In this document: in pieces, positions 1 through 64,000 of the stretch
Layout of the letters: the number at the start of each line of letters is the position of its first letter
Position numbering within the stretch: the stretch's first letter is position 1
Assembly (NCBI GenBank): GCA_964016885.1
Contig: OZ024740.1
Location: 136,400,001-136,464,000 of the forward strand
Source: Eledone cirrhosa
Lineage: Eukaryota
Direction of reading: 5' to 3'
Length of the DNA stretch: 64,000 nt
Notes under the pieces: model-generated
Told to the model about the DNA's origin: nothing
The model's database searches: none
Seen by the model: only the letters and a program-made list of their open reading frames with translations
Made by a program: the position numbers and the translations under genes

Positions 1-3000
1 TAGGCCCATTCACTCGGGCCATTCTCGCCACTTTCACCCACCTTTCATAAAACTTGCTGGGGTACAGCACCTCTCTCTCCATCCTGATTCTTCTTCCAAA
101 GTGGTATTTGAAAAAAAGAATCAGTTGTTGGCCGGAGAGAAAGGTGTCTAACCTCAGCCCTTTCAACCTTGTCCACCATACAACCTCTTTCGCCATAGCT
201 ATCATACAAAGGAAAACCGCCTCTCCTTCGTGTTTGAATGAGGGTGGCGGTTTGATCATGACAATGAACTCGGTGGTCAACCGGATTGGTCCCACCCGCG
301 ACAATAGTCGTTCTACATAGCCCCACAGGTCGGGAACGCCCAGGCAGTGTATGAATGCGTGCGCGACGGCCTCTTCGTCTCGCACGCACCTCGGATAGAT
401 CTTTTTCGGGATGCCGTGGCTGACGATCGTAAACACGCGCTCAGGTTCGGCATCTCTACGTATTCCTCACCGCACAACCGGTGTGGGCCCCGTTCGTGAG
501 GCGAGCATTCCCAGGACTCGTTTCGCTGACCGAGCCGCAGTCCTGAGTCAAGCAAAGACCGAGGAATATGGGCGACTGGCCGGGCGCCCATGTCTGTAGA
601 GCTTGTCTCGAACTGGTAGAGCTCCTCGGAAGCACTGCCAGGCCAGGGACTTTTGGAAGTTGTCCATCGGTCCCGGGCGGAAGGTCCTACCGAACAGACT
701 GGCCAGTTCGTCTTCCTATACACCTAGAGTTTCTCCGAGCGCATCGTCGCACTTGCTGCGGATCAACCCTCTATAGAATGACGAAGTGGAGTCTCCACTG
801 ATCGCCGGGTCCGCCTGCCAGAGAGCTGTGACCGCCTGAGCACACTCGATGTGCCAGTCGCCCATATTCCTCGGTCTTTGTTTGACTCAGGACTGCGGCT
901 CGGTCAGCGAGACGAGTCGTGGGAATGCTCGCCTCACGAACGGGGCTCCGCCGGTTGTCCGGTGAGGAATACATAGAGATGCCGAAGCCTGAGCGCGTGT
1001 TTGCGATCGTCAGCCACGGCATCGCCAGCCCTCCGTTGGAAGGGTGTTGGCAGCAGATGGATCTTCTCACCAAAGGAGCCCGCCTCCTCCAAAAAAATTG
1101 GAAGAGCGCGCGCTCCATTTTGGTGAGCGTTTTGGCTGGACAAGGAACGAGGTCAAGCGGTAGTAGATGGCGGACGCTATAAAAGTGTTCGCCACCTCCG
1201 CTCGACCTTCGCAAACACCTTGGCCGTCACCTCGTTCCAGTTTTTCTCCACCTGGAGGTCCAGACCAAACCAGACCCCGAGCAGCTTTACCTGTCCTTCC
1301 GTCCAGCGTCCGACGACGCCATCAGAAGGCATCGGTTTGCCTCTCCACGATCCGAGTTGCAAACCGATGGATTTGTCCCGGTTCAGCTTCGTTCCTGTGA
1401 ACCTTTCATATTCCTTCAGTAAGGTGCCGACTTCCTCGATTTGCGAGGCGCTCGACACCATTACTGTCACGTCGTCGGCGTAGGTCGACGCCGCTTTCCG
1501 CAGTCCCGGTTCCAGAGGGATGCCCTGCAATAGATCCAACTTCCGCAGTAGTGGCTCGAGAGTCAGTACGTACAGAAGGGAGGAGAGAGGGCATCCCTGT
1601 CGAATGGACCGCGTGATATAGAACAGCTCCGAGAGGTAGCCGTTCACCTTGACCCTTGAGCAGATGCATTGCAGCCATCCAGCCCCTGAACACGGGTACG
1701 AAGCCTGCAGCCTCGAGCACTGCATCCAGGTAACGATGGTCAACCCTATCGAAAGCCTTAGACTGATCCAAGTTGATCAGGGCCCCACCGAAGCCGGGTT
1801 TACACCCTACCCTCTCTATGATGTATCGCATGAGGTGGAGGTTGTCGTGTATGGACCTGGTCGGGATTGCGTATGTCTGCACTTCTCTCACCAGGTTCTC
1901 AACGACAAGCGCCAGCTTCTTTGCCAACACCTTAGCCAAAATCTGTGACTCTGTGTTTAGCAGAGTTATGGGCCGGAAGTTGGCTATGTCATCCCCCTTA
2001 TTCTCGTCCTTCCTGACTAATGTGACTACGCCCCTGGTCACAGAACTGGGAATTCTCCCGTTCTGCTGCCAGTTGCAGTAGACTGCTTCCAGGAGACCGG
2101 AGAATAAGTCCGGCATTGCTACGTAAAATTCGTAGGGTAGACCGTCGAGACCTGGAGATTTGCATTTGCCGCATTGGCTCAGTGCGTCCCCTATCTGAGC
2201 GGCTGAAATCGGCTTTTCGCAGAACTTCCCCTCGCTGTTCGAGAGTCGCGGTAGGCCGTCGAGGTATGGACCGAAATCCATAGCCCTTCCCGGTGCGCCG
2301 CCCTGCCCGAACAGTTGAGCAAAGTGCCGCTGAAAGGCCGCACACATCTGCTTCGGCTCACGTATCACGCGTCCATCTTGGTCCTTCAAAGACCGAATCG
2401 TCGACTTGTTGCCACTTTTTGCCTCCGTCACTCGGGTCCAGCTAACAGCTTTGGCTCCCTCGTTTCCCAGAGCACGTATTTTGCTTCTGACAACGCCGCC
2501 CTCGTGCTTTGTGTCGAAGAACTGGTCCAAGGCCGTTCTCGTTGCTAGCACGCTGGCTACGTTGCCACTTCTAATTGCCTCTTCTACTTTATCTACCAGT
2601 TCCTTCTTGGTTCTATTTCTATCTAACGCTAATTCTTTACTAAAAACTAACGAGTCTAATCTAACTGCCCTCTTGAGAGGTACCACCATCTGTTGTTGAC
2701 AATGGCCCCTGTGAAGTGCTGTTTAACTAAAGTGCTAATCCGTCTACTGTAGGCTTTGCATGTCGGTAACGACAAGTTCAGCTTCCAGTAGCCGGGTCCT
2801 TGTCTATGGGTTCTATCAAGGTTGACCATGCAGGTCACTAGTTTGTGATCTGAATAGGCAATCATGAACATTTGTGGACAGCTTAACATGTCCCTATCCT
2901 TATTTCTAACTAGAACCCTATCTAGGTATGATCTAGATGTTCTGCTGCGATTAGTCCACGTCCACAGTGGCACAGTCGGAAAATCTAGTCGATATCTATC

Positions 3001-3490
3001 GGCCAGGTCAAATCGGCCGATTAACTGTTTGAGGCTGTTACACCCCCCTTTATCGGGACATGCTCCCACATAGTCCCAACGTGCATCTAGGATTCCATTC
3101 CAGTCTCCTACTAAAAGCAAGGAGCGGGACGTTCCCAGAAAAGTCTCTAGACGTTTGAAGAAGTCTGGCCGCGGTATCCCGGATGGGGCATATGCGGCCA
3201 CCAGCCTGAAGGCTCCACCTTCACTGCCGTCAACGTCTAGGACCACCAGTCGACCCTCCGGGTATTTCCGCAGAATAACGGCAACCCCGCCCCCACCTCC
3301 CGGCTGACAGAGAGATGCGTAGATCTCAACGTCATCAAAGATGGGGGCCAGCTGTCGCCCGCTGTGGATCCTGGACTCGAAAATGGCTACTACATCCATA
3401 CTGTGCGACCTGAGGTCGTTTAAGAGTTTGCCCTGTGTCCAGGGCATCCCCAGGCCGCGTACATTCACACATCCAACTCTTATATTGGCT
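1..3490 (-). pseudogene. Tx1-like ORF2 (APE endonuclease + RT), frameshifted
   Basis: Fragments 2656..3468 (NVRG, LVGDWN, YLDRV, SDH), 1406..2689 (SPGLDG, FRPITLLN, DQSKAFDRV) and 1177..1743 (QGCPLS, YADD) lie in different frames. Confidence 0.9.
409..1024. repeat. Imperfect inverted repeat, arms ~409-580 and ~853-1024
   Basis: The same peptide (MPWLTI.NTRSG...DRAAVLSQ.KTEEYGRLA) is read on + at 411 and on - within ORF 771..1214. Confidence 0.85.
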
Positions 3491-3869
3491 ATGTTGGCTC
3501 TGAAAAGTTAAAAGAAGAGAAGATAACACTCACCTCTTCGTCTCCCGGGGATCAGGCCGCACGGTTTCCATGTGGCTGTTAGAGGGGTTGTCTTGGTGGG
3601 TGGTGGTTTCCGGCGGGGTGGGGACGGAGATGTTTGGTGGGGTGGGGGTGTCTGGGGTGAGTGTGGGGAAACTTTTTAAAAGGACGCGGTTAATGGGTTT
3701 AACACAAGGATTACCCACGTCCGTAGGAAAGTTTTCCTTTAAAGACTTATAGGTGTCCGTAGGGACCCTAATCATCTTTAAATTAGGTTTGTCTACACAG
3801 TTCGAAAAAGTTTTCCCTCCGGTTTTCACCGAAGGGTCGTTGGAGATGACCTCTATTAAAGTTTTGTTT

Positions 3870-5255
3870 TTACTGTTTATGTATGTGTAATGTTCTTGTT
3901 GTGTTGCGGTGGTTTTTATCTGTTGTTCTTGTGGGAGCTTTCATTTTGTTGTAGGTGTTTGTGTTTGGAGTGATATCGTGGTTTTGTTTTCGGGACGGGG
4001 GGGGGGGTTGTATTGTTTGTGTTGTTTGTGTTGGTGGTTGTATGTTTGTAGTGATGTTTGTTGTTTTTTTGTTCTTGTGGTGTCTTTTCTTCTTTCTTTT
4101 CGAACGCAGAGGCTCTCCCTCATCGGCACTTGGTGATGATGTGCGAGCCTCGTCCGTTGTGGTGTCTGTGTTATTTGGAAGCGGTATGTTTTGGGGAGCT
4201 GTTGTGTTTGTGGGTGTTTTTGCAGTGGTTTTAGGTGGAGTGGGGTTGGGTGGGACTGTGCTTGCAGGTTGGTTTGTTGTTCTTTTTGGGGTTATGTTTG
4301 CGTGTTGTTGTTGTGGTGGTGGTGGTGGTGGTGGTGGTGGTGGTGGTGGTGGTGGTGGTGGTGGTGGTGGTGGTGGTGGTGGTGGTGGTGGTGGTGGTGG
4401 TGGTGGTGGTGGTGGTGGTGGTGGTTGTGTTGTTGTTTTGGGTGTTGGCAGTAGTGCCTCTTTTTTTGTAGTTAACTGCGGACAGTAAGCCTTCAGGTGA
4501 CTACTGCTTAAACACTGGTAACATGAAGGCCGCCTACCCTCAACAGAAATTTTTATGTGTGAAATTTCATCCAGAGGCACACGTTGGGGTATTTTAGCTA
4601 TCCGTTCTGGCCTCATTTGGACCAGAACTTCCATGCTTGTACCATTGAATGTGCCTCTGGAGGACTTTCCCACCGAAATGATGGTGTCTTCGTCGAAATC
4701 GATGAGGCCAGTTAAAATCCACCAGACGTTTACATTTGGTGCAATGTTCGAAATTTTTATCTTTTGTGTTCTTTTTCCCATATATGTGGGGAAAAAGGTG
4801 TAAAGGGGGGACACAATTGGCGATACAGAATATTTTTGTGCTGTCAATTGGTCTTTCAACAACACCGAAATGCTTCCAAAAATTTTCCCTTTTTGGATGA
4901 AGGCAATATCCTTCATGGAATTCTTCAGAACCAGTTCAATGTCGTTTTGGGATAATTGAACTGGTTTTGTCGACACATTTGAAACCGTCCTAAAAATTAC
5001 TGTTTTTAGAACCGTTTCTCTGCGTAACTGTTGAGGAGAAGTGATGCTGAAAGCCCCACTCTCACCAAAAGTTACATACTGTTTTGCATCGCTTAACATT
5101 TTCCTAGCATTGGAAATGTCAAGGTATGTGAACAGTTCCGTCTTTTGGACGGTTTGAGCAAAGGAAATCTTTTCCTTGTTCGTGGAGTTGTTCGTGTTGC
5201 TGTTATTGGTGGTGTTGTTGTTATCATTGTTGCTGTTGTTGTTCTTGTTGTCATT

Positions 5256-5288
<33 letters not shown>

Positions 5289-5480
5289 CTGGTTTATGTT
5301 GTTTATATTTTGCATGTTATTGGTGTTTGTATTAGTGTTGACGTTACAATCAACGTCCGACATCGCGTTTTCAAAACTGACATTTTCGATGTCTTTCAAT
5401 GAGGTGGTGAGAGGAGGTGACTGTGTGCTTAACACTCTTACCGCCTCTCCACCACTTCTAGTACTGAACGCGGCGTCCAT
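3870..5480 (-). CDS. Tx1-like ORF1 (gag-like, zinc knuckle CYQCLSSSHLKAYC, poly-Asn and poly-Pro tracts)
   Basis: 536-aa ORF with C-x2-C-x4-H-x4-C upstream of the APE/RT ORF. ORF 3530..3829 may be its disrupted continuation. Confidence 0.8.
4314..4425. repeat. (TGG)n/(CCA)n microsatellite encoding poly-Pro in ORF1
   Basis: Pure trinucleotide run of about 37 units. Confidence 0.97.
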
Positions 5481-5733
5481 GACTGAATGCCAGATTTGTT
5501 TACAATTTTTTCAGCGGCGAAATTTTTTCTAAACGAAAATTTCACCCCAGGGAGGGGTGAATATGACTTGACCCACCGTCTGAAAGTCCAGACGTGGGGT
5601 CAAGCTATAAAATAGTATTAAATTTAACAAGAAATTTTTGATTTCTTACTTAAAAAATCAACAAAAACTTACCAGCGAACTGGCACACGTCTCAAGTAAA
5701 ACAGAGAGAGACAGATAGATAGTTAATAGATAG

Positions 5734-7373
5734 ATAGATTGATAGAAGTTGTCCATAGATTGATAGAAGTTGTCCATAGGTCCCGGGCGGAAAGTCCTAC
5801 CAAACAGACTGGTGAGCTCATCGTCTTCGACGCCCAGAGTCTCTCCGAGCACGACGTCGCCCTTGTAACGTACAATCCCTCTATAGAATGTCGAAGTGGA
5901 GTCTCCACTGATTGCTGCGTCCGCTTGCCAGAGGACTGTGAGCGCCTGAGCGCATTCAATGTGCCAGGCGCCCATCGTTTTCGGTCTTTTCTTGACCCAG
6001 GACTGCAGCTCCATCAGCGAGACGAGCTGTGGGAAAGCCTGTCTCATAAACGGTTCCCACACCGGTTGGGGGTCGGTGAGGAATACCTGAAGATGCCGCA
6101 GCCTCAGCGCATGTTTGCGCATCATCGGCCATGGCATTCCCAGCCCTCCGTTGGAAGGGTGCTGACAGCAGACGGATCTCCTCACCAGCGGAGCCTGCTT
6201 CTTCCACAGAAACTGGAAGAGCATGCGTTCCATCTTGCCAAGGTGTTCACGGGGACAAGGCAGGACAGTCAAGCGGTAGTAGATGACGGACTCTATGAAA
6301 GTGTTCGCCACCTCCGCTCGACCTTTCAAGGACAGTTTGCACTCTGCCCACTTCTGGGTGAGTGCAAACACCTTGGCCGTGACCTCGTTCCAGTTTTTCT
6401 CCACCTGGAGGTCTGGACCGAACCAGACCCCGAGCAATTTCACCGGTCCGTCCGTCCAGCGTCCAACGACGCTGTCAGACGTCATCGGTTTGCCTCTCCA
6501 CGTACCGAGCTGCAAACCGGCAGACTTGTCCGGGTTTAGTTTTGCTCCCGTCAGCGTTTCGTATGCTTTCAGTAAGTTGCCGATCACCCCGATTTCCGAA
6601 ATGCTTGACACCATTACCGTCACGTCGTCGGCATAAGCCGACGCCGCTTTGCGCAGTCCCGGTTTGCAACAGCTCCAATTTCCGCAGTAGTGGCTCTAGA
6701 GTCAATACATACAGAATGGAGGAGAGAGGGCACCCCTGTCGAATGGAACGCGTGATTGCGAACGGATCCGATAGGTAGCCGTTCACCTTGGCCCTCAAGC
6801 AGATGCTGGTGTGCATCGCCTCGATCCAGCCTCTGAACACGGGACCGAAACCGGCTGCCTTGAGAACTGCTTCCAAGTATCGATGGTCAACCCTATCGAA
6901 TGCCTTAGACTGATCCAAATTGATCAGAGCCCCACCGAAGCCGGGTTTACCCTCTCTAAGATGTATCGCATGAGGTGGAGGTTGTCGTGTATGGACCTGG
7001 TCGGGGTTGCACACGTTTGCGCTTTCCCTACCAGGTTCTCGACGACAAGCGCCAACCTCGTCGCTAACACCTTGGCCAAAATCTTTGACAGTGTGTTGAG
7101 CAGAGTTATGGGCCTGAAGTTGTTAATTTCGTCTCCCTCGTTCTCGTCTTTCCTGATCAGCGTTACTACACCCTTGTCTGCGGAACTGGGAATTCTCCCG
7201 TTCTGCTGCCAATTGCAGTAGACGGCTTCGAGGACGCCAGAGAACAAGACAGGGATGCCTATGTAAACCTCATAGGGTAGACCATCTAGACCGGGTAACT
7301 TGCGTTTCCCGCAGCGGCCCAGACCGTCCCATATCTCAGTGTCCGTGATCGGTCTATCGCAGAACTCGGCGTC
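5734..7373 (-). mobile_element. Second Tx1-like LINE fragment (RT region), truncated at both ends, diverged from the first copy
   Basis: ORFs 6924..7247, 6475..7014 and 5658..6623 parallel ORF2 of the first element. There is a 21-bp direct duplication at 5734-5775, and the 5' break abuts the first array unit. Confidence 0.88.
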
Positions 7374-7544
7374 TAGGTATCTCTAGCAGTCCTCCTCGGA
7401 TATCGGTGAAACAGTTAGGCCATTGATAAAAATGTTGCTAGATTAGCTTGTAGTTTTTCCCCGCTTTACAATCATATATGAACATTTATCCTGTAAAGCC
7501 TGGTGTAGTCGAAGGGGCACCGTTGCCACATACGATGTGTTTGC

Positions 7545-8350
7545 TCATTGTAAATCTGGTGGAGCCCATCCCCTCTCCGGATCTAACACAACCGATTTCT
7601 TCTAAAGAGAGAGAGAGGTGGGTATAAAGAGAAAGACATTTCAATATAAATAATCGACTCCAAAGGACGACAGTTAAAGTTGACATCGACGGGGTTTGAA
7701 CTAAGAGAGCCGAAACAACACGAAATACAGGAGGGTTACTGAGTATATTACCTCCTTTACAATTTGCAAGGCCTACAAGTGGAGAGATAGGTACAGTCAG
7801 TACATCGCTCGGAGAATCAAGGCGGTGCCACCTAAATATCTAACACTAATCACATCGTAGCTCCTTTTAAATGGTGTAAAGAACACACCTCCCTCCAACA
7901 GGTCTACATTTTTTTATACTGAAAGCAACTTTGTACCGGCCATCTCGCACAAGTTTACGCATCTAATGGCAGTTTTTCTTTCTCCGTTCAAGATCGGTTG
8001 TACGTTTATCTATTGGACATGATCTATTGTTTATTTTTCTACTAAAGATGATCGATAGTATATTTTTCTTTTGACATGCTGGATTGAACGTTTTTTCCAC
8101 TGGTCATCATCGATTGTATCTTTTCCCACAGAAAATGATCGATTCTCCATTCTTTTGTTCGCCAACTTATGTACGAGCTTGTAATTCCTGGCGAAGCCCA
8201 CAGCGTTCGTCTGTACACAACTGATTTCTTCCAGCGAAAGTGAGAGGGACAGTCTGAAAGATGGAAAAAAGTTTGGCATCGGCGACAATTGAACTAAAAT
8301 TCGCTAAACGCCAAGACATTTCTGCTTTCTGCCAACTATGCCAGTGTGGC
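7545..8350 (-). mobile_element. Two old tRNA-derived SINE remnants (~7545-7710 and ~8175-8350), repeated in every unit
   Basis: A-box-like TGGCATAGTTGG and B-box-like AGTTCAAA. The two segments share three alignable blocks, and the GTTCAAACCCCGTCGATGTCAACTTT...CCTTTGGAGTCGAT core resembles the SINE core at 9608-9714. Confidence 0.55.
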
Positions 8351-8431
8351 GTCTAAATTTGTATATCGAATTCTACCTATATTTCTCAGCTTAATAAAAT
8401 TATAGAAATTGTCTATTTTTGTATTTAAATA

Positions 8432-8484
8432 CCAACCTCGTGTGAGGTTTGTAAAAATTGCGTCTAGCACCTTATAGGTGGCCC
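8432..8484 (-). pseudogene. Divergent U4 3'-half fragment (also at ~12099, 15752, 19508, 23261, 35836, 39606, 44648, 55413, 61164; deleted in unit 6)
   Basis: CACCTATAAGGTGCTAGACGCAATTTTTACAAACCTCACACGAGGTTGG aligns with U4 CACCTGTAAGGTGCTCTTCGCAATTTTTTCACGCCTCTAAGGAGGTGG. It is followed by a 3'-box-like AAAAATAGA. Confidence 0.75.
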
Positions 8485-8620
8485 TTCATTTCTGTTAATT
8501 TTAGCTGGGGTTTTTTTTCTATTGCACTTTATAAGACTTTTCCATGCTTTTGTCACATTCCTTAAATTTTACATTTAACATATATATAATGCTTTCATAA
8601 AGTAATGAAAAATCAGATTT
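8479..8620. repeat. AT-rich ~140-160 bp module present twice per unit (second copy ~9866-10025)
   Basis: Shared GGCCCTTCATTTCTGTTA.TTTTAGCTGG...TATAAGACTTTTCCATG...CCTTAAATTTTA...TAATGAAAAATCAG. Confidence 0.9.
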
Positions 8621-9330
8621 AATTCGTATCCGAAATGTTTCAGTGTTGTCGTGCATTTGTATATATGTATGTATCTAACCCCTCGTGTATTGGTCGTGGT
8701 GTCATGACATACAGAATGCCGTGAGCATTTCATACATGGCGGAGTCATGGGGTAGGAAATGTATTTTGTGTGTAAATGTTAAACAGTTACAAAGGGAGTT
8801 ATGTATTAATATAAACAAACATAAATTGGGAGGGTTCGAAATCCATATATGATCGAGCAGGCTCTAAATGTTTTCAGCCAATATACTAAAAATAACAGTA
8901 AAATCTCCTCCTAATAATTAGTAGTGGTACAGTAAATGTTTCCGGCCGCTTCTCGCTGCACAGTCCTCCATGGGGACCTCTAGTGTCCTTGCTCCCTACA
9001 CTTCTGATTTCCTCGATAAATTCAGAAAGACGGTGACCCACTTGAAGTAGGAGCCCGTAAGGTGGGGTGGCTGTTGCAGCCGATGTCTCTGGTCATTCTC
9101 CGTGGTAATGCCTTTGTAATTTTACCTGCGGCTGAGGCACCGCTCAGACTGGGGTGTAGTATCTGCCCCTCCCTTTAATTTCATTAAATGTTTTGATATT
9201 GTATACACTACCCTCAATATAACTACAACTAAATCTCATAGTTAGCCAATAACAATAACTGTAACGCCTAATACCTCAGAATTAAGCAGTCTGTGTTGCC
9301 TATATTCCATCTAATCTTTGATTTATTTTA

Positions 9331-9455
9331 CCATCTCCTCGGAGGTGCGAAAAAATTGCGAAGAGCACCTTACAGGTGCCCTCCGCGGGGCATTGGGAAT
9401 AGTTTTCAACTAGCAATAAACCTCATTGGCCATGGTACCGCCTCTGCGCAAAGCT
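9331..9455 (-). pseudogene. U4: U4 snRNA copy with 15-nt deletion in the 5' stem-loop
   Basis: Same as other copies but lacks + strand CCACGCCTCGGATAA (reads TAGCAATAAACCTCATTGG). Confidence 0.85.
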
Positions 9456-9607
9456 GTCGGTAACCCATCACACCTGTTTATTTAAGGTAATATGAAAAAT
9501 ATTCATTCACTGATTCGTCTTCGCAGTTTATAGTTTATAATTAATTCCTATCATTCATTTCCATTAATCTTAAAATTCAGCTACTTCTACTTTGTTATGT
9601 TTAATAA

Positions 9608-9714
9608 TTGTTTCTACTTAAGGCACAAGGCCAGCAAATATTCCAGTGTATTACTGGTACTTTATTTTATCGACCCCGTAAGGATGAAAGGCAAAGTCAA
9701 CCTTGGCGGGAAAT
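9608..9714 (-). mobile_element. tRNA-derived SINE fragment (octopus-type), in every unit, duplicated in units 8-11
   Basis: TGGTACTTTATTTTATCGACCCCGTAAGGATGAAAGGCAAAGTCAACCT matches, from memory, an abundant octopus SINE core. Its reverse complement recurs at ~10850-10895. Confidence 0.7.
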
Positions 9715-10102
9715 AATAATCTCATAACAGAAATATACAGGCCCACATATCTTGTAAACAGAATAATAAATTAATTCGGTGTATCGTCTTTCTCAAGAAT
9801 ATTATTGACGTCACTACATAACTAATTTAATCCTTCGGTGATTGGTTGTTTTTGTTGTCACTTATGGCCCTTCATTTCTGTTAGTTTTAGCTGGTTTCCT
9901 TTTCCTATTGCATTTATAAGACTTTTCCATGGTTTTTTATTATTTTTGTGACATCCTGCCTTAAATTTTAAAGTTAATTCATATATATTTTAATACTATT
10001 TTCATAAAATAATGAAAAATCAGTCTTAAAAGATTTGCCATGCATTTTGAGTTGGGGGACCATACATACATAAATGTATGTATGTATGTATGTATGTATT
10101 AT

Positions 10103-10706
10103 GTCAGGTCACCAGTTGGTGCGACTGGTAACATGTATCCCAGTACAACCTGTTTCATGGTCGGGTTGTTGGCGACTAAACTGGCAACCCGACCAAGGTT
10201 TCTTGGTGAAGAGGGTGACTTTGGACATCCTGCAGGACTAAAAACAAAACCTGTCAAAGGGCAAAGGAGCTCTTAAGAGTTAATGGCCATCCAAACTCAC
10301 CGAGAGAGATGACCCCTTAGCCTTTGTCAAGGCAGAATTCTAGGAGAAGGAAAACTCTGATATAACACCTGCAACCCTCATGGTATCCAATGATATTGAC
10401 TTGTTCTTCTTTTTGGTAAATATCATCTTGGTTAAGAGAGTGGGACTGGCTTTGTGCAGTGCCTTGCTCACTATTAAAGCTTCACGGCACAGACATTGCT
10501 TTATATCTGGAGATCTCTCTGCACTTGTCACATGGTACCATGGGCCCAGCACTATGTGTCAATAATTGTCACAAGTGTAGTGTTTGTACCAGAGTTTTCA
10601 AGTCGCTGGCTGGACTAAAAAGTCACACTTGTTCAACGCATCGGTAGGGGTTCTCCTACATGGATATAAAGTAGTGGCCGTACTCGAAAACAAGTTGGCA
10701 GCCACC
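10103..10706 (+). mobile_element. Non-autonomous RTE-derived bipartite element (~605 bp), copy 1
   Basis: Middle part aligns to the RTE 5'UTR (~49710-49935). The 3' part encodes KCSVCTRVFKSLAGLKSHT like the last RTE finger and ends GGCCGTACTCG...GGCAGCCACC(ATGT)n like the RTE 3' end. Confidence 0.88.
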
Positions 10707-10767
10707 ATGTATGTATGTATGTATGTATGTATGTATGTATGTATGTATGTATGTATGTATGTATGTT

Positions 10768-10912
10768 AGGGTGGTGATTTGGCAGAGTCGAATTGGAGTG
10801 AATTGGAACGTCGAATAAAAGTGTTTGTGATATTTGTCCCGGTGGTGGTCACCTTTGCCTTTCATCAATTCGAAGTCGATAAATAAAGTACCAGTCTAGT
10901 ACTGGGTTGGAT
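10768..10912 (+). mobile_element. tRNA-derived SINE fragment, sense orientation, following the (ATGT)n tail in each complete unit
   Basis: A-box-like TGGCAGA(G/A)TCG head, then CTTTGCCTTTCATC...GTCGATAAATAAAGTACCAGT, the reverse complement of the 9608-9714 core. Confidence 0.7.
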
Positions 10913-12998
10913 TCTTCCCCTATATCTCTTTCTCATTTCCTCTCTCTCACTTTCTAACTTCCTCTGTACTCGGGTGTAATATTCCCTGGTTACGGGTTCC
11001 TTGGTACAGATACCATCATAGGATATATTTTCATCTATCCCTTAGGTATCTGTAGCAGTCCTCCTCGGATATCGGTGAAACAGTTAGGCCATTGATAAAT
11101 ATGTTGCTAGATTAGCTTGTAGTTTTTCCCCGCTTTACAATCATATATGAACATTTATCCTGTAAAGCCTGGTGTAGTCGAAGGGGCACCGTTGCGACAT
11201 ACGATGTGTTTGGGCATTGTAAATCTGGTGGAGCCCATCCCCTCTCCGGATCTAACACAACCGATTTCCTCTAAAGAGAGAAAGAGGTGGGTATAAAGAG
11301 AAAGACATTTCAATATAAATAATCGACTCCAAAGGACGACAGTCAAAGTTGACATTGACGGGGTTTGAACTAAGAGAGCCGAAACAACACAAAATACAAG
11401 AGGGTTACTGCGTATATTACTTCCTTTACAATTTGCAAGGCCTACAAGTGAAGAGATAGGTCCAGTCATTACATCGCTCGGAGAATCAAGGCGGTGCCAC
11501 CTAAATATCTAACACTAATCACATCGTAGCTCCTTTTAAATGGTGTAAAGAACACACCTCCCTCCAACAGGTCTACTTATTTTATACTGAAAGCAACTTT
11601 GTACCGGCCATCTCGCACAAGTTTACGCATCTAATGGCAGTTTTTCTTTCTCCGCTCAAGATCGTTTGTACGTTTATCTATTGGACATGATCTATTGTTT
11701 ATTTTTCTACTAAAGATGATCGATAGTATATTTTTCTTTTGACATGCTGGATTGAACGTTTTTTCCACTGGTCATCATCGATTGTATCTTTTCCCACAGA
11801 AAATGATCGATTCTCCATTCTTTTGTTCGCAAACTTATGTACGAGCTTGTAATTCCTGGCGAAGCCCACAGCGTTCGTCTGTACACAACTGATTTCTTCC
11901 AGCGAAAGTGAGAGGGACAGTCTGAAAGATGGAAAAAAGTTTGGCATCGGCGACATTTGAACTAAAATCGCTAAACGCCAAGACATTTCTGCTTTCTGCC
12001 AACTATGCCAGTGTGGCGTCTAAATTTGTATATCGAATTCTACCTATATTTCTCAGCTTAATAAAATTATAGAAATTGTCTATTTTTGTATTTAAATACC
12101 AACCTCGTGTGAAGTTGTAAAAATTGCGTCTAGCACCTTATAGGTGGCCCTTCATTTCTGTTAGTTTTAGCTGGGGTTTTTTTTCTATTGCACTTTATAA
12201 GACTTTTCCATGCTTTTGTCACATTCCTTAAATTTTACATTTAACATATATATATAATGCTTTCATAAAGTAATGAAAAATCAGATTTAATTCGTATCCG
12301 AAATGTTTCAGTGTTGTGAATTTGTATATATGTATGTATCTAACCCCTCGTGTATTGGTCGTGGTGTCATGACATACAGAATGCCGTGAGCATTTCATAC
12401 ATGGCGGAGTCATGGGGTAGGAAATGTATTTTGTGTGTAAATGTTAAACAGTTACAAAGGGAGTTATGTATTAATATAAACAAACATAAATTGGGAGGGT
12501 TCGAAATCCATATATGATCGAGCAGGCTCTAAAGGTTTTCAGCCAATATACTAAAAATAACAGTAAAATCTCCTCCTAATAATTAGTAGTGGTACAGTAA
12601 ATAATGTTTCCGGCCGCTTCTCGCTGCACAGCCCTCCGTGGGGACCTCTAGTGTCCTTGCTCCCTACACTTCTGATTTCCTCGATAAATTCAGAAAGACG
12701 GTGACCCGCTTGAGGAAGGAGCCCGTAGAGTGGGGTAGCTGCTGCAGCCGATGTCTCTAGTCATTTTCCGTGGTAATGCCTTTGCAATTTTACCTGCTGC
12801 TGAGGCACCGCTCAGACTGGGGTGTAGTGTCTGCCCCTCCCTTTAGTTCCATTAAATGTTTTGATTTTGTATTCACTACCATCAATATAACTACAACTAA
12901 ATCTCATAGTTAGACAATAGCAATAGCTGTAACGTCTAATACCTCAGAATTAAGCAGTCTGTGTTGCCTATGTACAATCTAATCTTTGATTCATTTTA

Positions 12999-13138
12999 CC
13001 ACCTCCTTAGAGGCGTGAAAAAATTGCGAAGAGCACCTTACAGATGCCCTCCGCTGGGTATTGGGAATAGTTTTCAACTAGCAATAACCACGCCTCGGAT
13101 AAACCTCATTGGCCATGGTACCGCCTCTGCGCAAAGCT
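12999..13138 (-). ncRNA. U4: U4 spliceosomal snRNA
   Basis: Minus strand reads AGCTTTGCGCAGAGGCGGTACCATGGCCAATGAGGTTTATCCGAGGCGTGGTTATTGCTAGTTGAAAACTATTCCCAATACC..., closely matching the metazoan U4 5' domain with compensatory 5'SL changes. Then 3' stem-loop, U-rich Sm site and terminal hairpin, about 140 nt in total. Confidence 0.95.
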
Positions 13139-13786
13139 GTCGGTAACCCATCACACCTGTTTATTTAAGGTAATATGAAAAATATTCATTCACTCATTCG
13201 TCTTTGCAGTTTATAGTTTATAATTAATTCCTATCATTCATTTCCATTAATCTTAAAATTCAGCTACTTCTACTTTGTTATGTTTAATAATTGTTTCTAC
13301 TGTTGGCACAAGGCCAGCAAATATTCCAGTGTATTACTGGTACTTTATTTTATCGACCCCGTAAGGATGAAAGGCAAAGTCAACCTTGGCGGGAAATAAT
13401 AATCTCATTACAGAAATATACAGGCCCACATATTTTGTAAACAGAATAATAAATTAATTCGGTGTATCGTCTTTCTCAAGAATATTATTGACGTCACTAC
13501 ATAACTAATTTAATCCTTCGGTGATTGGTTGTTTTTGTTGTCACTTATGGCCCTTCATTTCTGTTAGTTTTAGCTGGTTTCCTTTTCCTATTGCATTTTA
13601 TAAGACTTTTCCATGTTTTTTTATTATTTTTGTGACATCCTGCCTTAAATTTTAAACTTAATTCATATATATTTTAATACTATTTTCATAAAATAATGAA
13701 AAATCAGTCTTAAAAGATTTGCCATGCATTTCGAGTTAGGGGACCATACATACATAAATGTATGTATGTATGTTTGTATGTATTAT

Positions 13787-14394
13787 GTCAGGTCACCAGT
13801 TGGTGCTACTGGTAACATGTATCCCAGTACAGCCTGTTTCATGGTCGGGTCGTTGGCGACTAAACTGGCAACCTGACCAAGGTTTCTTGGTGAAGAGGGT
13901 GACTTTGGACATCCTGCAGGACTAAAAACAAAACCTGTCAAAGGGCAAAGGAGCTCTTAAGAGTTAATGGCCATCCAAACTCACCGGGAGAGATGACCCC
14001 TTAGCCTTTGTCAAGGCAGAATTCTAGGAGAAGGAAAACTCTGATATAACACCTGCAACCCTCATAGTATCCAATGATGTTGACTTGTTCTTCTTTTTGG
14101 TAAATATCATCTTGGTTAAGAGAGTGGGACTGGCTTTGTGCAATGCTTTTTCTCACTATAAAAGCTTCACGGCACAGCCATTGCTTTATGTCTGGAGATC
14201 TCTCTGCACGTCTCGTCACATGGTACCATGGGCCCAGCACTATGTGTCAATAATTGTCACAAGTGTAGTGTTTGTGCCAGAGTTTTCAAGTCGCTGGCTG
14301 GACTAGATAGTCACACTCGTTCAGAGCATCGGTAGGAGTTCTCCTACATGGATATAAAGTAGTGGCCATACTCGAAAACGAGTTGGCAGCCACC
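13787..14394 (+). mobile_element. RTE-derived non-autonomous element
   Basis: Copy of 10103-10706 flanked by (ATGT)n. Confidence 0.88.
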
Positions 14395-16655
14395 ATGTAT
14401 GTATGTATGTATGTATGTATGTATGTATGTTAGGGTGGTGAAATGGCAGAGTCGTTAGAACGTCGAATAAAAGTGTTTGTGATATTTGTCCCGGTGGTGG
14501 TCACCTTTGCCTTTCATCAATTCGAAGTCGATAAATAAAGTACCAGTCTAGTACTGGGTTGGATTCTTCACCTATATCTCTTTCTCATTTCCTCTCTCTC
14601 ACTTTCTAACTTTCTCTGTACTCGAGTGTAATATTCCCTGGTTACGCGTTCCTTGGTACAGATACCATCATAGGATATATTTTCATCTATCCCTTAGGTA
14701 TCTGTAGCAGTCCTCCTCGGATATCGGTGAAACAGTTAGGCCATTGATAAAAATGTTGCTAGATTAGCTTGTAGTTTTTCCCCGCTTTACAATGGTATAT
14801 GAACATTTATCCTGTAAAGCCTGGTGTAGTCGAAGGGGCACCGTTGCCACATACGATGTGTTTGGGCATTATAAATCTGGTGGAGCCCATCCCCTCTCCG
14901 GATCTAACACAACCGATTTCCTCTAAAGAGAGAAAGAGGTGGGTATAAAGAGAAAGACATTTCAATATAAATAATCGACTCCAAAGGACGACAGTCAAAG
15001 TTGACATTGACGGCGTTTGAACTAAGAGAGCCGAAACAACACGAAATACAAGAGGGTTACTGAGTATATTACTTCCTTTACAATTTGCAAGGCCTACAAG
15101 TGAAGAGATAGGTCCAGTCAGTACATCGCTCGGAGAATCAAGGCGGTGCCACCTAAATATCTAACACTAATCACATCGTAGCTCCTTTTAAATGGTGTAA
15201 AGAACACACCTCCCTCCAACAGGTCTACTTTTTTTGATACTGAAAGCAACTTTGTACCGGCCATCTCGCACAAGTTTACGCATCTAATGGCAGTTTTTCT
15301 TTCTCCGCTCAAGATCGTTTGTACGTTTATCTATTGGACATGATCTATTGTTTATTTTTCTACTAAAGATGATCGATAGTATATTTTTCTTTTGACATGC
15401 TGGATTGAACGTTTTTTCCACTGGTCATCATCGATTGTATCTTTTCCCACAGAAAATGATCGATTCTCCATTCTTTTGTTCGCCAACTTATGTACGAGCT
15501 TGTAATTCCTGGCGAAGCCCACGGCGTTCGTCTGTACACAACTGATTTCTTCCAGCGAAAGTGAGAGGGACAGTCTGAAAGATGGAAAAAAGTTTGGCAT
15601 CGGCGACATTTGAACTAAAATCGCTAAACGCCAAGACATTTCTGCTTTCTACCAACTATGCCAGTGTGGCGTCTAAATTTGTATATCGAATTCTACCTAT
15701 ATTTCTCAGCTTAATAAAATTATAGAAATTGTCTATTTTTGTATTTAAATACCAACTTCGTGTGAAGGTTGTAAAAATTGCGTCTAGCACCTTATAGGTG
15801 GCCCTTCATTTCTGTTAGTTTTAGCTGGGGGGGTTTTTTCTATTGCACTTTATAAGACTTTTCCATGCTTTTGTCACATTTCCTTAAATTTTACATTTAA
15901 CATATATATAATGCTTTCATAAAGTAATGAAAAATCAGAGTTAATTCGTATCCGAAATGTTTCAGTGTTGTCGTGCATTTGTATATATGTATGTATCTAA
16001 CCCCTCGTGTATTGGTCGTGGTGTCATGACATACAGAATGCCGTGAGCATTTCATACATGGCGGAGTCATGGGGTAGGAAATGTATTTTGTGTGTAAATG
16101 TTAAACAGTTACAAAGGGAGTTATGTATTAATATAAACAAACATAGATTGGGAGGGTTCGAAATCCATATCTGATCGAGCAGCCTCTAAATGTTTTCAGC
16201 CAATATACTAAAAATAACAGTAAAATCTCCTCCTAATAATTAGTAGTGGTACAGTAAATAATGTTTCCGGCCGCTTCTCGCTGCACAGCCCTCCGTGGGG
16301 ACCTCTAGTGTCCTTGCTCCCTACACTTCAGATTTCCTCGATAAATTCAGAAAGACGGTGACCCGCTTGAGGAAGGAGCCCGTAGGGTGGGGTAGCTGCT
16401 GCAGCCGATGTCTCTGGTCATTTTCCGTGGTAATGCCTTTGCAATTTTACCTGCTGCTGAGGCACCGCTCAGACTGAGGTGTAGTGCCTGCCCCTCCCTT
16501 TAGTTCCATTAAATGTTTTGATTTTGTATTCACTACCATCAATATAACTACAACTAAATCTCATAGTTAGACAATAGCAATAGCTGTAACGTCTAATACC
16601 TCAGAATTAAGCAGTCTGTGTTGCCTATGTACAATCTAATCTTTGATTCATTTTA

Positions 16656-16795
16656 CCACCTCCTGAGAGGCGTGAAAAAATTGCGAAGAGCACCTTACAG
16701 GTGCCCTCCGCTGGGTATTGGGAATAGTTTTCAACTAGCAATAACCACGCCTCGGATAAACCTCATTGGCCATGGTACCGCCTCTGCGCAAAGCT
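16656..16795 (-). ncRNA. U4: U4 spliceosomal snRNA
   Basis: Near-identical to 12999-13138. Confidence 0.95.
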
Positions 16796-17487
16796 GTCGG
16801 TAACCCATCACACCTGTTTATTTAAGGTAATATGATAAATATTCATTCACTGATTCGTCTTCGCAGTTTATAGTTTATAATTAATTCCTATCATTCATTT
16901 CCATTAATCTTAAAATTCAGCTACTTCTACTTTGTTATGTTTAATAATTGTTTCTACTTTAGGCACGAGGCCAGCAAAGATTCAAGTGTATCACTGGTAC
17001 TTTATTTTATCGACCCCGTAAGGATGAAAGGCAAAGTCAACCTTGGCGGGAAATAATAATCTCATAACAGAAATATACAGGCCCACATATCTTGTAAACA
17101 GAATAATAAATTAATTCGGTGTATCGTCTTTCTCAAGAATATTATTGACGTCACTACATAACTAATTTAATCCTTCGGTGATTGGTTGTTTTTGTTGGCC
17201 CTTATGGCCCTTCATTTCTGTTAGTTTTAGCTGGTTTCCTTTTCCTATTGCATTTTATAAGACTTTTCCATGGTTTTTTAATGAGTTTTGTGACAACCTG
17301 CCTTAAATTTTAAACTTAATTCATATATATTTTAATACTATTTTCATAAAATAATGAAAAATCAGTCTTAAAAGATTTGGCATGCATTTGGAGTTAGGGG
17401 ACCATACATACATAAATGTATGTATGTATGTATTATGTATGTATGTATGTATGTATGTATGTATGTATGTATGTATGTATGTATTAT

Positions 17488-18090
17488 GTCAGGTCACCAG
17501 TTGGTGCTACTGGTAACATGTATCCTGTACAACCTGTCTCATGGTCGGGTCGTTGGCGACTAAACTGGCGACCCCACCAAGGTTTCTTGGTGAGGACGGT
17601 GACTTTGGACATCCTGCAGGACTAAAAACAAAACCTGTCAAAGGGCAAAGGAGCTCTTAAGAGTTAATGGCCATCCAAACTCACCGGGAGAGATGACCCC
17701 TTAGCCTTTGTCAAGGCAGAATTCTAGGAGGAGGAAAACTCTGATATAACACCTGCAAACCTGATGGTATCCAATGATGTTGACTTGTTCTTCTTTTTGG
17801 TAAATATCATCTTGGTTAAAAGAGTGGGACTGGCTTTGTGCAGTGCCTTGCTCACTATTAAAGCTTCACGGCACAGACATTGCTTTATATCTGGAGATCT
17901 CTCTGCACTTGTCACATGGTACCATGGGCCCAGCACTATGTGTCAATAATTGTCACAAGTGTAGTGTTTGTACCAGAGTTTTCAAGTCGCTGGCTGGACT
18001 AAAAAGTCACACTTGTTCAACGCATCGGTAGGGGTTCTCCTACATGGATATAAAGTAGTGGCCGTACTCGAAAACGAGTTGGCAGCCACC
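17488..18090 (+). mobile_element. RTE-derived non-autonomous element
   Basis: Copy flanked by (ATGT)n. Confidence 0.88.
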
Positions 18091-18101
18091 ATGTGTGTAT
18101 G

Positions 18102-18135
<34 letters not shown>

Positions 18136-20408
18136 TGTATGTATGTATGTATGTATGTATGTATGTATGTACGTATGTATGTATGTTAGGGTGGTGAATT
18201 GGCAGAATCGTTAGAACGTCGAATAAAAGTGTTTGTGATATTTGTCCCGGTGGTGGTCACCTGTGCCTTTCATCAATTCGAAGTCGATAAATAAAGTACC
18301 AGTCTAGTACTGGGTTGGATTCTTCCCCTATATCTCTTTCTCATTTCCTCTCTCTCACTTTCTAACTTCCTCTGTACCCGGGTGTAATATTCCCTGGTTA
18401 CGCGTTCCTTGGTACAGATACCATCATAGGATATATTTTCATCTATCCCTTAGGTATCTGTAGCAGTCCTCCTCGGATATCGGTGAAACAGTTAGGCCAT
18501 TGATAAAAATGTTGCTAGATTAGCTTGTAGTTTTTCCCCGCTTTACAATCATATATGAACATTTATCCTGTAAAGCCTGGTGTAGTCGAAGGGGCACCGT
18601 TGCGACATACGATGTGTTTGGGCATTGTAAATCTGGTGGAGCCCATCCCCTCTCCGGATCTAACACAACCGATTTCCTCTAAAGAGAGAAAGAGGTGGGT
18701 ATAAAGAGAAAGACATTTCAATATAAATAATCGACTCCAAAGGACGACAGTCAAAGTTGACATTGACGGGGTTTGAACTAAGAGAGCCGAAACAACACGA
18801 AATACAAGAGGGTTACTGAGTATATTACCTCCTTTACAATTTGCAAGGCCTACAAGTGAAGAGATAGGTCCAGTCAGTACATCGCTCGGAGAATCAAGGC
18901 GGTGCCACCTAAATATCTAACACTAATCACATCGTAGCTCCTTTTAAATGGTGTAAAGAACACACCTCCCTCCAACAGGTCTACTTTTTTTGATACTGAA
19001 AGCAACTTTGTACCGGCCATCTCGCACAAGTTTACGCATCTAATGGCAGTTTTTCTTTCTCCGCTCAAGATCGTTTGTACGTTTATCTATTGGACATGAT
19101 CTATTGTTTATTTTTCTACTAAAGATGATCGATAGTATATTTTTCTTTTGACATGCTGGATTGAACGTTTTTTCCACTGGTCATCATCGATTGTATCTTT
19201 TCCCACAGAAAATGATCGATTCTCCATTCTTTTGTTCGCAAACTTATGTACGAGCTTGTAATTCCTGGCGAAGCCCACAGCGTTCGTCTGTACACAACTG
19301 ATTTCTTCCAGCGAAAGTGAGAGGGACAGTCTGAAAGGTGGAAAAAAGTTTGGCATCGGCGACATTTGAACTAAAATCGCTAAACGCCAAGACATTTCTG
19401 CTTTCTACCAACTATGCCAGTGTGGCGTCTAAATTTGTATATCGAATTCTACCTATATTTCTCAGCTTAATAAAATTATAGAAATTGTCTATTTTTGTAT
19501 TTAAATACCAACCTCGTGTGAAGGTTGTAAAAATTGCGTCTAGCACCTTATAGGTGGCCCTTCATTTCTGTTAGTTTTAGCTGGGGGGGGTTTTCTATTG
19601 CACTTTATAAGACTTTTCCATGCTTTTGCCACATTCCTTAAATTTTACATTTAACATATATATATAATGCTTTCATAAAGTAATGAAAAATCAGATTTAA
19701 TTCATATCCGAAATGTTTCAGTGTTGTGAATTTGTATATATGTATGTATCTAACCCCTCGTGTATTGGTCGTGGTGTCATGACATACAGAATGCCGTGAG
19801 CATTTCATACATGGCGGAGTCATGGGGTAGGAAATGTATTTTGTGTGTAAATGTTAAACAGTTACAAAGGGAGTTATGTATTAATATAAACAAACATAGA
19901 TTGGGAGGGTTCGAAATCCATATCTGATCGAGCAGCCTCTAAATGTTTTCAGCCAATATACTAAAAATAACAGTAAAATCTCCTCCTAATAATTAGTAGT
20001 GGTACAGTAAATAATGTTTCCGGCCGCTTCTCGCTGCACAGCCCTCCGTGGGGACCTCTAGTGTCCTTGCTCCCTACACTTCTGATTTCCTCGATAAATT
20101 CAGAAAGACGGTGACCCGCTTGAGGAAGGAGCCCGTAGGGTGGGGTAGCTGCTGCAGCCGATGTCTCTGGTCATTTTCCGTGGTAATGCCTTTGCAATTT
20201 TACCTGCTGCTGAGGCACCGCTCAGACTGAGGTGTAGTGCCTGCCCCTCCCTTTAGTTCCATTAAATGTTTTGATTTTGTATTCACTACCATCAATATAA
20301 CTACAACTAAATCTCATAGTTAGACAATAGCAATAGCTGTAACGTCTAATACCTCAGAATTAAGCAGTCTGTGTTGCCTATGTACAATCTAATCTTTGAT
20401 TCATTTTA

Positions 20409-20548
20409 CCACCTCCTGAGAGGCGTGAAAAAATTGCGAAGAGCACCTTACAGGTGCCCTCCGCTGGGTATTGGGAATAGTTTTCAACTAGCAATAACCA
20501 CGCCTCGGATAAACCTCATTGGCCATGGTACCGCCTCTGCGCAAAGCT
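20409..20548 (-). ncRNA. U4: U4 spliceosomal snRNA
   Basis: Appears identical to 16656-16795. Confidence 0.95.
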
Positions 20549-21252
20549 GTCGGTAACCCATCACACCTGTTTATTTAAGGTAATATGATAAATATTCATT
20601 CACTGATTCGTCTTCGCAGTTTATAGTTTATAATTAATTCCTATCATTCATTTCCATTAATCTTAAAATTCAGCTACTTCTACTTTGTTATGTTTAATAA
20701 TTGTTTCTACTTTAGGCACGAGGCCAGCAAAGATTCAAGTGTATCACTGGTACTTTATTTTATCGACCCCGTAAGGATGAAAGGCAAAGTCAACCTTGGC
20801 GGGAAATAATAGTCTCATAACAGAAATATACAGGCCCACATATCTTGTAAACAGAATAATAAATTAATTCGGTGTATCGTCTTTCTCAAGAATATTATTG
20901 ACGTCACTACATAACTAATTTAATCCTTCGGTGATTGGTTGTTTTTGTTGGCCCTTATGGCCCTTCATTTCTGTTAGTTTTAGCTGGTTTCCTTTTCCTA
21001 TTGCATTTTATAAGACTTTTCCATGGTTTTTTAATGAGTTTTGTGACAACCTGCCTTAAATTTTAAACTTAATTCATATATATTTTAATACTATTTTCAT
21101 AAAATAATGAAAAATCAGTCTTAAAAGATTTGGCATGCATTTGGAGTTAGGGGACCATACATACATAAATGTATGTATGTATGTATTATGTATGTATGTA
21201 TGTATGTATGTATGTATGTATGTATGTATGTATGTATGTATGTATGTATTAT

Positions 21253-21855
21253 GTCAGGTCACCAGTTGGTGCTACTGGTAACATGTATCCTGTACAACCT
21301 GTCTCATGGTCGGGTCGTTGGCGACTAAACTGGCGACCCCACCAAGGTTTCTTGGTGAGGACGGTGACTTTGGACATCCTGCAGGACTAAAAACAAAACC
21401 TGTCAAAGGGCAAAGGAGCTCTTAAGAGTTAATGGCCATCCAAACTCACCGGGAGAGATGACCCCTTAGCCTTTGTCAAGGCAGAATTCTAGGAGGAGGA
21501 AAACTCTGATATAACACCTGCAAACCTGATGGTATCCAATGATGTTGACTTGTTCTTCTTTTTGGTAAATATCATCTTGGTTAAAAGAGTGGGACTGGCT
21601 TTGTGCAGTGCCTTGCTCACTATTAAAGCTTCACGGCACAGACATTGCTTTATATCTGGAGATCTCTCTGCACTTGTCACATGGTACCATGGGCCCAGCA
21701 CTATGTGTCAATAATTGTCACAAGTGTAGTGTTTGTACCAGAGTTTTCAAGTCGCTGGCTGGACTAAAAAGTCACACTTGTTCAACGCATCGGTAGGGGT
21801 TCTCCTACATGGATATAAAGTAGTGGCCGTACTCGAAAACGAGTTGGCAGCCACC
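21253..21855 (+). mobile_element. RTE-derived non-autonomous element
   Basis: Copy flanked by (ATGT)n. Confidence 0.88.
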
Positions 21856-21866
21856 ATGTGTGTATG

Positions 21867-21900
<34 letters not shown>

Positions 21901-24162
21901 TGTATGTATGTATGTATGTATGTACGTATGTATGTATGTTAGGGTGGTGAATTGGCAGAATCGTTAGAACGTCGAATAAAAGTGTTTGTGATATTTGTCC
22001 CGGTGGTGGTCACCTGTGCCTTTCATCAATTCGAAGTCGATAAATAAAGTACCAGTCTAGTACTGGGTTGGATTCTTCCCCTATATCTCTTTCTCATTTC
22101 CTCTCTCTCACTTTCTAACTTCCTCTGTACCCGGGTGTAATATTCCCTGGTTACGCGTTCCTTGGTACAGATACCATCATAGGATATATTTTCATCTATC
22201 CCTTAGGTATCTGTAGCAGTCCTCCTCGGATATCGGTGAAACAGTTAGGCCATTGATAAAAATGTTGCTAGATTAGCTTGTAGTTTTTCCCCGCTTTACA
22301 ATCATATATGAACATTTATCCTGTAAAGCCTGGTGTAGTCGAAGGGGCACCGTTGCGACATACGATGTGTTTGGGCATTGTAAATCTGGTGGAGCCCATC
22401 CCCTCTCCGGATCTAACACAACCGATTTCCTCTAAAGAGAGAAAGAGGTGGGTATAAAGAGAAAGACATTTCAATATAAATAATCGACTCCAAAGGACGA
22501 CAGTCAAAGTTGACATTGACGGGGTTTGAACTAAGAGAGCCGAAACAACACGAAATACAAGAGGGTTACTGAGTATATTACCTCCTTTACAATTTGCAAG
22601 GCCTACAAGTGAAGAGATAGGTCCAGTCAGTACATCGCTCGGAGAATCAAGGCGGTGCCACCTAAATATCTAACACTAATCACATCGTAGCTCCTTTTAA
22701 ATGGTGTAAAGAACACACCTCCCTCCAACAGGTCTACTTTTTTTGATACTGAAAGCAACTTTGTACCGGCCATCTCGCACAAGTTTACGCATCTAATGGC
22801 AGTTTTTCTTTCTCCGCTCAAGATCGTTTGTACGTTTATCTATTGGACATGATCTATTGTTTATTTTTCTACTAAAGATGATCGATAGTATATTTTTCTT
22901 TTGACATGCTGGATTGAACGTTTTTTCCACTGGTCATCATCGATTGTATCTTTTCCCACAGAAAATGATCGATTCTCCATTCTTTTGTTCGCAAACTTAT
23001 GTACGAGCTTGTAATTCCTGGCGAAGCCCACAGCGTTCGTCTGTACACAACTGATTTCTTCCAGCGAAAGTGAGAGGGACAGTCTGAAAGGTGGAAAAAA
23101 GTTTGGCATCGGCGACATTTGAACTAAAATCGCTAAACGCCAAGACATTTCTGCTTTCTACCAACTATGCCAGTGTGGCGTCTAAATTTGTATATCGAAT
23201 TCTACCTATATTTCTCAGCTTAATAAAATTATAGAAATTGTCTATTTTTGTATTTAAATACCAACCTCGTGTGAAGGTTGTAAAAATTGCGTCTAGCACC
23301 TTATAGGTGGCCCTTCATTTCTGTTAGTTTTAGCTGGGGGGGGTTTTCTATTGCACTTTATAAGACTTTTCCATGCTTTTGCCACATTCCTTAAATTTTA
23401 CATTTAACATATATATATAATGCTTTCATAAAGTAATGAAAAATCAGATTTAATTCGTATCCGAAATGTTTCAGTGTTGTGAATTTGTATATATGTATGT
23501 ATCTAACCCCTCGTGTATTGGTCGTGGTGTCATGACATACAGAATGCCGTGAGCATTTCATACATGGCGGAGTCATGGGGTAGGAAATGTATTTTGTGTG
23601 TAAATGTTAAACAGTTACAAAGGGAGTTATGTATTAATATAAACAAACATAGATTGGGAGGGTTCGAAATCCATATATGATCGAGCAGGCTCTAAAGGTT
23701 TTCAGCCAATATACTAAAAATAACAGTAAAATCTCCTCCTAATAATTAGTAGTGGTACAGTAAATAATGTTTCCGGTTGCTTCTCGCTGCACATCCCACC
23801 GTGGGGACCTCTAGTGTCCTTGCTCCCTACACTTCTGATTTCCTCGATAAATTCAGAAAGACGGTGACCCTCTTGAGGAAAGAGCCCGTGGGGTGGGGTA
23901 GCTGCTGCAGCCGATGTCTCTGGTCATTTTCCGTGGTAATGCCTTTGTAATTTTACCTACGGTGAGGCACCGCTCAGACTGGGGTGTAGTGTCTGCCTCT
24001 CCCTTTAGTTGCATTAAATGTTTTGATTCTGTATATTCACTACCATCAATATAACTACAACTAAATCTCATAGTTAGCCAATAGCAATAACTGTAACGCC
24101 TAATACCTCAGAATTAAGCAGTCTGTGTTGCCTATGTACAATCTAATCTTTGATTCATTTTA

Positions 24163-24302
24163 CCACCTCCTTAGAGGCGTGAAAAAATTGCGAAGAGCAC
24201 CTTACAGGTGCCCTCCGCGGGGTATTGGGAATAGTTTTCAATTAGCAATAACCACGCCTCGGATAAACCTCATTGGCCATGGTACCGCCTCTGCGCAAAG
24301 CT
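24163..24302 (-). ncRNA. U4: U4 spliceosomal snRNA
   Basis: Near-identical copy (TTGCTAATTGAAAA, TACCCCGC variant). Confidence 0.95.
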
Positions 24303-24950
24303 GTCGGTAACCCATCACACCTGTTTATTTAAGGTAATATGAAAAATATTCATTCACTGATTCGTCTTCGCAGTTTATAGTTTATAATTAATTCCTATCA
24401 TTCATTTCCATTAATCTTAAAATTCAGCTACTTCTACTTTGTTATGTTTAATAATTGTTTCTACTTTAGGCACAAGGCCAGCAAATAATCCAGTGTATTA
24501 CTGGTACTTAATTTTATCGACCCCGTAAGGATGAAAGGCAAAGTCAACCTTGGCGGGAAATAATAATCCCATAACAGAAATATACAGGCCCACATATCTT
24601 GTAAACAGAATAATAAATTAATTCGGTGTATCGTCTTTCTCAAGAATATTATTGACGTCACTACATAACTAATTTAATCCTTCGGTGATTGGTTGTTTTT
24701 GTTGGCCCTTATGGCCCTTCATTTCTGTTAGTTTTAGCTGGTTTCCTTTTCCTATTGCATTTTATAAGACTTTTCCATGGTTTTTTATTATTTTTGTGAC
24801 ATCCTGCCTTAAATTTTAAAGTTAATTCATATATATTTTAATACTATTTTCATAAAATAATGAAAAATCAGTCTTAAAAGATTTGCCATGCATTTCGAGT
24901 TAGGGGACCATACATACATAAATGTATGTATGTAGGTATGTATGTATTAT

Positions 24951-25551
24951 GTCAGGTCACCAGTTGGTGCTACTGGTAACATGTATCCCAGTACAACCTG
25001 TTTCATGGTCGGGTCGTTGGCGACTAAACTGGCAACCCGACCAAGGTTTCTTGGTGAAGAGGGTGACTTTGGACATCCTGCAGGACTAAAAACAAAACCT
25101 GGCAAAGTGCAAAGGACCTCTTAAGAGTCAATGACCATCCAAAATCAACGTGAGAGATGACCCCTTAGCCTTTGTCAAGGCAGAATTCTAGAAGGAAAAC
25201 TCTGATATAACACCTGCAACCCTCATGGTATCCAATGGTGTTGACTTGTTCTTCTTTTTGGTAAATATCATCTTGGTTAAGAGAGTGGGACTGGCTTTGT
25301 GCAGTGCCTTGCTCACTATTAAAGCTTCACGGCACAGACATTGCTTTATATCTGGAGATCTCTCTGCACTTGTCACATGGTACCATGGGCCCAGCACTAT
25401 GTGTCAATAATTGTCACAAGTGTAGTGTTTGTACCAGAGTTTTCAAGTCGCTGGCTGGACTAAAAAGTCACACTTGTTCAACGCATCGGTAGGAGTTCTC
25501 CTACATGGATATAAAGTAGTGGCCGTACTCGAAAACGAGTTGGCAGCCACC
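24951..25551 (+). mobile_element. RTE-derived non-autonomous element
   Basis: Copy whose tail hosts the RLE LINE. Confidence 0.88.
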
Positions 25552-25562
25552 ATGTATGTATG

Positions 25563-25593
<31 letters not shown>

Positions 25594-25649
25594 GTATGTA
25601 TGTATGTATGTATGTATGTATGTATGTATGTATGTATGTATGTATGTAT

Positions 25650-28600
25650 TCTCTTTCTCTTAATTTCGAGTATATTGTTTTGACCGGCCACCTTCCTGGT
25701 GGCAATGTTGTAAAAGAAAAGAAATTGTCATCCCTTGAATCGCAAGAATGTTTTGCAAATTTTGAAGGTGCCAGCTATCGCAGCCATTTGTAGACTATGA
25801 ATTAGGGAGCTGCGCTTTTTGTCCGCAAATCCAAGTTCAGTCATACTTTGGTCCAAGCGGGTTAGTATATAACCCGTAGCACCAATAATGATGGGTATGA
25901 AGCTAAAGGTGTATCTTGGATACAGGATTTGTAAACTCCTCATCAATGGTCCGTAGATGTCCTCCTTCTCCTGTATTTTTCTGACACCGTTTACATCAAG
26001 TGGGCAGCTGATCTCCACAACAGAACACGTTTTCAATGTGTGGTCCCAAACTACAATATCAGGCCGGTTGTGCTTTAATTTGGAGGCAGTTTTTAATTTC
26101 AGGTTCCACCAGTATTCCTTAGTGCCATCTGTCTCAATATATTCTTCCTCGTTTGTTGTTAATTTTGTTTTCCGAAGTGCGTTCCAGATGGTTCTAGCTA
26201 TCCCATCGTGTCTCATGGGGAGGTAGTAGCGAGATGACATTCTTTCGCAGCTGGCAACAATGTGGCTTACATCCTCGATCTTTGTTTTACATAGCCTACA
26301 TTTATTGTCAGCTGCGGGCCCTCCTCTTTTGTGCAGCAGATATTTGGTAGGGAGTTCTTGTTCCTGTATTGCATAGAGATATCCCTCAAGGTGTGATGTC
26401 ATAAACTTGTCGGAACTCCATGCCAGGCTTTTTGAGTGGTTTATCCCCTCTATGGTCTGTGTTTTACGCCTCAAGTATCCATGCACAACTTCTTCTGTAA
26501 ATTGGTCAATTTTTTAATCTTGTTTGAACATTGAATAGGATCTTCCGATTTCTCTGGGTGAGAGATTTATATCAGGCTTTCTTCCATATCTCTCCTCCAG
26601 ATCAGTCGCTATTCTAATGATATTTCTTTTTTCATGCTCATAAACCTGGGCAAGGTGGTTGCCAACCTTTTTCCTCTGTTGAAGGTGTTGCTTCAGTGTT
26701 ACTATCCGGGTCTCATATGTTGTTAATATTGATTTTAGACCCCGGCCACCTTCCTTGCGTGAGAAGTATAGCCTATCCACATCACCATTGATGTTAAAGT
26801 TCCCAGTAACACTGAGAAGTTTTCGAGTTCTAACATCCATCTCACTTAGTTCTTGCAATGACCAGTTCAGTAGGCCAAATGTTGGCGTTAGAATTGGCAC
26901 AGCATAAGTATTGTGGGCAATGTATTTGTTGTATGCTGACAGTTCTGATGACCATATTTTCTTTACTCTTCTGAGGTATTCAGTTCTGGTTCTCTCCTTA
27001 TTTATGGGTCCATCATATCTGACATTCTCATCCTGTCCAAGATATCTGTAGTTGTCACCTGACTGCAGAGGTTGTATTGTCAGGCCGTTCATCTCTAGAT
27101 TTCTAGAGGAGGACACAGCTCTTCCACGTTTTACTGCCAAATATGCACACTTGGACTCACCAAATTTCATTTTGATGTCGGTTGAAAATTGTGTAATGAG
27201 GTCCAATTGTTTCTTGATGTCATTGATATTTGGCCCATACAACTTCAGGTCATCAACAAAGAAAAGATGGGAGATACTTCTGGGCCCACTTCTTTGTCCA
27301 CCTTGTTTCCTGAGTAGGTAAGATAGTGGATTCAGTGAAAGAACGAAGAGTAGCACTGACAAGCTATCACCCTGAAAGATGCCCTTCTGTTAATGTATCT
27401 TATCAGTCTTAACCTGCTCCTTCTCACCTCTAAGGATCAAATTGGTGTACCAGTTCTTGGTCAGGCGTTCAACAGCAGCTACCAATGGTTGTGGGACTTT
27501 AGCTAACTGTAAAGCCTTAATAATCCACCCATGAGGTACACTATCGAATGCTTTTTGATAGTCCAGCCACACGACAGTCATGTTTCTGCGATTCTTTGTT
27601 GTTTTTTCCTGAATCATTTTGTTAGTTAGTAGGTGATCTATGCAACCCCACACCTCCCTCTTTCCACCAGCTTGCTCAGGTGTTATGATGTTGTTGGTAG
27701 CACAGTGATCCTGTAAGAACAGGTTAAGGCACCCAGTATATAATTTATACATGATGTTTTGGCAGGCAATTGGGCGGTAATTTTTAGCAAGGGTGGTTTG
27801 GCTATTTTGGGGAATGAGGAGAGTAGTGGCAGTTGATAACCATCTGGGCAGTTCTTGTGTGCCCTTAATGGTTTCTGTAAACAGCCGTATGAGATCTTGC
27901 CGATAGAAAGTGAAATTCTTCAACCAGTATCCTGTAATGAGGTCTGGGCCTGGTGATTTCCTATTCGACATTTTCTGTAGAGCTGTTTCCAGTATTGATC
28001 CATCTATGTCATATTGTTTTGTCTGGACATGTTGGCAGTAGTCCTGTTCCAGTTCTTTTAGCCAATTAGCTTGTCTGTTGAATCCGTCATCCGTTTCCCA
28101 TACAGATCTCCAGTAGCTCTCAACCTGTTCTTTTGAAGGGGTGTCGTTTACAGGGATTGAGCTTTTGCCACCTAAGCTGCGATAAACTGATTTAGGATCT
28201 CTGGCAAACAATCTATTTAGCACTTGTTGTTTATGTGCTGTTGACTTATATTTTAGTCTTTCTGTTGTAGCTGTGAGTTGTTGTTTCAACTGGTGTAATT
28301 TGGAGTTCAAAGTTTTAAATTTTGTATCTCCAAATCGTCTCTCTAACTTTTTCTTTAGGTCTTCCTGGTGTCGTGTGAAGTTGCTCTCTATGTTGCATTT
28401 CATAACGACTGCGATGTGTGAGATACTTCGTCTCAGGGACAAAATTTTGGTTTTTAAATTTCGCATCCACGCTGGTTCAGGCTTTCTGTTTGTATCTTGA
28501 TTGCGTGGTTTTAGATGTGTGTTATATGATAGCAATGTGACATCTGAAACATATAACAAAACATTAAGCGTTTCAAATGTCGTTTCTACACCTTTAGATC

Positions 28601-29855
28601 GTATAGCCTTCAGATAATTGCCAGCTATTTCGTTCACCGCTTCCAATTCCAATTTAGTGGGTTCTTTACTGACTCTAGTGTTGTATGGTCTGTCACTCAC
28701 ATTAAGGCTGTGTATCTCTTGAAACATATCGTTCGATATCACTTGTAGGGTGCCCACAAGTTTTTGGTGCTCTGTTTGTTCAGTAGAGTCATGAATTTCA
28801 GCCTCGTTGTTGATGTGGTGACAATTACTACTAGAGTTAGCTGACCATTCTCGCTGTTCTTCAGTGGAATTGGGATGGATTTCAGCAAAATTGTTGGTGA
28901 GCTGTTCACTGTTAGATTTAGCTGGTCATTCTCTTTGTCTGTCAGTGGAGGTGGGGTGGTTGTCTACAAGGGCTGTATTTGTAGTATCACTCAATTCCGT
29001 TAGATGTATCAATTTACATCTAATGATACGTTTTGCCTGTTCATTTAGATGCTTTGGAGAAAAGTCTAATTCTGGGTGTTTGGAGTTCCATAGAGTTTTT
29101 AGCCTTTGCATAAAACCGAACTTTTGGGGTTCAGATTGTTTGTATGCTTCATATAAAACTTTGTTAAGCTCGTAGCTCCACTGTGTACAACGATTGTAGT
29201 TGCGATTTGGTTGAAGGAGACTTGTACTTTTTGCCATGATGAGTTCGTCTATTCACTAATATTTCGTATTTATTTTTCACAATAGTCGATAATCTTTTTT
29301 AAAAGTTACGACAAAGTTCTGTCAGAATCAAATTTAAAGTTATTCACAGCTTGGGTAATATTTCTTTTCAGTTAGTTTTTAATTCTACAACTGTGTTTTA
29401 AACGTTGTTCTTGAATCGTTTGAATCGAGAACAAAAAGAACCGTTACTTAGTATATTCCTTTATGAATGTAATATGATATAACAACGCTGTATTTATATG
29501 TTAAAGTTTATGTATCATTCATATAAATAGGTGTTCTACAACTTATTCACAGTTCAAACACTTATGTTTTTGTTTCTGAATCGAAAACGTTACTTGTATA
29601 TTTCTTTATAAGTGTAATATAACAACGTTGCATTTATATGTTAAAGTGTATGTATCGTTCATATATCATAAGTGTATGTATCGTTCATATAAATAGGTGT
29701 TTCACAACACACAGTTCAAACGCTTATGTAGAATTATTGTATGTAATCTTACCGCGTAATGTAGCTCAACTTTTTCCAATATATGGTATGTTTCCTTCAT
29801 GTAAGCCGTAATTACACGCGTCCGATTATCGGACACTGACCACAGCGGTCGCCAT
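25650..29855 (-). mobile_element. R4/Dong-like RLE-type non-LTR retrotransposon inserted in (ATGT)n
   Basis: A 4.2-kb insertion absent from other units, with (TATG)n on both sides. RT is followed by CCHC and a restriction-like endonuclease. Confidence 0.9.
25728..29237 (-). pseudogene. Single RT-RLE ORF (~1169 codons) with three in-frame stops
   Basis: ORF pieces starting at 29237, 28757, 27362 and 26486 share one frame. Motifs: NYRPIAC, LDYQKAFDSV, QGDSLS, HLFFVDDLKLY, CRLC..HIVASC, RHD, RPDIV..D..VEISCP..K. Confidence 0.9.
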
Positions 29856-30645
29856 TGTATGTATGTATGTATGTATGTATGTATGTATGTATGTATGTAT
29901 GTATGTATGTATGTTAGGGTGGTGAATTGGCAGAGTCGTTAGAACGTCGAATAAAAGTGTTTGTGATATTTGTCCCGGTGGTGGTCACCTTTGCCTTTCA
30001 TCAATTCGAAGTCGATAAATAAAGTACCAGTCTAGTACTGGGTTGGATTCTTCACCTATATCTCTTTCTCATTTCCTCTCTCTCACTTTCTAACTTTCTC
30101 TGTACTCGGGTGTAATATTCCCTGGTTACGCGTTCCTTGGTACAGATACCATCATAGGATATATTTTCATCTATCCCTTAGGTATCTGTAGTAGTCCTCC
30201 TCGGATATCGGTGAAACAGTTAGGCCATTGATAAAAATGTTGCTAGATTAGCTTGTAGTTTTTCCCCGCTTTACAATCATATATGAACATTTATCCTGTA
30301 AAGCCTGGTGTAGTCGAAGGGGCACCGTTGCGACATACGATGTGTTTGGGCATTGTAAATCTGGTGGAGCCCATCCCCTCTCCGGATCTAACACAACCGA
30401 TTTCCTCTAAAGAGAGAGAGAGGTAGGTATAAAGAGAAAGACATTTCAATATAAATAATCGACTCCAAAGGACGACAGTCAAAGTTGACATTGACGGGGT
30501 TTGAACTAAGAGAGCCGAAACAACACGAAATACAAGAGGGTTACTGAGTATATTACCTCCTTTACAATTTGCAAGGCCTACAAGTGAAGAGATAGGTCCA
30601 GTCAGTACATCGCTCGGAGAATCAAGGCGGTGCCACCTAAATATC

Positions 30646-31583
30646 TATAGCGAGATTACTGAGGTTGTATGAATGTAACAAAACGAGACATGGTTTGTGT
30701 GTATAATATTTAATTAACAATGGTAGATAGTATACTTGACATGTCAAAGATGAGGATGTTGTTAGAATGAAGCAAAGTTAGTAGTTACCGTCTTGATTGC
30801 CAGGCAAACGCGGCTGGCAGAGGACGCCTGGCTAAGGCCAGGCGCCTGTTGGCCAAATTAATGGCGGAGCCCAATGAGAGGCTCTTGACCTGGTGCCGAA
30901 AAGGCAAAGAGAGAAAGGAAGCTTAAAGTTGTTAGTTTTATAGGGCTCTGACCGGAAGTTGCAGAAAGGGTTCCACTTCCCGTCTAGATCCTAATCAAAA
31001 CAAGGGAGACAACCGCTACATAACCTCCCGCCAGAATTTTAGTGTATAAAAATCGAAATGAAAATATGTAGCAAGTTGGCGAGAATGTTGTAACAGGCAT
31101 GAAAATTACGACAAAAGAATGTTTGGAAAAATCAATGATAGATATCAAGGTAGCCAACCGCTCTTGGCCAGAGAACGACTGGACATCCATCTATCCATCA
31201 CCCAAAGATACAATGTAATAAAGTAAAAGTAATAGAAGAGCTCAAGGGTGTATAATGTAAAGGGTTGTTACCCGATGGCAATAATACCATTCTGAAGTTG
31301 GTAGAACAGGTCTTGGCGCTCTAATCTCAGGCTGGTGAGCTGCATGGTGCTTGGTAACAAAAGGGTCGTCCAGCAAGGATCACCAGCTATGGTCGAAGAT
31401 GTTACCACTTCAGGAATCAGGAGGCGAGAGAGAGATTTCGCGGTTAATCGCTCCTTTTATCTCTGTTGACCGGAAGTGACCACTAGGGAGTTTGGTCAAT
31501 CCCAAAGGGAAGCAACTCCACCTACTTCCTGTCTAGAGAACAGCGATTCGATTGTCGTGGCAGGGGAAGCAACTCTTACTACA
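30646..31583 (-). mobile_element. Solo LTR (probably Gypsy-type), 938 bp
   Basis: Unique insertion with TSD TATC (30642-45 and 31584-87). Minus-strand termini TGTAGTAAGA...TCTCGCTATA form an imperfect inverted repeat. TATAAAA near 30940 and ATTAAA near 30710 are in LTR order. Confidence 0.8.
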
Positions 31584-33006
31584 TATCTAACACTAATCAC
31601 ATCGTAGCTCCTTTTAAATGGTGTAAAGAACACACCTCCCTCCAACAGGTCTACTTTTTTGATACTGAAAGCAACTTTGTCCCGGCCATCTCGCACAAGT
31701 TTACGCATCTAATGGCAGTTTTTCTTTCTCCGCTCAAGATCGTTTGTACGTTTATCTATTGGTCATGATCTATTGTTTATTTTTCTACTAAAGATGATCG
31801 ATAGTATATTTTTCTTTTGACATGCTGGATTTAACGTTTTTTCCACTGGTCATCATCGATTGTAGCTTTTCCCACAGAAAATGATCGATTCTCCATTCTT
31901 TTGTTCGCCAACTTATGTACGAGCTTGTAATTCCTGGCGAAGCCCACAGCGTTCGTCTGTACACAACTGATTTCTTCCAGCGAAAGTGTGAGGGACAGTC
32001 TGAAAGATGGAAAAAAGTTTGGCATCGGCAACAATTGAACTAAAATTCGCTAAACGCCAAGACATTTCTGCGTTCTAACAACTATGCCAGTGTGGCGTCT
32101 AAATTTGTATATCGAATTCTACCTATATTTCTCAGCTTAATAAAATTATAGAAGTTGTCTATTTTGGTTAGTTTTAGCTGGGGGTTTTTTTCTATTGCAC
32201 TTTATAAGACTTTTCCATGCTTTTGTCACATTCCTTAAATTTTACATTTAACATATATATAATGCTTTCATAAAGTAATGAAAAATCAGATTTGATTCGT
32301 ATCCGAAATGTTTCAGTGTTGTCGTGCATTTGTATATATGTATGTATCTAACCCCTCGTGTATTGGTAGTGGTGTCATGACATACAGAATGTCGTGAGCA
32401 TTTCATACATGGCGGAGTCATGGGGTAGGAAATGTATTTTGTGTGTAAATGTTAAACAGTTACAAAGGGAGTTATGTATTAATATAAACAAACATAGATT
32501 GGGAGGGTTCGAAATCCATATATGATCGAGCAGGCTCTAAAGGTTTTCAGCCAATATACTAAAAATAACAGTAAAATCTCCTCCTAATAATTAGTAGTGG
32601 TACAGTAAATAATGTTTCCGGCCGCTTCTCGCTGCACAGCCCTCCGTGGGGACCTCTAGTATCCTTGCTCCCTACACTTCTGATTTCCACGATAAATTCA
32701 GAAAGACGGTGACCCGCTTGAGGTAGGAGCCCGTAGGGTGGGGTAGCTGCTGCAGCCGATGTCTCTGGTCATTTTCCGTGGTAATGCCTTTGCAGTTTTA
32801 CCTGCGGCTGAGGCACCGCTCAGACTGGGGTGTAGTGTCTGCCCCTCCCTTTAGTTGCATTAAATGTTTTGATTTTGTATACACTACCATCAATATAACT
32901 ACAACTAAATCTCATAGTTAGACAATAGCAATAACTGTAACGCCTAATACCTCAGAATTAAGCAGTCTGTGTTGCCTATGTACAATCTAATCTTCGATTC
33001 ATTTTA

Positions 33007-33146
33007 CCACCTCCTTAGAGGCGTGAAAAAATTGCGAAGAGCACCTTACAGGTGCCCTCCGCGGGGTATTGGGAATAGTTTTCAACTAGCAATAACCACG
33101 CCTCGGATAAACCTCATTGGCCATGGTACCGCCTCTGCGCAAAGCT
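33007..33146 (-). ncRNA. U4: U4 spliceosomal snRNA
   Basis: Near-identical copy. Confidence 0.95.
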
Positions 33147-33834
33147 GTCGGTAACCCATCACACCTGTTTATTTAAGGTAATATGAAAAATATTCATTCA
33201 CTGATTCGTCTTCGCAGTTTATAGTTTATAATTAATTCCTATCATTCATTTCCATTAATCTTAAAATTCAGCTACTTCTACTTTGTTATGTTTAATAATT
33301 GTTTCTACTGTTGGCACAAGGCCAGCAAATACACAGTGCATTACTGGTACTTTATTTTATCGACCCCGTAAGGATGAAAGGCAAAGTCAACCTCGGCGGC
33401 AAATAATAATCTCATAACAGAAATATACAGGCCCACATATTTTGTAAACAGAATAATAAATTAATTCGGTGTATCGTCTTTCTCAAGAATATTATTGACG
33501 TCACTACATAACTAATTTAATCCTTCGGTAATTGGTTGTTTTTGTTGTCCCTTATGGCCCTTCATTTCTGTTAGTTTTAGCTGGTTTCCTTTTCCTATTG
33601 CATTTTATAAGACTTTTCCATGGTTTTTTAATGATTTTTGTGACAACCTGCCTTAAATTTTAAAGTTAATTCATATATATTTTAATACTATTTTCATAAA
33701 ATAATGAAAAATCAGTCTTAAAAGATTTGCCATGAATTTGGAGTTAGGGGACCATACATACATAAATGTATGTATGTATGTATGTATGTATGTATGTATG
33801 TATGTATGTATGTATGTATGTATGTATGTATTAT

Positions 33835-34437
33835 GTCAGGTCACCAGTTAGTGCTACTGGTAACATGAATCCCAGTACAACCTGTCTCATGGTCGGGTCG
33901 TTGGCGACTAAACTGACAACCCCACCAAGGTTTCTTTGTGAGGACGGTGACTTTGGACATCCTGCAGGACTAAAAAAAAACCTGTCAAAGGGCAAAGGAC
34001 CTCTTAAGAGTCAATGGCCATCCAAAATCACCGGGAGAGATGACCCCTTAGCCTTTGTCAAGGCAGAATTCTAGGAGGAGGAAAACTCTGATATAACACC
34101 TGCAAACCTGATGGTATCCAATGATGTTGACTTGTTCTTCTTTTTGGTAAATATCATCTTAGTTAAAAGAGTGGGACTGGCTTTGTGCAGTGCCTTGCTC
34201 ACTATTAAAGCTTCACGGCACAGACATTGCTTTATATCTGGAGATCTCTCTGCACTTGTCACATGGTACAATGAGCCCAGCACTATGTGTCAATAATTGT
34301 CACAAGTGTAGTGTTTGTACCAGAGTTTTCAAGTCGCTGGCTGGACTAAAAAGCCACACTTGTTCAACGCATTGGTAGGGGTTCTCCTACATGGATATAA
34401 AGTAGTGGCCGTACTCGAAAACGAGTTGGCAGCCACC
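33835..34437 (+). mobile_element. RTE-derived non-autonomous element
   Basis: Copy flanked by (ATGT)n. Confidence 0.88.
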
Positions 34438-36735
34438 ATGCATGTATGTATGTATGTATGTATGTATGTATGTATGTATGTATGTATGTATGTATGTATG
34501 TATGTATGTATGTTAGGGTGGTGAATTGGCAGAGTCGTTAGAACGTCGAATAAAAGTGTTTGTGATATTTGTCCCGGTCGTGGTCACCTTTGCGTTTCAT
34601 CAATTCGAAGTCGATAAATAAAGTACCAGTCTAGTACTGGGTTGGATTCTTCACCTATATCTCTTTCTCATTTCCTCTCTCTCACTTTCTAACTTTCTCT
34701 GTACTCGGGTGTAATATTCCCTGGTTACGCGTTCCTTGGTACAGATACCATCATAGGATATGTTTTCATCTATCCCTTAGGTATCTGTAGCAGTCCTCCT
34801 CGGATATCGGTGAAACAGTTAGGCCATTGATAAATATGTTGCTAGATTAGCTTGTAGTTTTTCCCCGCTTTACAATCATATATGAACATTTATCCTGTAA
34901 AGCCTGGTGTAGTCGAAGGGGCACTGTTGCGACATACGATGTGTTTGGGCATTGTAAATCTGGTGGAGCCCATCCCCTCTCCGGATCTAACACAACCGAT
35001 TTCCTCTAAAGAGAGAAAGAGGTGGGTATAAAGAGAAAGACATTTCAATATGAATAATCGACTCCAAAGGACGACAGTCAAAGTTGACATTGACGAGGTT
35101 TGAACTAAGAGAGCCGAAACAACACGAAATACAAGAGGGTTACTGAGTATATTACCTCCTTTACAATTTGCAAGGCCTACAAGTGAAGAGATAGGTCCAG
35201 TCAGTACATCGCTCGGAGAATCAAGGCGGTGCCAACTAAATATCTAACACTAATCACATCGTAGCTCCTTTTAAATGGTGTAAAGAACACACCTCCCTCC
35301 AACAGGTCTACTTTTTTTGATACTGAAAGCAACTTTGTCCCGGCCATCTCGCACAAGTTTACGCATCTAATGGCAGTTTTTCTTTCTCCGCTCAAGATCG
35401 TTTGTACGTTTATCTATTGGACATGATCTATTGTTTATTTTTCTACTAAAGATGATCGATAGTATATTTTTCTTTTGACATGCTGGATTGAACGTTTTTT
35501 CCACTGGTCATCATCGATTGTATCTTTTCCCACAGAAAATGATCGATTCTCCATTCTTTTGTTCGCCAACTTATGTACGAGCTTGTAATTCCTGGCGAAG
35601 CCCACAGCGTTCGTCTGTACACAACTGATTTCTTCCAGCGAAAGTGAGAGGGACAGTCTGAAAGATGGAAAAAAGTTTGGCATCGGCGACAATTGAACTA
35701 AAATTCGCTAAACGCCAAGACATTTCTGCTTTCTACCAACTATGCCAGTGTGGCGTCTAAATTTGTATATCGAATTCTACCTATATTTCTCAGCTTAATA
35801 AAATTATAGAAGTTGTCTATTTTTGTATTTAAATACCAACCTCGTGTGAGGTTTGTAAAAATTGCGTCTAGCACCTTATAGGTGGCCCTTCATTTCTGTT
35901 AGTTTTAGCTGGGAGTTTTTTTCTATTGCACTTTATAAGACTTTTCCATGCTTTTGTCACATTCCTTAAATTTTACATTTAACATATATATAATGCTTTC
36001 ATAAAGTAATGAAAAATCAGATTTAATTCGTATCCGAAATGTTTCAGTGTTGTCGTGCATTTGTATATATGTATGTATCTAACCCCTCGTGTATTGGTAG
36101 TGGTGTCATGACATACAGAATGCCGTGAGCATTTCATACATGGCGGAGTCATGGGGTAGGAAATGTATTTTGTGTGTAAATGTTAAACAGTTACAAAGGG
36201 AGTTATGTATTAATATAAACAAACATAAATTGGGAGGGTTCGAAATCCATATATGATCGAGCAGGCTCTAAATGTTTTCAGCCAATATACTAAAAATAAC
36301 AGTAAAATCTCCCCCTAATTATTAGTAGTGGTACAGTAAATGTTTACGGCCGCTTCTCGCTGCACAACCCTCCGTGGGGACCTCTAGTTTCCTTGCTCCC
36401 TACACTTCTGATTTCCACGATAAATTCAGAAGGACGGTGACCCACTTGAGGAAGGAGCCCGTAGGGTGGGGTAGCTGCTACAGCCGATGTCTCTGGTCAT
36501 TCTCCGTGGTAATGCCTTTGCAATTTTACCTACGGTGAGGCACCGCTCAGACTGGGGTGTAGTGTCTGCCTCTCCCTTTAGTTGCATTAAATGTTTTGAT
36601 TCTGTATATCCACTACCATCAATATAACTACAACTAAATCTCATAGTTAGACAATAGCACTAACTGTAACGCCTAATACCTCAGAATTAAGCAGTCTGTG
36701 TTGCCTATGTACAATCTAATCTTTGATTCATTTTA

Positions 36736-36875
36736 CCACCTCCTTAGAGGCGTGAAAAAATTGCGAAGAGCACCTTACAGGTGCCCTCCGCTGGGTATTG
36801 GGAATAGTTTTCAACTAGCAATAACCACGCCTCGGATAAACCTCATTGGCCATGGTACCGCCTCTGCGCAAAGCT
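36736..36875 (-). ncRNA. U4: U4 spliceosomal snRNA
   Basis: Near-identical copy. Confidence 0.95.
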
Positions 36876-37587
36876 GTCGGTAACCCATCACACCTGTTTA
36901 TTTAAGGTAATATGAAAAATATTCATTCACTGATTCGTCTTCGCAGTTTATAGTTTATAATTAATTCCTATCATTCATTTCCATTAATCTTAAAATTCAG
37001 CTACTTCTACTTTGTTATGTTTAATAATTGTTTCTACTTTAGGCACAAGGCCAGCAAATATTCCAGTGTATTACTGGTACTTTATTTTATCGACCCCGTA
37101 AGGATGAAAGGCAAAGTCAACCTTGGCGGGAAATAATAATCTCATAACAGAAATATACAGGCCCACATATTTTGTAAACAGAATAATAAATTAATTCGGT
37201 GTATCGTCTTTCTCAAGAATATTATTGACGTCACTACATAACTAATTTAATCCTTCGGTGATTGGTTGTTTTTGTTGTCCCTTATGGCCCTTCATTTCTG
37301 TTAGTTTTAGCTGGTTTCCTTTTCCTATTGCATTTTATAAGACTTTTCCATGGTTTTTTAATGAGTTTTGTGACAACCTGCCTTAAATTTTAAACATAAT
37401 TCATATATATTTTAATACTATTTTCATAAAATAATGAAAAATCAGTCTTAAAAGATTTGGCATGCATTTGGAGTTAGGGGACCATACATACATAAATGTA
37501 TGTATGTATGTATTATGTATGTATGTATGTATGTATGTATGTATGTATGTATGTATGTATGTATGTATGTATGTATGTATGTATTAT

Positions 37588-38190
37588 GTCAGGTCACCAG
37601 TTGGTGCTACTGGTAACATGTATCCTGTACAACCTGTCTCATAGTCGGGTCGTTGGCGACTAAACTGGCAACCCCACCAAGGTTTCTTGGTGAGGACGGT
37701 GACTTTGGACATCCTGCAGGACTAAAAGCAAAACCTGTCAAATGGCAAAGGACCTCTTAAGAGTCAATGGCCATCCAAAATCACCGGGAGAGATGACCCC
37801 TTAGCCTTTGTCAAGGCAGAATTCTAGGAGGAGGAAACCTCTGATATAACACCTGCAAACCTGATGGTATCCAATGATGTTGACTTGTTCTTCTTTTTGG
37901 TAAATATCATCTTGGTTAAAAGAGTGGGACTGGCTTTGTGCAGTGCCTTGCTCACTATTAAAGCTTCACGGCACAGACATTGCTTTATAACTGGAGATCT
38001 CTCTGCACTTGTCACATGGTACCATGGGCCCAGCACTATGTGTCAATAATTGTCACAAGTGTAATGTTTGTACCAGAGTTTTCAAGTCGCTGGCTGGACT
38101 AAAAATTCACACTTGTTCAACGCATCAGTAGGGGTTCTCCTACATGGATATAAAGTAGTGGCCGTATTCGAAAACGAGTTGGCAGCCACC
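37588..38190 (+). mobile_element. RTE-derived non-autonomous element
   Basis: Copy flanked by (ATGT)n. Confidence 0.88.
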
Positions 38191-40505
38191 ATGTATGTAT
38201 TTATGTATGTATGTATGTATGTATGTATGTATGTATGTATGTATGTATGTATGTATGTATGTATGTATGTATGTATGTATGTTAGGGTGGTGAATTGGCA
38301 GAATCGTTAGAACGTCGAATAAAAGTGTTTGTGATATTTGTCCCGGTGGTGGTCACCTTTGCCTTTCATCAATTCGAAGTCGATAAATAAAGTACCAGTC
38401 TAGTACTGGGTTGGATTCTTCACCTATATCTCTTTCTCATTTCCTCTCTCTCACTTTCTAACTTTCTCTGTACTCGGGTGTATTATTCCCTGGTTACGCG
38501 TTCCTTGGTACAGATACCATCATAGGATATATTTTCATCTATCTCTTAGGTATCTGTAGCAGTCCTCCTCGGATATCGGTGAAACAGTTAGGCCATTGAT
38601 AAATATGTTGCTAGATTAGCTTGTAGTTTTTCCCCGCTTTACAATGGTATATGAACATTTATCCTGTAACGCCTGGTGTAGTCGAAGGGGCACCGTTGCG
38701 ACATACTATGTGTTTGGGCATTGTAAATCTGGTGGAGCCCATCCCCTCTCCGGATCTAGCACAACCGATTTCCTCTAAAGAGAGAGAGAGGTAGGTATAA
38801 AGAGAAAGACATTTCAATATGAATAATCGACTCCAAAGGACGACAGTCAAAGTTGACATCGACGGGGTTTGAACTAAGAGAGCCGAAACAACACGAAATA
38901 CAAGAGGGTTACTGAGTATATTACCTCCTTTACAATTTGCAAGGCCTACAAGTGAAGAGATAGGTCCAGTCAGTACATCGCTCGGAGAATCAAGGCGGTG
39001 CCACCTAAATATCTAACACTAATCACATCGTAGCTCCTTTTAAATGGTGTAAAGAACACACCTCCCTCCAACAGGTCTACTTTTTTTGATACTGAAAGCA
39101 ACTTTGTACCGGCCATCTCGCACAAGTTTACGCATCTAATGGCAGTTTTTCTTTCTACGCTCAAGATCGTTTGTACGTTTATCTATTGGACATGATCTAT
39201 TGTTTATTTTTCTACTAAAGATGATCGATAGTATATTTTTTTTTTGACATGCTGGATTGAACGTTTTTTTCCACTGGTCATCATCGATTGTATCTTTTCC
39301 CACAGAAAATGATCGATTCTCCATTCTTTTGTTCGTCAACTTATGTACGAGCTTGTAATTCCTGGCGAAGCCCACAGCGTTCGTCTGTACACAACTGATT
39401 TCTTCCAGCGAAAGTGAGAGGGACAGTCTGAAAGATGGAAAAAAGTTTGGCATCGGCGACAATTGAACTAAAATTCGCTAAACGCCAAGACATTTCTGCT
39501 TTCTACCAACTATGCCAGTGTGGCGTCTAAATTTGTATATCGAATTCTACCTATATTTCTCAGCTTAATAAAATTATAGAAGTTGTCTATTTTTGTATTT
39601 AAATACCAACCTCGTGTGAGGTTTGTAAAAATTGCGTCTAGCACCTTATAGGTGGCCCTTCATTTCTGTTAGTTTTAGCTGGGGTTTTTTTTCTATTGCA
39701 CTTTATAAGACTTTTCCATGCTTTTGTCACATTCCTTAAATTTTACATTTAACATATATATAATGCTTTCATAAAGTAATGAAAAATCAGATTTAATTCG
39801 TATCCGAAATGTTTCAGTGTTGTCGTGCATTTGTATATATGTATGTATCTAACCCCTCGTGTATTGGTAGTGGTGTCATGACATACAGAATGTCGTGAGC
39901 ATTTCATACATGGCGGAGTCATGGGGTAGGAAATGTATTTTGTGTGTAAATGTTAAACAGTTACAAAGGGAGTTATGTATTAATATAAACAAACATAGAT
40001 TGGGAGGGTTCGAAATCCATATCTGATCGAGTAGGCTCTAAAGGTTTTCAGCCAATATACTAAAAATAACAGTAAAATCTCCCCCTAATTATTAGTAGTG
40101 GTACAGTAAATGTTTCCGGCCGCTTCTCGCTGCACAACCCTCCGTGGGGACCTCTAATTTCCTTGCTCCCTACACTTCTGATTTCCACGATAAATACAGA
40201 AGGACGGTGACCCACTTGAGGAAGGGGCACGTAGGGTGGGGTAGCTGCTACAGCCGATGTCTGTGGTCATTCTCCGTGGTAATGCCTTTGTAATTTTACC
40301 TACGGTGAGGCACCGCTCAGACTGGGGTGTAGTGTCTGCCCCTCCCTTTAGTTGCATTAAATGTTTTGATTTTGTATATCCACTACCATCAATATAACTA
40401 CAACTAAATCTCATAGTTAGCCAATAGCACTAACTGTAGCGCCTAATACCTAAGAATTATGCAGTCTGTGTTGCCTATATATAATCTAATCTTTGATTCA
40501 TTTTA

Positions 40506-40645
40506 CCACCTCCTTAGAGGCGTGAAAAAATTGCGAAGAGCACCTTACAGGTGCCCTCCGCGGGGTATTGGGAATAGTTTTCAACTAGCAATAACCACGC
40601 CTCGGATAAACCTCATTGGCCATGGTACCGCCTCTGCGCAAAGCT
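40506..40645 (-). ncRNA. U4: U4 spliceosomal snRNA
   Basis: Near-identical copy. Confidence 0.95.
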
Positions 40646-40916
40646 GTCGGTAACCCATCACACCTGTTTATTTAAGGTAATATGAAAAATATTCATTCAC
40701 TGATTCGTCTTCGCAGTTTATAGTTTATAATTAATTCCTATCATTCATTTCCATTAATCTTAAAATTCAGCTACTTCTACTTTGTTATGTTTAATAATTG
40801 TTTCTACTTTTGGCACAAGGCCAGCAAATAATCCAGTGTATTACTGGTACTTTATTTTATCGACCCCGTAAGGATGAAAGGCAAAGTTAACCTCGGAGGT
40901 ATTTTGAACAGAGTCC

Positions 40917-40974
40917 GTAAAGGGGAGTAACTGTGCTGCAAAGCATGATTTGCAGCACAGTTACACCCCTTTAC
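40917..40974. repeat. 26-bp-arm palindrome (also 45959-46016, 56731-56788, 62475-62532)
   Basis: GTAAAGGGGAGTAACTGTGCTGCAAA-gcatga-TTTGCAGCACAGTTACACCCCTTTAC, one mismatch. Confidence 0.95.
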
Positions 40975-41509
40975 ATACTGTGTTACGTCCGATGCATTTG
41001 TTATGTTTAATAATTGTTTCTACTTTAGGCACAAGGCCAGCAAATACACAGTGCATTACTGGTACTTTATTTTATCGACCACGTAAGTATGAAAGGCAAA
41101 GTCAACCTCGGCGGGAAATAATAATCTCATAACAGAAATATACAGGCCCACATATTTTGTAAACAGAATAATAAATTAATTCGGTGTATCGTCTTTCTCA
41201 AGAATATTATTGACGTCACTACATAACTAATTTAATCCTTCGATGATAGGTTGTTTTTGTTGTCCCTTATGGCCCTTTATTTCTGTTAGTTTTAGCTGGT
41301 TTCCTTTTCCTATTGCATTTTATAAGACTTTTCCATTGTTTTTTAATGATTTTTGTGACAACCTGCCTTAAATTTTAAAGTTAATTCATATATATTTTAA
41401 TACTATTTTCATAAAATAATGAAAAATCAGTCTTAAAAGATTTGCCATGTATTTGGAGTTAGGAGACCATACATACATAAATGTATGTATGTATGTATGT
41501 ATGTATTAT

Positions 41510-43245
41510 ATCAGGTCACCAGTTGGTGCTACTGGTAACATGTATCCCAGTACAACCTGTCTCATAGTCGGGTCGTTGGCGACTAAACTGGCAACCCCAC
41601 CAAGGTTTCTTGGTGAGGAGGGTGACTTTGGACATCCTGCAGGACTAAAAACAAAACCTGTCAAAGGGCAAAGGAGCTCTTAAGAGTCAATGGCCATCCA
41701 AAATCACCGGGAGAGATGACCCCTTAGCCTTTGTCAAGGCAGAATTCTAGGAGAAGGAAAACTCTGATATAACACCTGCAGCCCTCATGGTATCCAATGA
41801 TGTTGACTTGTTCTTTTTGGTAAATATCATCTTGGTTAAGAGAGTGGGACTGGCTTTGTGCAGTGCCTTTGCTCACTATAAAAGCTTCATGGCACAGGCA
41901 TTGCTTTATATCTGGAGATCTCTCTGAACTTGTCGTCACATGGTACCATGGGCCTAGCACTGTGTCAATAATTGTCACAAGTGTAGTGTTAGTACCAGAG
42001 TTTTCAAGTCGCTGGCTGGACTAAAAAGTCACACTCGTTCAGCGCATCGGTAGGAGTTCTCCTACATGGATATAAAGTAGTGGCCGTACTCGAAAACGAG
42101 TTGGCAGCCACCACCATGTGTGTATATATGTATGCATGTGTATATGTGTGTATATATGTATGTGTGTATATGTATATGTTAGGTCATCAGTTGGTGCTAT
42201 ATTGCCCGTACATGTATTCAAAGTATGTATACATTTTTTTGGTGACACCTGCATTCATTTTTACAATAAATCCTGTATGATAAGAGCTTATAAATTATTC
42301 AACTTAATTCTGTGTATGTTTAAGAAATGAACCCCATGACCCTTACAATATACAACAATACAGGTACATTTACTGTTTTTCATGCTTTAATGAAGGACGG
42401 TGAATTGGCAGTATTGGTTGTACCTGTATGTATGTTTGTATCTATGTTTGTATGTTTGTGTGTGTGTATGTATGTATGTATGTATGTATGTATGTATGTA
42501 TGTATGTATGTATGTATGTATGTATGTATGTATGTATGTATGTATGTGTTTGTATGTGTGTTTATATATATATATATGTGCATGTGTGAGGTATGTATGT
42601 ATGTATGTATGTATGTATGTATGTATGTATGTATGTATGTGTCAGGTCACCAGTTGGTGCTACTGGTAACATGTATCCCAGTACAACCTGTCTCATGGTC
42701 GGGTCGTTGGCGACTAAACTGACAACCCCACCAAGGTTTCTTGGTGAGGACGGTGACATTGGACATCCTGCAGGACTAAAAACAAAACCTGTCAAAGGGC
42801 AAAGGACCTCTTAAGAGTCAATGGCCATCCAAAATCACCGGGAGAGATGACCCCTTAGCCTTTGTCAAGGCAGAATTCTAGGAGAAGGAAAACTCTGATA
42901 CAACACCTGAAACCCTGATGGTATCCAATGATGTTGACTTGTTCTTCTTTTTGGTAAATATCATCTTGGTTAAGAGAGTGGGACTGGCTTTGTGCAATGC
43001 CTTTGCTCACTATAAAAGCTTCACGGCACAGACATTGCTTTATAACTGGAGATCTCTCTGCACTTGTCACATGGTACCATGGGCCCAGCACTATGTGTCA
43101 ATAATTGTCACAAGTGTAGTGTTTGTACCAAAGTTTTCAAGTCGCTGGCTGGACTAAAAATTCACACTTGTTCAACGCATCAGTAGGGGTTCTCCTACTT
43201 GGATATAAAGTAGTGGCCGTATTCGAAAACGAGTTGGCAGCCACC
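41510..43245 (+). mobile_element. Two RTE-derived non-autonomous elements (41510-42115 and 42641-43245)
   Basis: Two full copies separated by a microsatellite-rich spacer. Confidence 0.88.
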
Positions 43246-45547
43246 ATGTATGTATGTATGTATGTATGTATGTATGTATGTATGTATGTATGTATGTATG
43301 TATGTATGTATGTATGTATGTATGTTAGGGTGGTGAATTGGCAGAATCGTTAGAACGTTGAATAAAAGTGTTTGTGATATTTGTCCCGGTCGTGGTCACC
43401 TTTGCCTTTCTTCAATTCGAAGTCGATAAATAAAGTACCAGTCTAGTACTGGGTTGGATTCTTCACCTATATCTCTTTCTCATTTCCTCTCTCTCACTTT
43501 CTAACTTTCTCTGTACCCGGGTGTATTATTCCCTGGTTACGCGTTCCTTGGTACAGATACCATCATAGGATATATTTTCATCTATCCCTTAGGTATCTGT
43601 AGCAGTCCTCCTCGGATATCGGTGAAACAGTTAGGCCATTGATAAAAATGTTGCTAGATTAGCTTGTAGTTTTTCCCCGCTTTACAATGGTATATGAACA
43701 TTTATCCTGTAAAGCCTGGTGTAGTCGAAGGGGCACCGTTGCCACATACGATGTGTTTGGACATTATAAATCTGGTGGAGCCCATCCCCTCTCCGGATCT
43801 AACACAACCGATTTCCTCTAAAGAGAGAAAGAGGTGGGTATAAAGAGAAAGACATTTCAATATAAATAATCGACTCCAAAGGACGACAGTCAAAGTTGAC
43901 ATCGACGGGGTTTGAACTAAGAGAGCCGAAACAACACGAAATACAAGAGGGTTACTGAGTATATTACCTCCTTTACAATTTGCAAGGCCTACAAGTGAAG
44001 AGATAGGTCCAGTCAGTACATCGCTCGGAGAATCAAGGCGGTGCCACCTAAATATCTAACACTAATCACATCGTAGCTCCTTTTAAATGGTGTAAAGAAC
44101 ACACCTCCCTCCAACAGGTCTATTTTTTTTGATACTGAAAGCAACTTTGTACCGGCCATCTCGCACAAGTTTACGCATCTAATGGCAGTTTTTCTTTCTA
44201 CGCTCAAGATCGTTTGTACGTTTATCTATTGGACATGATCTATTGTTTATTTTTCTACTAAAGATGATCGATAGTATATTTTTCTTTTGACATGCTGGAT
44301 TGAACGTTTTTTCCACTGGTCATCATCGATTGTATCTTTTCCCACAGAAAATGATCGATTCTCCATTCTTTTGTTCGCCAACTTATGTACGAGCTTGTAA
44401 TTCCTGGCGAAGCCCACAGCGTTCGTCTGTACACAACTGATTTCTTCCAGCGAAAGTGAGAGGGACAGTCTGAAAGATGGAAAAAAGTTTGGCATCGGCG
44501 ACAATTGAACTAAAATTCGCTAAACGCCAAGACATTTCTGCTTTCTACCAACTATGCCAGTGTGGCGTCTAAATTTGTATATCGAATTCTACCTATATTT
44601 CTCAGATTAATAAAATTATAGAAGTTGTCTATTTTTGTATTTAAATACCAACCTCGTGTGAGGTTTGTAAAAATTGCGTCTAGCACCTTATAGGTGGCCC
44701 TTCATTTCTGTTAGTTTTAGGTGGGGGTTTTTTTCTATTGCACTTTATAAGACTTTTCCATGCTTTTGTCACATTCCTTAAATTTTACATTTAACATATA
44801 TATAATGCTTTCATAAAGTAATGAAAAATCAGATTTAATTCGTATCCGAAATGTTTCAGTGTTGTCGTGCATTTGTATATATGTATGTATCTAACCCCTC
44901 GTGTATTGGTAGTGGTGTCATGACATACAGAATGTCGTGAGCATTTCATACATGGCGGAGTCATGGGGTAGGAAATGTATTTTGTGTGTAAATGTTAAAC
45001 AGTTACAAAGGGAGTTATGTATTAATATAAACAAACATAGATTGGGAGGGTTCGAAATCCATATATGATCGAGCAGGCTCTAAAGGTTTTCAGCCAATAT
45101 ACTAAAAATAACAGTAAAATCTCCCCCTAATTATTAGTAGTGGTACAGTAAATGTTTCCGGCCGCTTCTCGCTGCACAACCCTCCGTGGGGACCTCTAGT
45201 ATCCTTGCTCCCTACACTTCTGATTTCCACGATAAATTCAGAAGGACGGTGACCCACTTGAGGAAGGGGCCCGTAGGGTGGGGTAGCTGCTACAGCCGAT
45301 GTCTCTAGTCATTCTCCGTGGTAATGCCTTTGTAATTTTACCTACGGTGAGGCACCGCTCAGACTGGGGTGTAGTGTCTGCCTCTCCCTTTAGTTGCATT
45401 AAATGTTTTGATTCTGTATATCCACTACCATCAATATAACTACAACTAAATCTCATAGTTAGACAATAGCACTAACTGTAACGCCTAATACCTCAGAATT
45501 AAGCAGTCTGTGTTGCCTATGTACAATCTAATCTTTGCTTCATTTTA

Positions 45548-45687
45548 CTACCTCCTTAGAGGCGTGAAAAAATTGCGAAGAGCACCTTACAGGTGCCCTC
45601 CGCGGGGTATTGGGAATAGTTTTCAACTAGCAATAACCACGCCTCGGATAAACCTCATTGGCCATGGTGCCGCCTCTGCGCAAAGCT
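45548..45687 (-). ncRNA. U4: U4 spliceosomal snRNA (variant)
   Basis: Near-identical copy with GGCACCATGG in place of GGTACCATGG and a change in the terminal hairpin. Confidence 0.92.
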
Positions 45688-46551
45688 GTCGGTAACCCAT
45701 CACACCTGTTTATTTAAGGTAATATGAAAAATATTCATTCACTGATTCGTCTTCGCAGTTTATAGTTTATAATTAATTCCTATCATTCATTTCCATTAAT
45801 CTTAAAATTCAGCTACTTCTACTTTGTTATGTTTAATAATTGTTTCTACTGTTGGCACAAGGCCAGCAAATATTCCAGTGTATTACTGGTACTTTATTTT
45901 ATCGACCCCGTAAGGATGAAAGGCAAAGTTAACCTCGGAGGTATTTTGAACAGAGTCCGTAAAGGGGAGTAACTGTGCTGCAAAGCATGATTTGCAGCAC
46001 AGTTACACCCCTTTACATACTGTGTTACGTCCGACGCATTTGTTATGTTTAATAATTGTTTCTACTTTAGGCACAAGGCCAGCAAATACACAGTGCATTA
46101 CTGGTACTTTATTTTATCGACCACGTAAGTATGAAAGGCAAAGTCAACCTCGGCGGGAAATAATAATCTCATAACAGAAATATACAGGCCCACATATTTT
46201 GTAAACAGAATAATAAATTAATTCGGTGTATCGTCTTTCTCAAGAATATTATTGACGTCACTACATAACTAATTTAATCCTTCGATGATAGGTTGTTTTT
46301 GTTGTCCCTTATGGCCCTTTATTTCTGTTAGTTTTAGCTGGTTTCCTTTTCCTATTGCATTTTATAAGACTTTTCCATTGTTTTTTAATGATTTTTGTGA
46401 CAACCTGCCTTAAATTTTAAAGTTAATTCATATATATTTTAATACTATTTTCATAAAATAATGAAAAATCAGTCTTAAAAGATTTGCCATGTATTTGGAG
46501 TTAGGGGACCATACATACATAAATGTATGTATGTATGTATGTATGTATTAT

Positions 46552-48361
46552 GTCAGGTCACCAGTTGGTGCTACTGGTAACATGTATCCCAGTACAACCT
46601 GTCTCATAGTCGGGTCGTTGGCGACTAAACTGGCAACCCCACCAAGGTTTCTTGGTGAGGAGGGTGACTTTGGACATCCTGCAGGACTAAAAACAAAACC
46701 TGTCAAAGGGCAAAGGAGCTCTTAAGAGTCAATAGCCATCCAAAATCACCGGGAGAGATGACCCCTTAGCCTTTGTCAAGGCAGAATTCTAGGAGAAGGA
46801 AAACTCTGATATAACACCTGCAGCCCTCATGGTATCCAATGATGTTGACTTGTTCTTTTTGGTAAATATCATCTTGGTTAAGAGAGTGGGACTGGCTTTG
46901 TGCAGTGCCTTTGCTCACTATAAAAGCTTCATGGCACAGGCATTGCTTTATATCTGGAGATCTCTCTGAACTTGTCGTCACATGGTACCATGGGCCTAGC
47001 ACTGTGTCAATAATTGTCACAAGTGTAGTGTTAGTACCAGAGTTTTCAAGTCGCTGGCTGGACTAAAAAGTCACACTCGTTCAGCGTATCGGTAGGAGTT
47101 CTCCTACATGGATATAAAGTAGTGGCCGTACTCGAAAACGAGTTGGCAGCCACCACCATGTGTGTATATATGTATGCATGTGTATATGTGTGTATATATG
47201 TATGTGTGTATATGTATATGTTAGGTCATCAGTTGGTGCTATATTGCCCGTACATGTATTCAAAGTATGTATACATTTTTTTGGTGACACCTGCATTCAT
47301 TTTTACAATAAATCCTGTATGATAAGAGCTTATAAATTATTCAACTTAATTCTGTGTATGTTTAAGAAATAAACCCCATGACCCTTACAATATACAACAA
47401 TACAGGTACATTTACTGTTTTTCATGCTTTAATGAAGGACGGTGAATTGGCAGTATTGGTTGTACCTGTATGTATGTTTGTATGTATGTTTGTATGTTTG
47501 TGTGTGTGTATGTATGTATGTATGTATGTATGTATGTATGTATGTATGTATGTATGTATGTATGTATGTGTTTGTATGTGTGTTTATATATATATATATA
47601 TGTGCATGTGTGAGGTATGTATGTATGTATGTATGTATGTATGTATGTATGTATGTATGTATGTATGTATGTATGTATGCATGTATGTATGTATGTATGT
47701 ATGTATGTATGTATTTATGTATGTATGTATGTATGTATGTATGTATGTATGTATGTGTCAGGTCACCAGTTGGTGCTACTGGTAACATGTATCCCAGTAC
47801 AACCTGTCTCATGGTCGGGTCGTTGGCGACTAAACTGACAACCCCACCAAGGTTTCTTGGTGAGGACGGTGAATTTGGACATCCTGCAGGACTAAAAACA
47901 AAACCTGTCGAAGGGCAAAGGACCTCTTAAGAGTCAATGGCCATCCAAAATCACCGGGAGAGATGACCCCTTAGCCTTTGTCAAGGCAGAATTCTAGGAG
48001 AAGGAAAACTCTGATACAACACCTGCAACCCTGATGGTATCCAATGATGTTGACTTGTTCTTCTTTTTGGTAAATATCATCTTGGTTAAGAGAGTGGGAC
48101 TGGCTTTGTGCAATGCCTTTGCTCACTATAAAAGCTTCACGGCACAGACATTGCTTTATAACTGGAGATCTCTCTGCACTTGTCACATGGTACCATGGGC
48201 CCAGCACTATGTGTCAATAATTGTCACAAGTGTAGTGTTTGTACCAGAGTTTTCAAGTCGCTGGCTGGACTAAAAATTCACACTTGTTCAACGCATCAGT
48301 AGGGGTTCTCCTACATGGATATAAAGTAGTGGCCGTATTCGAAAACGAGTTGGCAGCCACC
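46552..48361 (+). mobile_element. Two RTE-derived non-autonomous elements (46552-47157 and 47757-48361)
   Basis: Same arrangement as unit 8. The second tail hosts the RTE LINE. Confidence 0.88.
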
Positions 48362-49163
48362 ATGTATGTATGTATGTATGTATGTATGTATGTATGTATG
48401 TATGTATGTATGTATGTATGTATGTATGCATGTAGGGAGCTTATAGATAGGACAACACACGCTGTCTCTTCGTGGGGTAAGTTTTTAATTAATTTTTGTA
48501 TTCTGAAACATCAAAATACAACAATTTGTTGGTTACTGGACTCGGGAATGTCACGACAGAAGTTTGTGGAAGTTACACAAATATTTTAGTATATTTTAGC
48601 AGAGCAATCCTTATTTATATTTTACATTTACTTACATCTCAATATAACATGGCTAGAATTCAAATTTTGCTAAGAGAAGAAAACGGTCAAATGAACTAGA
48701 TACATCTCACTGTCCACACCACCACAATAACGTCTACACTCTCTCCCCACCATCACATGTCATTACCATACCATACCCTATCGAGACTAAAGTCATCGAC
48801 CTGTTGTCAAACCCTCTACTCTCTGATGAATGTATATATATATATGTGTGTGTATGTATATGTGTGTATATACATCACTCATATGTGTGTGTATGTATAT
48901 GTGTGTATATACATCACTCAGTCAAACAACCAGATTTCAACCCCAACATCTACAACAACAACAACACCGGCACTAATGTTTACAGCAACAACAGCTTCAG
49001 AATGAACTGAAATGAACATTTACAACAATTACAACAACAACAACAACAGCGGCATCAAAACATAAAAAAAGGAAGGGAAAAGAAAAAAGAAAAGGGAAGG
49101 GGAAAAAAAAAAAAAAAAAAAAAAGGGAGAAAAAAAGAAAGGAAAAGAAAAACTCAAAATAAC

Positions 49164-49204
<41 letters not shown>

Positions 49205-49628
49205 CAGAACAACAACATCAACTGCCACCACCGCCACCGCCGTCGCCATCACCATCACCAGCGACCTTAAGAACAACTTTAATAATAATTTTTCTGCTTT
49301 TGGCACGGATCCAGCGACTGGCCAGCGCATCACTGGTACTCTCTTTTGTTGACTCCGTGGAGAGCCATAACTCTATGCTGTAAAGCAATTATAGTAATAC
49401 TGGACTGTAATACGATCGGCTTCAACTATACAAACTCTTGAAAGTCAACAGTTGACATAATCTGGTAATCTTGTATCAGTAATGACGGTAATATATATAT
49501 ATATATGTGTGTGTGCGTGTAAGTGAGTAGAGTAGCGTGTGTGTGTGTTTGTTGTGTGTGTGAGTGTTGCTGTGTGCACGCATATGTATGCGTGTGTGTG
49601 TATGTCGTACGTATAAGTGTCAATAAGT

Positions 49629-49662
<34 letters not shown>

Positions 49663-49963
49663 GCGGGGACATAGAAATAATCGGGCTGGATGCCCGATCG
49701 CGCAGTTAAACCACTGGGAGTGAAGAACCCCTAGCCCATGTCAGGGTATTCTTCTAGGAGAAGGCATCTCAGGAAACTGGGTTAACTCCGATATAAAACC
49801 TGCGGCTCAGTAGTTACCGATGATGTTGATCTTTTCTTCTTTTCGGGTTATAGCTACTGTCGCTCAGAGAGTGGGATTGGTTCAGTGCACAGTCTTTCCT
49901 CACTTTAAAAATATTCGTCACGCACAGGCATTGCACGAGTGCATTAATAATTATTAATAGTGT

Positions 49964-49998
<35 letters not shown>

Positions 49999-50003
49999 TA
50001 TTA

Positions 50004-50036
<33 letters not shown>

Positions 50037-50044
50037 CCAATTCA

Positions 50045-53000
50045 ATGATGTTCCAGAACAATGTAAACGAGATAATTGCCAATTTGGGTTCTGGAACAAA
50101 AGAGATCATTGGCAATAAGGGCAGGGGCCCCAAGTTATCACAACCTGGGCCCGCCCGTCATCGTGCCATTGTAATAGAGCCAAACAGGGCATTTAGTCTT
50201 GGCTGCTGGAACGTACGGACGCTGCTTGACGGGGATTCTTTGGAGCGTCCTGAACGAAGGACCGCTCTTGTTGCGAAGGAGCTTCGACGTTACGATCTTG
50301 ACATCGTGGCTTTGTCTGAGACGAGGTTAGCTGGAGATGGTCATCTTGCGGAATTTTGTGGAGAATATACATTCTTCTGGAAAGGAAGAGATGAAGGAAC
50401 CAGAAGAGAGGCTGGGGTGGGATTTGCTGTTAAGACTGTACTGGTGAATAAATTAGAAGAATTCCCAGTGGGGATTAGTGAGCGTCTTATGTCCATGAGA
50501 GTTCCGCTGGACAAGGGAAGATATGCTACCCTGGTGAGTGTGTATGCTCCAACTATGAATTCTGTCGATGAAGAAAAACTGTCCTTTTACCATGCCTTGA
50601 AAGGTGTTTTAAGAAATATCCCTCAGGCAGACAAAGTCATCGTGCTTGGTGACTTTAATGCTAGAGTGGGTAGGGATTTTAACACATGGAATGTAATCGG
50701 AAGGCATGGGGTGGGAAAGTGTAACAGCAATGGTATGCTCTTGCTGCAGATGTGTGAGGAGCTAGATCTGTGTGTTACCAACACCATGTTCCAACAAAAG
50801 AACAAATTCAAGACCACATGGATGCATCCTGCATCTAAGGAATGGCATCTTTTGGACTACGTCCTAGTCAGGATGCGTGACAGACAGGATGTGCAGTGTG
50901 TTCGTGTTCTTCGTGGAGCTGAGTGCTGGACGGACCACCGCCTGGTGCGCGCAAAAGTGAATCTAATCACCAAACGTAAAATCCGGGCTCCTGGTGTTAC
51001 CCTGCCCAAAAGATTGAATGCTGCTCGTCTTAAGGATAAAAATGTGAAGAGGACATTGGAAGAAGAGATGCAGGCTGCAGATCTTGGTGAGGATTGGCCG
51101 ACCCTTAAAAAGTCGGTTTATGATGTAGGCAGGCGTGTTCTGGGATTGGTGCAGAGAAAACATCAGGACTGGTTTAATGAGAATGATGTACATATAGAAG
51201 ACTTGTTGGCTGATAAGAGGCGTGCTCTGTCACGCTACTTGACGGCAAAACCACAGGAGAGGAATACGTTGCATGAGGAGCTCAGGGATGTAAAATCACG
51301 TGTTAGGCGGAGTCTTTCTCAGATGAAGGATCAGTGGTGGAGTGAGAAGGCTGGTGAGATACAAACTGCGTCTGATTGCAATAACACAAAGCTGTTGTAC
51401 AGTCTCTTGCGTGAGGTTTATGGACCGTCTTCTTCTCTGGTGACACCGATTCGCAGCAGGGATGGCAAAGAACTTCTTCGTGACTCACAGGGAATTCTAC
51501 GAAGGTGGCGAGAGCACTTTGATGATCTTTTGAATCAGCCGTCTGTCGTCAGTGAAGATTTCCTCAATCTCATTCCGGAAAGTCCTGTGAAAGTAGCTCT
51601 CGCAGAACCTCCGACACTTGTGGAGGTTGCAGTGGCTATTTCGAAGCTGAACAGTGGAAGATCTCCAGGTATGGATGGCATACATGCTGAGCTCCTACAA
51701 TATGGTGGTGAGAGACTCCTGCAACATCTTCACTCTCTGTTTGGAAGGATATGGGCTAATGAATCCGTGCCTGAGGACTGGAGAGATGCAGTAATGGTGG
51801 TCTTGTACAAGGGAAAGGGTAACAGGAATGATTGTGGGAACTACAGAGGTATATCATTGCTTTCTGTCGTGGGGAAAGTTTTATGTAGGGTGCTTCTGGA
51901 CCGTCTGCTGACACACATTGCAGATTGTGTCCTTCCTGAAAGTCAATCTGGTTTTCGTGTTGGACGCGGCACTACTGATATGATCTTCTCAGCTAGACAG
52001 CTCCAGGAGAAGTGCATTGAACAGGGCTTGGATCTGTATCAGGTTTTTGTCGATCTGACAAAGGCTTTCGATACTGTCAACAGAGATGCATTATGGAAGA
52101 TTCTCCAGAAACTTGGTTGCCCTGATAAGTTCCTTGCTTTAGTTAGGTCTTTCCATGACGACATGAGGGCTTGGGTTAATGTCGGAGGTAACATGTCGGA
52201 GCCTATCTCAGTAAAAAATGGAGTGAAACAGGGGGATATTCCAGCACCGACCCTGTTTGCCATATACTTTGCAATGGTTTTCTGTGTTGCATTCAGGAAT
52301 TGCGAGCATGGTGTTTACATCCGATATCGAACCTCAGGCAGCATATTTAACATCAGGCGCTTTGCTGCGAAGACAAAGGTATTTACATCGGTCATAAGAG
52401 ACCTCTTGTATGCAGATGATTGCGATCTTGTAGCGCACACAGAGAGTGATATGCAGCACATTTTGAATGTATTTTCTGACGCTTGCACTGCCCTGGGTTT
52501 GACTGTCAGTCTCAAGAAAACCGTCGTCATGTACCAACCTGCACCTGGTAGGCAGTACACTGAACCAAACATCTATGTGTATGGCAAACGACTTGGAGTG
52601 GTTGATCAGTTTGTCTACCTGGGAAGCACTGTCAATCGATACGGCAACCTTGACAGTGAAATCTCACTTAGGATTAGGAAAGCAAGTGATGCTTTCGGAA
52701 AGCTAGAAAGGCGACTCTGGGGTCGGCGAGACATATGCAGGAGGACAAAGGTAAGGGTGTACAGGGCATGTGTACTCTCTTGTCTTCTTTATGCCTGCGA
52801 GACCTGGGTCACATATCGACGCCACCTTAGGCAATTGGAGCGTTTCCATCAGATGTGTCTCAGACGGATACATGGCGTTCGCTGGAGGGACCACATCAGT
52901 GATGTCGAGATTTTGGAAAGCTCTATGTGTGACAGTATAGAAGCTCTTGTGCTTAAGCAGCGACTCCGTTGGAGTGGTCACCTTGCCAGGATGAAGGATT

Positions 53001-53590
53001 CTAGAATACCAAAACAACTCTTCTATGGAGAGTTGGTTAAAGGAAAACGACCGCCACATAAACCAAAAAAGAGGTATAAGGATTCCTTGAAGGCCTCTCT
53101 GAAAGACGCTAACATCTCTGCTGATACATGGGAAAATATTGCTGCTGATCGTAATAAATGGAGAAAGACTGTATATGAGGGAAAAGTTGCCTTTGAGGCA
53201 TCTCGAATCGCACACGAGAAAGTAAAGCGGGACGTGAGGAAGGGTATTGCTGTTGCACTTCCAGACGGCGAGGGTCCTCCTATGTTTCTGACATGCAGCG
53301 TCTGTGCGAGACTCTGCCTAAGCAAAGCTGGACTCGAAAGTCATCTTCGCAGTCATAAAGTAAGACCAGTGGTTGACTACCAGGCTGCTGTTGGAGATGC
53401 TACTCATCATGCTTGCCAAACATGTGGTAGAGAATGTAAATCAGCAGGAGGACTCAAGCGACATGCAAAAGTACACGAACTCCAACCACAGCCGACTATT
53501 CCCAGTAAATGTTTTGGTTGCCGACTCTGTGCAAGACATTTTAGATCATTGGCTGGGCTAAAAAGCCACATTCGATCGCAGCACTGTTAG
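50045..53590 (+). CDS. RTE LINE ORF: APE endonuclease + reverse transcriptase + three C2H2 zinc fingers, 1181 aa, uninterrupted
   Basis: WNVRTL, LSETRL, LGDFNARVG, LLDYV, TDHRLV; NYRGISLL, FVDLTKAFD, GVKQG, LLYADD; LRWSGHLARM, PKQLFYGEL; three C-x2-C-x12-H-x3/4-H fingers. Confidence 0.96.
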   Translation: MMFQNNVNEIIANLGSGTKEIIGNKGRGPKLSQPGPARHRAIVIEPNRAFSLGCWNVRTLLDGDSLERPERRTALVAKELRRYDLDIVALSETRLAGDGHLAEFCGEYTFFWKGRDEGTRREAGVGFAVKTVLVNKLEEFPVGISERLMSMRVPLDKGRYATLVSVYAPTMNSVDEEKLSFYHALKGVLRNIPQADKVIVLGDFNARVGRDFNTWNVIGRHGVGKCNSNGMLLLQMCEELDLCVTNTMFQQKNKFKTTWMHPASKEWHLLDYVLVRMRDRQDVQCVRVLRGAECWTDHRLVRAKVNLITKRKIRAPGVTLPKRLNAARLKDKNVKRTLEEEMQAADLGEDWPTLKKSVYDVGRRVLGLVQRKHQDWFNENDVHIEDLLADKRRALSRYLTAKPQERNTLHEELRDVKSRVRRSLSQMKDQWWSEKAGEIQTASDCNNTKLLYSLLREVYGPSSSLVTPIRSRDGKELLRDSQGILRRWREHFDDLLNQPSVVSEDFLNLIPESPVKVALAEPPTLVEVAVAISKLNSGRSPGMDGIHAELLQYGGERLLQHLHSLFGRIWANESVPEDWRDAVMVVLYKGKGNRNDCGNYRGISLLSVVGKVLCRVLLDRLLTHIADCVLPESQSGFRVGRGTTDMIFSARQLQEKCIEQGLDLYQVFVDLTKAFDTVNRDALWKILQKLGCPDKFLALVRSFHDDMRAWVNVGGNMSEPISVKNGVKQGDIPAPTLFAIYFAMVFCVAFRNCEHGVYIRYRTSGSIFNIRRFAAKTKVFTSVIRDLLYADDCDLVAHTESDMQHILNVFSDACTALGLTVSLKKTVVMYQPAPGRQYTEPNIYVYGKRLGVVDQFVYLGSTVNRYGNLDSEISLRIRKASDAFGKLERRLWGRRDICRRTKVRVYRACVLSCLLYACETWVTYRRHLRQLERFHQMCLRRIHGVRWRDHISDVEILESSMCDSIEALVLKQRLRWSGHLARMKDSRIPKQLFYGELVKGKRPPHKPKKRYKDSLKASLKDANISADTWENIAADRNKWRKTVYEGKVAFEASRIAHEKVKRDVRKGIAVALPDGEGPPMFLTCSVCARLCLSKAGLESHLRSHKVRPVVDYQAAVGDATHHACQTCGRECKSAGGLKRHAKVHELQPQPTIPSKCFGCRLCARHFRSLAGLKSHIRSQHC

Positions 53591-53597
53591 TTGCTAT

Positions 53598-53598
53598 C

Positions 53599-53636
<38 letters not shown>

Positions 53637-53715
53637 GCTTATGTGCGTGCGTGTGTGTGTATATATATATGAATATGTATATTATTGTTGTTGTTGTCGT
53701 TATTAATATTATTGC

Positions 53716-53761
<46 letters not shown>

Positions 53762-53879
53762 GTTATTAATGTATGTGTGTATATATGTGTGAGTGTATGT
53801 GTATGTATGTGTGTGTGTATATATGTATGTATGTGTATGTATGTGTGTGTATATATGTGTATGTATATATATATGTATA

Positions 53880-53912
<33 letters not shown>

Positions 53913-53947
53913 CTTTTCCCTTTTTTTTTTTTTTTTTTTTTTTTTTC

Positions 53948-54013
<66 letters not shown>
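53598..54013. repeat. Compound microsatellite (GT, TAT, TA, poly-T) within the RTE 3'UTR
   Basis: Lies between the stop codon and the conserved terminal GGCCATACTCG...GGCAGCCATC. Confidence 0.9.
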
Positions 54014-54015
<2 letters not shown>

Positions 54016-56319
54016 TGTGCAATGGCCATACTCGATAACGAGGGGGCAGCCATCATGTATGTATGTATGTATGTATGTATGTATGTATGTTAGGGTGGTG
54101 AATTGGCAGAATCGTTAGAACGTTGAATAAAAGTGTTTGTGATATTTGTCCCGGTCGTGGTCACCTTTGCCTTTCATCAATTCGAAGTCGATAAATAAAG
54201 TACCAGTCTAGTACTGGGTTGGATTCTTCACCTATATCTCTTTCTCATTTCCTCTCTCTCACTTTCTAACTTTCTCTGTACCCGGGTGTATTATTCCCTG
54301 GTTACGCGTTCCTTGGTACAGATACCATCATAGGATATATTTTCATCTATCCCTTAGGTATCTGTAGCAGTCCTCCTCGGATATCGGTGAAACAGTTAGG
54401 CCATTGATAAAAATGTTGCTAGATTAGCTTGTAGTTTTTCCCCGCTTTACAATGGTATATGAACATTTATCCTGTAAAGCCTGGTGTAGTCGAAGGGGCA
54501 CCGTTGCCACATACGATGTGTTTGGGCATTATAAATCTGGTGGAGCCCATCCCCTCTCCGGATCTAACACAACCGATTTCCTCTAAAGAGAGAAAGAGGT
54601 TGGTATAAAGAGAAAGACATTTCAATATAAATAATCGACTCCAAAGGACGACAGTCAAAGTTGACATCGACGGGGTTTGAACTAAGAGAGCCAAAACAAC
54701 ACGAAATACAAGAGGGTTACTGAGTATATTACCTCCTTTACAATTTGCAAGGCCTACAAGTGAAGAGATAGGTCCAGTCAGTACATCGCTCGGAGAATCA
54801 AGGCGGTGCCACCTAAATATCTAACACTAATCACATCGTAGCTCCTTTTAAATGGTGTAAAGAACACACCTCCCTCCAACAGGTCTATTTTTTTTGATAC
54901 TGAAAGCAACTTTGTACCGGCCATCTCGCACAAGTTTACGCATCTAATGGCAGTTTTTCTTTCTACGCTCAAGATCGTTTGTACGTTTATCTATTGGACA
55001 TGATCTATTGTTTATTTTTCTACTAAAGATGATCGATAGTATATTTTTCTTTTGACATGCTGGATTGAACGTTTTTTCCACTGGTCATCATCGATTGTAT
55101 CTTTTCCCACAGAAAATGATCGATTCTCCATTCTTTTGTTCGCCAACTTATGTACGAGCTTGTAATTCCTGGCGAAGCCCACAGCGTTCGTCTGTACACA
55201 ACTGATTTCTTCCAGCGAAAGTGAGAGGGACAGTCTGAAAGATGGAAAAAAGTTTGGCATCGGCGACAATTGAACTAAAATTCGCTAAACGCCAAGACAT
55301 TTCTGCTTTCTACCAACTATGCCAGTGTGGCGTCTAAATTTGTATATCGAATTCTACCTATATTTCTCAGATTAATAAAATTATAGAAGTTGTCTATTTT
55401 TGTATTTAAATACCAACCTCGTGTGAGGTTTGTAAAAATTGCGTCTAGCACCTTATAGGTGGCCCTTCATTTCTGTTAGTTTTAGGTGGGGGTTTTTTTC
55501 TATTGCACTTTATAAGACTTTTCCATGCTTTTGTCACATTCCTTAAATTTTACATTTAACATATATATAATGCTTTCATAAAGTAATGAAAAATCAGATT
55601 TAATTCGTATCCGAAATGTTTCAGTGTTGTCGTGCATTTGTATATATGTATGTATCTAACCCCTCGTGTATTGGTAGTGGTGTCATGACATACAGAATGT
55701 CGTGAGCATTTCATACATGGCGGAGTCATGGGGTAGGAAATGTATTTTGTGTGTAAATGTTAAACAGTTACAAAGGGAGTTATGTATTAATATAAACAAA
55801 CATAGATTGGGAGGGTTCGAAATCCATATATGATCGAGCAGGCTCTAAATGTTTTCAGCCAATATACTAAAAATAACAGTAAAATCTCCCCCTAATTATT
55901 AGTAGTGGTACAGTAAATGTTTCCGGCCGCTTCTCGCTGCACAACCCTCCGTGGGGACCTCTAGTTTCCTTGCTCCCTACACTTCTGATTTCCACGATAA
56001 ATTCAGAAGGACGGTGACCCACTTGAGGAAGGGGCCCGTAGGGTGGGGTAGCTGCTACAGCCGATGTCTCTAGTCATTCTCCGTGGTAATGCCTTTGTAA
56101 TTTTACCTACGGTGAGGCACCGCTCAGACTGGGGTGTAGTGTCTGCCTCTCCCTTTAGTTGCATTAAATGTTTTGATTCTGTATATCCACTACCATCAAT
56201 ATAACTACAACTAAATCTCATAGTTAGACAATAGCACTAACTGTAACGCCTAATACCTCAGAATTAAGAATTATGCAGTCTGTGTTGCCTATATATAATC
56301 TAATCTTTGATTCATTTTA

Positions 56320-56459
56320 CCACCTCCTTAGAGGCGTGAAAAAATTGCGAAGAGCACCTTACAGGTGCCCTCCGCGGGGTATTGGGAATAGTTTTCAACT
56401 AGCAATAACCACGCCTCGGATAAACCTCATTGGCCATGGTACCGCCTCTGCGCAAAGCT
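56320..56459 (-). ncRNA. U4: U4 spliceosomal snRNA
   Basis: Near-identical copy. Confidence 0.95.
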
Positions 56460-57323
56460 GTCGGTAACCCATCACACCTGTTTATTTAAGGTAATATGAA
56501 AAATATTCATTCACTGATTCGTCTTCGCAGTTTATAGTTTATAATTAATTCCTATCATTCATTTCCATTAATCTTAAAATTCAGCTACTTCTACTTTGTT
56601 ATGTTTAATAATTGTTTCTACTGTTGGCACAAGGCCAGCAAATATTCCAGTGTATTACTGGTACTTTATTTTATCGACCCCGTAAGGATGAAAGGCAAAG
56701 TTAACCTCGGAGGTATTTTGAACAGAGTCCGTAAAGGGGAGTAACTGTGCTGCAAAGCATGATTTGCAGCACAGTTACACCCCTTTACATACTGTGTTAC
56801 GTCCGACGCATTTGTTATGTTTAATAATTGTTTCTACTTTAGGCACAAGGCCAGCAAATACACAGTGCATTACTGGTACTTTATTTTATCGACCACGTAA
56901 GTATGAAAGGCAAAGTCAACCTCGGCGGGAAATAATAATCTCATAACAGAAATATACAGGCCCACATATTTTGTAAACAGAATAATAAATTAATTCGGTG
57001 TATCGTCTTTCTCAAGAATATTATTGACGTCACTACATAACTAATTTAATCCTTCGATGATAGGTTGTTTTTGTTGTCCCTTATGGCCCTTTATTTCTGT
57101 TAGTTTTAGCTGGTTTCCTTTTCCTATTGCATTTTATAAGACTTTTCCATTGTTTTTTAATGATTTTTGTGACAACCTGCCTTAAATTTTAAAGTTAATT
57201 CATATATATTTTAATACTATTTTCATAAAATAATGAAAAATCAGTCTTAAAAGATTTGCCATGTATTTGGAGTTAGGGGACCATACATACATAAATGTAT
57301 GTATGTATGTATGTATGTATTAT

Positions 57324-59781
57324 GTCAGGTCACCAGTTGGTGCTACTGGTAACATGTATCCCAGTACAACCTGTCTCATAGTCTCATGTTTATATATATA
57401 TATATATATGTGCATGTGTGAGGTATGTATGTATGTATGTATGTATGTATGTATGTATGTATGTATGTATGCATGTATGTATGTATGTATGTATGTATGT
57501 ATGTATGTATTTATGTATGTATGTATGTATGTATGTATGTATGCATGTGTCAGGTCACCAGTTGGTGCTACTGGTAACATGTATCCCAGTACAACCTGTC
57601 TCATGGTCGGGTCGTTGGCGACTAAACTGACAACCCCACCAAGGTTTCTTGGTGAGGAGGGTGACTTTGGACATCCTGCAGGACTAAAAACAAAACCTGT
57701 CAAAGGGCAAAGGAGCTCTTAAGAGTCAATAGCCATCCAAAATCACCGGGAGAGATGACCCCTTAGCCTTTGTCAAGGCAGAATTCTAGGAGAAGGAAAA
57801 CTCTGATATAACACCTGCAGCCCTCATGGTATCCAATGATGTTGACTTGTTCTTTTTGGTAAATATCATCTTGGTTAAGAGAGTGGGACTGGCTTTGTGC
57901 AGTGCCTTTGCTCACTATAAAAGCTTCATGGCACAGGCATTGCTTTATATCTGGAGATCTCTCTGAACTTGTCGTCACATGGTACCATGGGCCTAGCACT
58001 GTATCAATAATTGTCACAAGTGTAGTGTTAGTACCAGAGTTTTCAAGTCGCTGGCTGGACTAAAAAGTCACACTCGTTCAGCGTATCGGTAGGAGTTCTC
58101 CTACATGGATATAAAGTAGTGGCCGTACTCGAAAACGAGTTGGCAGCCACCACCATGTGTGTATATATGTATGCATGTGTATATGTGTGTATATATGTAT
58201 GTGTGTATATGTATATGTTAGGTCATCAGTTGGTGCTATATTGCCCGTACATGTATTCAAAGTATGTATACATTTTTTTGGTGACACCTGCATTCATTTT
58301 TACAATAAATCCTGTATGATAAGAGCTTATAAATTATTCAACTTAATTCTGTGTATGTTTAAGAAATGAACCCCATGACCCTTACAATATACAACAATAC
58401 AGGTACATTTACTGTTTTTCATGCTTTAATGAAGGACGGTGAATTGGCAGTATTGGTTGTACCTGTATGTATGTTTGTGTGTATGTTTGTATGTTTGTGT
58501 GTGTGTATGTATGTATGTATGTATGTATGTATGTATGTATGTATGTATGTATGTATGTCCGGGAGAGATGACCCCTTAGCCTTTGTCAAGGCAGAATTCT
58601 AGGAGAAGGAAAACTCTGATATAACACCTGCAACCCTGATGGTATCCAATGATGTTGACTTGTTCTTCTTTTTGGTAAATATCATCTTGGTTAAGAGAGT
58701 GGGACTGGCTTTGTGCAGTGCCTTTGCTCACTATAAAAGCTTCACGGCACAGGCATTGCTTTATATCTGGAGATCTCTCTGCACTTGTCGTCACATGGTA
58801 CCATGGGCCCAGCACTATGTGTCAGTAATTGTCACAAGTGTAGTGTTTGTACCAGAGTTTTCAAGTCGCTGGCTGGACTAAAAAGTCACACTCGTTCAGC
58901 GCATCGGTAGGGGTTCTCCTACATGGATATAAAGTAGTGGCCGTACTCGAAAACGAGTTGGCAGCCACCATGTATGTATGTATGTATGTATGTATGTATG
59001 TATGTATGTATGTATGTGTTTGTATGTGTGTTTATATATATATATATATGTGCATGTGTGAGGTATGTATGTATGTATGTATGTATGTATGTATGTATGC
59101 ATGTATGTATGTATGTATGTATGTATGTATGTATTTATGTATGTATGTATGTATGTATGTATGTATGTATGCATGTGTCAGGTCACCAGTTGGTGCTACT
59201 GGTAACATGTATCCCAGTACAATCTGTCTCATGGTCGGGTCGTTGGCGACTAAACTGACAACCCCACCAAGGTTTCTTGGTGAGGACGGTGACTTTGGAC
59301 ATCCTGCAGGACTAAAAACAAAACCTGTCAAAGGGCAAAGGACCTCTTAAGCGTCAATGGCCATCCAAAATCACCGGGAGAGATGACCCCTTAGCCTTTG
59401 TCAAGGCAGAATTCTAGGAGAAGGAAAACTCTGATACAACACCTGCAACCCTGATGGTATCCAATGATGTTGACTTGTTCTTCTTTTTGGTAAATATCAT
59501 CTTGGTTAAGAGAGTGGGACTGGCTTTGTGCAATGCCTTTGCTCACTATAAAAGCTTCACGGCACAGACATTGCTTTATAACTGGAGATCTCTCTGCACG
59601 TGTCACATGGTACCATGGGCCCAGCACTATGTGTCAATAATTGTCACAAGTGTAGTGTTTGTACCAGAGTTTTCAAGTCGCTGGCTGGACTAAAAATTCA
59701 CACTTGTTCAACGCATCAGTAGAGGTTCTCCTACATGGATATAAAGTAGTGGCCGTATTCGAAAACGAGTTGGCAGCCACC
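57324..59781 (+). mobile_element. Cluster of RTE-derived elements: 5' stub 57324-57382, full 57549-58154, 5'-truncated 58559-58969, full 59177-59781
   Basis: Each piece starts directly after (ATGT)n-type repeats. Confidence 0.85.
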
Positions 59782-62063
59782 ATGTATGTATGTATGTATG
59801 TATGTATGTATGTATGTATGTATGTATGTATGTATGTATGTTAGGGTGGTGAATTGGCAGAATCGTTAGAACGTTGAATAAAAGTGTTTGTGATATTTGT
59901 CCCGGTCGTGGTCACCTTTGCCTTTCATCAATTCGAAGTCGATAAATAAAGTACCAGTCTAGTACTGGGTTGGATTCTTCACCTATATCTCTTTCTCATT
60001 TCCTCTCGCTCACTTTCTAACTTTCTCTGTACCCGGGTGTATTATTCCCTGGTTACGCGTTCCTTGGTACAGATACCATCATAGGATATATTTTCATCTA
60101 TCCCTTAGGTATCTGTAGCAGTCCTCCTCGGATATCGGTGAAACAGTTAGGCCATTGATAAAAATGTTGCTAGATTAGCTTGTAGTTTTTCCCCGCTTTA
60201 CAATGGTATATGAACATTTATCCTGTAAAGCCTGGTGTAGTCGAAGGGGCACCGTTGCCACATACGATGTGTTTGGACATTATAAATCTGGTGGAGCCCA
60301 TCCCCTCTCCGGATCTAACACAACCGATTTCCTCTAAAGAGAGAAAGAGGTGGGTATAAAGAGAAAGACATTTCAATATAAATAATCGACTCCAAAGGAC
60401 GACAGTCAAAGTTGACATCGACGGGGTTTGAACTAAGAGAGCCGAAACAACACGAAATACAAGAGGGTTACTGAGTATATTACCTCCTTTACAATTTGCA
60501 AGGCCTACAAGTGAAGAGATAGGTCCAGTCAGTACATCGCTCGGAGAATCAAGGCGGTGCCACCTAAATATCTAACACTAATCACATCGTAGCTCCTTTT
60601 AAATGGTGTAAAGAACACACCTCCCTCCAACAGGTCTATTTTTTTTGATACTGAAAGCAACTTTGTACCGGCCATCTCGCACAAGTTTACGCATCTAATG
60701 GCAGTTTTTCTTTCTACGCTCAAGATCGTTTGTACGTTTATCTATTGGACATGATCTATTGTTTATTTTTCTACTAAAGATGATCGATAGTATATTTTTC
60801 TTTTGACATGCTGGATTGAACGTTTTTTCCACTGGTCATCATCGATTGTATCTTTTCCCACAGAAAATGATCGATTCTCCATTCTTTTGTTCGCCAACTT
60901 ATGTACGAGCTTGTAATTCCTGGCGAAGCCCACAGCGTTCGTCTGTACACAACTGATTTCTTCCAGCGAAAGTGAGAGGGACAGTCTGAAAGATGGAAAA
61001 AAGTTTGGCATCGGCGACAATTGAACTAAAATTCGCTAAACGCCAAGACATTTCTGCTTTCTACCAACTATGCCAGTGTGGCGTCTAAATTTGTATATCG
61101 AATTCTACCTATATTTCTCAGATTAATAAAATTATAGAAGTTGTCTATTTTTGTATTTAAATACCAACCTCGTGTGAGGTTTGTAAAAATTGCGTCTAGC
61201 ACCTTATAGGTGGCCCTTCATTTCTGTTAGTTTTAGCTGGGGTTTTTTTTCTATTGCACTTTATAAGACTTTTCCATGCTTTTGTCACATTCCTTAAATT
61301 TTACATTTAACATATATATAATGCTTTCATAAAGTAATGAAAAATCAGATTTAATTCGTATCCGAAATGTTTCAGTGTTGTCGTGCATTTGTATATATGT
61401 ATGTATCTAACCCCTCGTGTATTGGTAGTGGTGTCATGACATACAGAATGTCGTGAGCATTTCATACATGGCGGAGTCATGGGGTAGGAAATGTATTTTG
61501 TGTGTAAATGTTAAACAGTTACAAAGGGAGTTATGTATTAATATAAACAAACATAGATTGGGAGGGTTCGAAATCCATATATGATCGAGCAGGCTCTAAA
61601 GGTTTTCAGCCAATATACTAAAAATAACAGTAAAATCTCCCCCTAATTATTAGTAGTGGTACAGTAAATGATTCCGGCCGCTTCTCGCTGCACAACCCTC
61701 CGTGGGGACCTCTAGTTTCCTTGCTCCCTACACTTCTGATTTCCACGATAAATTCAGAAGGACGGTGACCCACTTGAGGAAGGGGCCCGTAGGGTGGGGT
61801 AGCTGCTACAGCCGATGTCTCTAGTCATTCTCCGTGGTAATGCCTTTGTAATTTTACCTACGGTGAGGCACCGCTCAGACTGGGGTGTAGTGTCTGCCTC
61901 TCCCTTTAGTTGCATTAAATGTTTTGATTCTGTATATCCACTACCATCAATATAACTACAACTAAATCTCATAGTTAGACAATAGCACTAACTGTAACGC
62001 CTAATACCTCAGAATTAAGCAGTCTGTGTTGCCTATGTACAATCTAATCTTTGATTCATTTTA

Positions 62064-62203
62064 CCACCTCCTTAGAGGCGTGAAAAAATTGCGAAGAGCA
62101 CCTTACAGGTGCCCTCCGCGGGGTATTGGGAATAGTTTTCAACTAGCAATAACCACGCCTCGGATAAACCTCATTGGCCATGGTACCGCCTCTGCGCAAA
62201 GCT
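62064..62203 (-). ncRNA. U4: U4 spliceosomal snRNA
   Basis: Near-identical copy. Confidence 0.95.
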
Positions 62204-63161
62204 GTCGGTAACTCATCACACCTGTTTATTTAAGGTAATATGAAAAATATTCATTCACTGATTCGTCTTCGCAGTTTATAGTTTATAATTAATTCCTATC
62301 ATTCATTTCCATTAATCTTAAAATTCAGCTACTTCTACTTTGTTATGTTTAATAATTGTTTCTACTGTTGGCACAAGGCCAGCAAATATTCCAGTGTATT
62401 ACTGGTACTTTATTTTATCGACCCCGTAAGGAAGAAAGGCAAAGTTAACCTCGGAGGTATTTTGAACAGAGTCCGTAAAGGGGAGTAACTGTGCTGCAAA
62501 GCATGATTTGCAGCACAGTTACACCCCTTTACATACTGTGTTACGTCCGACGTATTTGTTATGTTTAATAATTGTTTCTACTTTAGGCACAAGGCCAGCA
62601 AATACACAGTGCATTACTGGTACTTTATTTTATCGACCACGTAAGTATGAAAGGCAAAGTCAACCTCGGCGGGAAATAATTGTTTCTACTTTTGGCACAA
62701 GGCCAGTAATTACCCAGTGCATTACTGGTACTTTATTTTATCGACCCCGTAAGGATGAAAGGCAAAGTTAACCTAATCTCATAACAGAAATATACAGGCC
62801 CACATATTTTGTAAACAGAATAATAAATTAATTCGGTGTATCGTCTTTCTCAAGAATATTATTGACGTCACTACATAACTAATTTAATCCTTCGATGATA
62901 GGTTGTTTTTGTTGTCCCTTATGGCCCTTTATTTCTGTTAGTTTTAGCTGGTTTCCTTTTCCTATTGCATTTTATAAGACTTTTCCATTGTTTTTTAATG
63001 ATTTTTGTGACAACCTGCCTTAAATTTTAAAGTTAATTCATATATATTTTAATACTATTTTCATAAAATAATGAAAAATCAGTCTTAAAAGATTTGCCAT
63101 GTATTTGGAGTTAGGGGACCATACATACATAAATGTATGTATGTATGTATATATGTATTAT

Positions 63162-64000
63162 GTCAGGTCACCAGTTGGTGCTACTGGTAACATGTATCCC
63201 AGTACAACCTGTCTCATAGTCGGGTCGTTGGCGACTAAACTGGCAACCCCACCAAGGTTTCTTGGTGAGGAGGGTGACTTTGGACATCCTGCAGGACTAA
63301 AAACAAAACCTGTCAAAGGGCAAAGGACCTCTTAAGAGTCAATGGCCATCCAAAATCACCGGGAGAGATGACCCCTTAGCCTTTGTCAAGGCAGAATTCT
63401 AGGAGAAGGAAAACTCTGATATAACACCTGCAGCCCTCATGGTATCCAATGATGTTGACTTGTTCTTTTTGGTAAATATCATCTTGGTTAAGAGAGTGGG
63501 ACTGGCTTTGTGCAGTGCCTTGCTCACTATTAAAGCTTCACGGCACAGACATTGCTTTATATCTGGAGATCTCTCTGCACTTGTCACATGCTACCATGGG
63601 CCCAGCACTATGTGTCAATAATTGTCACAAGTGTAGTGTTTGTACCAGAGTTTTCAAGTCGCTGGCTGGACTAAAAAGTCACACTCGTTCAGCGCATCGG
63701 TAGGGGTTCTCCTACATGGATATAAAGTAGTGGCCGTACTCGAAAACGAGTTGGCAGCCACCATGTATGTATGTATGTAAGTATGTATGTATGTATGTAT
63801 GTATGTATGTATGTATGTATGTATGTATGTATGTATGTATGTATGTATGGTAACATGTATCCCAGTACAACCTGTCCCATGGTCGGGTCGTTGGCGACTA
63901 AACTGGCAACCCCACCAAGGTTTCGTGGTGAGGACGGTGACTTTGGACATCCTACCGGACTAAAAGCAAAGCCTGTCAAATGGCAAAGGACCTCTTAAGA
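63162..64000 (+). mobile_element. RTE-derived elements: full 63162-63762 and a slightly 5'-truncated copy from ~63848 to the edge
   Basis: The second copy begins at TGGTAACATG inside the first copy's (ATGT)n tail. Confidence 0.85.

What the first reader, a model, noticed from the sequence alone, without database searches (positions are those of the whole stretch)
10103..10706. Non-autonomous bipartite RTE derivative found next to an intact RTE partner
Seen: 14 full and 3 partial copies. The middle aligns with the LINE 5'UTR (TTCTAGGAGAAGG, AACTC.GATATAA.ACCTGC, ATGATGTTGA, AGAGAGTGGGA, GCACAG.CATTGC). The end retains a last-finger remnant (C..C.R.F.SLAGLKSH.RS.H-stop) and the terminal GGCC.TACTCGA.AACGAG..GGCAGCCA.C(ATGT)n. 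I saw no pol III box in it. Known: RTE LINEs give rise to 5'+3' bipartite non-autonomous elements. Inference: a LINE/parasite pair whose shared blocks map the cis signals for mobilisation. The divergence suggests the true parent may be a sister RTE family.
Basis: partly seen in the sequence, partly recalled or inferred. Interest (0 to 1): 0.75.

Follow-up and report, generated by a model that had tools for sequence, protein, structure and literature searches.

The report
Gutted RTE retrotransposon, true parent found
This 600-base repeat is an RTE-type jumping gene that lost 3.5 kb from its middle and spread to roughly 14,000 or more sites in the genome; its parent is not the intact neighbour but a sister family seen only as broken copies, and its newest copies are likely moved by the neighbour or another helper, a well-known kind of element.

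Summary
Observation confirmed: 14 full and 3 partial copies. Inside the window they are mostly passengers of a U4 snRNA gene array, but the family (A) is dispersed genome-wide: 16,775 exact hits to a head motif, 86 of the first 100 of A type, with target-site duplications in (AT/GT)n tracts. The parent is not the neighbouring RTE. It is a 4.08-kb sister family, RTE-A (61% protein identity to the neighbour): the element equals its first 428 and last 180 bases at 95-97%, joined at a GTCA overlap. All 8 near-full parent copies seen are broken, and 39 copies lie 1.2-3.0% from their majority sequence, yet 8 dispersed A copies are identical. So A may have outlived its parent and now borrow another enzyme, possibly the neighbour's. 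The neighbour's own derivative is a different family, B; four families share the 190-base head, which the neighbour has replaced. Known kind (bipartite non-autonomous RTE, Kojima 2018). Earlier scan notes seem to describe this family on other DNA (e1-9598424, e1-9532884).

The parts
10103..10292 (+). Head: the 5' terminal 190 bases of the parent RTE-A; likely holds the internal promoter (inferred). Shared with families B, C, D at 85-95%; absent from the neighbouring RTE except an 11-base remnant
   Evidence: 7 of 8 near-full RTE-A copies start at the same base; module identities; no pol III box or ribozyme descriptor hit
10293..10530 (+). Rest of the retained RTE-A 5' UTR, including the conserved RTE 5' UTR domain (22-base motif at 10339-10360); stops about 55 bases before the parent's start codon
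   Evidence: 10103-10530 is 95.3-97.0% identical to L333, L334, L338, L346; the 22-base motif is letter for letter in the RTE-derived part of OegopSINE in the supplement of PMC5786205; ATG at about base 483 of the parent
10527..10530 (+). Deletion junction: GTCA present at both parental break points; about 3,452 bases removed
   Evidence: Junction sequences of 8 parent copies; joints skipping 3,452 bases in contigs of three runs; junction variants GTCGTCA 44, GTCA 23, GTCATCA 17, GCCGTCA 9 among loci in hand
10527..10647 (+). C-terminal remnant of the RTE-A ORF: linker, last C2H2 finger and stop codon; no start codon, not a gene
   Evidence: 95.6-96.6% to the 3' end of four parent copies; preceded by RTE coding sequence in 30 of 30 parent loci
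10648..10706 (+). RTE-A 3' UTR with predicted stem-loop (10681-10695) and terminal GCAGCCACC; likely recognition signal for the RTE protein (inferred)
   Evidence: Folds and alignment of five tails; 29 of 36 terminal bases equal to the neighbour's tail, against 36 of 36 for family B
10074..10102 (+). Upstream (ATGT)n target tract
   Evidence: TRF; 47 of 53 dispersed copies have such a tract upstream
10707..10766 (+). Downstream (ATGT)n tract: target duplication plus later expansion rather than encoded tail
   Evidence: 38 of 53 copies with a duplication of 8 or more bases against 13.5 in shuffled pairings
48435..54054 (+). Neighbouring intact sister RTE (RTE-W): 1.6-kb leader, 1181-aa ORF 50045-53590 (endonuclease, RT, three C2H2 fingers), microsatellite-rich 3' UTR; source lineage of family B, candidate present helper of A
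   Evidence: Pfam; 138 scored copies 99-100% identical in protein; same 5' end in 4 other copies; 9 of 20 copies within 0.14%
7374..64000 (-). Tandem array of U4 snRNA genes (about 3.7-kb unit) that carries the window copies passively; a copy of A begins 648-1090 bases upstream of each U4 gene, on the opposite strand
   Evidence: 11 U4 hits above the gathering score; distances; shared private changes among the 14 copies

Best explanation
The element is an internal-deletion derivative of the RTE family RTE-A (its first 428 and last 180 bases) that codes for nothing and was likely copied by RTE proteins in trans, first those of RTE-A and, for its youngest copies, likely those of another active RTE such as the neighbour. 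Shown: parentage, the single junction, dispersal, target-site duplications, 5' truncation, microsatellite targets, matching ages of A and RTE-A. Inferred: the junction arose by a template jump at the GTCA overlap during reverse transcription; the head drives pol II transcription; the 3' stem-loop and terminus are bound by the RTE protein; the terminal AT pairs with a nicked (AT/GT)n tract to prime target-primed reverse transcription. One or two copies landed in a U4 snRNA repeat unit and were then multiplied with the array.
For: Parent: a fragment in L271 led to a family of 243 candidates; 30 of 30 fetched loci have RTE coding sequence followed by the A 3' end; of 20 extended loci 8 also carry the A 5' part, 7 from base 1-2; window copy 95-97% identical to both ends. 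Dispersal: 33 of the 40 best hits lie outside the array, the 40 on 13 contigs; 16,775 head-motif hits, control 0; 27 of the first 30 such hits are A with body. Retrotransposition marks: duplications of 8 or more bases in 38 of 53 copies against 13.5 (max 25) in 1000 shuffles; 5 contain non-repeat letters (8-18 bases) against 0.2 (max 2); 5'-truncated copies with intact 3' ends. Ages: A median 1.8% (n=27, unselected), RTE-A median 2.1% (n=39). Late activity: 8 of 23 top dispersed copies identical over 608 bases on 7 contigs, with unrelated flanks. Published model for RTE priming on terminal microsatellite-like bases: PMC6007223, section 18.
Against: No transcript, start site or mobilisation was tested. 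The helper of the young copies is not shown: only 39 of 243 RTE-A candidates were examined, ranked by likeness to one diverged copy, so an intact young RTE-A branch could be missed. A's tail differs from the neighbour's at 7 of 36 bases, while family B, with a 36 of 36 match, shows no young copies among 21 examined (2.0-5.1% from consensus), which is odd if the tail alone decides. The young subfamily is small: none of 27 unselected copies carries all four of its marks. 15 of 53 copies show no duplication of 8 or more bases. Clade RTE rests on domain order and the UTR motif, not on a tree.
Confidence: 0.85

Rival explanations
1. Same origin, but RTE-A itself still moves A: a few intact RTE-A source copies exist among the unexamined candidates, and the neighbour plays no part.
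For: Only 39 of 243 candidates seen; the tail matches RTE-A fully and the neighbour only 29 of 36; RTE-type LINEs are generally held to recognise their own 3' ends strictly (recalled; PMC5786205 introduction says tails are recognised by counterpart LINE proteins).
Against: Closest pair among 39 RTE-A copies differs by 0.8%, median pair 3.7%; longest open frame in 8 near-full copies is 250-556 aa. An active source would be expected to leave identical 3' fragments.
Confidence: 0.3
2. The element derives directly from the neighbouring intact RTE (the title's pairing).
For: Significant similarity in three blocks and the same target type.
Against: Only 77% in the body and 81% in the tail, no head; RTE-A matches at 95-97% over the whole length; family B, not A, matches the neighbour (95% body, 36 of 36 tail).
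Confidence: 0.01
3. A SINE: a small-RNA or otherwise foreign head grafted on a bipartite RTE tail, or a dimer whose head was once a free element.
For: Heads of families A-D are 85-95% alike while bodies are 71-80%; the head ends in a stem-loop plus GCCATC that resembles a tail; one head-only copy in L263.
Against: The head is the 5' end of full-length RTE-A. No A/B box, tRNA or Rfam hit. A head-end-plus-AT pattern has 6 hits against 16,775 heads, and by eye only 2 of the 6 (L277, L280) lack a following body or linker.
Confidence: 0.03
4. A single deleted LINE amplified passively as part of a satellite.
For: True inside the window: 10 of 14 copies share a junction deletion and 10 share one substitution; 17488 and 21253 are identical.
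Against: Thousands of dispersed copies with unrelated flanks and duplications.
Confidence: 0.01

Closest known systems
Bipartite ORF-absent non-autonomous RTE LINEs (RTE-N2_Lch, RTESINE1/2, WALLSI3, MAR4_MD, Bov-A; Kojima 2018, PMC5786205, main text parts 1-4 of 5 read)
   Same: 5' end plus extreme 3' end of one RTE family joined by an internal deletion; no small-RNA head; keeps the conserved RTE 5' UTR domain
   Different: Longer (608 against 286 bases for RTE-N2_Lch); keeps the last zinc-finger codons and stop; comes as one of four families with a common head; seems to go on spreading after its parent decayed
Ceph-SINEs and AviRTE-mobilised SINEs (PMC5786205 with supplement passages; PMC4844689, two passages)
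   Same: Same RTE 5' UTR motif (22 identical bases with OegopSINE); bipartite RTE-derived parts
   Different: Those carry tRNA, 5S, 28S or GC-rich heads; here the head is the LINE's own 5' end
RTE-2_OV of Octopus vulgaris (PMC9115989, passages)
   Same: Like the neighbour and RTE-A: one ORF with endonuclease, RT and C2H2 finger; the neighbour also has a 3' UTR made largely of microsatellite
5' end switching of SolRTE LINEs in Nicotiana (bioRxiv 10.1101/2022.11.04.512097, abstract and section 12)
   Same: RTE families that replace their leader while keeping body and 3' end, as the neighbour appears to have done
   Different: Plant system; here non-autonomous derivatives preserve the old leader
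SaTar microsatellite-targeted elements (PMC5907723, abstract)
   Same: Small non-autonomous elements that stack head to tail in microsatellites
   Different: Those are Mutator-like DNA elements; these are retroposons

Membership tests
Bipartite ORF-absent non-autonomous RTE LINE | 5' part is the 5' end of an autonomous LINE | tested here: met
   10103-10530 is 95-97% identical to bases 1-428 of RTE-A; 7 of 8 parent copies start at the same base
Bipartite ORF-absent non-autonomous RTE LINE | 3' part is the extreme 3' end of the same LINE | tested here: met
   10527-10706 is 96% identical to the last 180 bases; 30 of 30 parent loci end this way
Bipartite ORF-absent non-autonomous RTE LINE | Internal deletion removes the coding region | tested here: met
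   About 3,452 bases missing, including the start codon; no long frame
Bipartite ORF-absent non-autonomous RTE LINE | Spreads as a unit by retrotransposition (dispersed copies, duplications, 5' truncation) | tested here: met
Bipartite ORF-absent non-autonomous RTE LINE | Parent belongs to the RTE clade | tested here: inconclusive
   Single ORF with endonuclease and RT (RTE-A 61% identical) and the published RTE 5' UTR motif fit; no tree against reference clades was built
Bipartite ORF-absent non-autonomous RTE LINE | Pol II transcription from the retained 5' end and mobilisation in trans | not testable with these tools
   Needs start-site mapping and a retrotransposition assay
RTE elements with a 5' HDV-like ribozyme | Nested double pseudoknot at the 5' terminus | tested here: inconclusive
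   No hit with my own strict descriptor in A, B, C or the neighbour and no ribozyme family in Rfam up to E=10; the descriptor had no positive control
SINE (tRNA, 5S, 7SL or snRNA head) | Small-RNA-derived head with pol III boxes | tested here: not met
   No tRNA, no Rfam match at gathering score, no A or B box within 2 mismatches; head is LINE-derived
Named Repbase or Dfam family | Sequence match to a deposited consensus | not testable with these tools
   Neither library is available here

The most novel reading that the evidence does not exclude
A parasite that changed helper: family A outlived its parent RTE-A and is now copied by a sister RTE only 61% identical in protein and 81% in the tail, while that sister escaped the fate of all head-bearing RTE lineages by swapping the shared 190-base leader for a captured 1.2-kb one. 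The genome would then hold a dated natural series (A, B, C, D, RTE-A, RTE-W) that makes RTE tail specificity and leader turnover directly testable.
Probability: 0.4. Interest if true: 0.55.

Novelty: new member of a known kind. Interest (0 to 1): 0.35.

Why it matters
As a class it is known. The value lies in the complete anatomy: the exact parent, one junction, roughly 14,000 exact head matches of A type (about 22,000 copies after allowing for 1.8% decay, my estimate) against 243 parent candidates, and three sister families that preserve older RTE leaders and tails. Five tails with a kept stem-loop and terminus, and one head kept at 85-95%, narrow down the likely cis signals. If the identical young copies are made by a non-parental RTE, RTE tail recognition is looser than the usual strict pairing, which is easy to test. 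The young copies may also be insertion polymorphisms.

Tried and rejected
Penultimate-finger remnant starting at 10497: suggested by a chance H-L-S-S-H reading; the stretch is parental 5' UTR. A degenerate pattern built on that idea gave 2 hits, both A copies with a 2-base deletion. Two motifs taken from loose contig ends found nothing in G000; they were flanks of truncated copies. Four long open frames in the 48-aa search were microsatellite read-through into truncated A copies. Protein relatives (74 hits, best 55% in the region) did not give the parent. Head profile against 80 metagenome RTE loci and the neighbour's leader: no hit; body profile: 3 of 80 (L147-L149). Head as a free monomer family: rejected. 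HDV-like, hammerhead, tRNA, pol III boxes: not found. The head folds better than shuffles (z -3.35), but three family consensuses give too few pair changes to fix a structure. Other organisms: 17 organism labels held part of the sequence and contigs of two others spanned it, but raw reads under one of those labels gave 0 of 12.8 million on it, so I make no claim of presence in other species or of horizontal transfer. No RNA holder listed. Summed contig depth is not a copy number and was not used. Six literature searches listed no paper naming this family; motif searches in supplements of PMC9115989 (4 of 8 files not searched) and PMC13282606 found nothing; Repbase, Dfam and that study's repeat library could not be seen.

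Full report
Observation. The 604-base element occurs 14 times in full and 3 times in part in the window. Its middle, finger remnant and terminus align with the neighbouring RTE above all 200 shuffles each. Its first 190 bases have no counterpart in the neighbour, whose leader runs from 48435 to 50044 and starts at the same base in 4 of 20 other copies fetched. The host is a 3.0-Gb animal genome; that it is an octopod is my recollection of a SINE motif and the wording of scan notes, not tested.

Local context. The window from 7374 on is a tandem array of U4 snRNA genes: 11 hits on the minus strand, continuing about 25 kb past the window. A copy of the element begins 648-1090 bases upstream of each U4 gene. 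The 14 copies share private changes (10 share a junction deletion, 10 one substitution; 17488 and 21253 are identical), so they descend from very few insertions. The intact RTE lies in the (ATGT)n tract behind the copy at 47757 in one unit only, and the unit's normal flank resumes after it: a later insertion into a shared target.

Genome-wide family. Of the 40 best hits, 33 lie outside the array; the 40 are on 13 contigs. A 24-base head motif has 16,775 exact matches, the reversed control none; 86 of the first 100 carry the A-type letter. Of the first 30, 27 are A with its body, 2 are family B, 1 is rearranged. Among 53 dispersed full copies, all are followed by AT; 47 have a microsatellite upstream and 49 downstream; 38 show a duplication of 8 or more bases (0-6 spacer bases allowed) against 13.5 in shuffled pairings, and 5 duplications of 8-18 bases contain non-repeat letters against 0.2. 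So the element ends at GCCACC(AT) and the repeat behind it mostly comes from the target. 5'-truncated copies with intact 3' ends are common.

The parent. A tblastn of loci already in hand showed in L271 a coding fragment with three fingers that runs into the A 3' end. Its finger region found 243 candidates; 30 of 30 fetched loci have RTE coding sequence followed by the A 3' end. I extended 20 loci (11 whose coding reached the locus edge, 9 not yet seen): 8 carry the A 5' part joined to further leader and ORF, 7 of them from base 1-2; 12 are 5'-truncated. This family, RTE-A, is about 4,080 bases long, with a 482-base leader and a 1179-aa majority ORF 61% identical (713 of 1172) to the neighbour. 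The window copy matches its ends at 95.3-97.0% (5') and 95.6-96.6% (3'). Both break points contain GTCA; the window copy has the clean join at 10527-10530, the commonest form has three extra bases. Contigs of three runs show the same 3,452-base skip.

Sister families. B, C and D are dispersed families with the same head (85-95% alike) but different bodies (71-80%) and tails (64-81%). B matches the neighbour (body 208 of 219, tail 36 of 36), so B is the neighbour lineage's derivative. The neighbour keeps 10 of 11 bases of the head's end at 49613-49623 before a T run like those of C and D (8 of 2000 shuffles reach this; the stretch was picked after seeing it). I infer that the head is the old RTE leader and that the neighbour's lineage replaced it with captured DNA, as described for plant RTEs (bioRxiv 10.1101/2022.11.04.512097, section 12). 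Parents of C and D were not found. All five tails end in GCAGCCAYC after a short stem-loop; in C a G-C pair is replaced by T-A (read by eye).

Timing. Unselected A copies lie 1.8% from consensus (0.5-3.0%, n=27; variance close to the mean, as for one burst) and RTE-A copies 2.1% (1.2-3.0%, n=39 of the 40 best hits): the bulk of A spread together with its parent. But 8 of the 23 top dispersed copies are identical over 608 bases, share four marks, lie on 7 contigs and have unrelated flanks, whereas the closest RTE-A pair differs by 0.8% and all 8 near-full copies are broken (longest frame 250-556 aa). The neighbour's family is very young: 9 of 20 copies within 0.14% (these 20 were chosen for long open frames and likeness). 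Hence the likely but unproven helper switch. Against it: 204 RTE-A candidates unseen; B, with the perfect tail, shows no young copies among 21; none of 27 unselected A copies carries all four marks; scan notes report other young RTE families in this genome that could serve equally (not tested).

Mechanism. Shown: origin by one internal deletion, spread as a unit, microsatellite targets, duplications. Inferred: template jump at GTCA; pol II transcription from the head; binding of the 3' stem-loop by an RTE protein; priming on terminal AT, in line with the model in PMC6007223 (section 18). No pol III box, tRNA, Rfam family or ribozyme descriptor match was found.

Comparison. It meets every testable feature of the bipartite ORF-absent non-autonomous RTE LINEs of Kojima 2018 (PMC5786205, parts 1-4 of 5 and supplement passages), except that clade membership was not checked by a tree. 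It is not a SINE. Six searches listed no paper naming this family; PMC13282606 (part 1 of 3 and its supplement) reports many recently active RTE and unclassified SINE families in Octopus vulgaris, so it may sit unnamed in such a library. Verdict: real, well resolved, a new member of a known kind; interest 0.35, with a 0.4 chance of a helper switch worth 0.55.

Noticed in passing
window 7374-64000 (U4 genes at 9334, 13002, 16659, 20412, 24166, 33010, 36739, 40509, 45551, 56323, 62067; minus strand): The tandem array is a U4 snRNA gene cluster of about 80 kb; its spacer collects retroposons in one (ATGT)n tract upstream of each gene.
   Followed up: partly
window 48435-49660: The intact RTE's leader looks like captured host DNA: fixed start, a GTAAGT donor-like site 42 bases in, decayed SINE pieces and several microsatellites; an older copy (L008) has the same leader at about 76%. 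Splicing not tested.
   Followed up: partly
L011:2123-2716, L024:768-1295, L262:262-700: Three more dispersed non-autonomous families (B, C, D) with the same head; D also keeps a last-finger remnant; C keeps leader sequence that matches RTE-A just before its start codon.
   Followed up: partly
window 25650-29855, minus strand: A frameshifted non-LTR element with RT and a C-terminal zinc/restriction-like region (R4/Dong-like by recall) inserted in the (ATGT)n tract behind the copy at 24951.
   Followed up: no
window 656-7366, minus strand: Broken L1/Tx1-like element (proline-rich ORF1 3870-5480, endonuclease and RT pieces) with a partial duplicate at 79% identity, just before the array.
   Followed up: no
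L123:75-1482, L127:2120-3464, L106:2064-2400, L128: Fragments of further three-finger RTE families (50-64% to the neighbour) with their own tails of the same stem-loop type.
   Followed up: no
L263, L277, L280: Rare head-only copies ending at GGCCATC followed by a microsatellite: either priming at the head's tail-like end or deletion between the two GCCATC.
   Followed up: partly
L229, L252, L260, L269, L281, L338: Copies with inverted or rearranged 5' parts next to the insertion, like twin-priming inversions of other LINEs (recalled).
   Followed up: no
L147:1-860: A marine metagenome RTE with three fingers starts behind an (ATGT)n tract and shares the body domain, so the targeting may be old in this lineage.
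   Followed up: no

What the first reader, a model, noticed from the sequence alone, without database searches (positions are those of the whole stretch)
25552..54090. A self-renewing (ATGT)n landing pad used by three retroelement families
Seen: the RLE LINE (antisense, 25650-29855), the RTE LINE (sense, 48435-54054) and extra non-autonomous copies all sit in the (ATGT)n tract at the same unit position, the tail of the non-autonomous element. None hits U4. The RTE and its derivative both end in (ATGT)n and so recreate the target. Inference: a microsatellite-targeting community with APE and RLE enzymes converging on one repeat, using the snRNA array spacer as a safe harbour.
Basis: partly seen in the sequence, partly recalled or inferred. 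Interest (0 to 1): 0.72.

Follow-up and report, generated by a model that had tools for sequence, protein, structure and literature searches.

The report
Two retrotransposon clades share ATGT repeats
In this animal genome (likely an octopod), two unrelated jumping genes and a small passenger sit in ATGT-type repeats genome-wide, facing opposite ways, likely because their enzymes nick opposite strands; the U4 RNA gene array holding them is rich in that repeat and shows no sign of being specially targeted.

Summary
The window is a U4 snRNA tandem array. A Dong/R4-like RLE LINE (25650-29855, minus) and an intact RTE-like APE LINE (48435-54054, plus) sit in the same (ATGT)n tract of different units. 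Genome-wide, the Dong-like element is (ACAT)n-specific (75 of 77 junctions; background 0.72%). The RTE-like LINE and a 605-bp passenger use the opposite polarity and a looser target: (ATGT)n or (AT)n. The (ATGT)n behind them is mainly duplicated target, not an encoded tail: 10 of 29 RTE copies end in (AT)n, and 3' flanks mirror 5' flanks (rho 0.84). The array is not favoured: it is about 21-fold richer in target, and about 0.3 copies of each LINE are expected there. The extra passenger copies are a few events copied by unit duplication, and an LTR-element piece inserted outside any ATGT tract. One array cassette has an identical copy on another contig, likely exported by retrotransposition. 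The scan noted Dong/RTE sharing of this repeat before on other DNA of this genome (three notes). Verdict: new variant of known microsatellite targeting.

The parts
25650..29855 (-). Full-length Dong/R4-like RLE LINE. One reading frame (25728-29237) broken by three in-frame stops: N-terminal three-helix domain, RT, CCHC knuckle, RLE-like C-terminus
   Evidence: ends fixed by other copies; intact 1169-aa sister in L223, 96% identical over 511 aa; fold closest to R2 proteins
25552..25649 (+). (ATGT)n left part of the split target tract
29856..29914 (+). (ATGT)n right part of the split target tract, followed by the SINE-like head seen in empty units
48435..54054 (+). Full-length RTE-like APE LINE with intact ORF (about 50048-53590, 1180 aa: APE, RT, C-terminal C2H2-like fingers), long 5' UTR and microsatellite-rich 3' UTR ending GCAGCCATC
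   Evidence: 5' end shared by 30 of 30 fetched copies identical over 366 bp; 3' end in 29 of 30
48362..48434 (+). (ATGT)n target tract 5' of the RTE
54055..54090 (+). (ATGT)9 3' of the RTE; mainly target and its duplication
24951..25551 (+). Resident (type A) 605-bp non-autonomous element of the unit; also at 10103, 13787, 17488, 21253, 33835, 37588, 42641, 59177
47757..48361 (+). Type A non-autonomous element next to the RTE. Middle about 68% like the RTE 5' UTR; last 32 nt match the RTE 3' end at 27 positions and share a CTCG-loop-CGAG hairpin
41510..42418 (+). Type B non-autonomous copy plus 240-bp spacer (extra cassette)
46552..47460 (+). Type B cassette, duplicate of the same event
57549..58969 (+). 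Type B + spacer + young 5'-truncated type D copy (58559-58969); matched by a copy on contig C17 (L208) with no difference in the two element parts
30646..31583 (+). LTR-element-derived insertion (about 375-bp LTR, part of the internal region, then other sequence) with a 4-bp TATC duplication; not in ATGT
33010..33146 (-). U4 snRNA gene
   Evidence: 121 bits
36739..36875 (-). U4 snRNA gene
40509..40645 (-). U4 snRNA gene
45551..45687 (-). U4 snRNA gene
7374..64000 (.). U4 tandem array, basic unit about 3.7 kb, 17 U4 matches, running on to about 89.8 kb in window numbering

Best explanation
Two unrelated LINE families, one Dong/R4-like and one RTE-like, sit in the same ATGT/ACAT microsatellite across the genome with opposite polarity, likely because each endonuclease nicks the other strand. 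Shown: the Dong-like element is ACAT-specific on its sense strand. The RTE-like LINE and a 605-bp passenger use (ATGT)n preferentially but also (AT)n. Inferred: both insert by target-primed reverse transcription. The RLE would nick the ATGT strand and the APE the ACAT/AT strand, probably at the same TpA step (uncertain by 1-2 nt because of microhomology with the RNA ends, ...GAGA(A/T)A and ...(CAU)1-3). Each insertion splits a tract and duplicates roughly 10-20 bp of it, so the target is kept and renewed by target-site duplication rather than by an encoded tail. The passenger is likely moved by this RTE or a close relative through the shared 3' hairpin. The U4 array is a passive host: an old passenger insertion left two tracts per unit, unit duplication spread them and later insertions, and the high target density caught one copy of each LINE.
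For: Dong-like: at least 2 ACAT units within 20 nt at 28 of 29 3' ends, 28 of 29 full-length 5' ends and 19 of 19 truncated 5' ends; opposite strand 0 of 77. Background 0.72% of 20-mers in 59 stretches, 590 kb. RTE: AT/GT-type repeat at 23 of 30 5' ends and 29 of 29 3' ends; passenger 23 of 25 and 24 of 25; background 6.1%; opposite-strand ATGT 0 of 109. RTE 3' ends: ATGT 18, AT 10, against a background ATGT share of 8% (p 2e-13). Dong is stricter than RTE plus passenger (28:1 vs 28:24, Fisher p 3e-5). 3' flank mirrors own 5' flank: RTE rho 0.84, n=14; own match 21 nt vs 13 permuted, 0 of 3000; passenger rho 0.48, 17 vs 10 nt, 0 of 2000. Irregular duplications are visible in L160, L154 and L126. 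Passenger copies with identical sequence sit in both target types (L144 ATGT vs L146, L148 AT; L129 vs L131, L135). Neighbours across a tract: Dong vs RTE/passenger opposite 20 times, same once. Array: 3.55% perfect ATGT vs 0.17%; expected 0.33 Dong and 0.37 RTE copies, observed 1 each.
Against: No enzyme was assayed; nick sites are inferred from junctions. Copies were the best-identity hits (30 kept of 40 scored, from 273-4264 candidates), so they are the youngest and not a random sample. Background stretches were taken at round coordinates and hold only 50 ATGT tracts. 7 of 30 RTE 5' flanks fall below the repeat threshold, two of them rearranged (L093, L103). Six of 20 RTE copies with apparent 5' inversions were left out of the pair test. 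Matches in pure repeats cannot give a true duplication length. The passenger's mobiliser is not shown. Clade names rest on domain layout and recalled motifs, with no tree including named Dong or RTE references. Copy numbers behind the array expectation are lower bounds. Post-insertion repeat expansion or purifying selection elsewhere could add to the pattern.
Confidence: 0.8

Rival explanations
1. RNA-tail guidance for the RTE. Transcripts read through into the donor's (AUGU)n or (AU)n flank, anneal to nicked repeats and prime there, so a weakly specific endonuclease suffices and the element does carry its own target.
For: 3' microsatellites of RTEs are proposed to steer cleavage or priming (PMC6007223, passages). 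This model also predicts matching 5' and 3' composition. All 29 RTE and 25 passenger 3' flanks start with AT.
Against: Sequence-identical passenger copies sit in both AT and ATGT targets. In L126 the duplication starts right at the element end with no added tail. The only visibly element-linked tail is 1-2 extra CAT/CAC units (L066, L073, L078, L133).
Confidence: 0.12
2. One reading: RTE and passenger tails build (ATGT)n pads that then attract further insertions, with the snRNA spacer used as a safe harbour.
For: Both LINEs in the array are in the tract behind the passenger. Sampled junctions have a guild neighbour more often than background tracts (41 of 167, after setting aside 3 internal rearrangements, vs 7 of 68; p 0.013). 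RTE tails create microsatellites in moths (PMC2887409, passages).
Against: The tail is not fixed. Dong sits at passenger heads (7 of 29) as often as at tails (6 of 29), and 21 of 29 3' flanks have no detected guild neighbour. Only two tracts exist per basic unit, so a shared position is weak evidence. Array load fits target density.
Confidence: 0.05
3. Passive accumulation: insertion is loosely specific, and copies survive or are seen mainly in repeats.
For: Passive accumulation near CA repeats was proposed for Drosophila Waldo-A/B (PMC3812793, passage).
Against: Very young copies (100% identical over 346-366 bp) already show it. Strict strand polarity and a fixed junction phase (23 of 29 Dong 3' ends read WA-ACAT) are not expected from survival bias.
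Confidence: 0.03

Closest known systems
Dong (R4 clade; Bombyx Dong, DongAg, snail DongBg, ostracod Dong)
   Same: Single ORF with RT and RLE-like C-terminus, no N-terminal zinc finger, small N-terminal helical domain, microsatellite-specific insertion (PMC7998251 and PMC3812793 passages).
   Different: Target is (ACAT)n, not (TAA)n, which PMC7998251 gives as the target in most insects, molluscs and cnidarians.
RTE-clade LINEs, including Octopus vulgaris RTE-2_OV
   Same: Single APE-RT ORF, C2H2 finger and microsatellite-rich 3' UTR as described for RTE-2_OV (PMC9115989 passages).
   Different: RTE insertion is described as not sequence-specific (PMC2887409) or as a T-stretch signature (PMC6007223); here it is strongly tied to (ATGT)n/(AT)n. 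Not RTE-2_OV itself: ORF 1180 vs 1109 aa, and 5 of its published primers have 3-7 mismatches.
Waldo (ACAY)n and Mino (AC)n, APE-type elements (R1 clade by the cited paper's title)
   Same: APE elements that target ACAY repeats, a set that includes ACAT (PMC3812793 passage).
   Different: Insect elements of another clade. Here an RTE-like element and an RLE element share the repeat on opposite strands.
Bipartite non-autonomous RTE derivatives (Bov-A, RTESINE, WALLSI3)
   Same: Short ORF-less element with an RTE 5' UTR-like middle and an RTE-like 3' end (PMC5786205 passages).
   Different: Only about 68% like this RTE, with about 200 nt of 5' and about 150 nt of internal sequence of unknown origin; shares the microsatellite target.
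Utopia (U2 snRNA-specific)
   Same: Non-LTR elements found in snRNA genes (PMC4640811 abstract and passages).
   Different: Utopia cuts the gene itself. These elements never hit U4 and are dispersed genome-wide.

Membership tests
Dong/R4 clade | Single ORF with RT, CCHC knuckle and C-terminal restriction-like endonuclease | tested here: met
   Pfam RT and zf-RVT; conserved C-x2-C...H-x4-C, RHD and HNRPD..VVE motifs in a 17-protein alignment (motif meaning recalled); model best matches R2 structures, E 4e-34
Dong/R4 clade | No N-terminal zinc finger | tested here: met
   None in Pfam or in the alignment
Dong/R4 clade | Divergent SANT/Myb-like N-terminal domain | tested here: inconclusive
   Three helices at 22-74, pLDDT 80-92 over most blocks; fold searches of the isolated domain gave no significant match
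Dong/R4 clade | RT phylogeny with named R4/Dong elements | not testable with these tools
   No named reference among 76 homologues; best named hit is an Argonauta hians hypothetical protein, 52%
Dong sensu stricto | (TAA)n target | tested here: not met
   75 of 77 junctions in (ACAT)n
RTE clade | Single ORF with N-terminal APE and RT, no ORF1 | tested here: met
RTE clade | Short simple-repeat 3' end without poly(A) | tested here: met
   Ends in (CAT)1-3, then target
RTE clade | RT phylogeny with named RTE elements | not testable with these tools
   Top 120 homologues carry no clade name; assignment rests on layout and recalled motifs
RTE-2_OV family | Sequence identity with RTE-2_OV | tested here: not met
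   5 published primers, 3-7 mismatches each; ORF length differs
Bipartite non-autonomous RTE | 5' UTR-derived part plus shared 3' end, no ORF | tested here: met
   About 68% over 220 nt; 27 of 32 nt at the 3' end
snRNA-targeting LINEs (Utopia type) | Insertion at a fixed site in the snRNA gene | tested here: not met
   No U4 interrupted; copies dispersed

The most novel reading that the evidence does not exclude
A zinc-finger-bearing RTE lineage has become a true microsatellite-specific retrotransposon, and it converged with a retargeted Dong lineage on the same TpA step of (ATGT)n from opposite strands. This gives a natural pair of unrelated nickases for one repeat. The U4 array also acts as a transcribed donor that exports passenger cassettes together with array DNA.
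Probability: 0.45. Interest if true: 0.68.

Novelty: new variant of a known kind. Interest (0 to 1): 0.5.

Why it matters
RTE elements are usually described as not sequence-specific, and Dong as (TAA)n-specific. An intact, very young RTE-like element and an intact Dong-like sister that both read one four-letter repeat, on opposite strands, make target choice by APE versus RLE enzymes directly testable with one oligonucleotide substrate. It also bears on where active LINEs can land in cephalopod genomes, where brain LINE activity is debated, and on mapping such insertions, since junctions fall in repeats that short-read tools handle badly (inference). The snRNA-array angle adds little.

Tried and rejected
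Array as a preferred target: rejected, expected about 0.3-0.4 copies vs 1 observed for each LINE. Encoded (ATGT)n tail: rejected. Extra passenger copies as independent insertions: rejected for type B. The group statistics printed with the tree are invalid, because array loci L207-L215 were included twice under the 'dispersed' label; only the topology was used, and one search dropped them. Identity with RTE-2_OV: rejected. Ribozyme or other RNA family in the RTE 5' UTR or passenger: only repeat-driven miRNA noise below gathering scores. PDB sequence search with the RLE fragment gave only an unrelated repeat hit. Myb assignment by fold search: no significant match. The RTE 3' hairpin alone is not better than shuffles (z -0.7), unlike the passenger's (z -2.7 and -3.4). 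Expression: no RNA holder listed; contigs laid on the RTE 5' end gave no flank information. The insertion at 30646 first looked like a solo LTR but is an LTR plus internal sequence plus another piece. Literature: nine answered searches surfaced no paper on an (ACAT)n Dong or an (ATGT)n RTE. Repbase Reports and subscription papers such as Kojima and Fujiwara 2004 are not searchable, and no supplements were read, so such a record may exist.
Full report
Setting. The window lies on contig C1 of a 3.0-Gb animal genome. It is likely an octopod: this is inferred from the best named protein hit (Argonauta hians) and from recalled SINE-like motifs. From 7374 onward it is a tandem array with a basic unit of about 3.7 kb, each unit holding one U4 snRNA gene on the minus strand (11 Rfam matches in the window). 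Neighbouring stretches show 17 U4 matches up to about 89.8 kb in window numbering, the main U4 cluster among the 42 matches scored. Each basic unit carries a 605-bp ORF-less element flanked by two (ATGT)n tracts, then a SINE-like head.

Observation. The RLE LINE at 25650-29855 (minus) and the APE LINE at 48435-54054 (plus) are real, full-length, and both split the tract behind the 605-bp element. The RLE copy has one frame with three stops. One of 20 fetched sisters has an intact 1169-aa ORF, 96% identical over 511 aa. Its model resembles R2 proteins best, and it has no N-terminal zinc finger, which fits R4/Dong. The APE element has an intact 1180-aa ORF with APE, RT and sub-threshold C2H2 matches. 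Its odd 1.2-kb 5' region is genuine: 30 of 30 fetched copies are identical over the first 366 bp.

Genome-wide test. I fetched the best-matching copies for each end. For the Dong-like element, at least two ACAT units lie within 20 nt on its sense strand at 28 of 29 3' ends, 28 of 29 full-length 5' ends and 19 of 19 truncated 5' ends, never in the other polarity. In 59 arbitrary 10-kb stretches 0.72% of 20-mers qualify. For the RTE-like element, AT/GT-type repeat flanks 23 of 30 5' ends and 29 of 29 3' ends (one of 30 lacked its 3' end). For the passenger the counts are 23 and 24 of 25 (five array copies dropped), against 6.1% background. These two accept (AT)n as well: ATGT versus pure AT is 18:10 for RTE and 10:14 for the passenger at the 3' end. 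Since (AT)n is about 11 times commoner, both still prefer ATGT (p 2e-13 and 1e-5), but less strictly than Dong (p 3e-5). Limits: these are the youngest copies, and the background holds only 50 tracts.

Tail or target. The element-linked end is ...GCAGCCATC with up to two extra CAT units, always followed by AT. What follows mirrors the copy's own 5' flank: G content correlates (RTE rho 0.84, 14 of 20 copies, six with apparent 5' inversions left out; passenger rho 0.48, n=25), and own flanks match longer than shuffled pairs (0 of 3000 and 0 of 2000 permutations). Irregular duplications such as ATGTATGTATGAGTTTATGT (L160) are visible on both sides. Identical passenger copies occupy both target types. 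So the pad is renewed by target-site duplication rather than by an encoded tail. Guidance by read-through RNA tails remains a minor rival.

Polarity and mechanism. Across a shared tract, Dong faces RTE or passenger in opposite orientation 20 times and the same once. Under target-primed reverse transcription (established knowledge), the primer comes from the strand antisense to the element. The RLE would then nick the ATGT strand (23 of 29 junctions read WA-ACAT) and the APE the ACAT/AT strand, both probably at the TpA step, within 1-2 nt. This is inference; nothing was assayed. The passenger shares 27 of its last 32 nt and a hairpin with the RTE but only about 68% in the 5' UTR-like part, so it likely comes from a related RTE and uses the same kind of machinery. 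A second Dong-like family (about 49% amino-acid identity) also ends on ACAT in the fetched flanks.

The array. Perfect (ATGT)3+ covers 3.55% of the array against 0.17% of background. Using candidate counts as lower-bound copy numbers, 0.33 Dong and 0.37 RTE copies are expected and one of each is seen. Dong abuts passenger heads (7 of 29) as often as RTE or passenger tails (6 of 29). Extra passenger copies reduce to a few events: type B with a 240-bp spacer (41510, 46552, 57549 and two beyond the window) is one clade, and type D (58559) is young, 1 difference in 411 from the dispersed majority. Several copies look recombinant. An LTR-element piece at 30646-31583 inserted outside ATGT. The safe-harbour idea has no support beyond the fact that U4 is spared.

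Export from the array. The 240-bp spacer has one full-length match outside the array, on C17. That locus holds a 5'-truncated type B, the spacer and type D, with 0 differences in 449 and 411 nt from the unit at 57549-58969. It ends exactly at D's 3' end and sits in an AT/ATGT tract with a candidate 15-bp duplication. Because it matches one unit among more diverse array copies and has no upstream homology, I read it as a retrotransposed read-through from the array. The reverse direction is not excluded, and 15 bp is weak evidence in such repeats.

Known systems. Dong targets (TAA)n and Waldo (ACAY)n (PMC3812793, PMC7998251; passages). RTE sites are described as not sequence-specific (PMC2887409, passages) or as a T-stretch signature (PMC6007223, passages). 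Bipartite RTE derivatives are known (PMC5786205, passages). Active RTE and Dong families are reported in octopus, with no target given in what I read (PMC9115989, passages; PMC13282606, parts 1-2 of 3). PMC4640811 was seen as passages and PMC13295347 as abstract and outline only. Nine answered searches surfaced no report of this target (see Tried and rejected). Three earlier notes of this scan describe the same Dong/RTE sharing on other DNA of this genome; they are unreviewed, were read after my own tests, and agree.

Verdict. A real genome-wide case of two LINE clades sharing one microsatellite in opposite polarity: a new variant of known microsatellite targeting. Interest 0.5.

Noticed in passing
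L208:965-2233 (contig C17) vs window 57549-58969: Cassette of two passenger copies plus a 240-bp spacer matching one array unit with no difference in the element parts; likely exported from the U4 array by read-through retrotransposition.
   Followed up: partly
L153 (RTE copy on C2), 5' inversion junction: Five TTAGGG units plus TTAG sit at the junction of an inverted 5' piece, starting from a GGGGTT in the element; looks like telomerase-type addition during insertion.
   Followed up: no
L153, L154, L158, L165 (and by eye L161, L166): 5' inversions in at least 4 of 20 RTE copies, suggesting frequent twin priming.
   Followed up: partly
L136, L035, L084, L158, L032 flanks: A second Dong-like family, about 49% amino-acid identity in the C-terminal part, ending ...CCAGAAGA on (ACAT)n in the same polarity.
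   Followed up: partly
window 53250-53590: C-terminal C2H2-like fingers in the RTE ORF, shared by many homologues at about 50% identity; a candidate target-reading module.
   Followed up: no
window 30646-31583: Piece of a short LTR element family (about 375-bp LTRs about 1.75 kb apart in other copies, 4-bp duplications, 1744 candidates) fused to other sequence.
   Followed up: partly
window 771-5510 (minus) and 5766-7366: Degraded two-ORF LINE (ORF1-like, APE, RT with frameshifts) and a 79% similar piece, just left of the array start.
   Followed up: no
window numbering 63162-89833 (L177-L179): Higher-order repeat of about 10.5 kb: two alternating unit types with two and three passenger copies, repeated about two and a half times.
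   Followed up: partly
L095, L098, L110, L219, L231 flanks: Variant 3' ends related to the RTE end, including one reading ...TTTGCGGCCATC, also on ATGT tracts; more RTE-type families may share the target.
   Followed up: no
L174-L175 (about 16-19 kb left of the window start): Two further, more diverged U4 copies (90-92%) outside the array.
   Followed up: no
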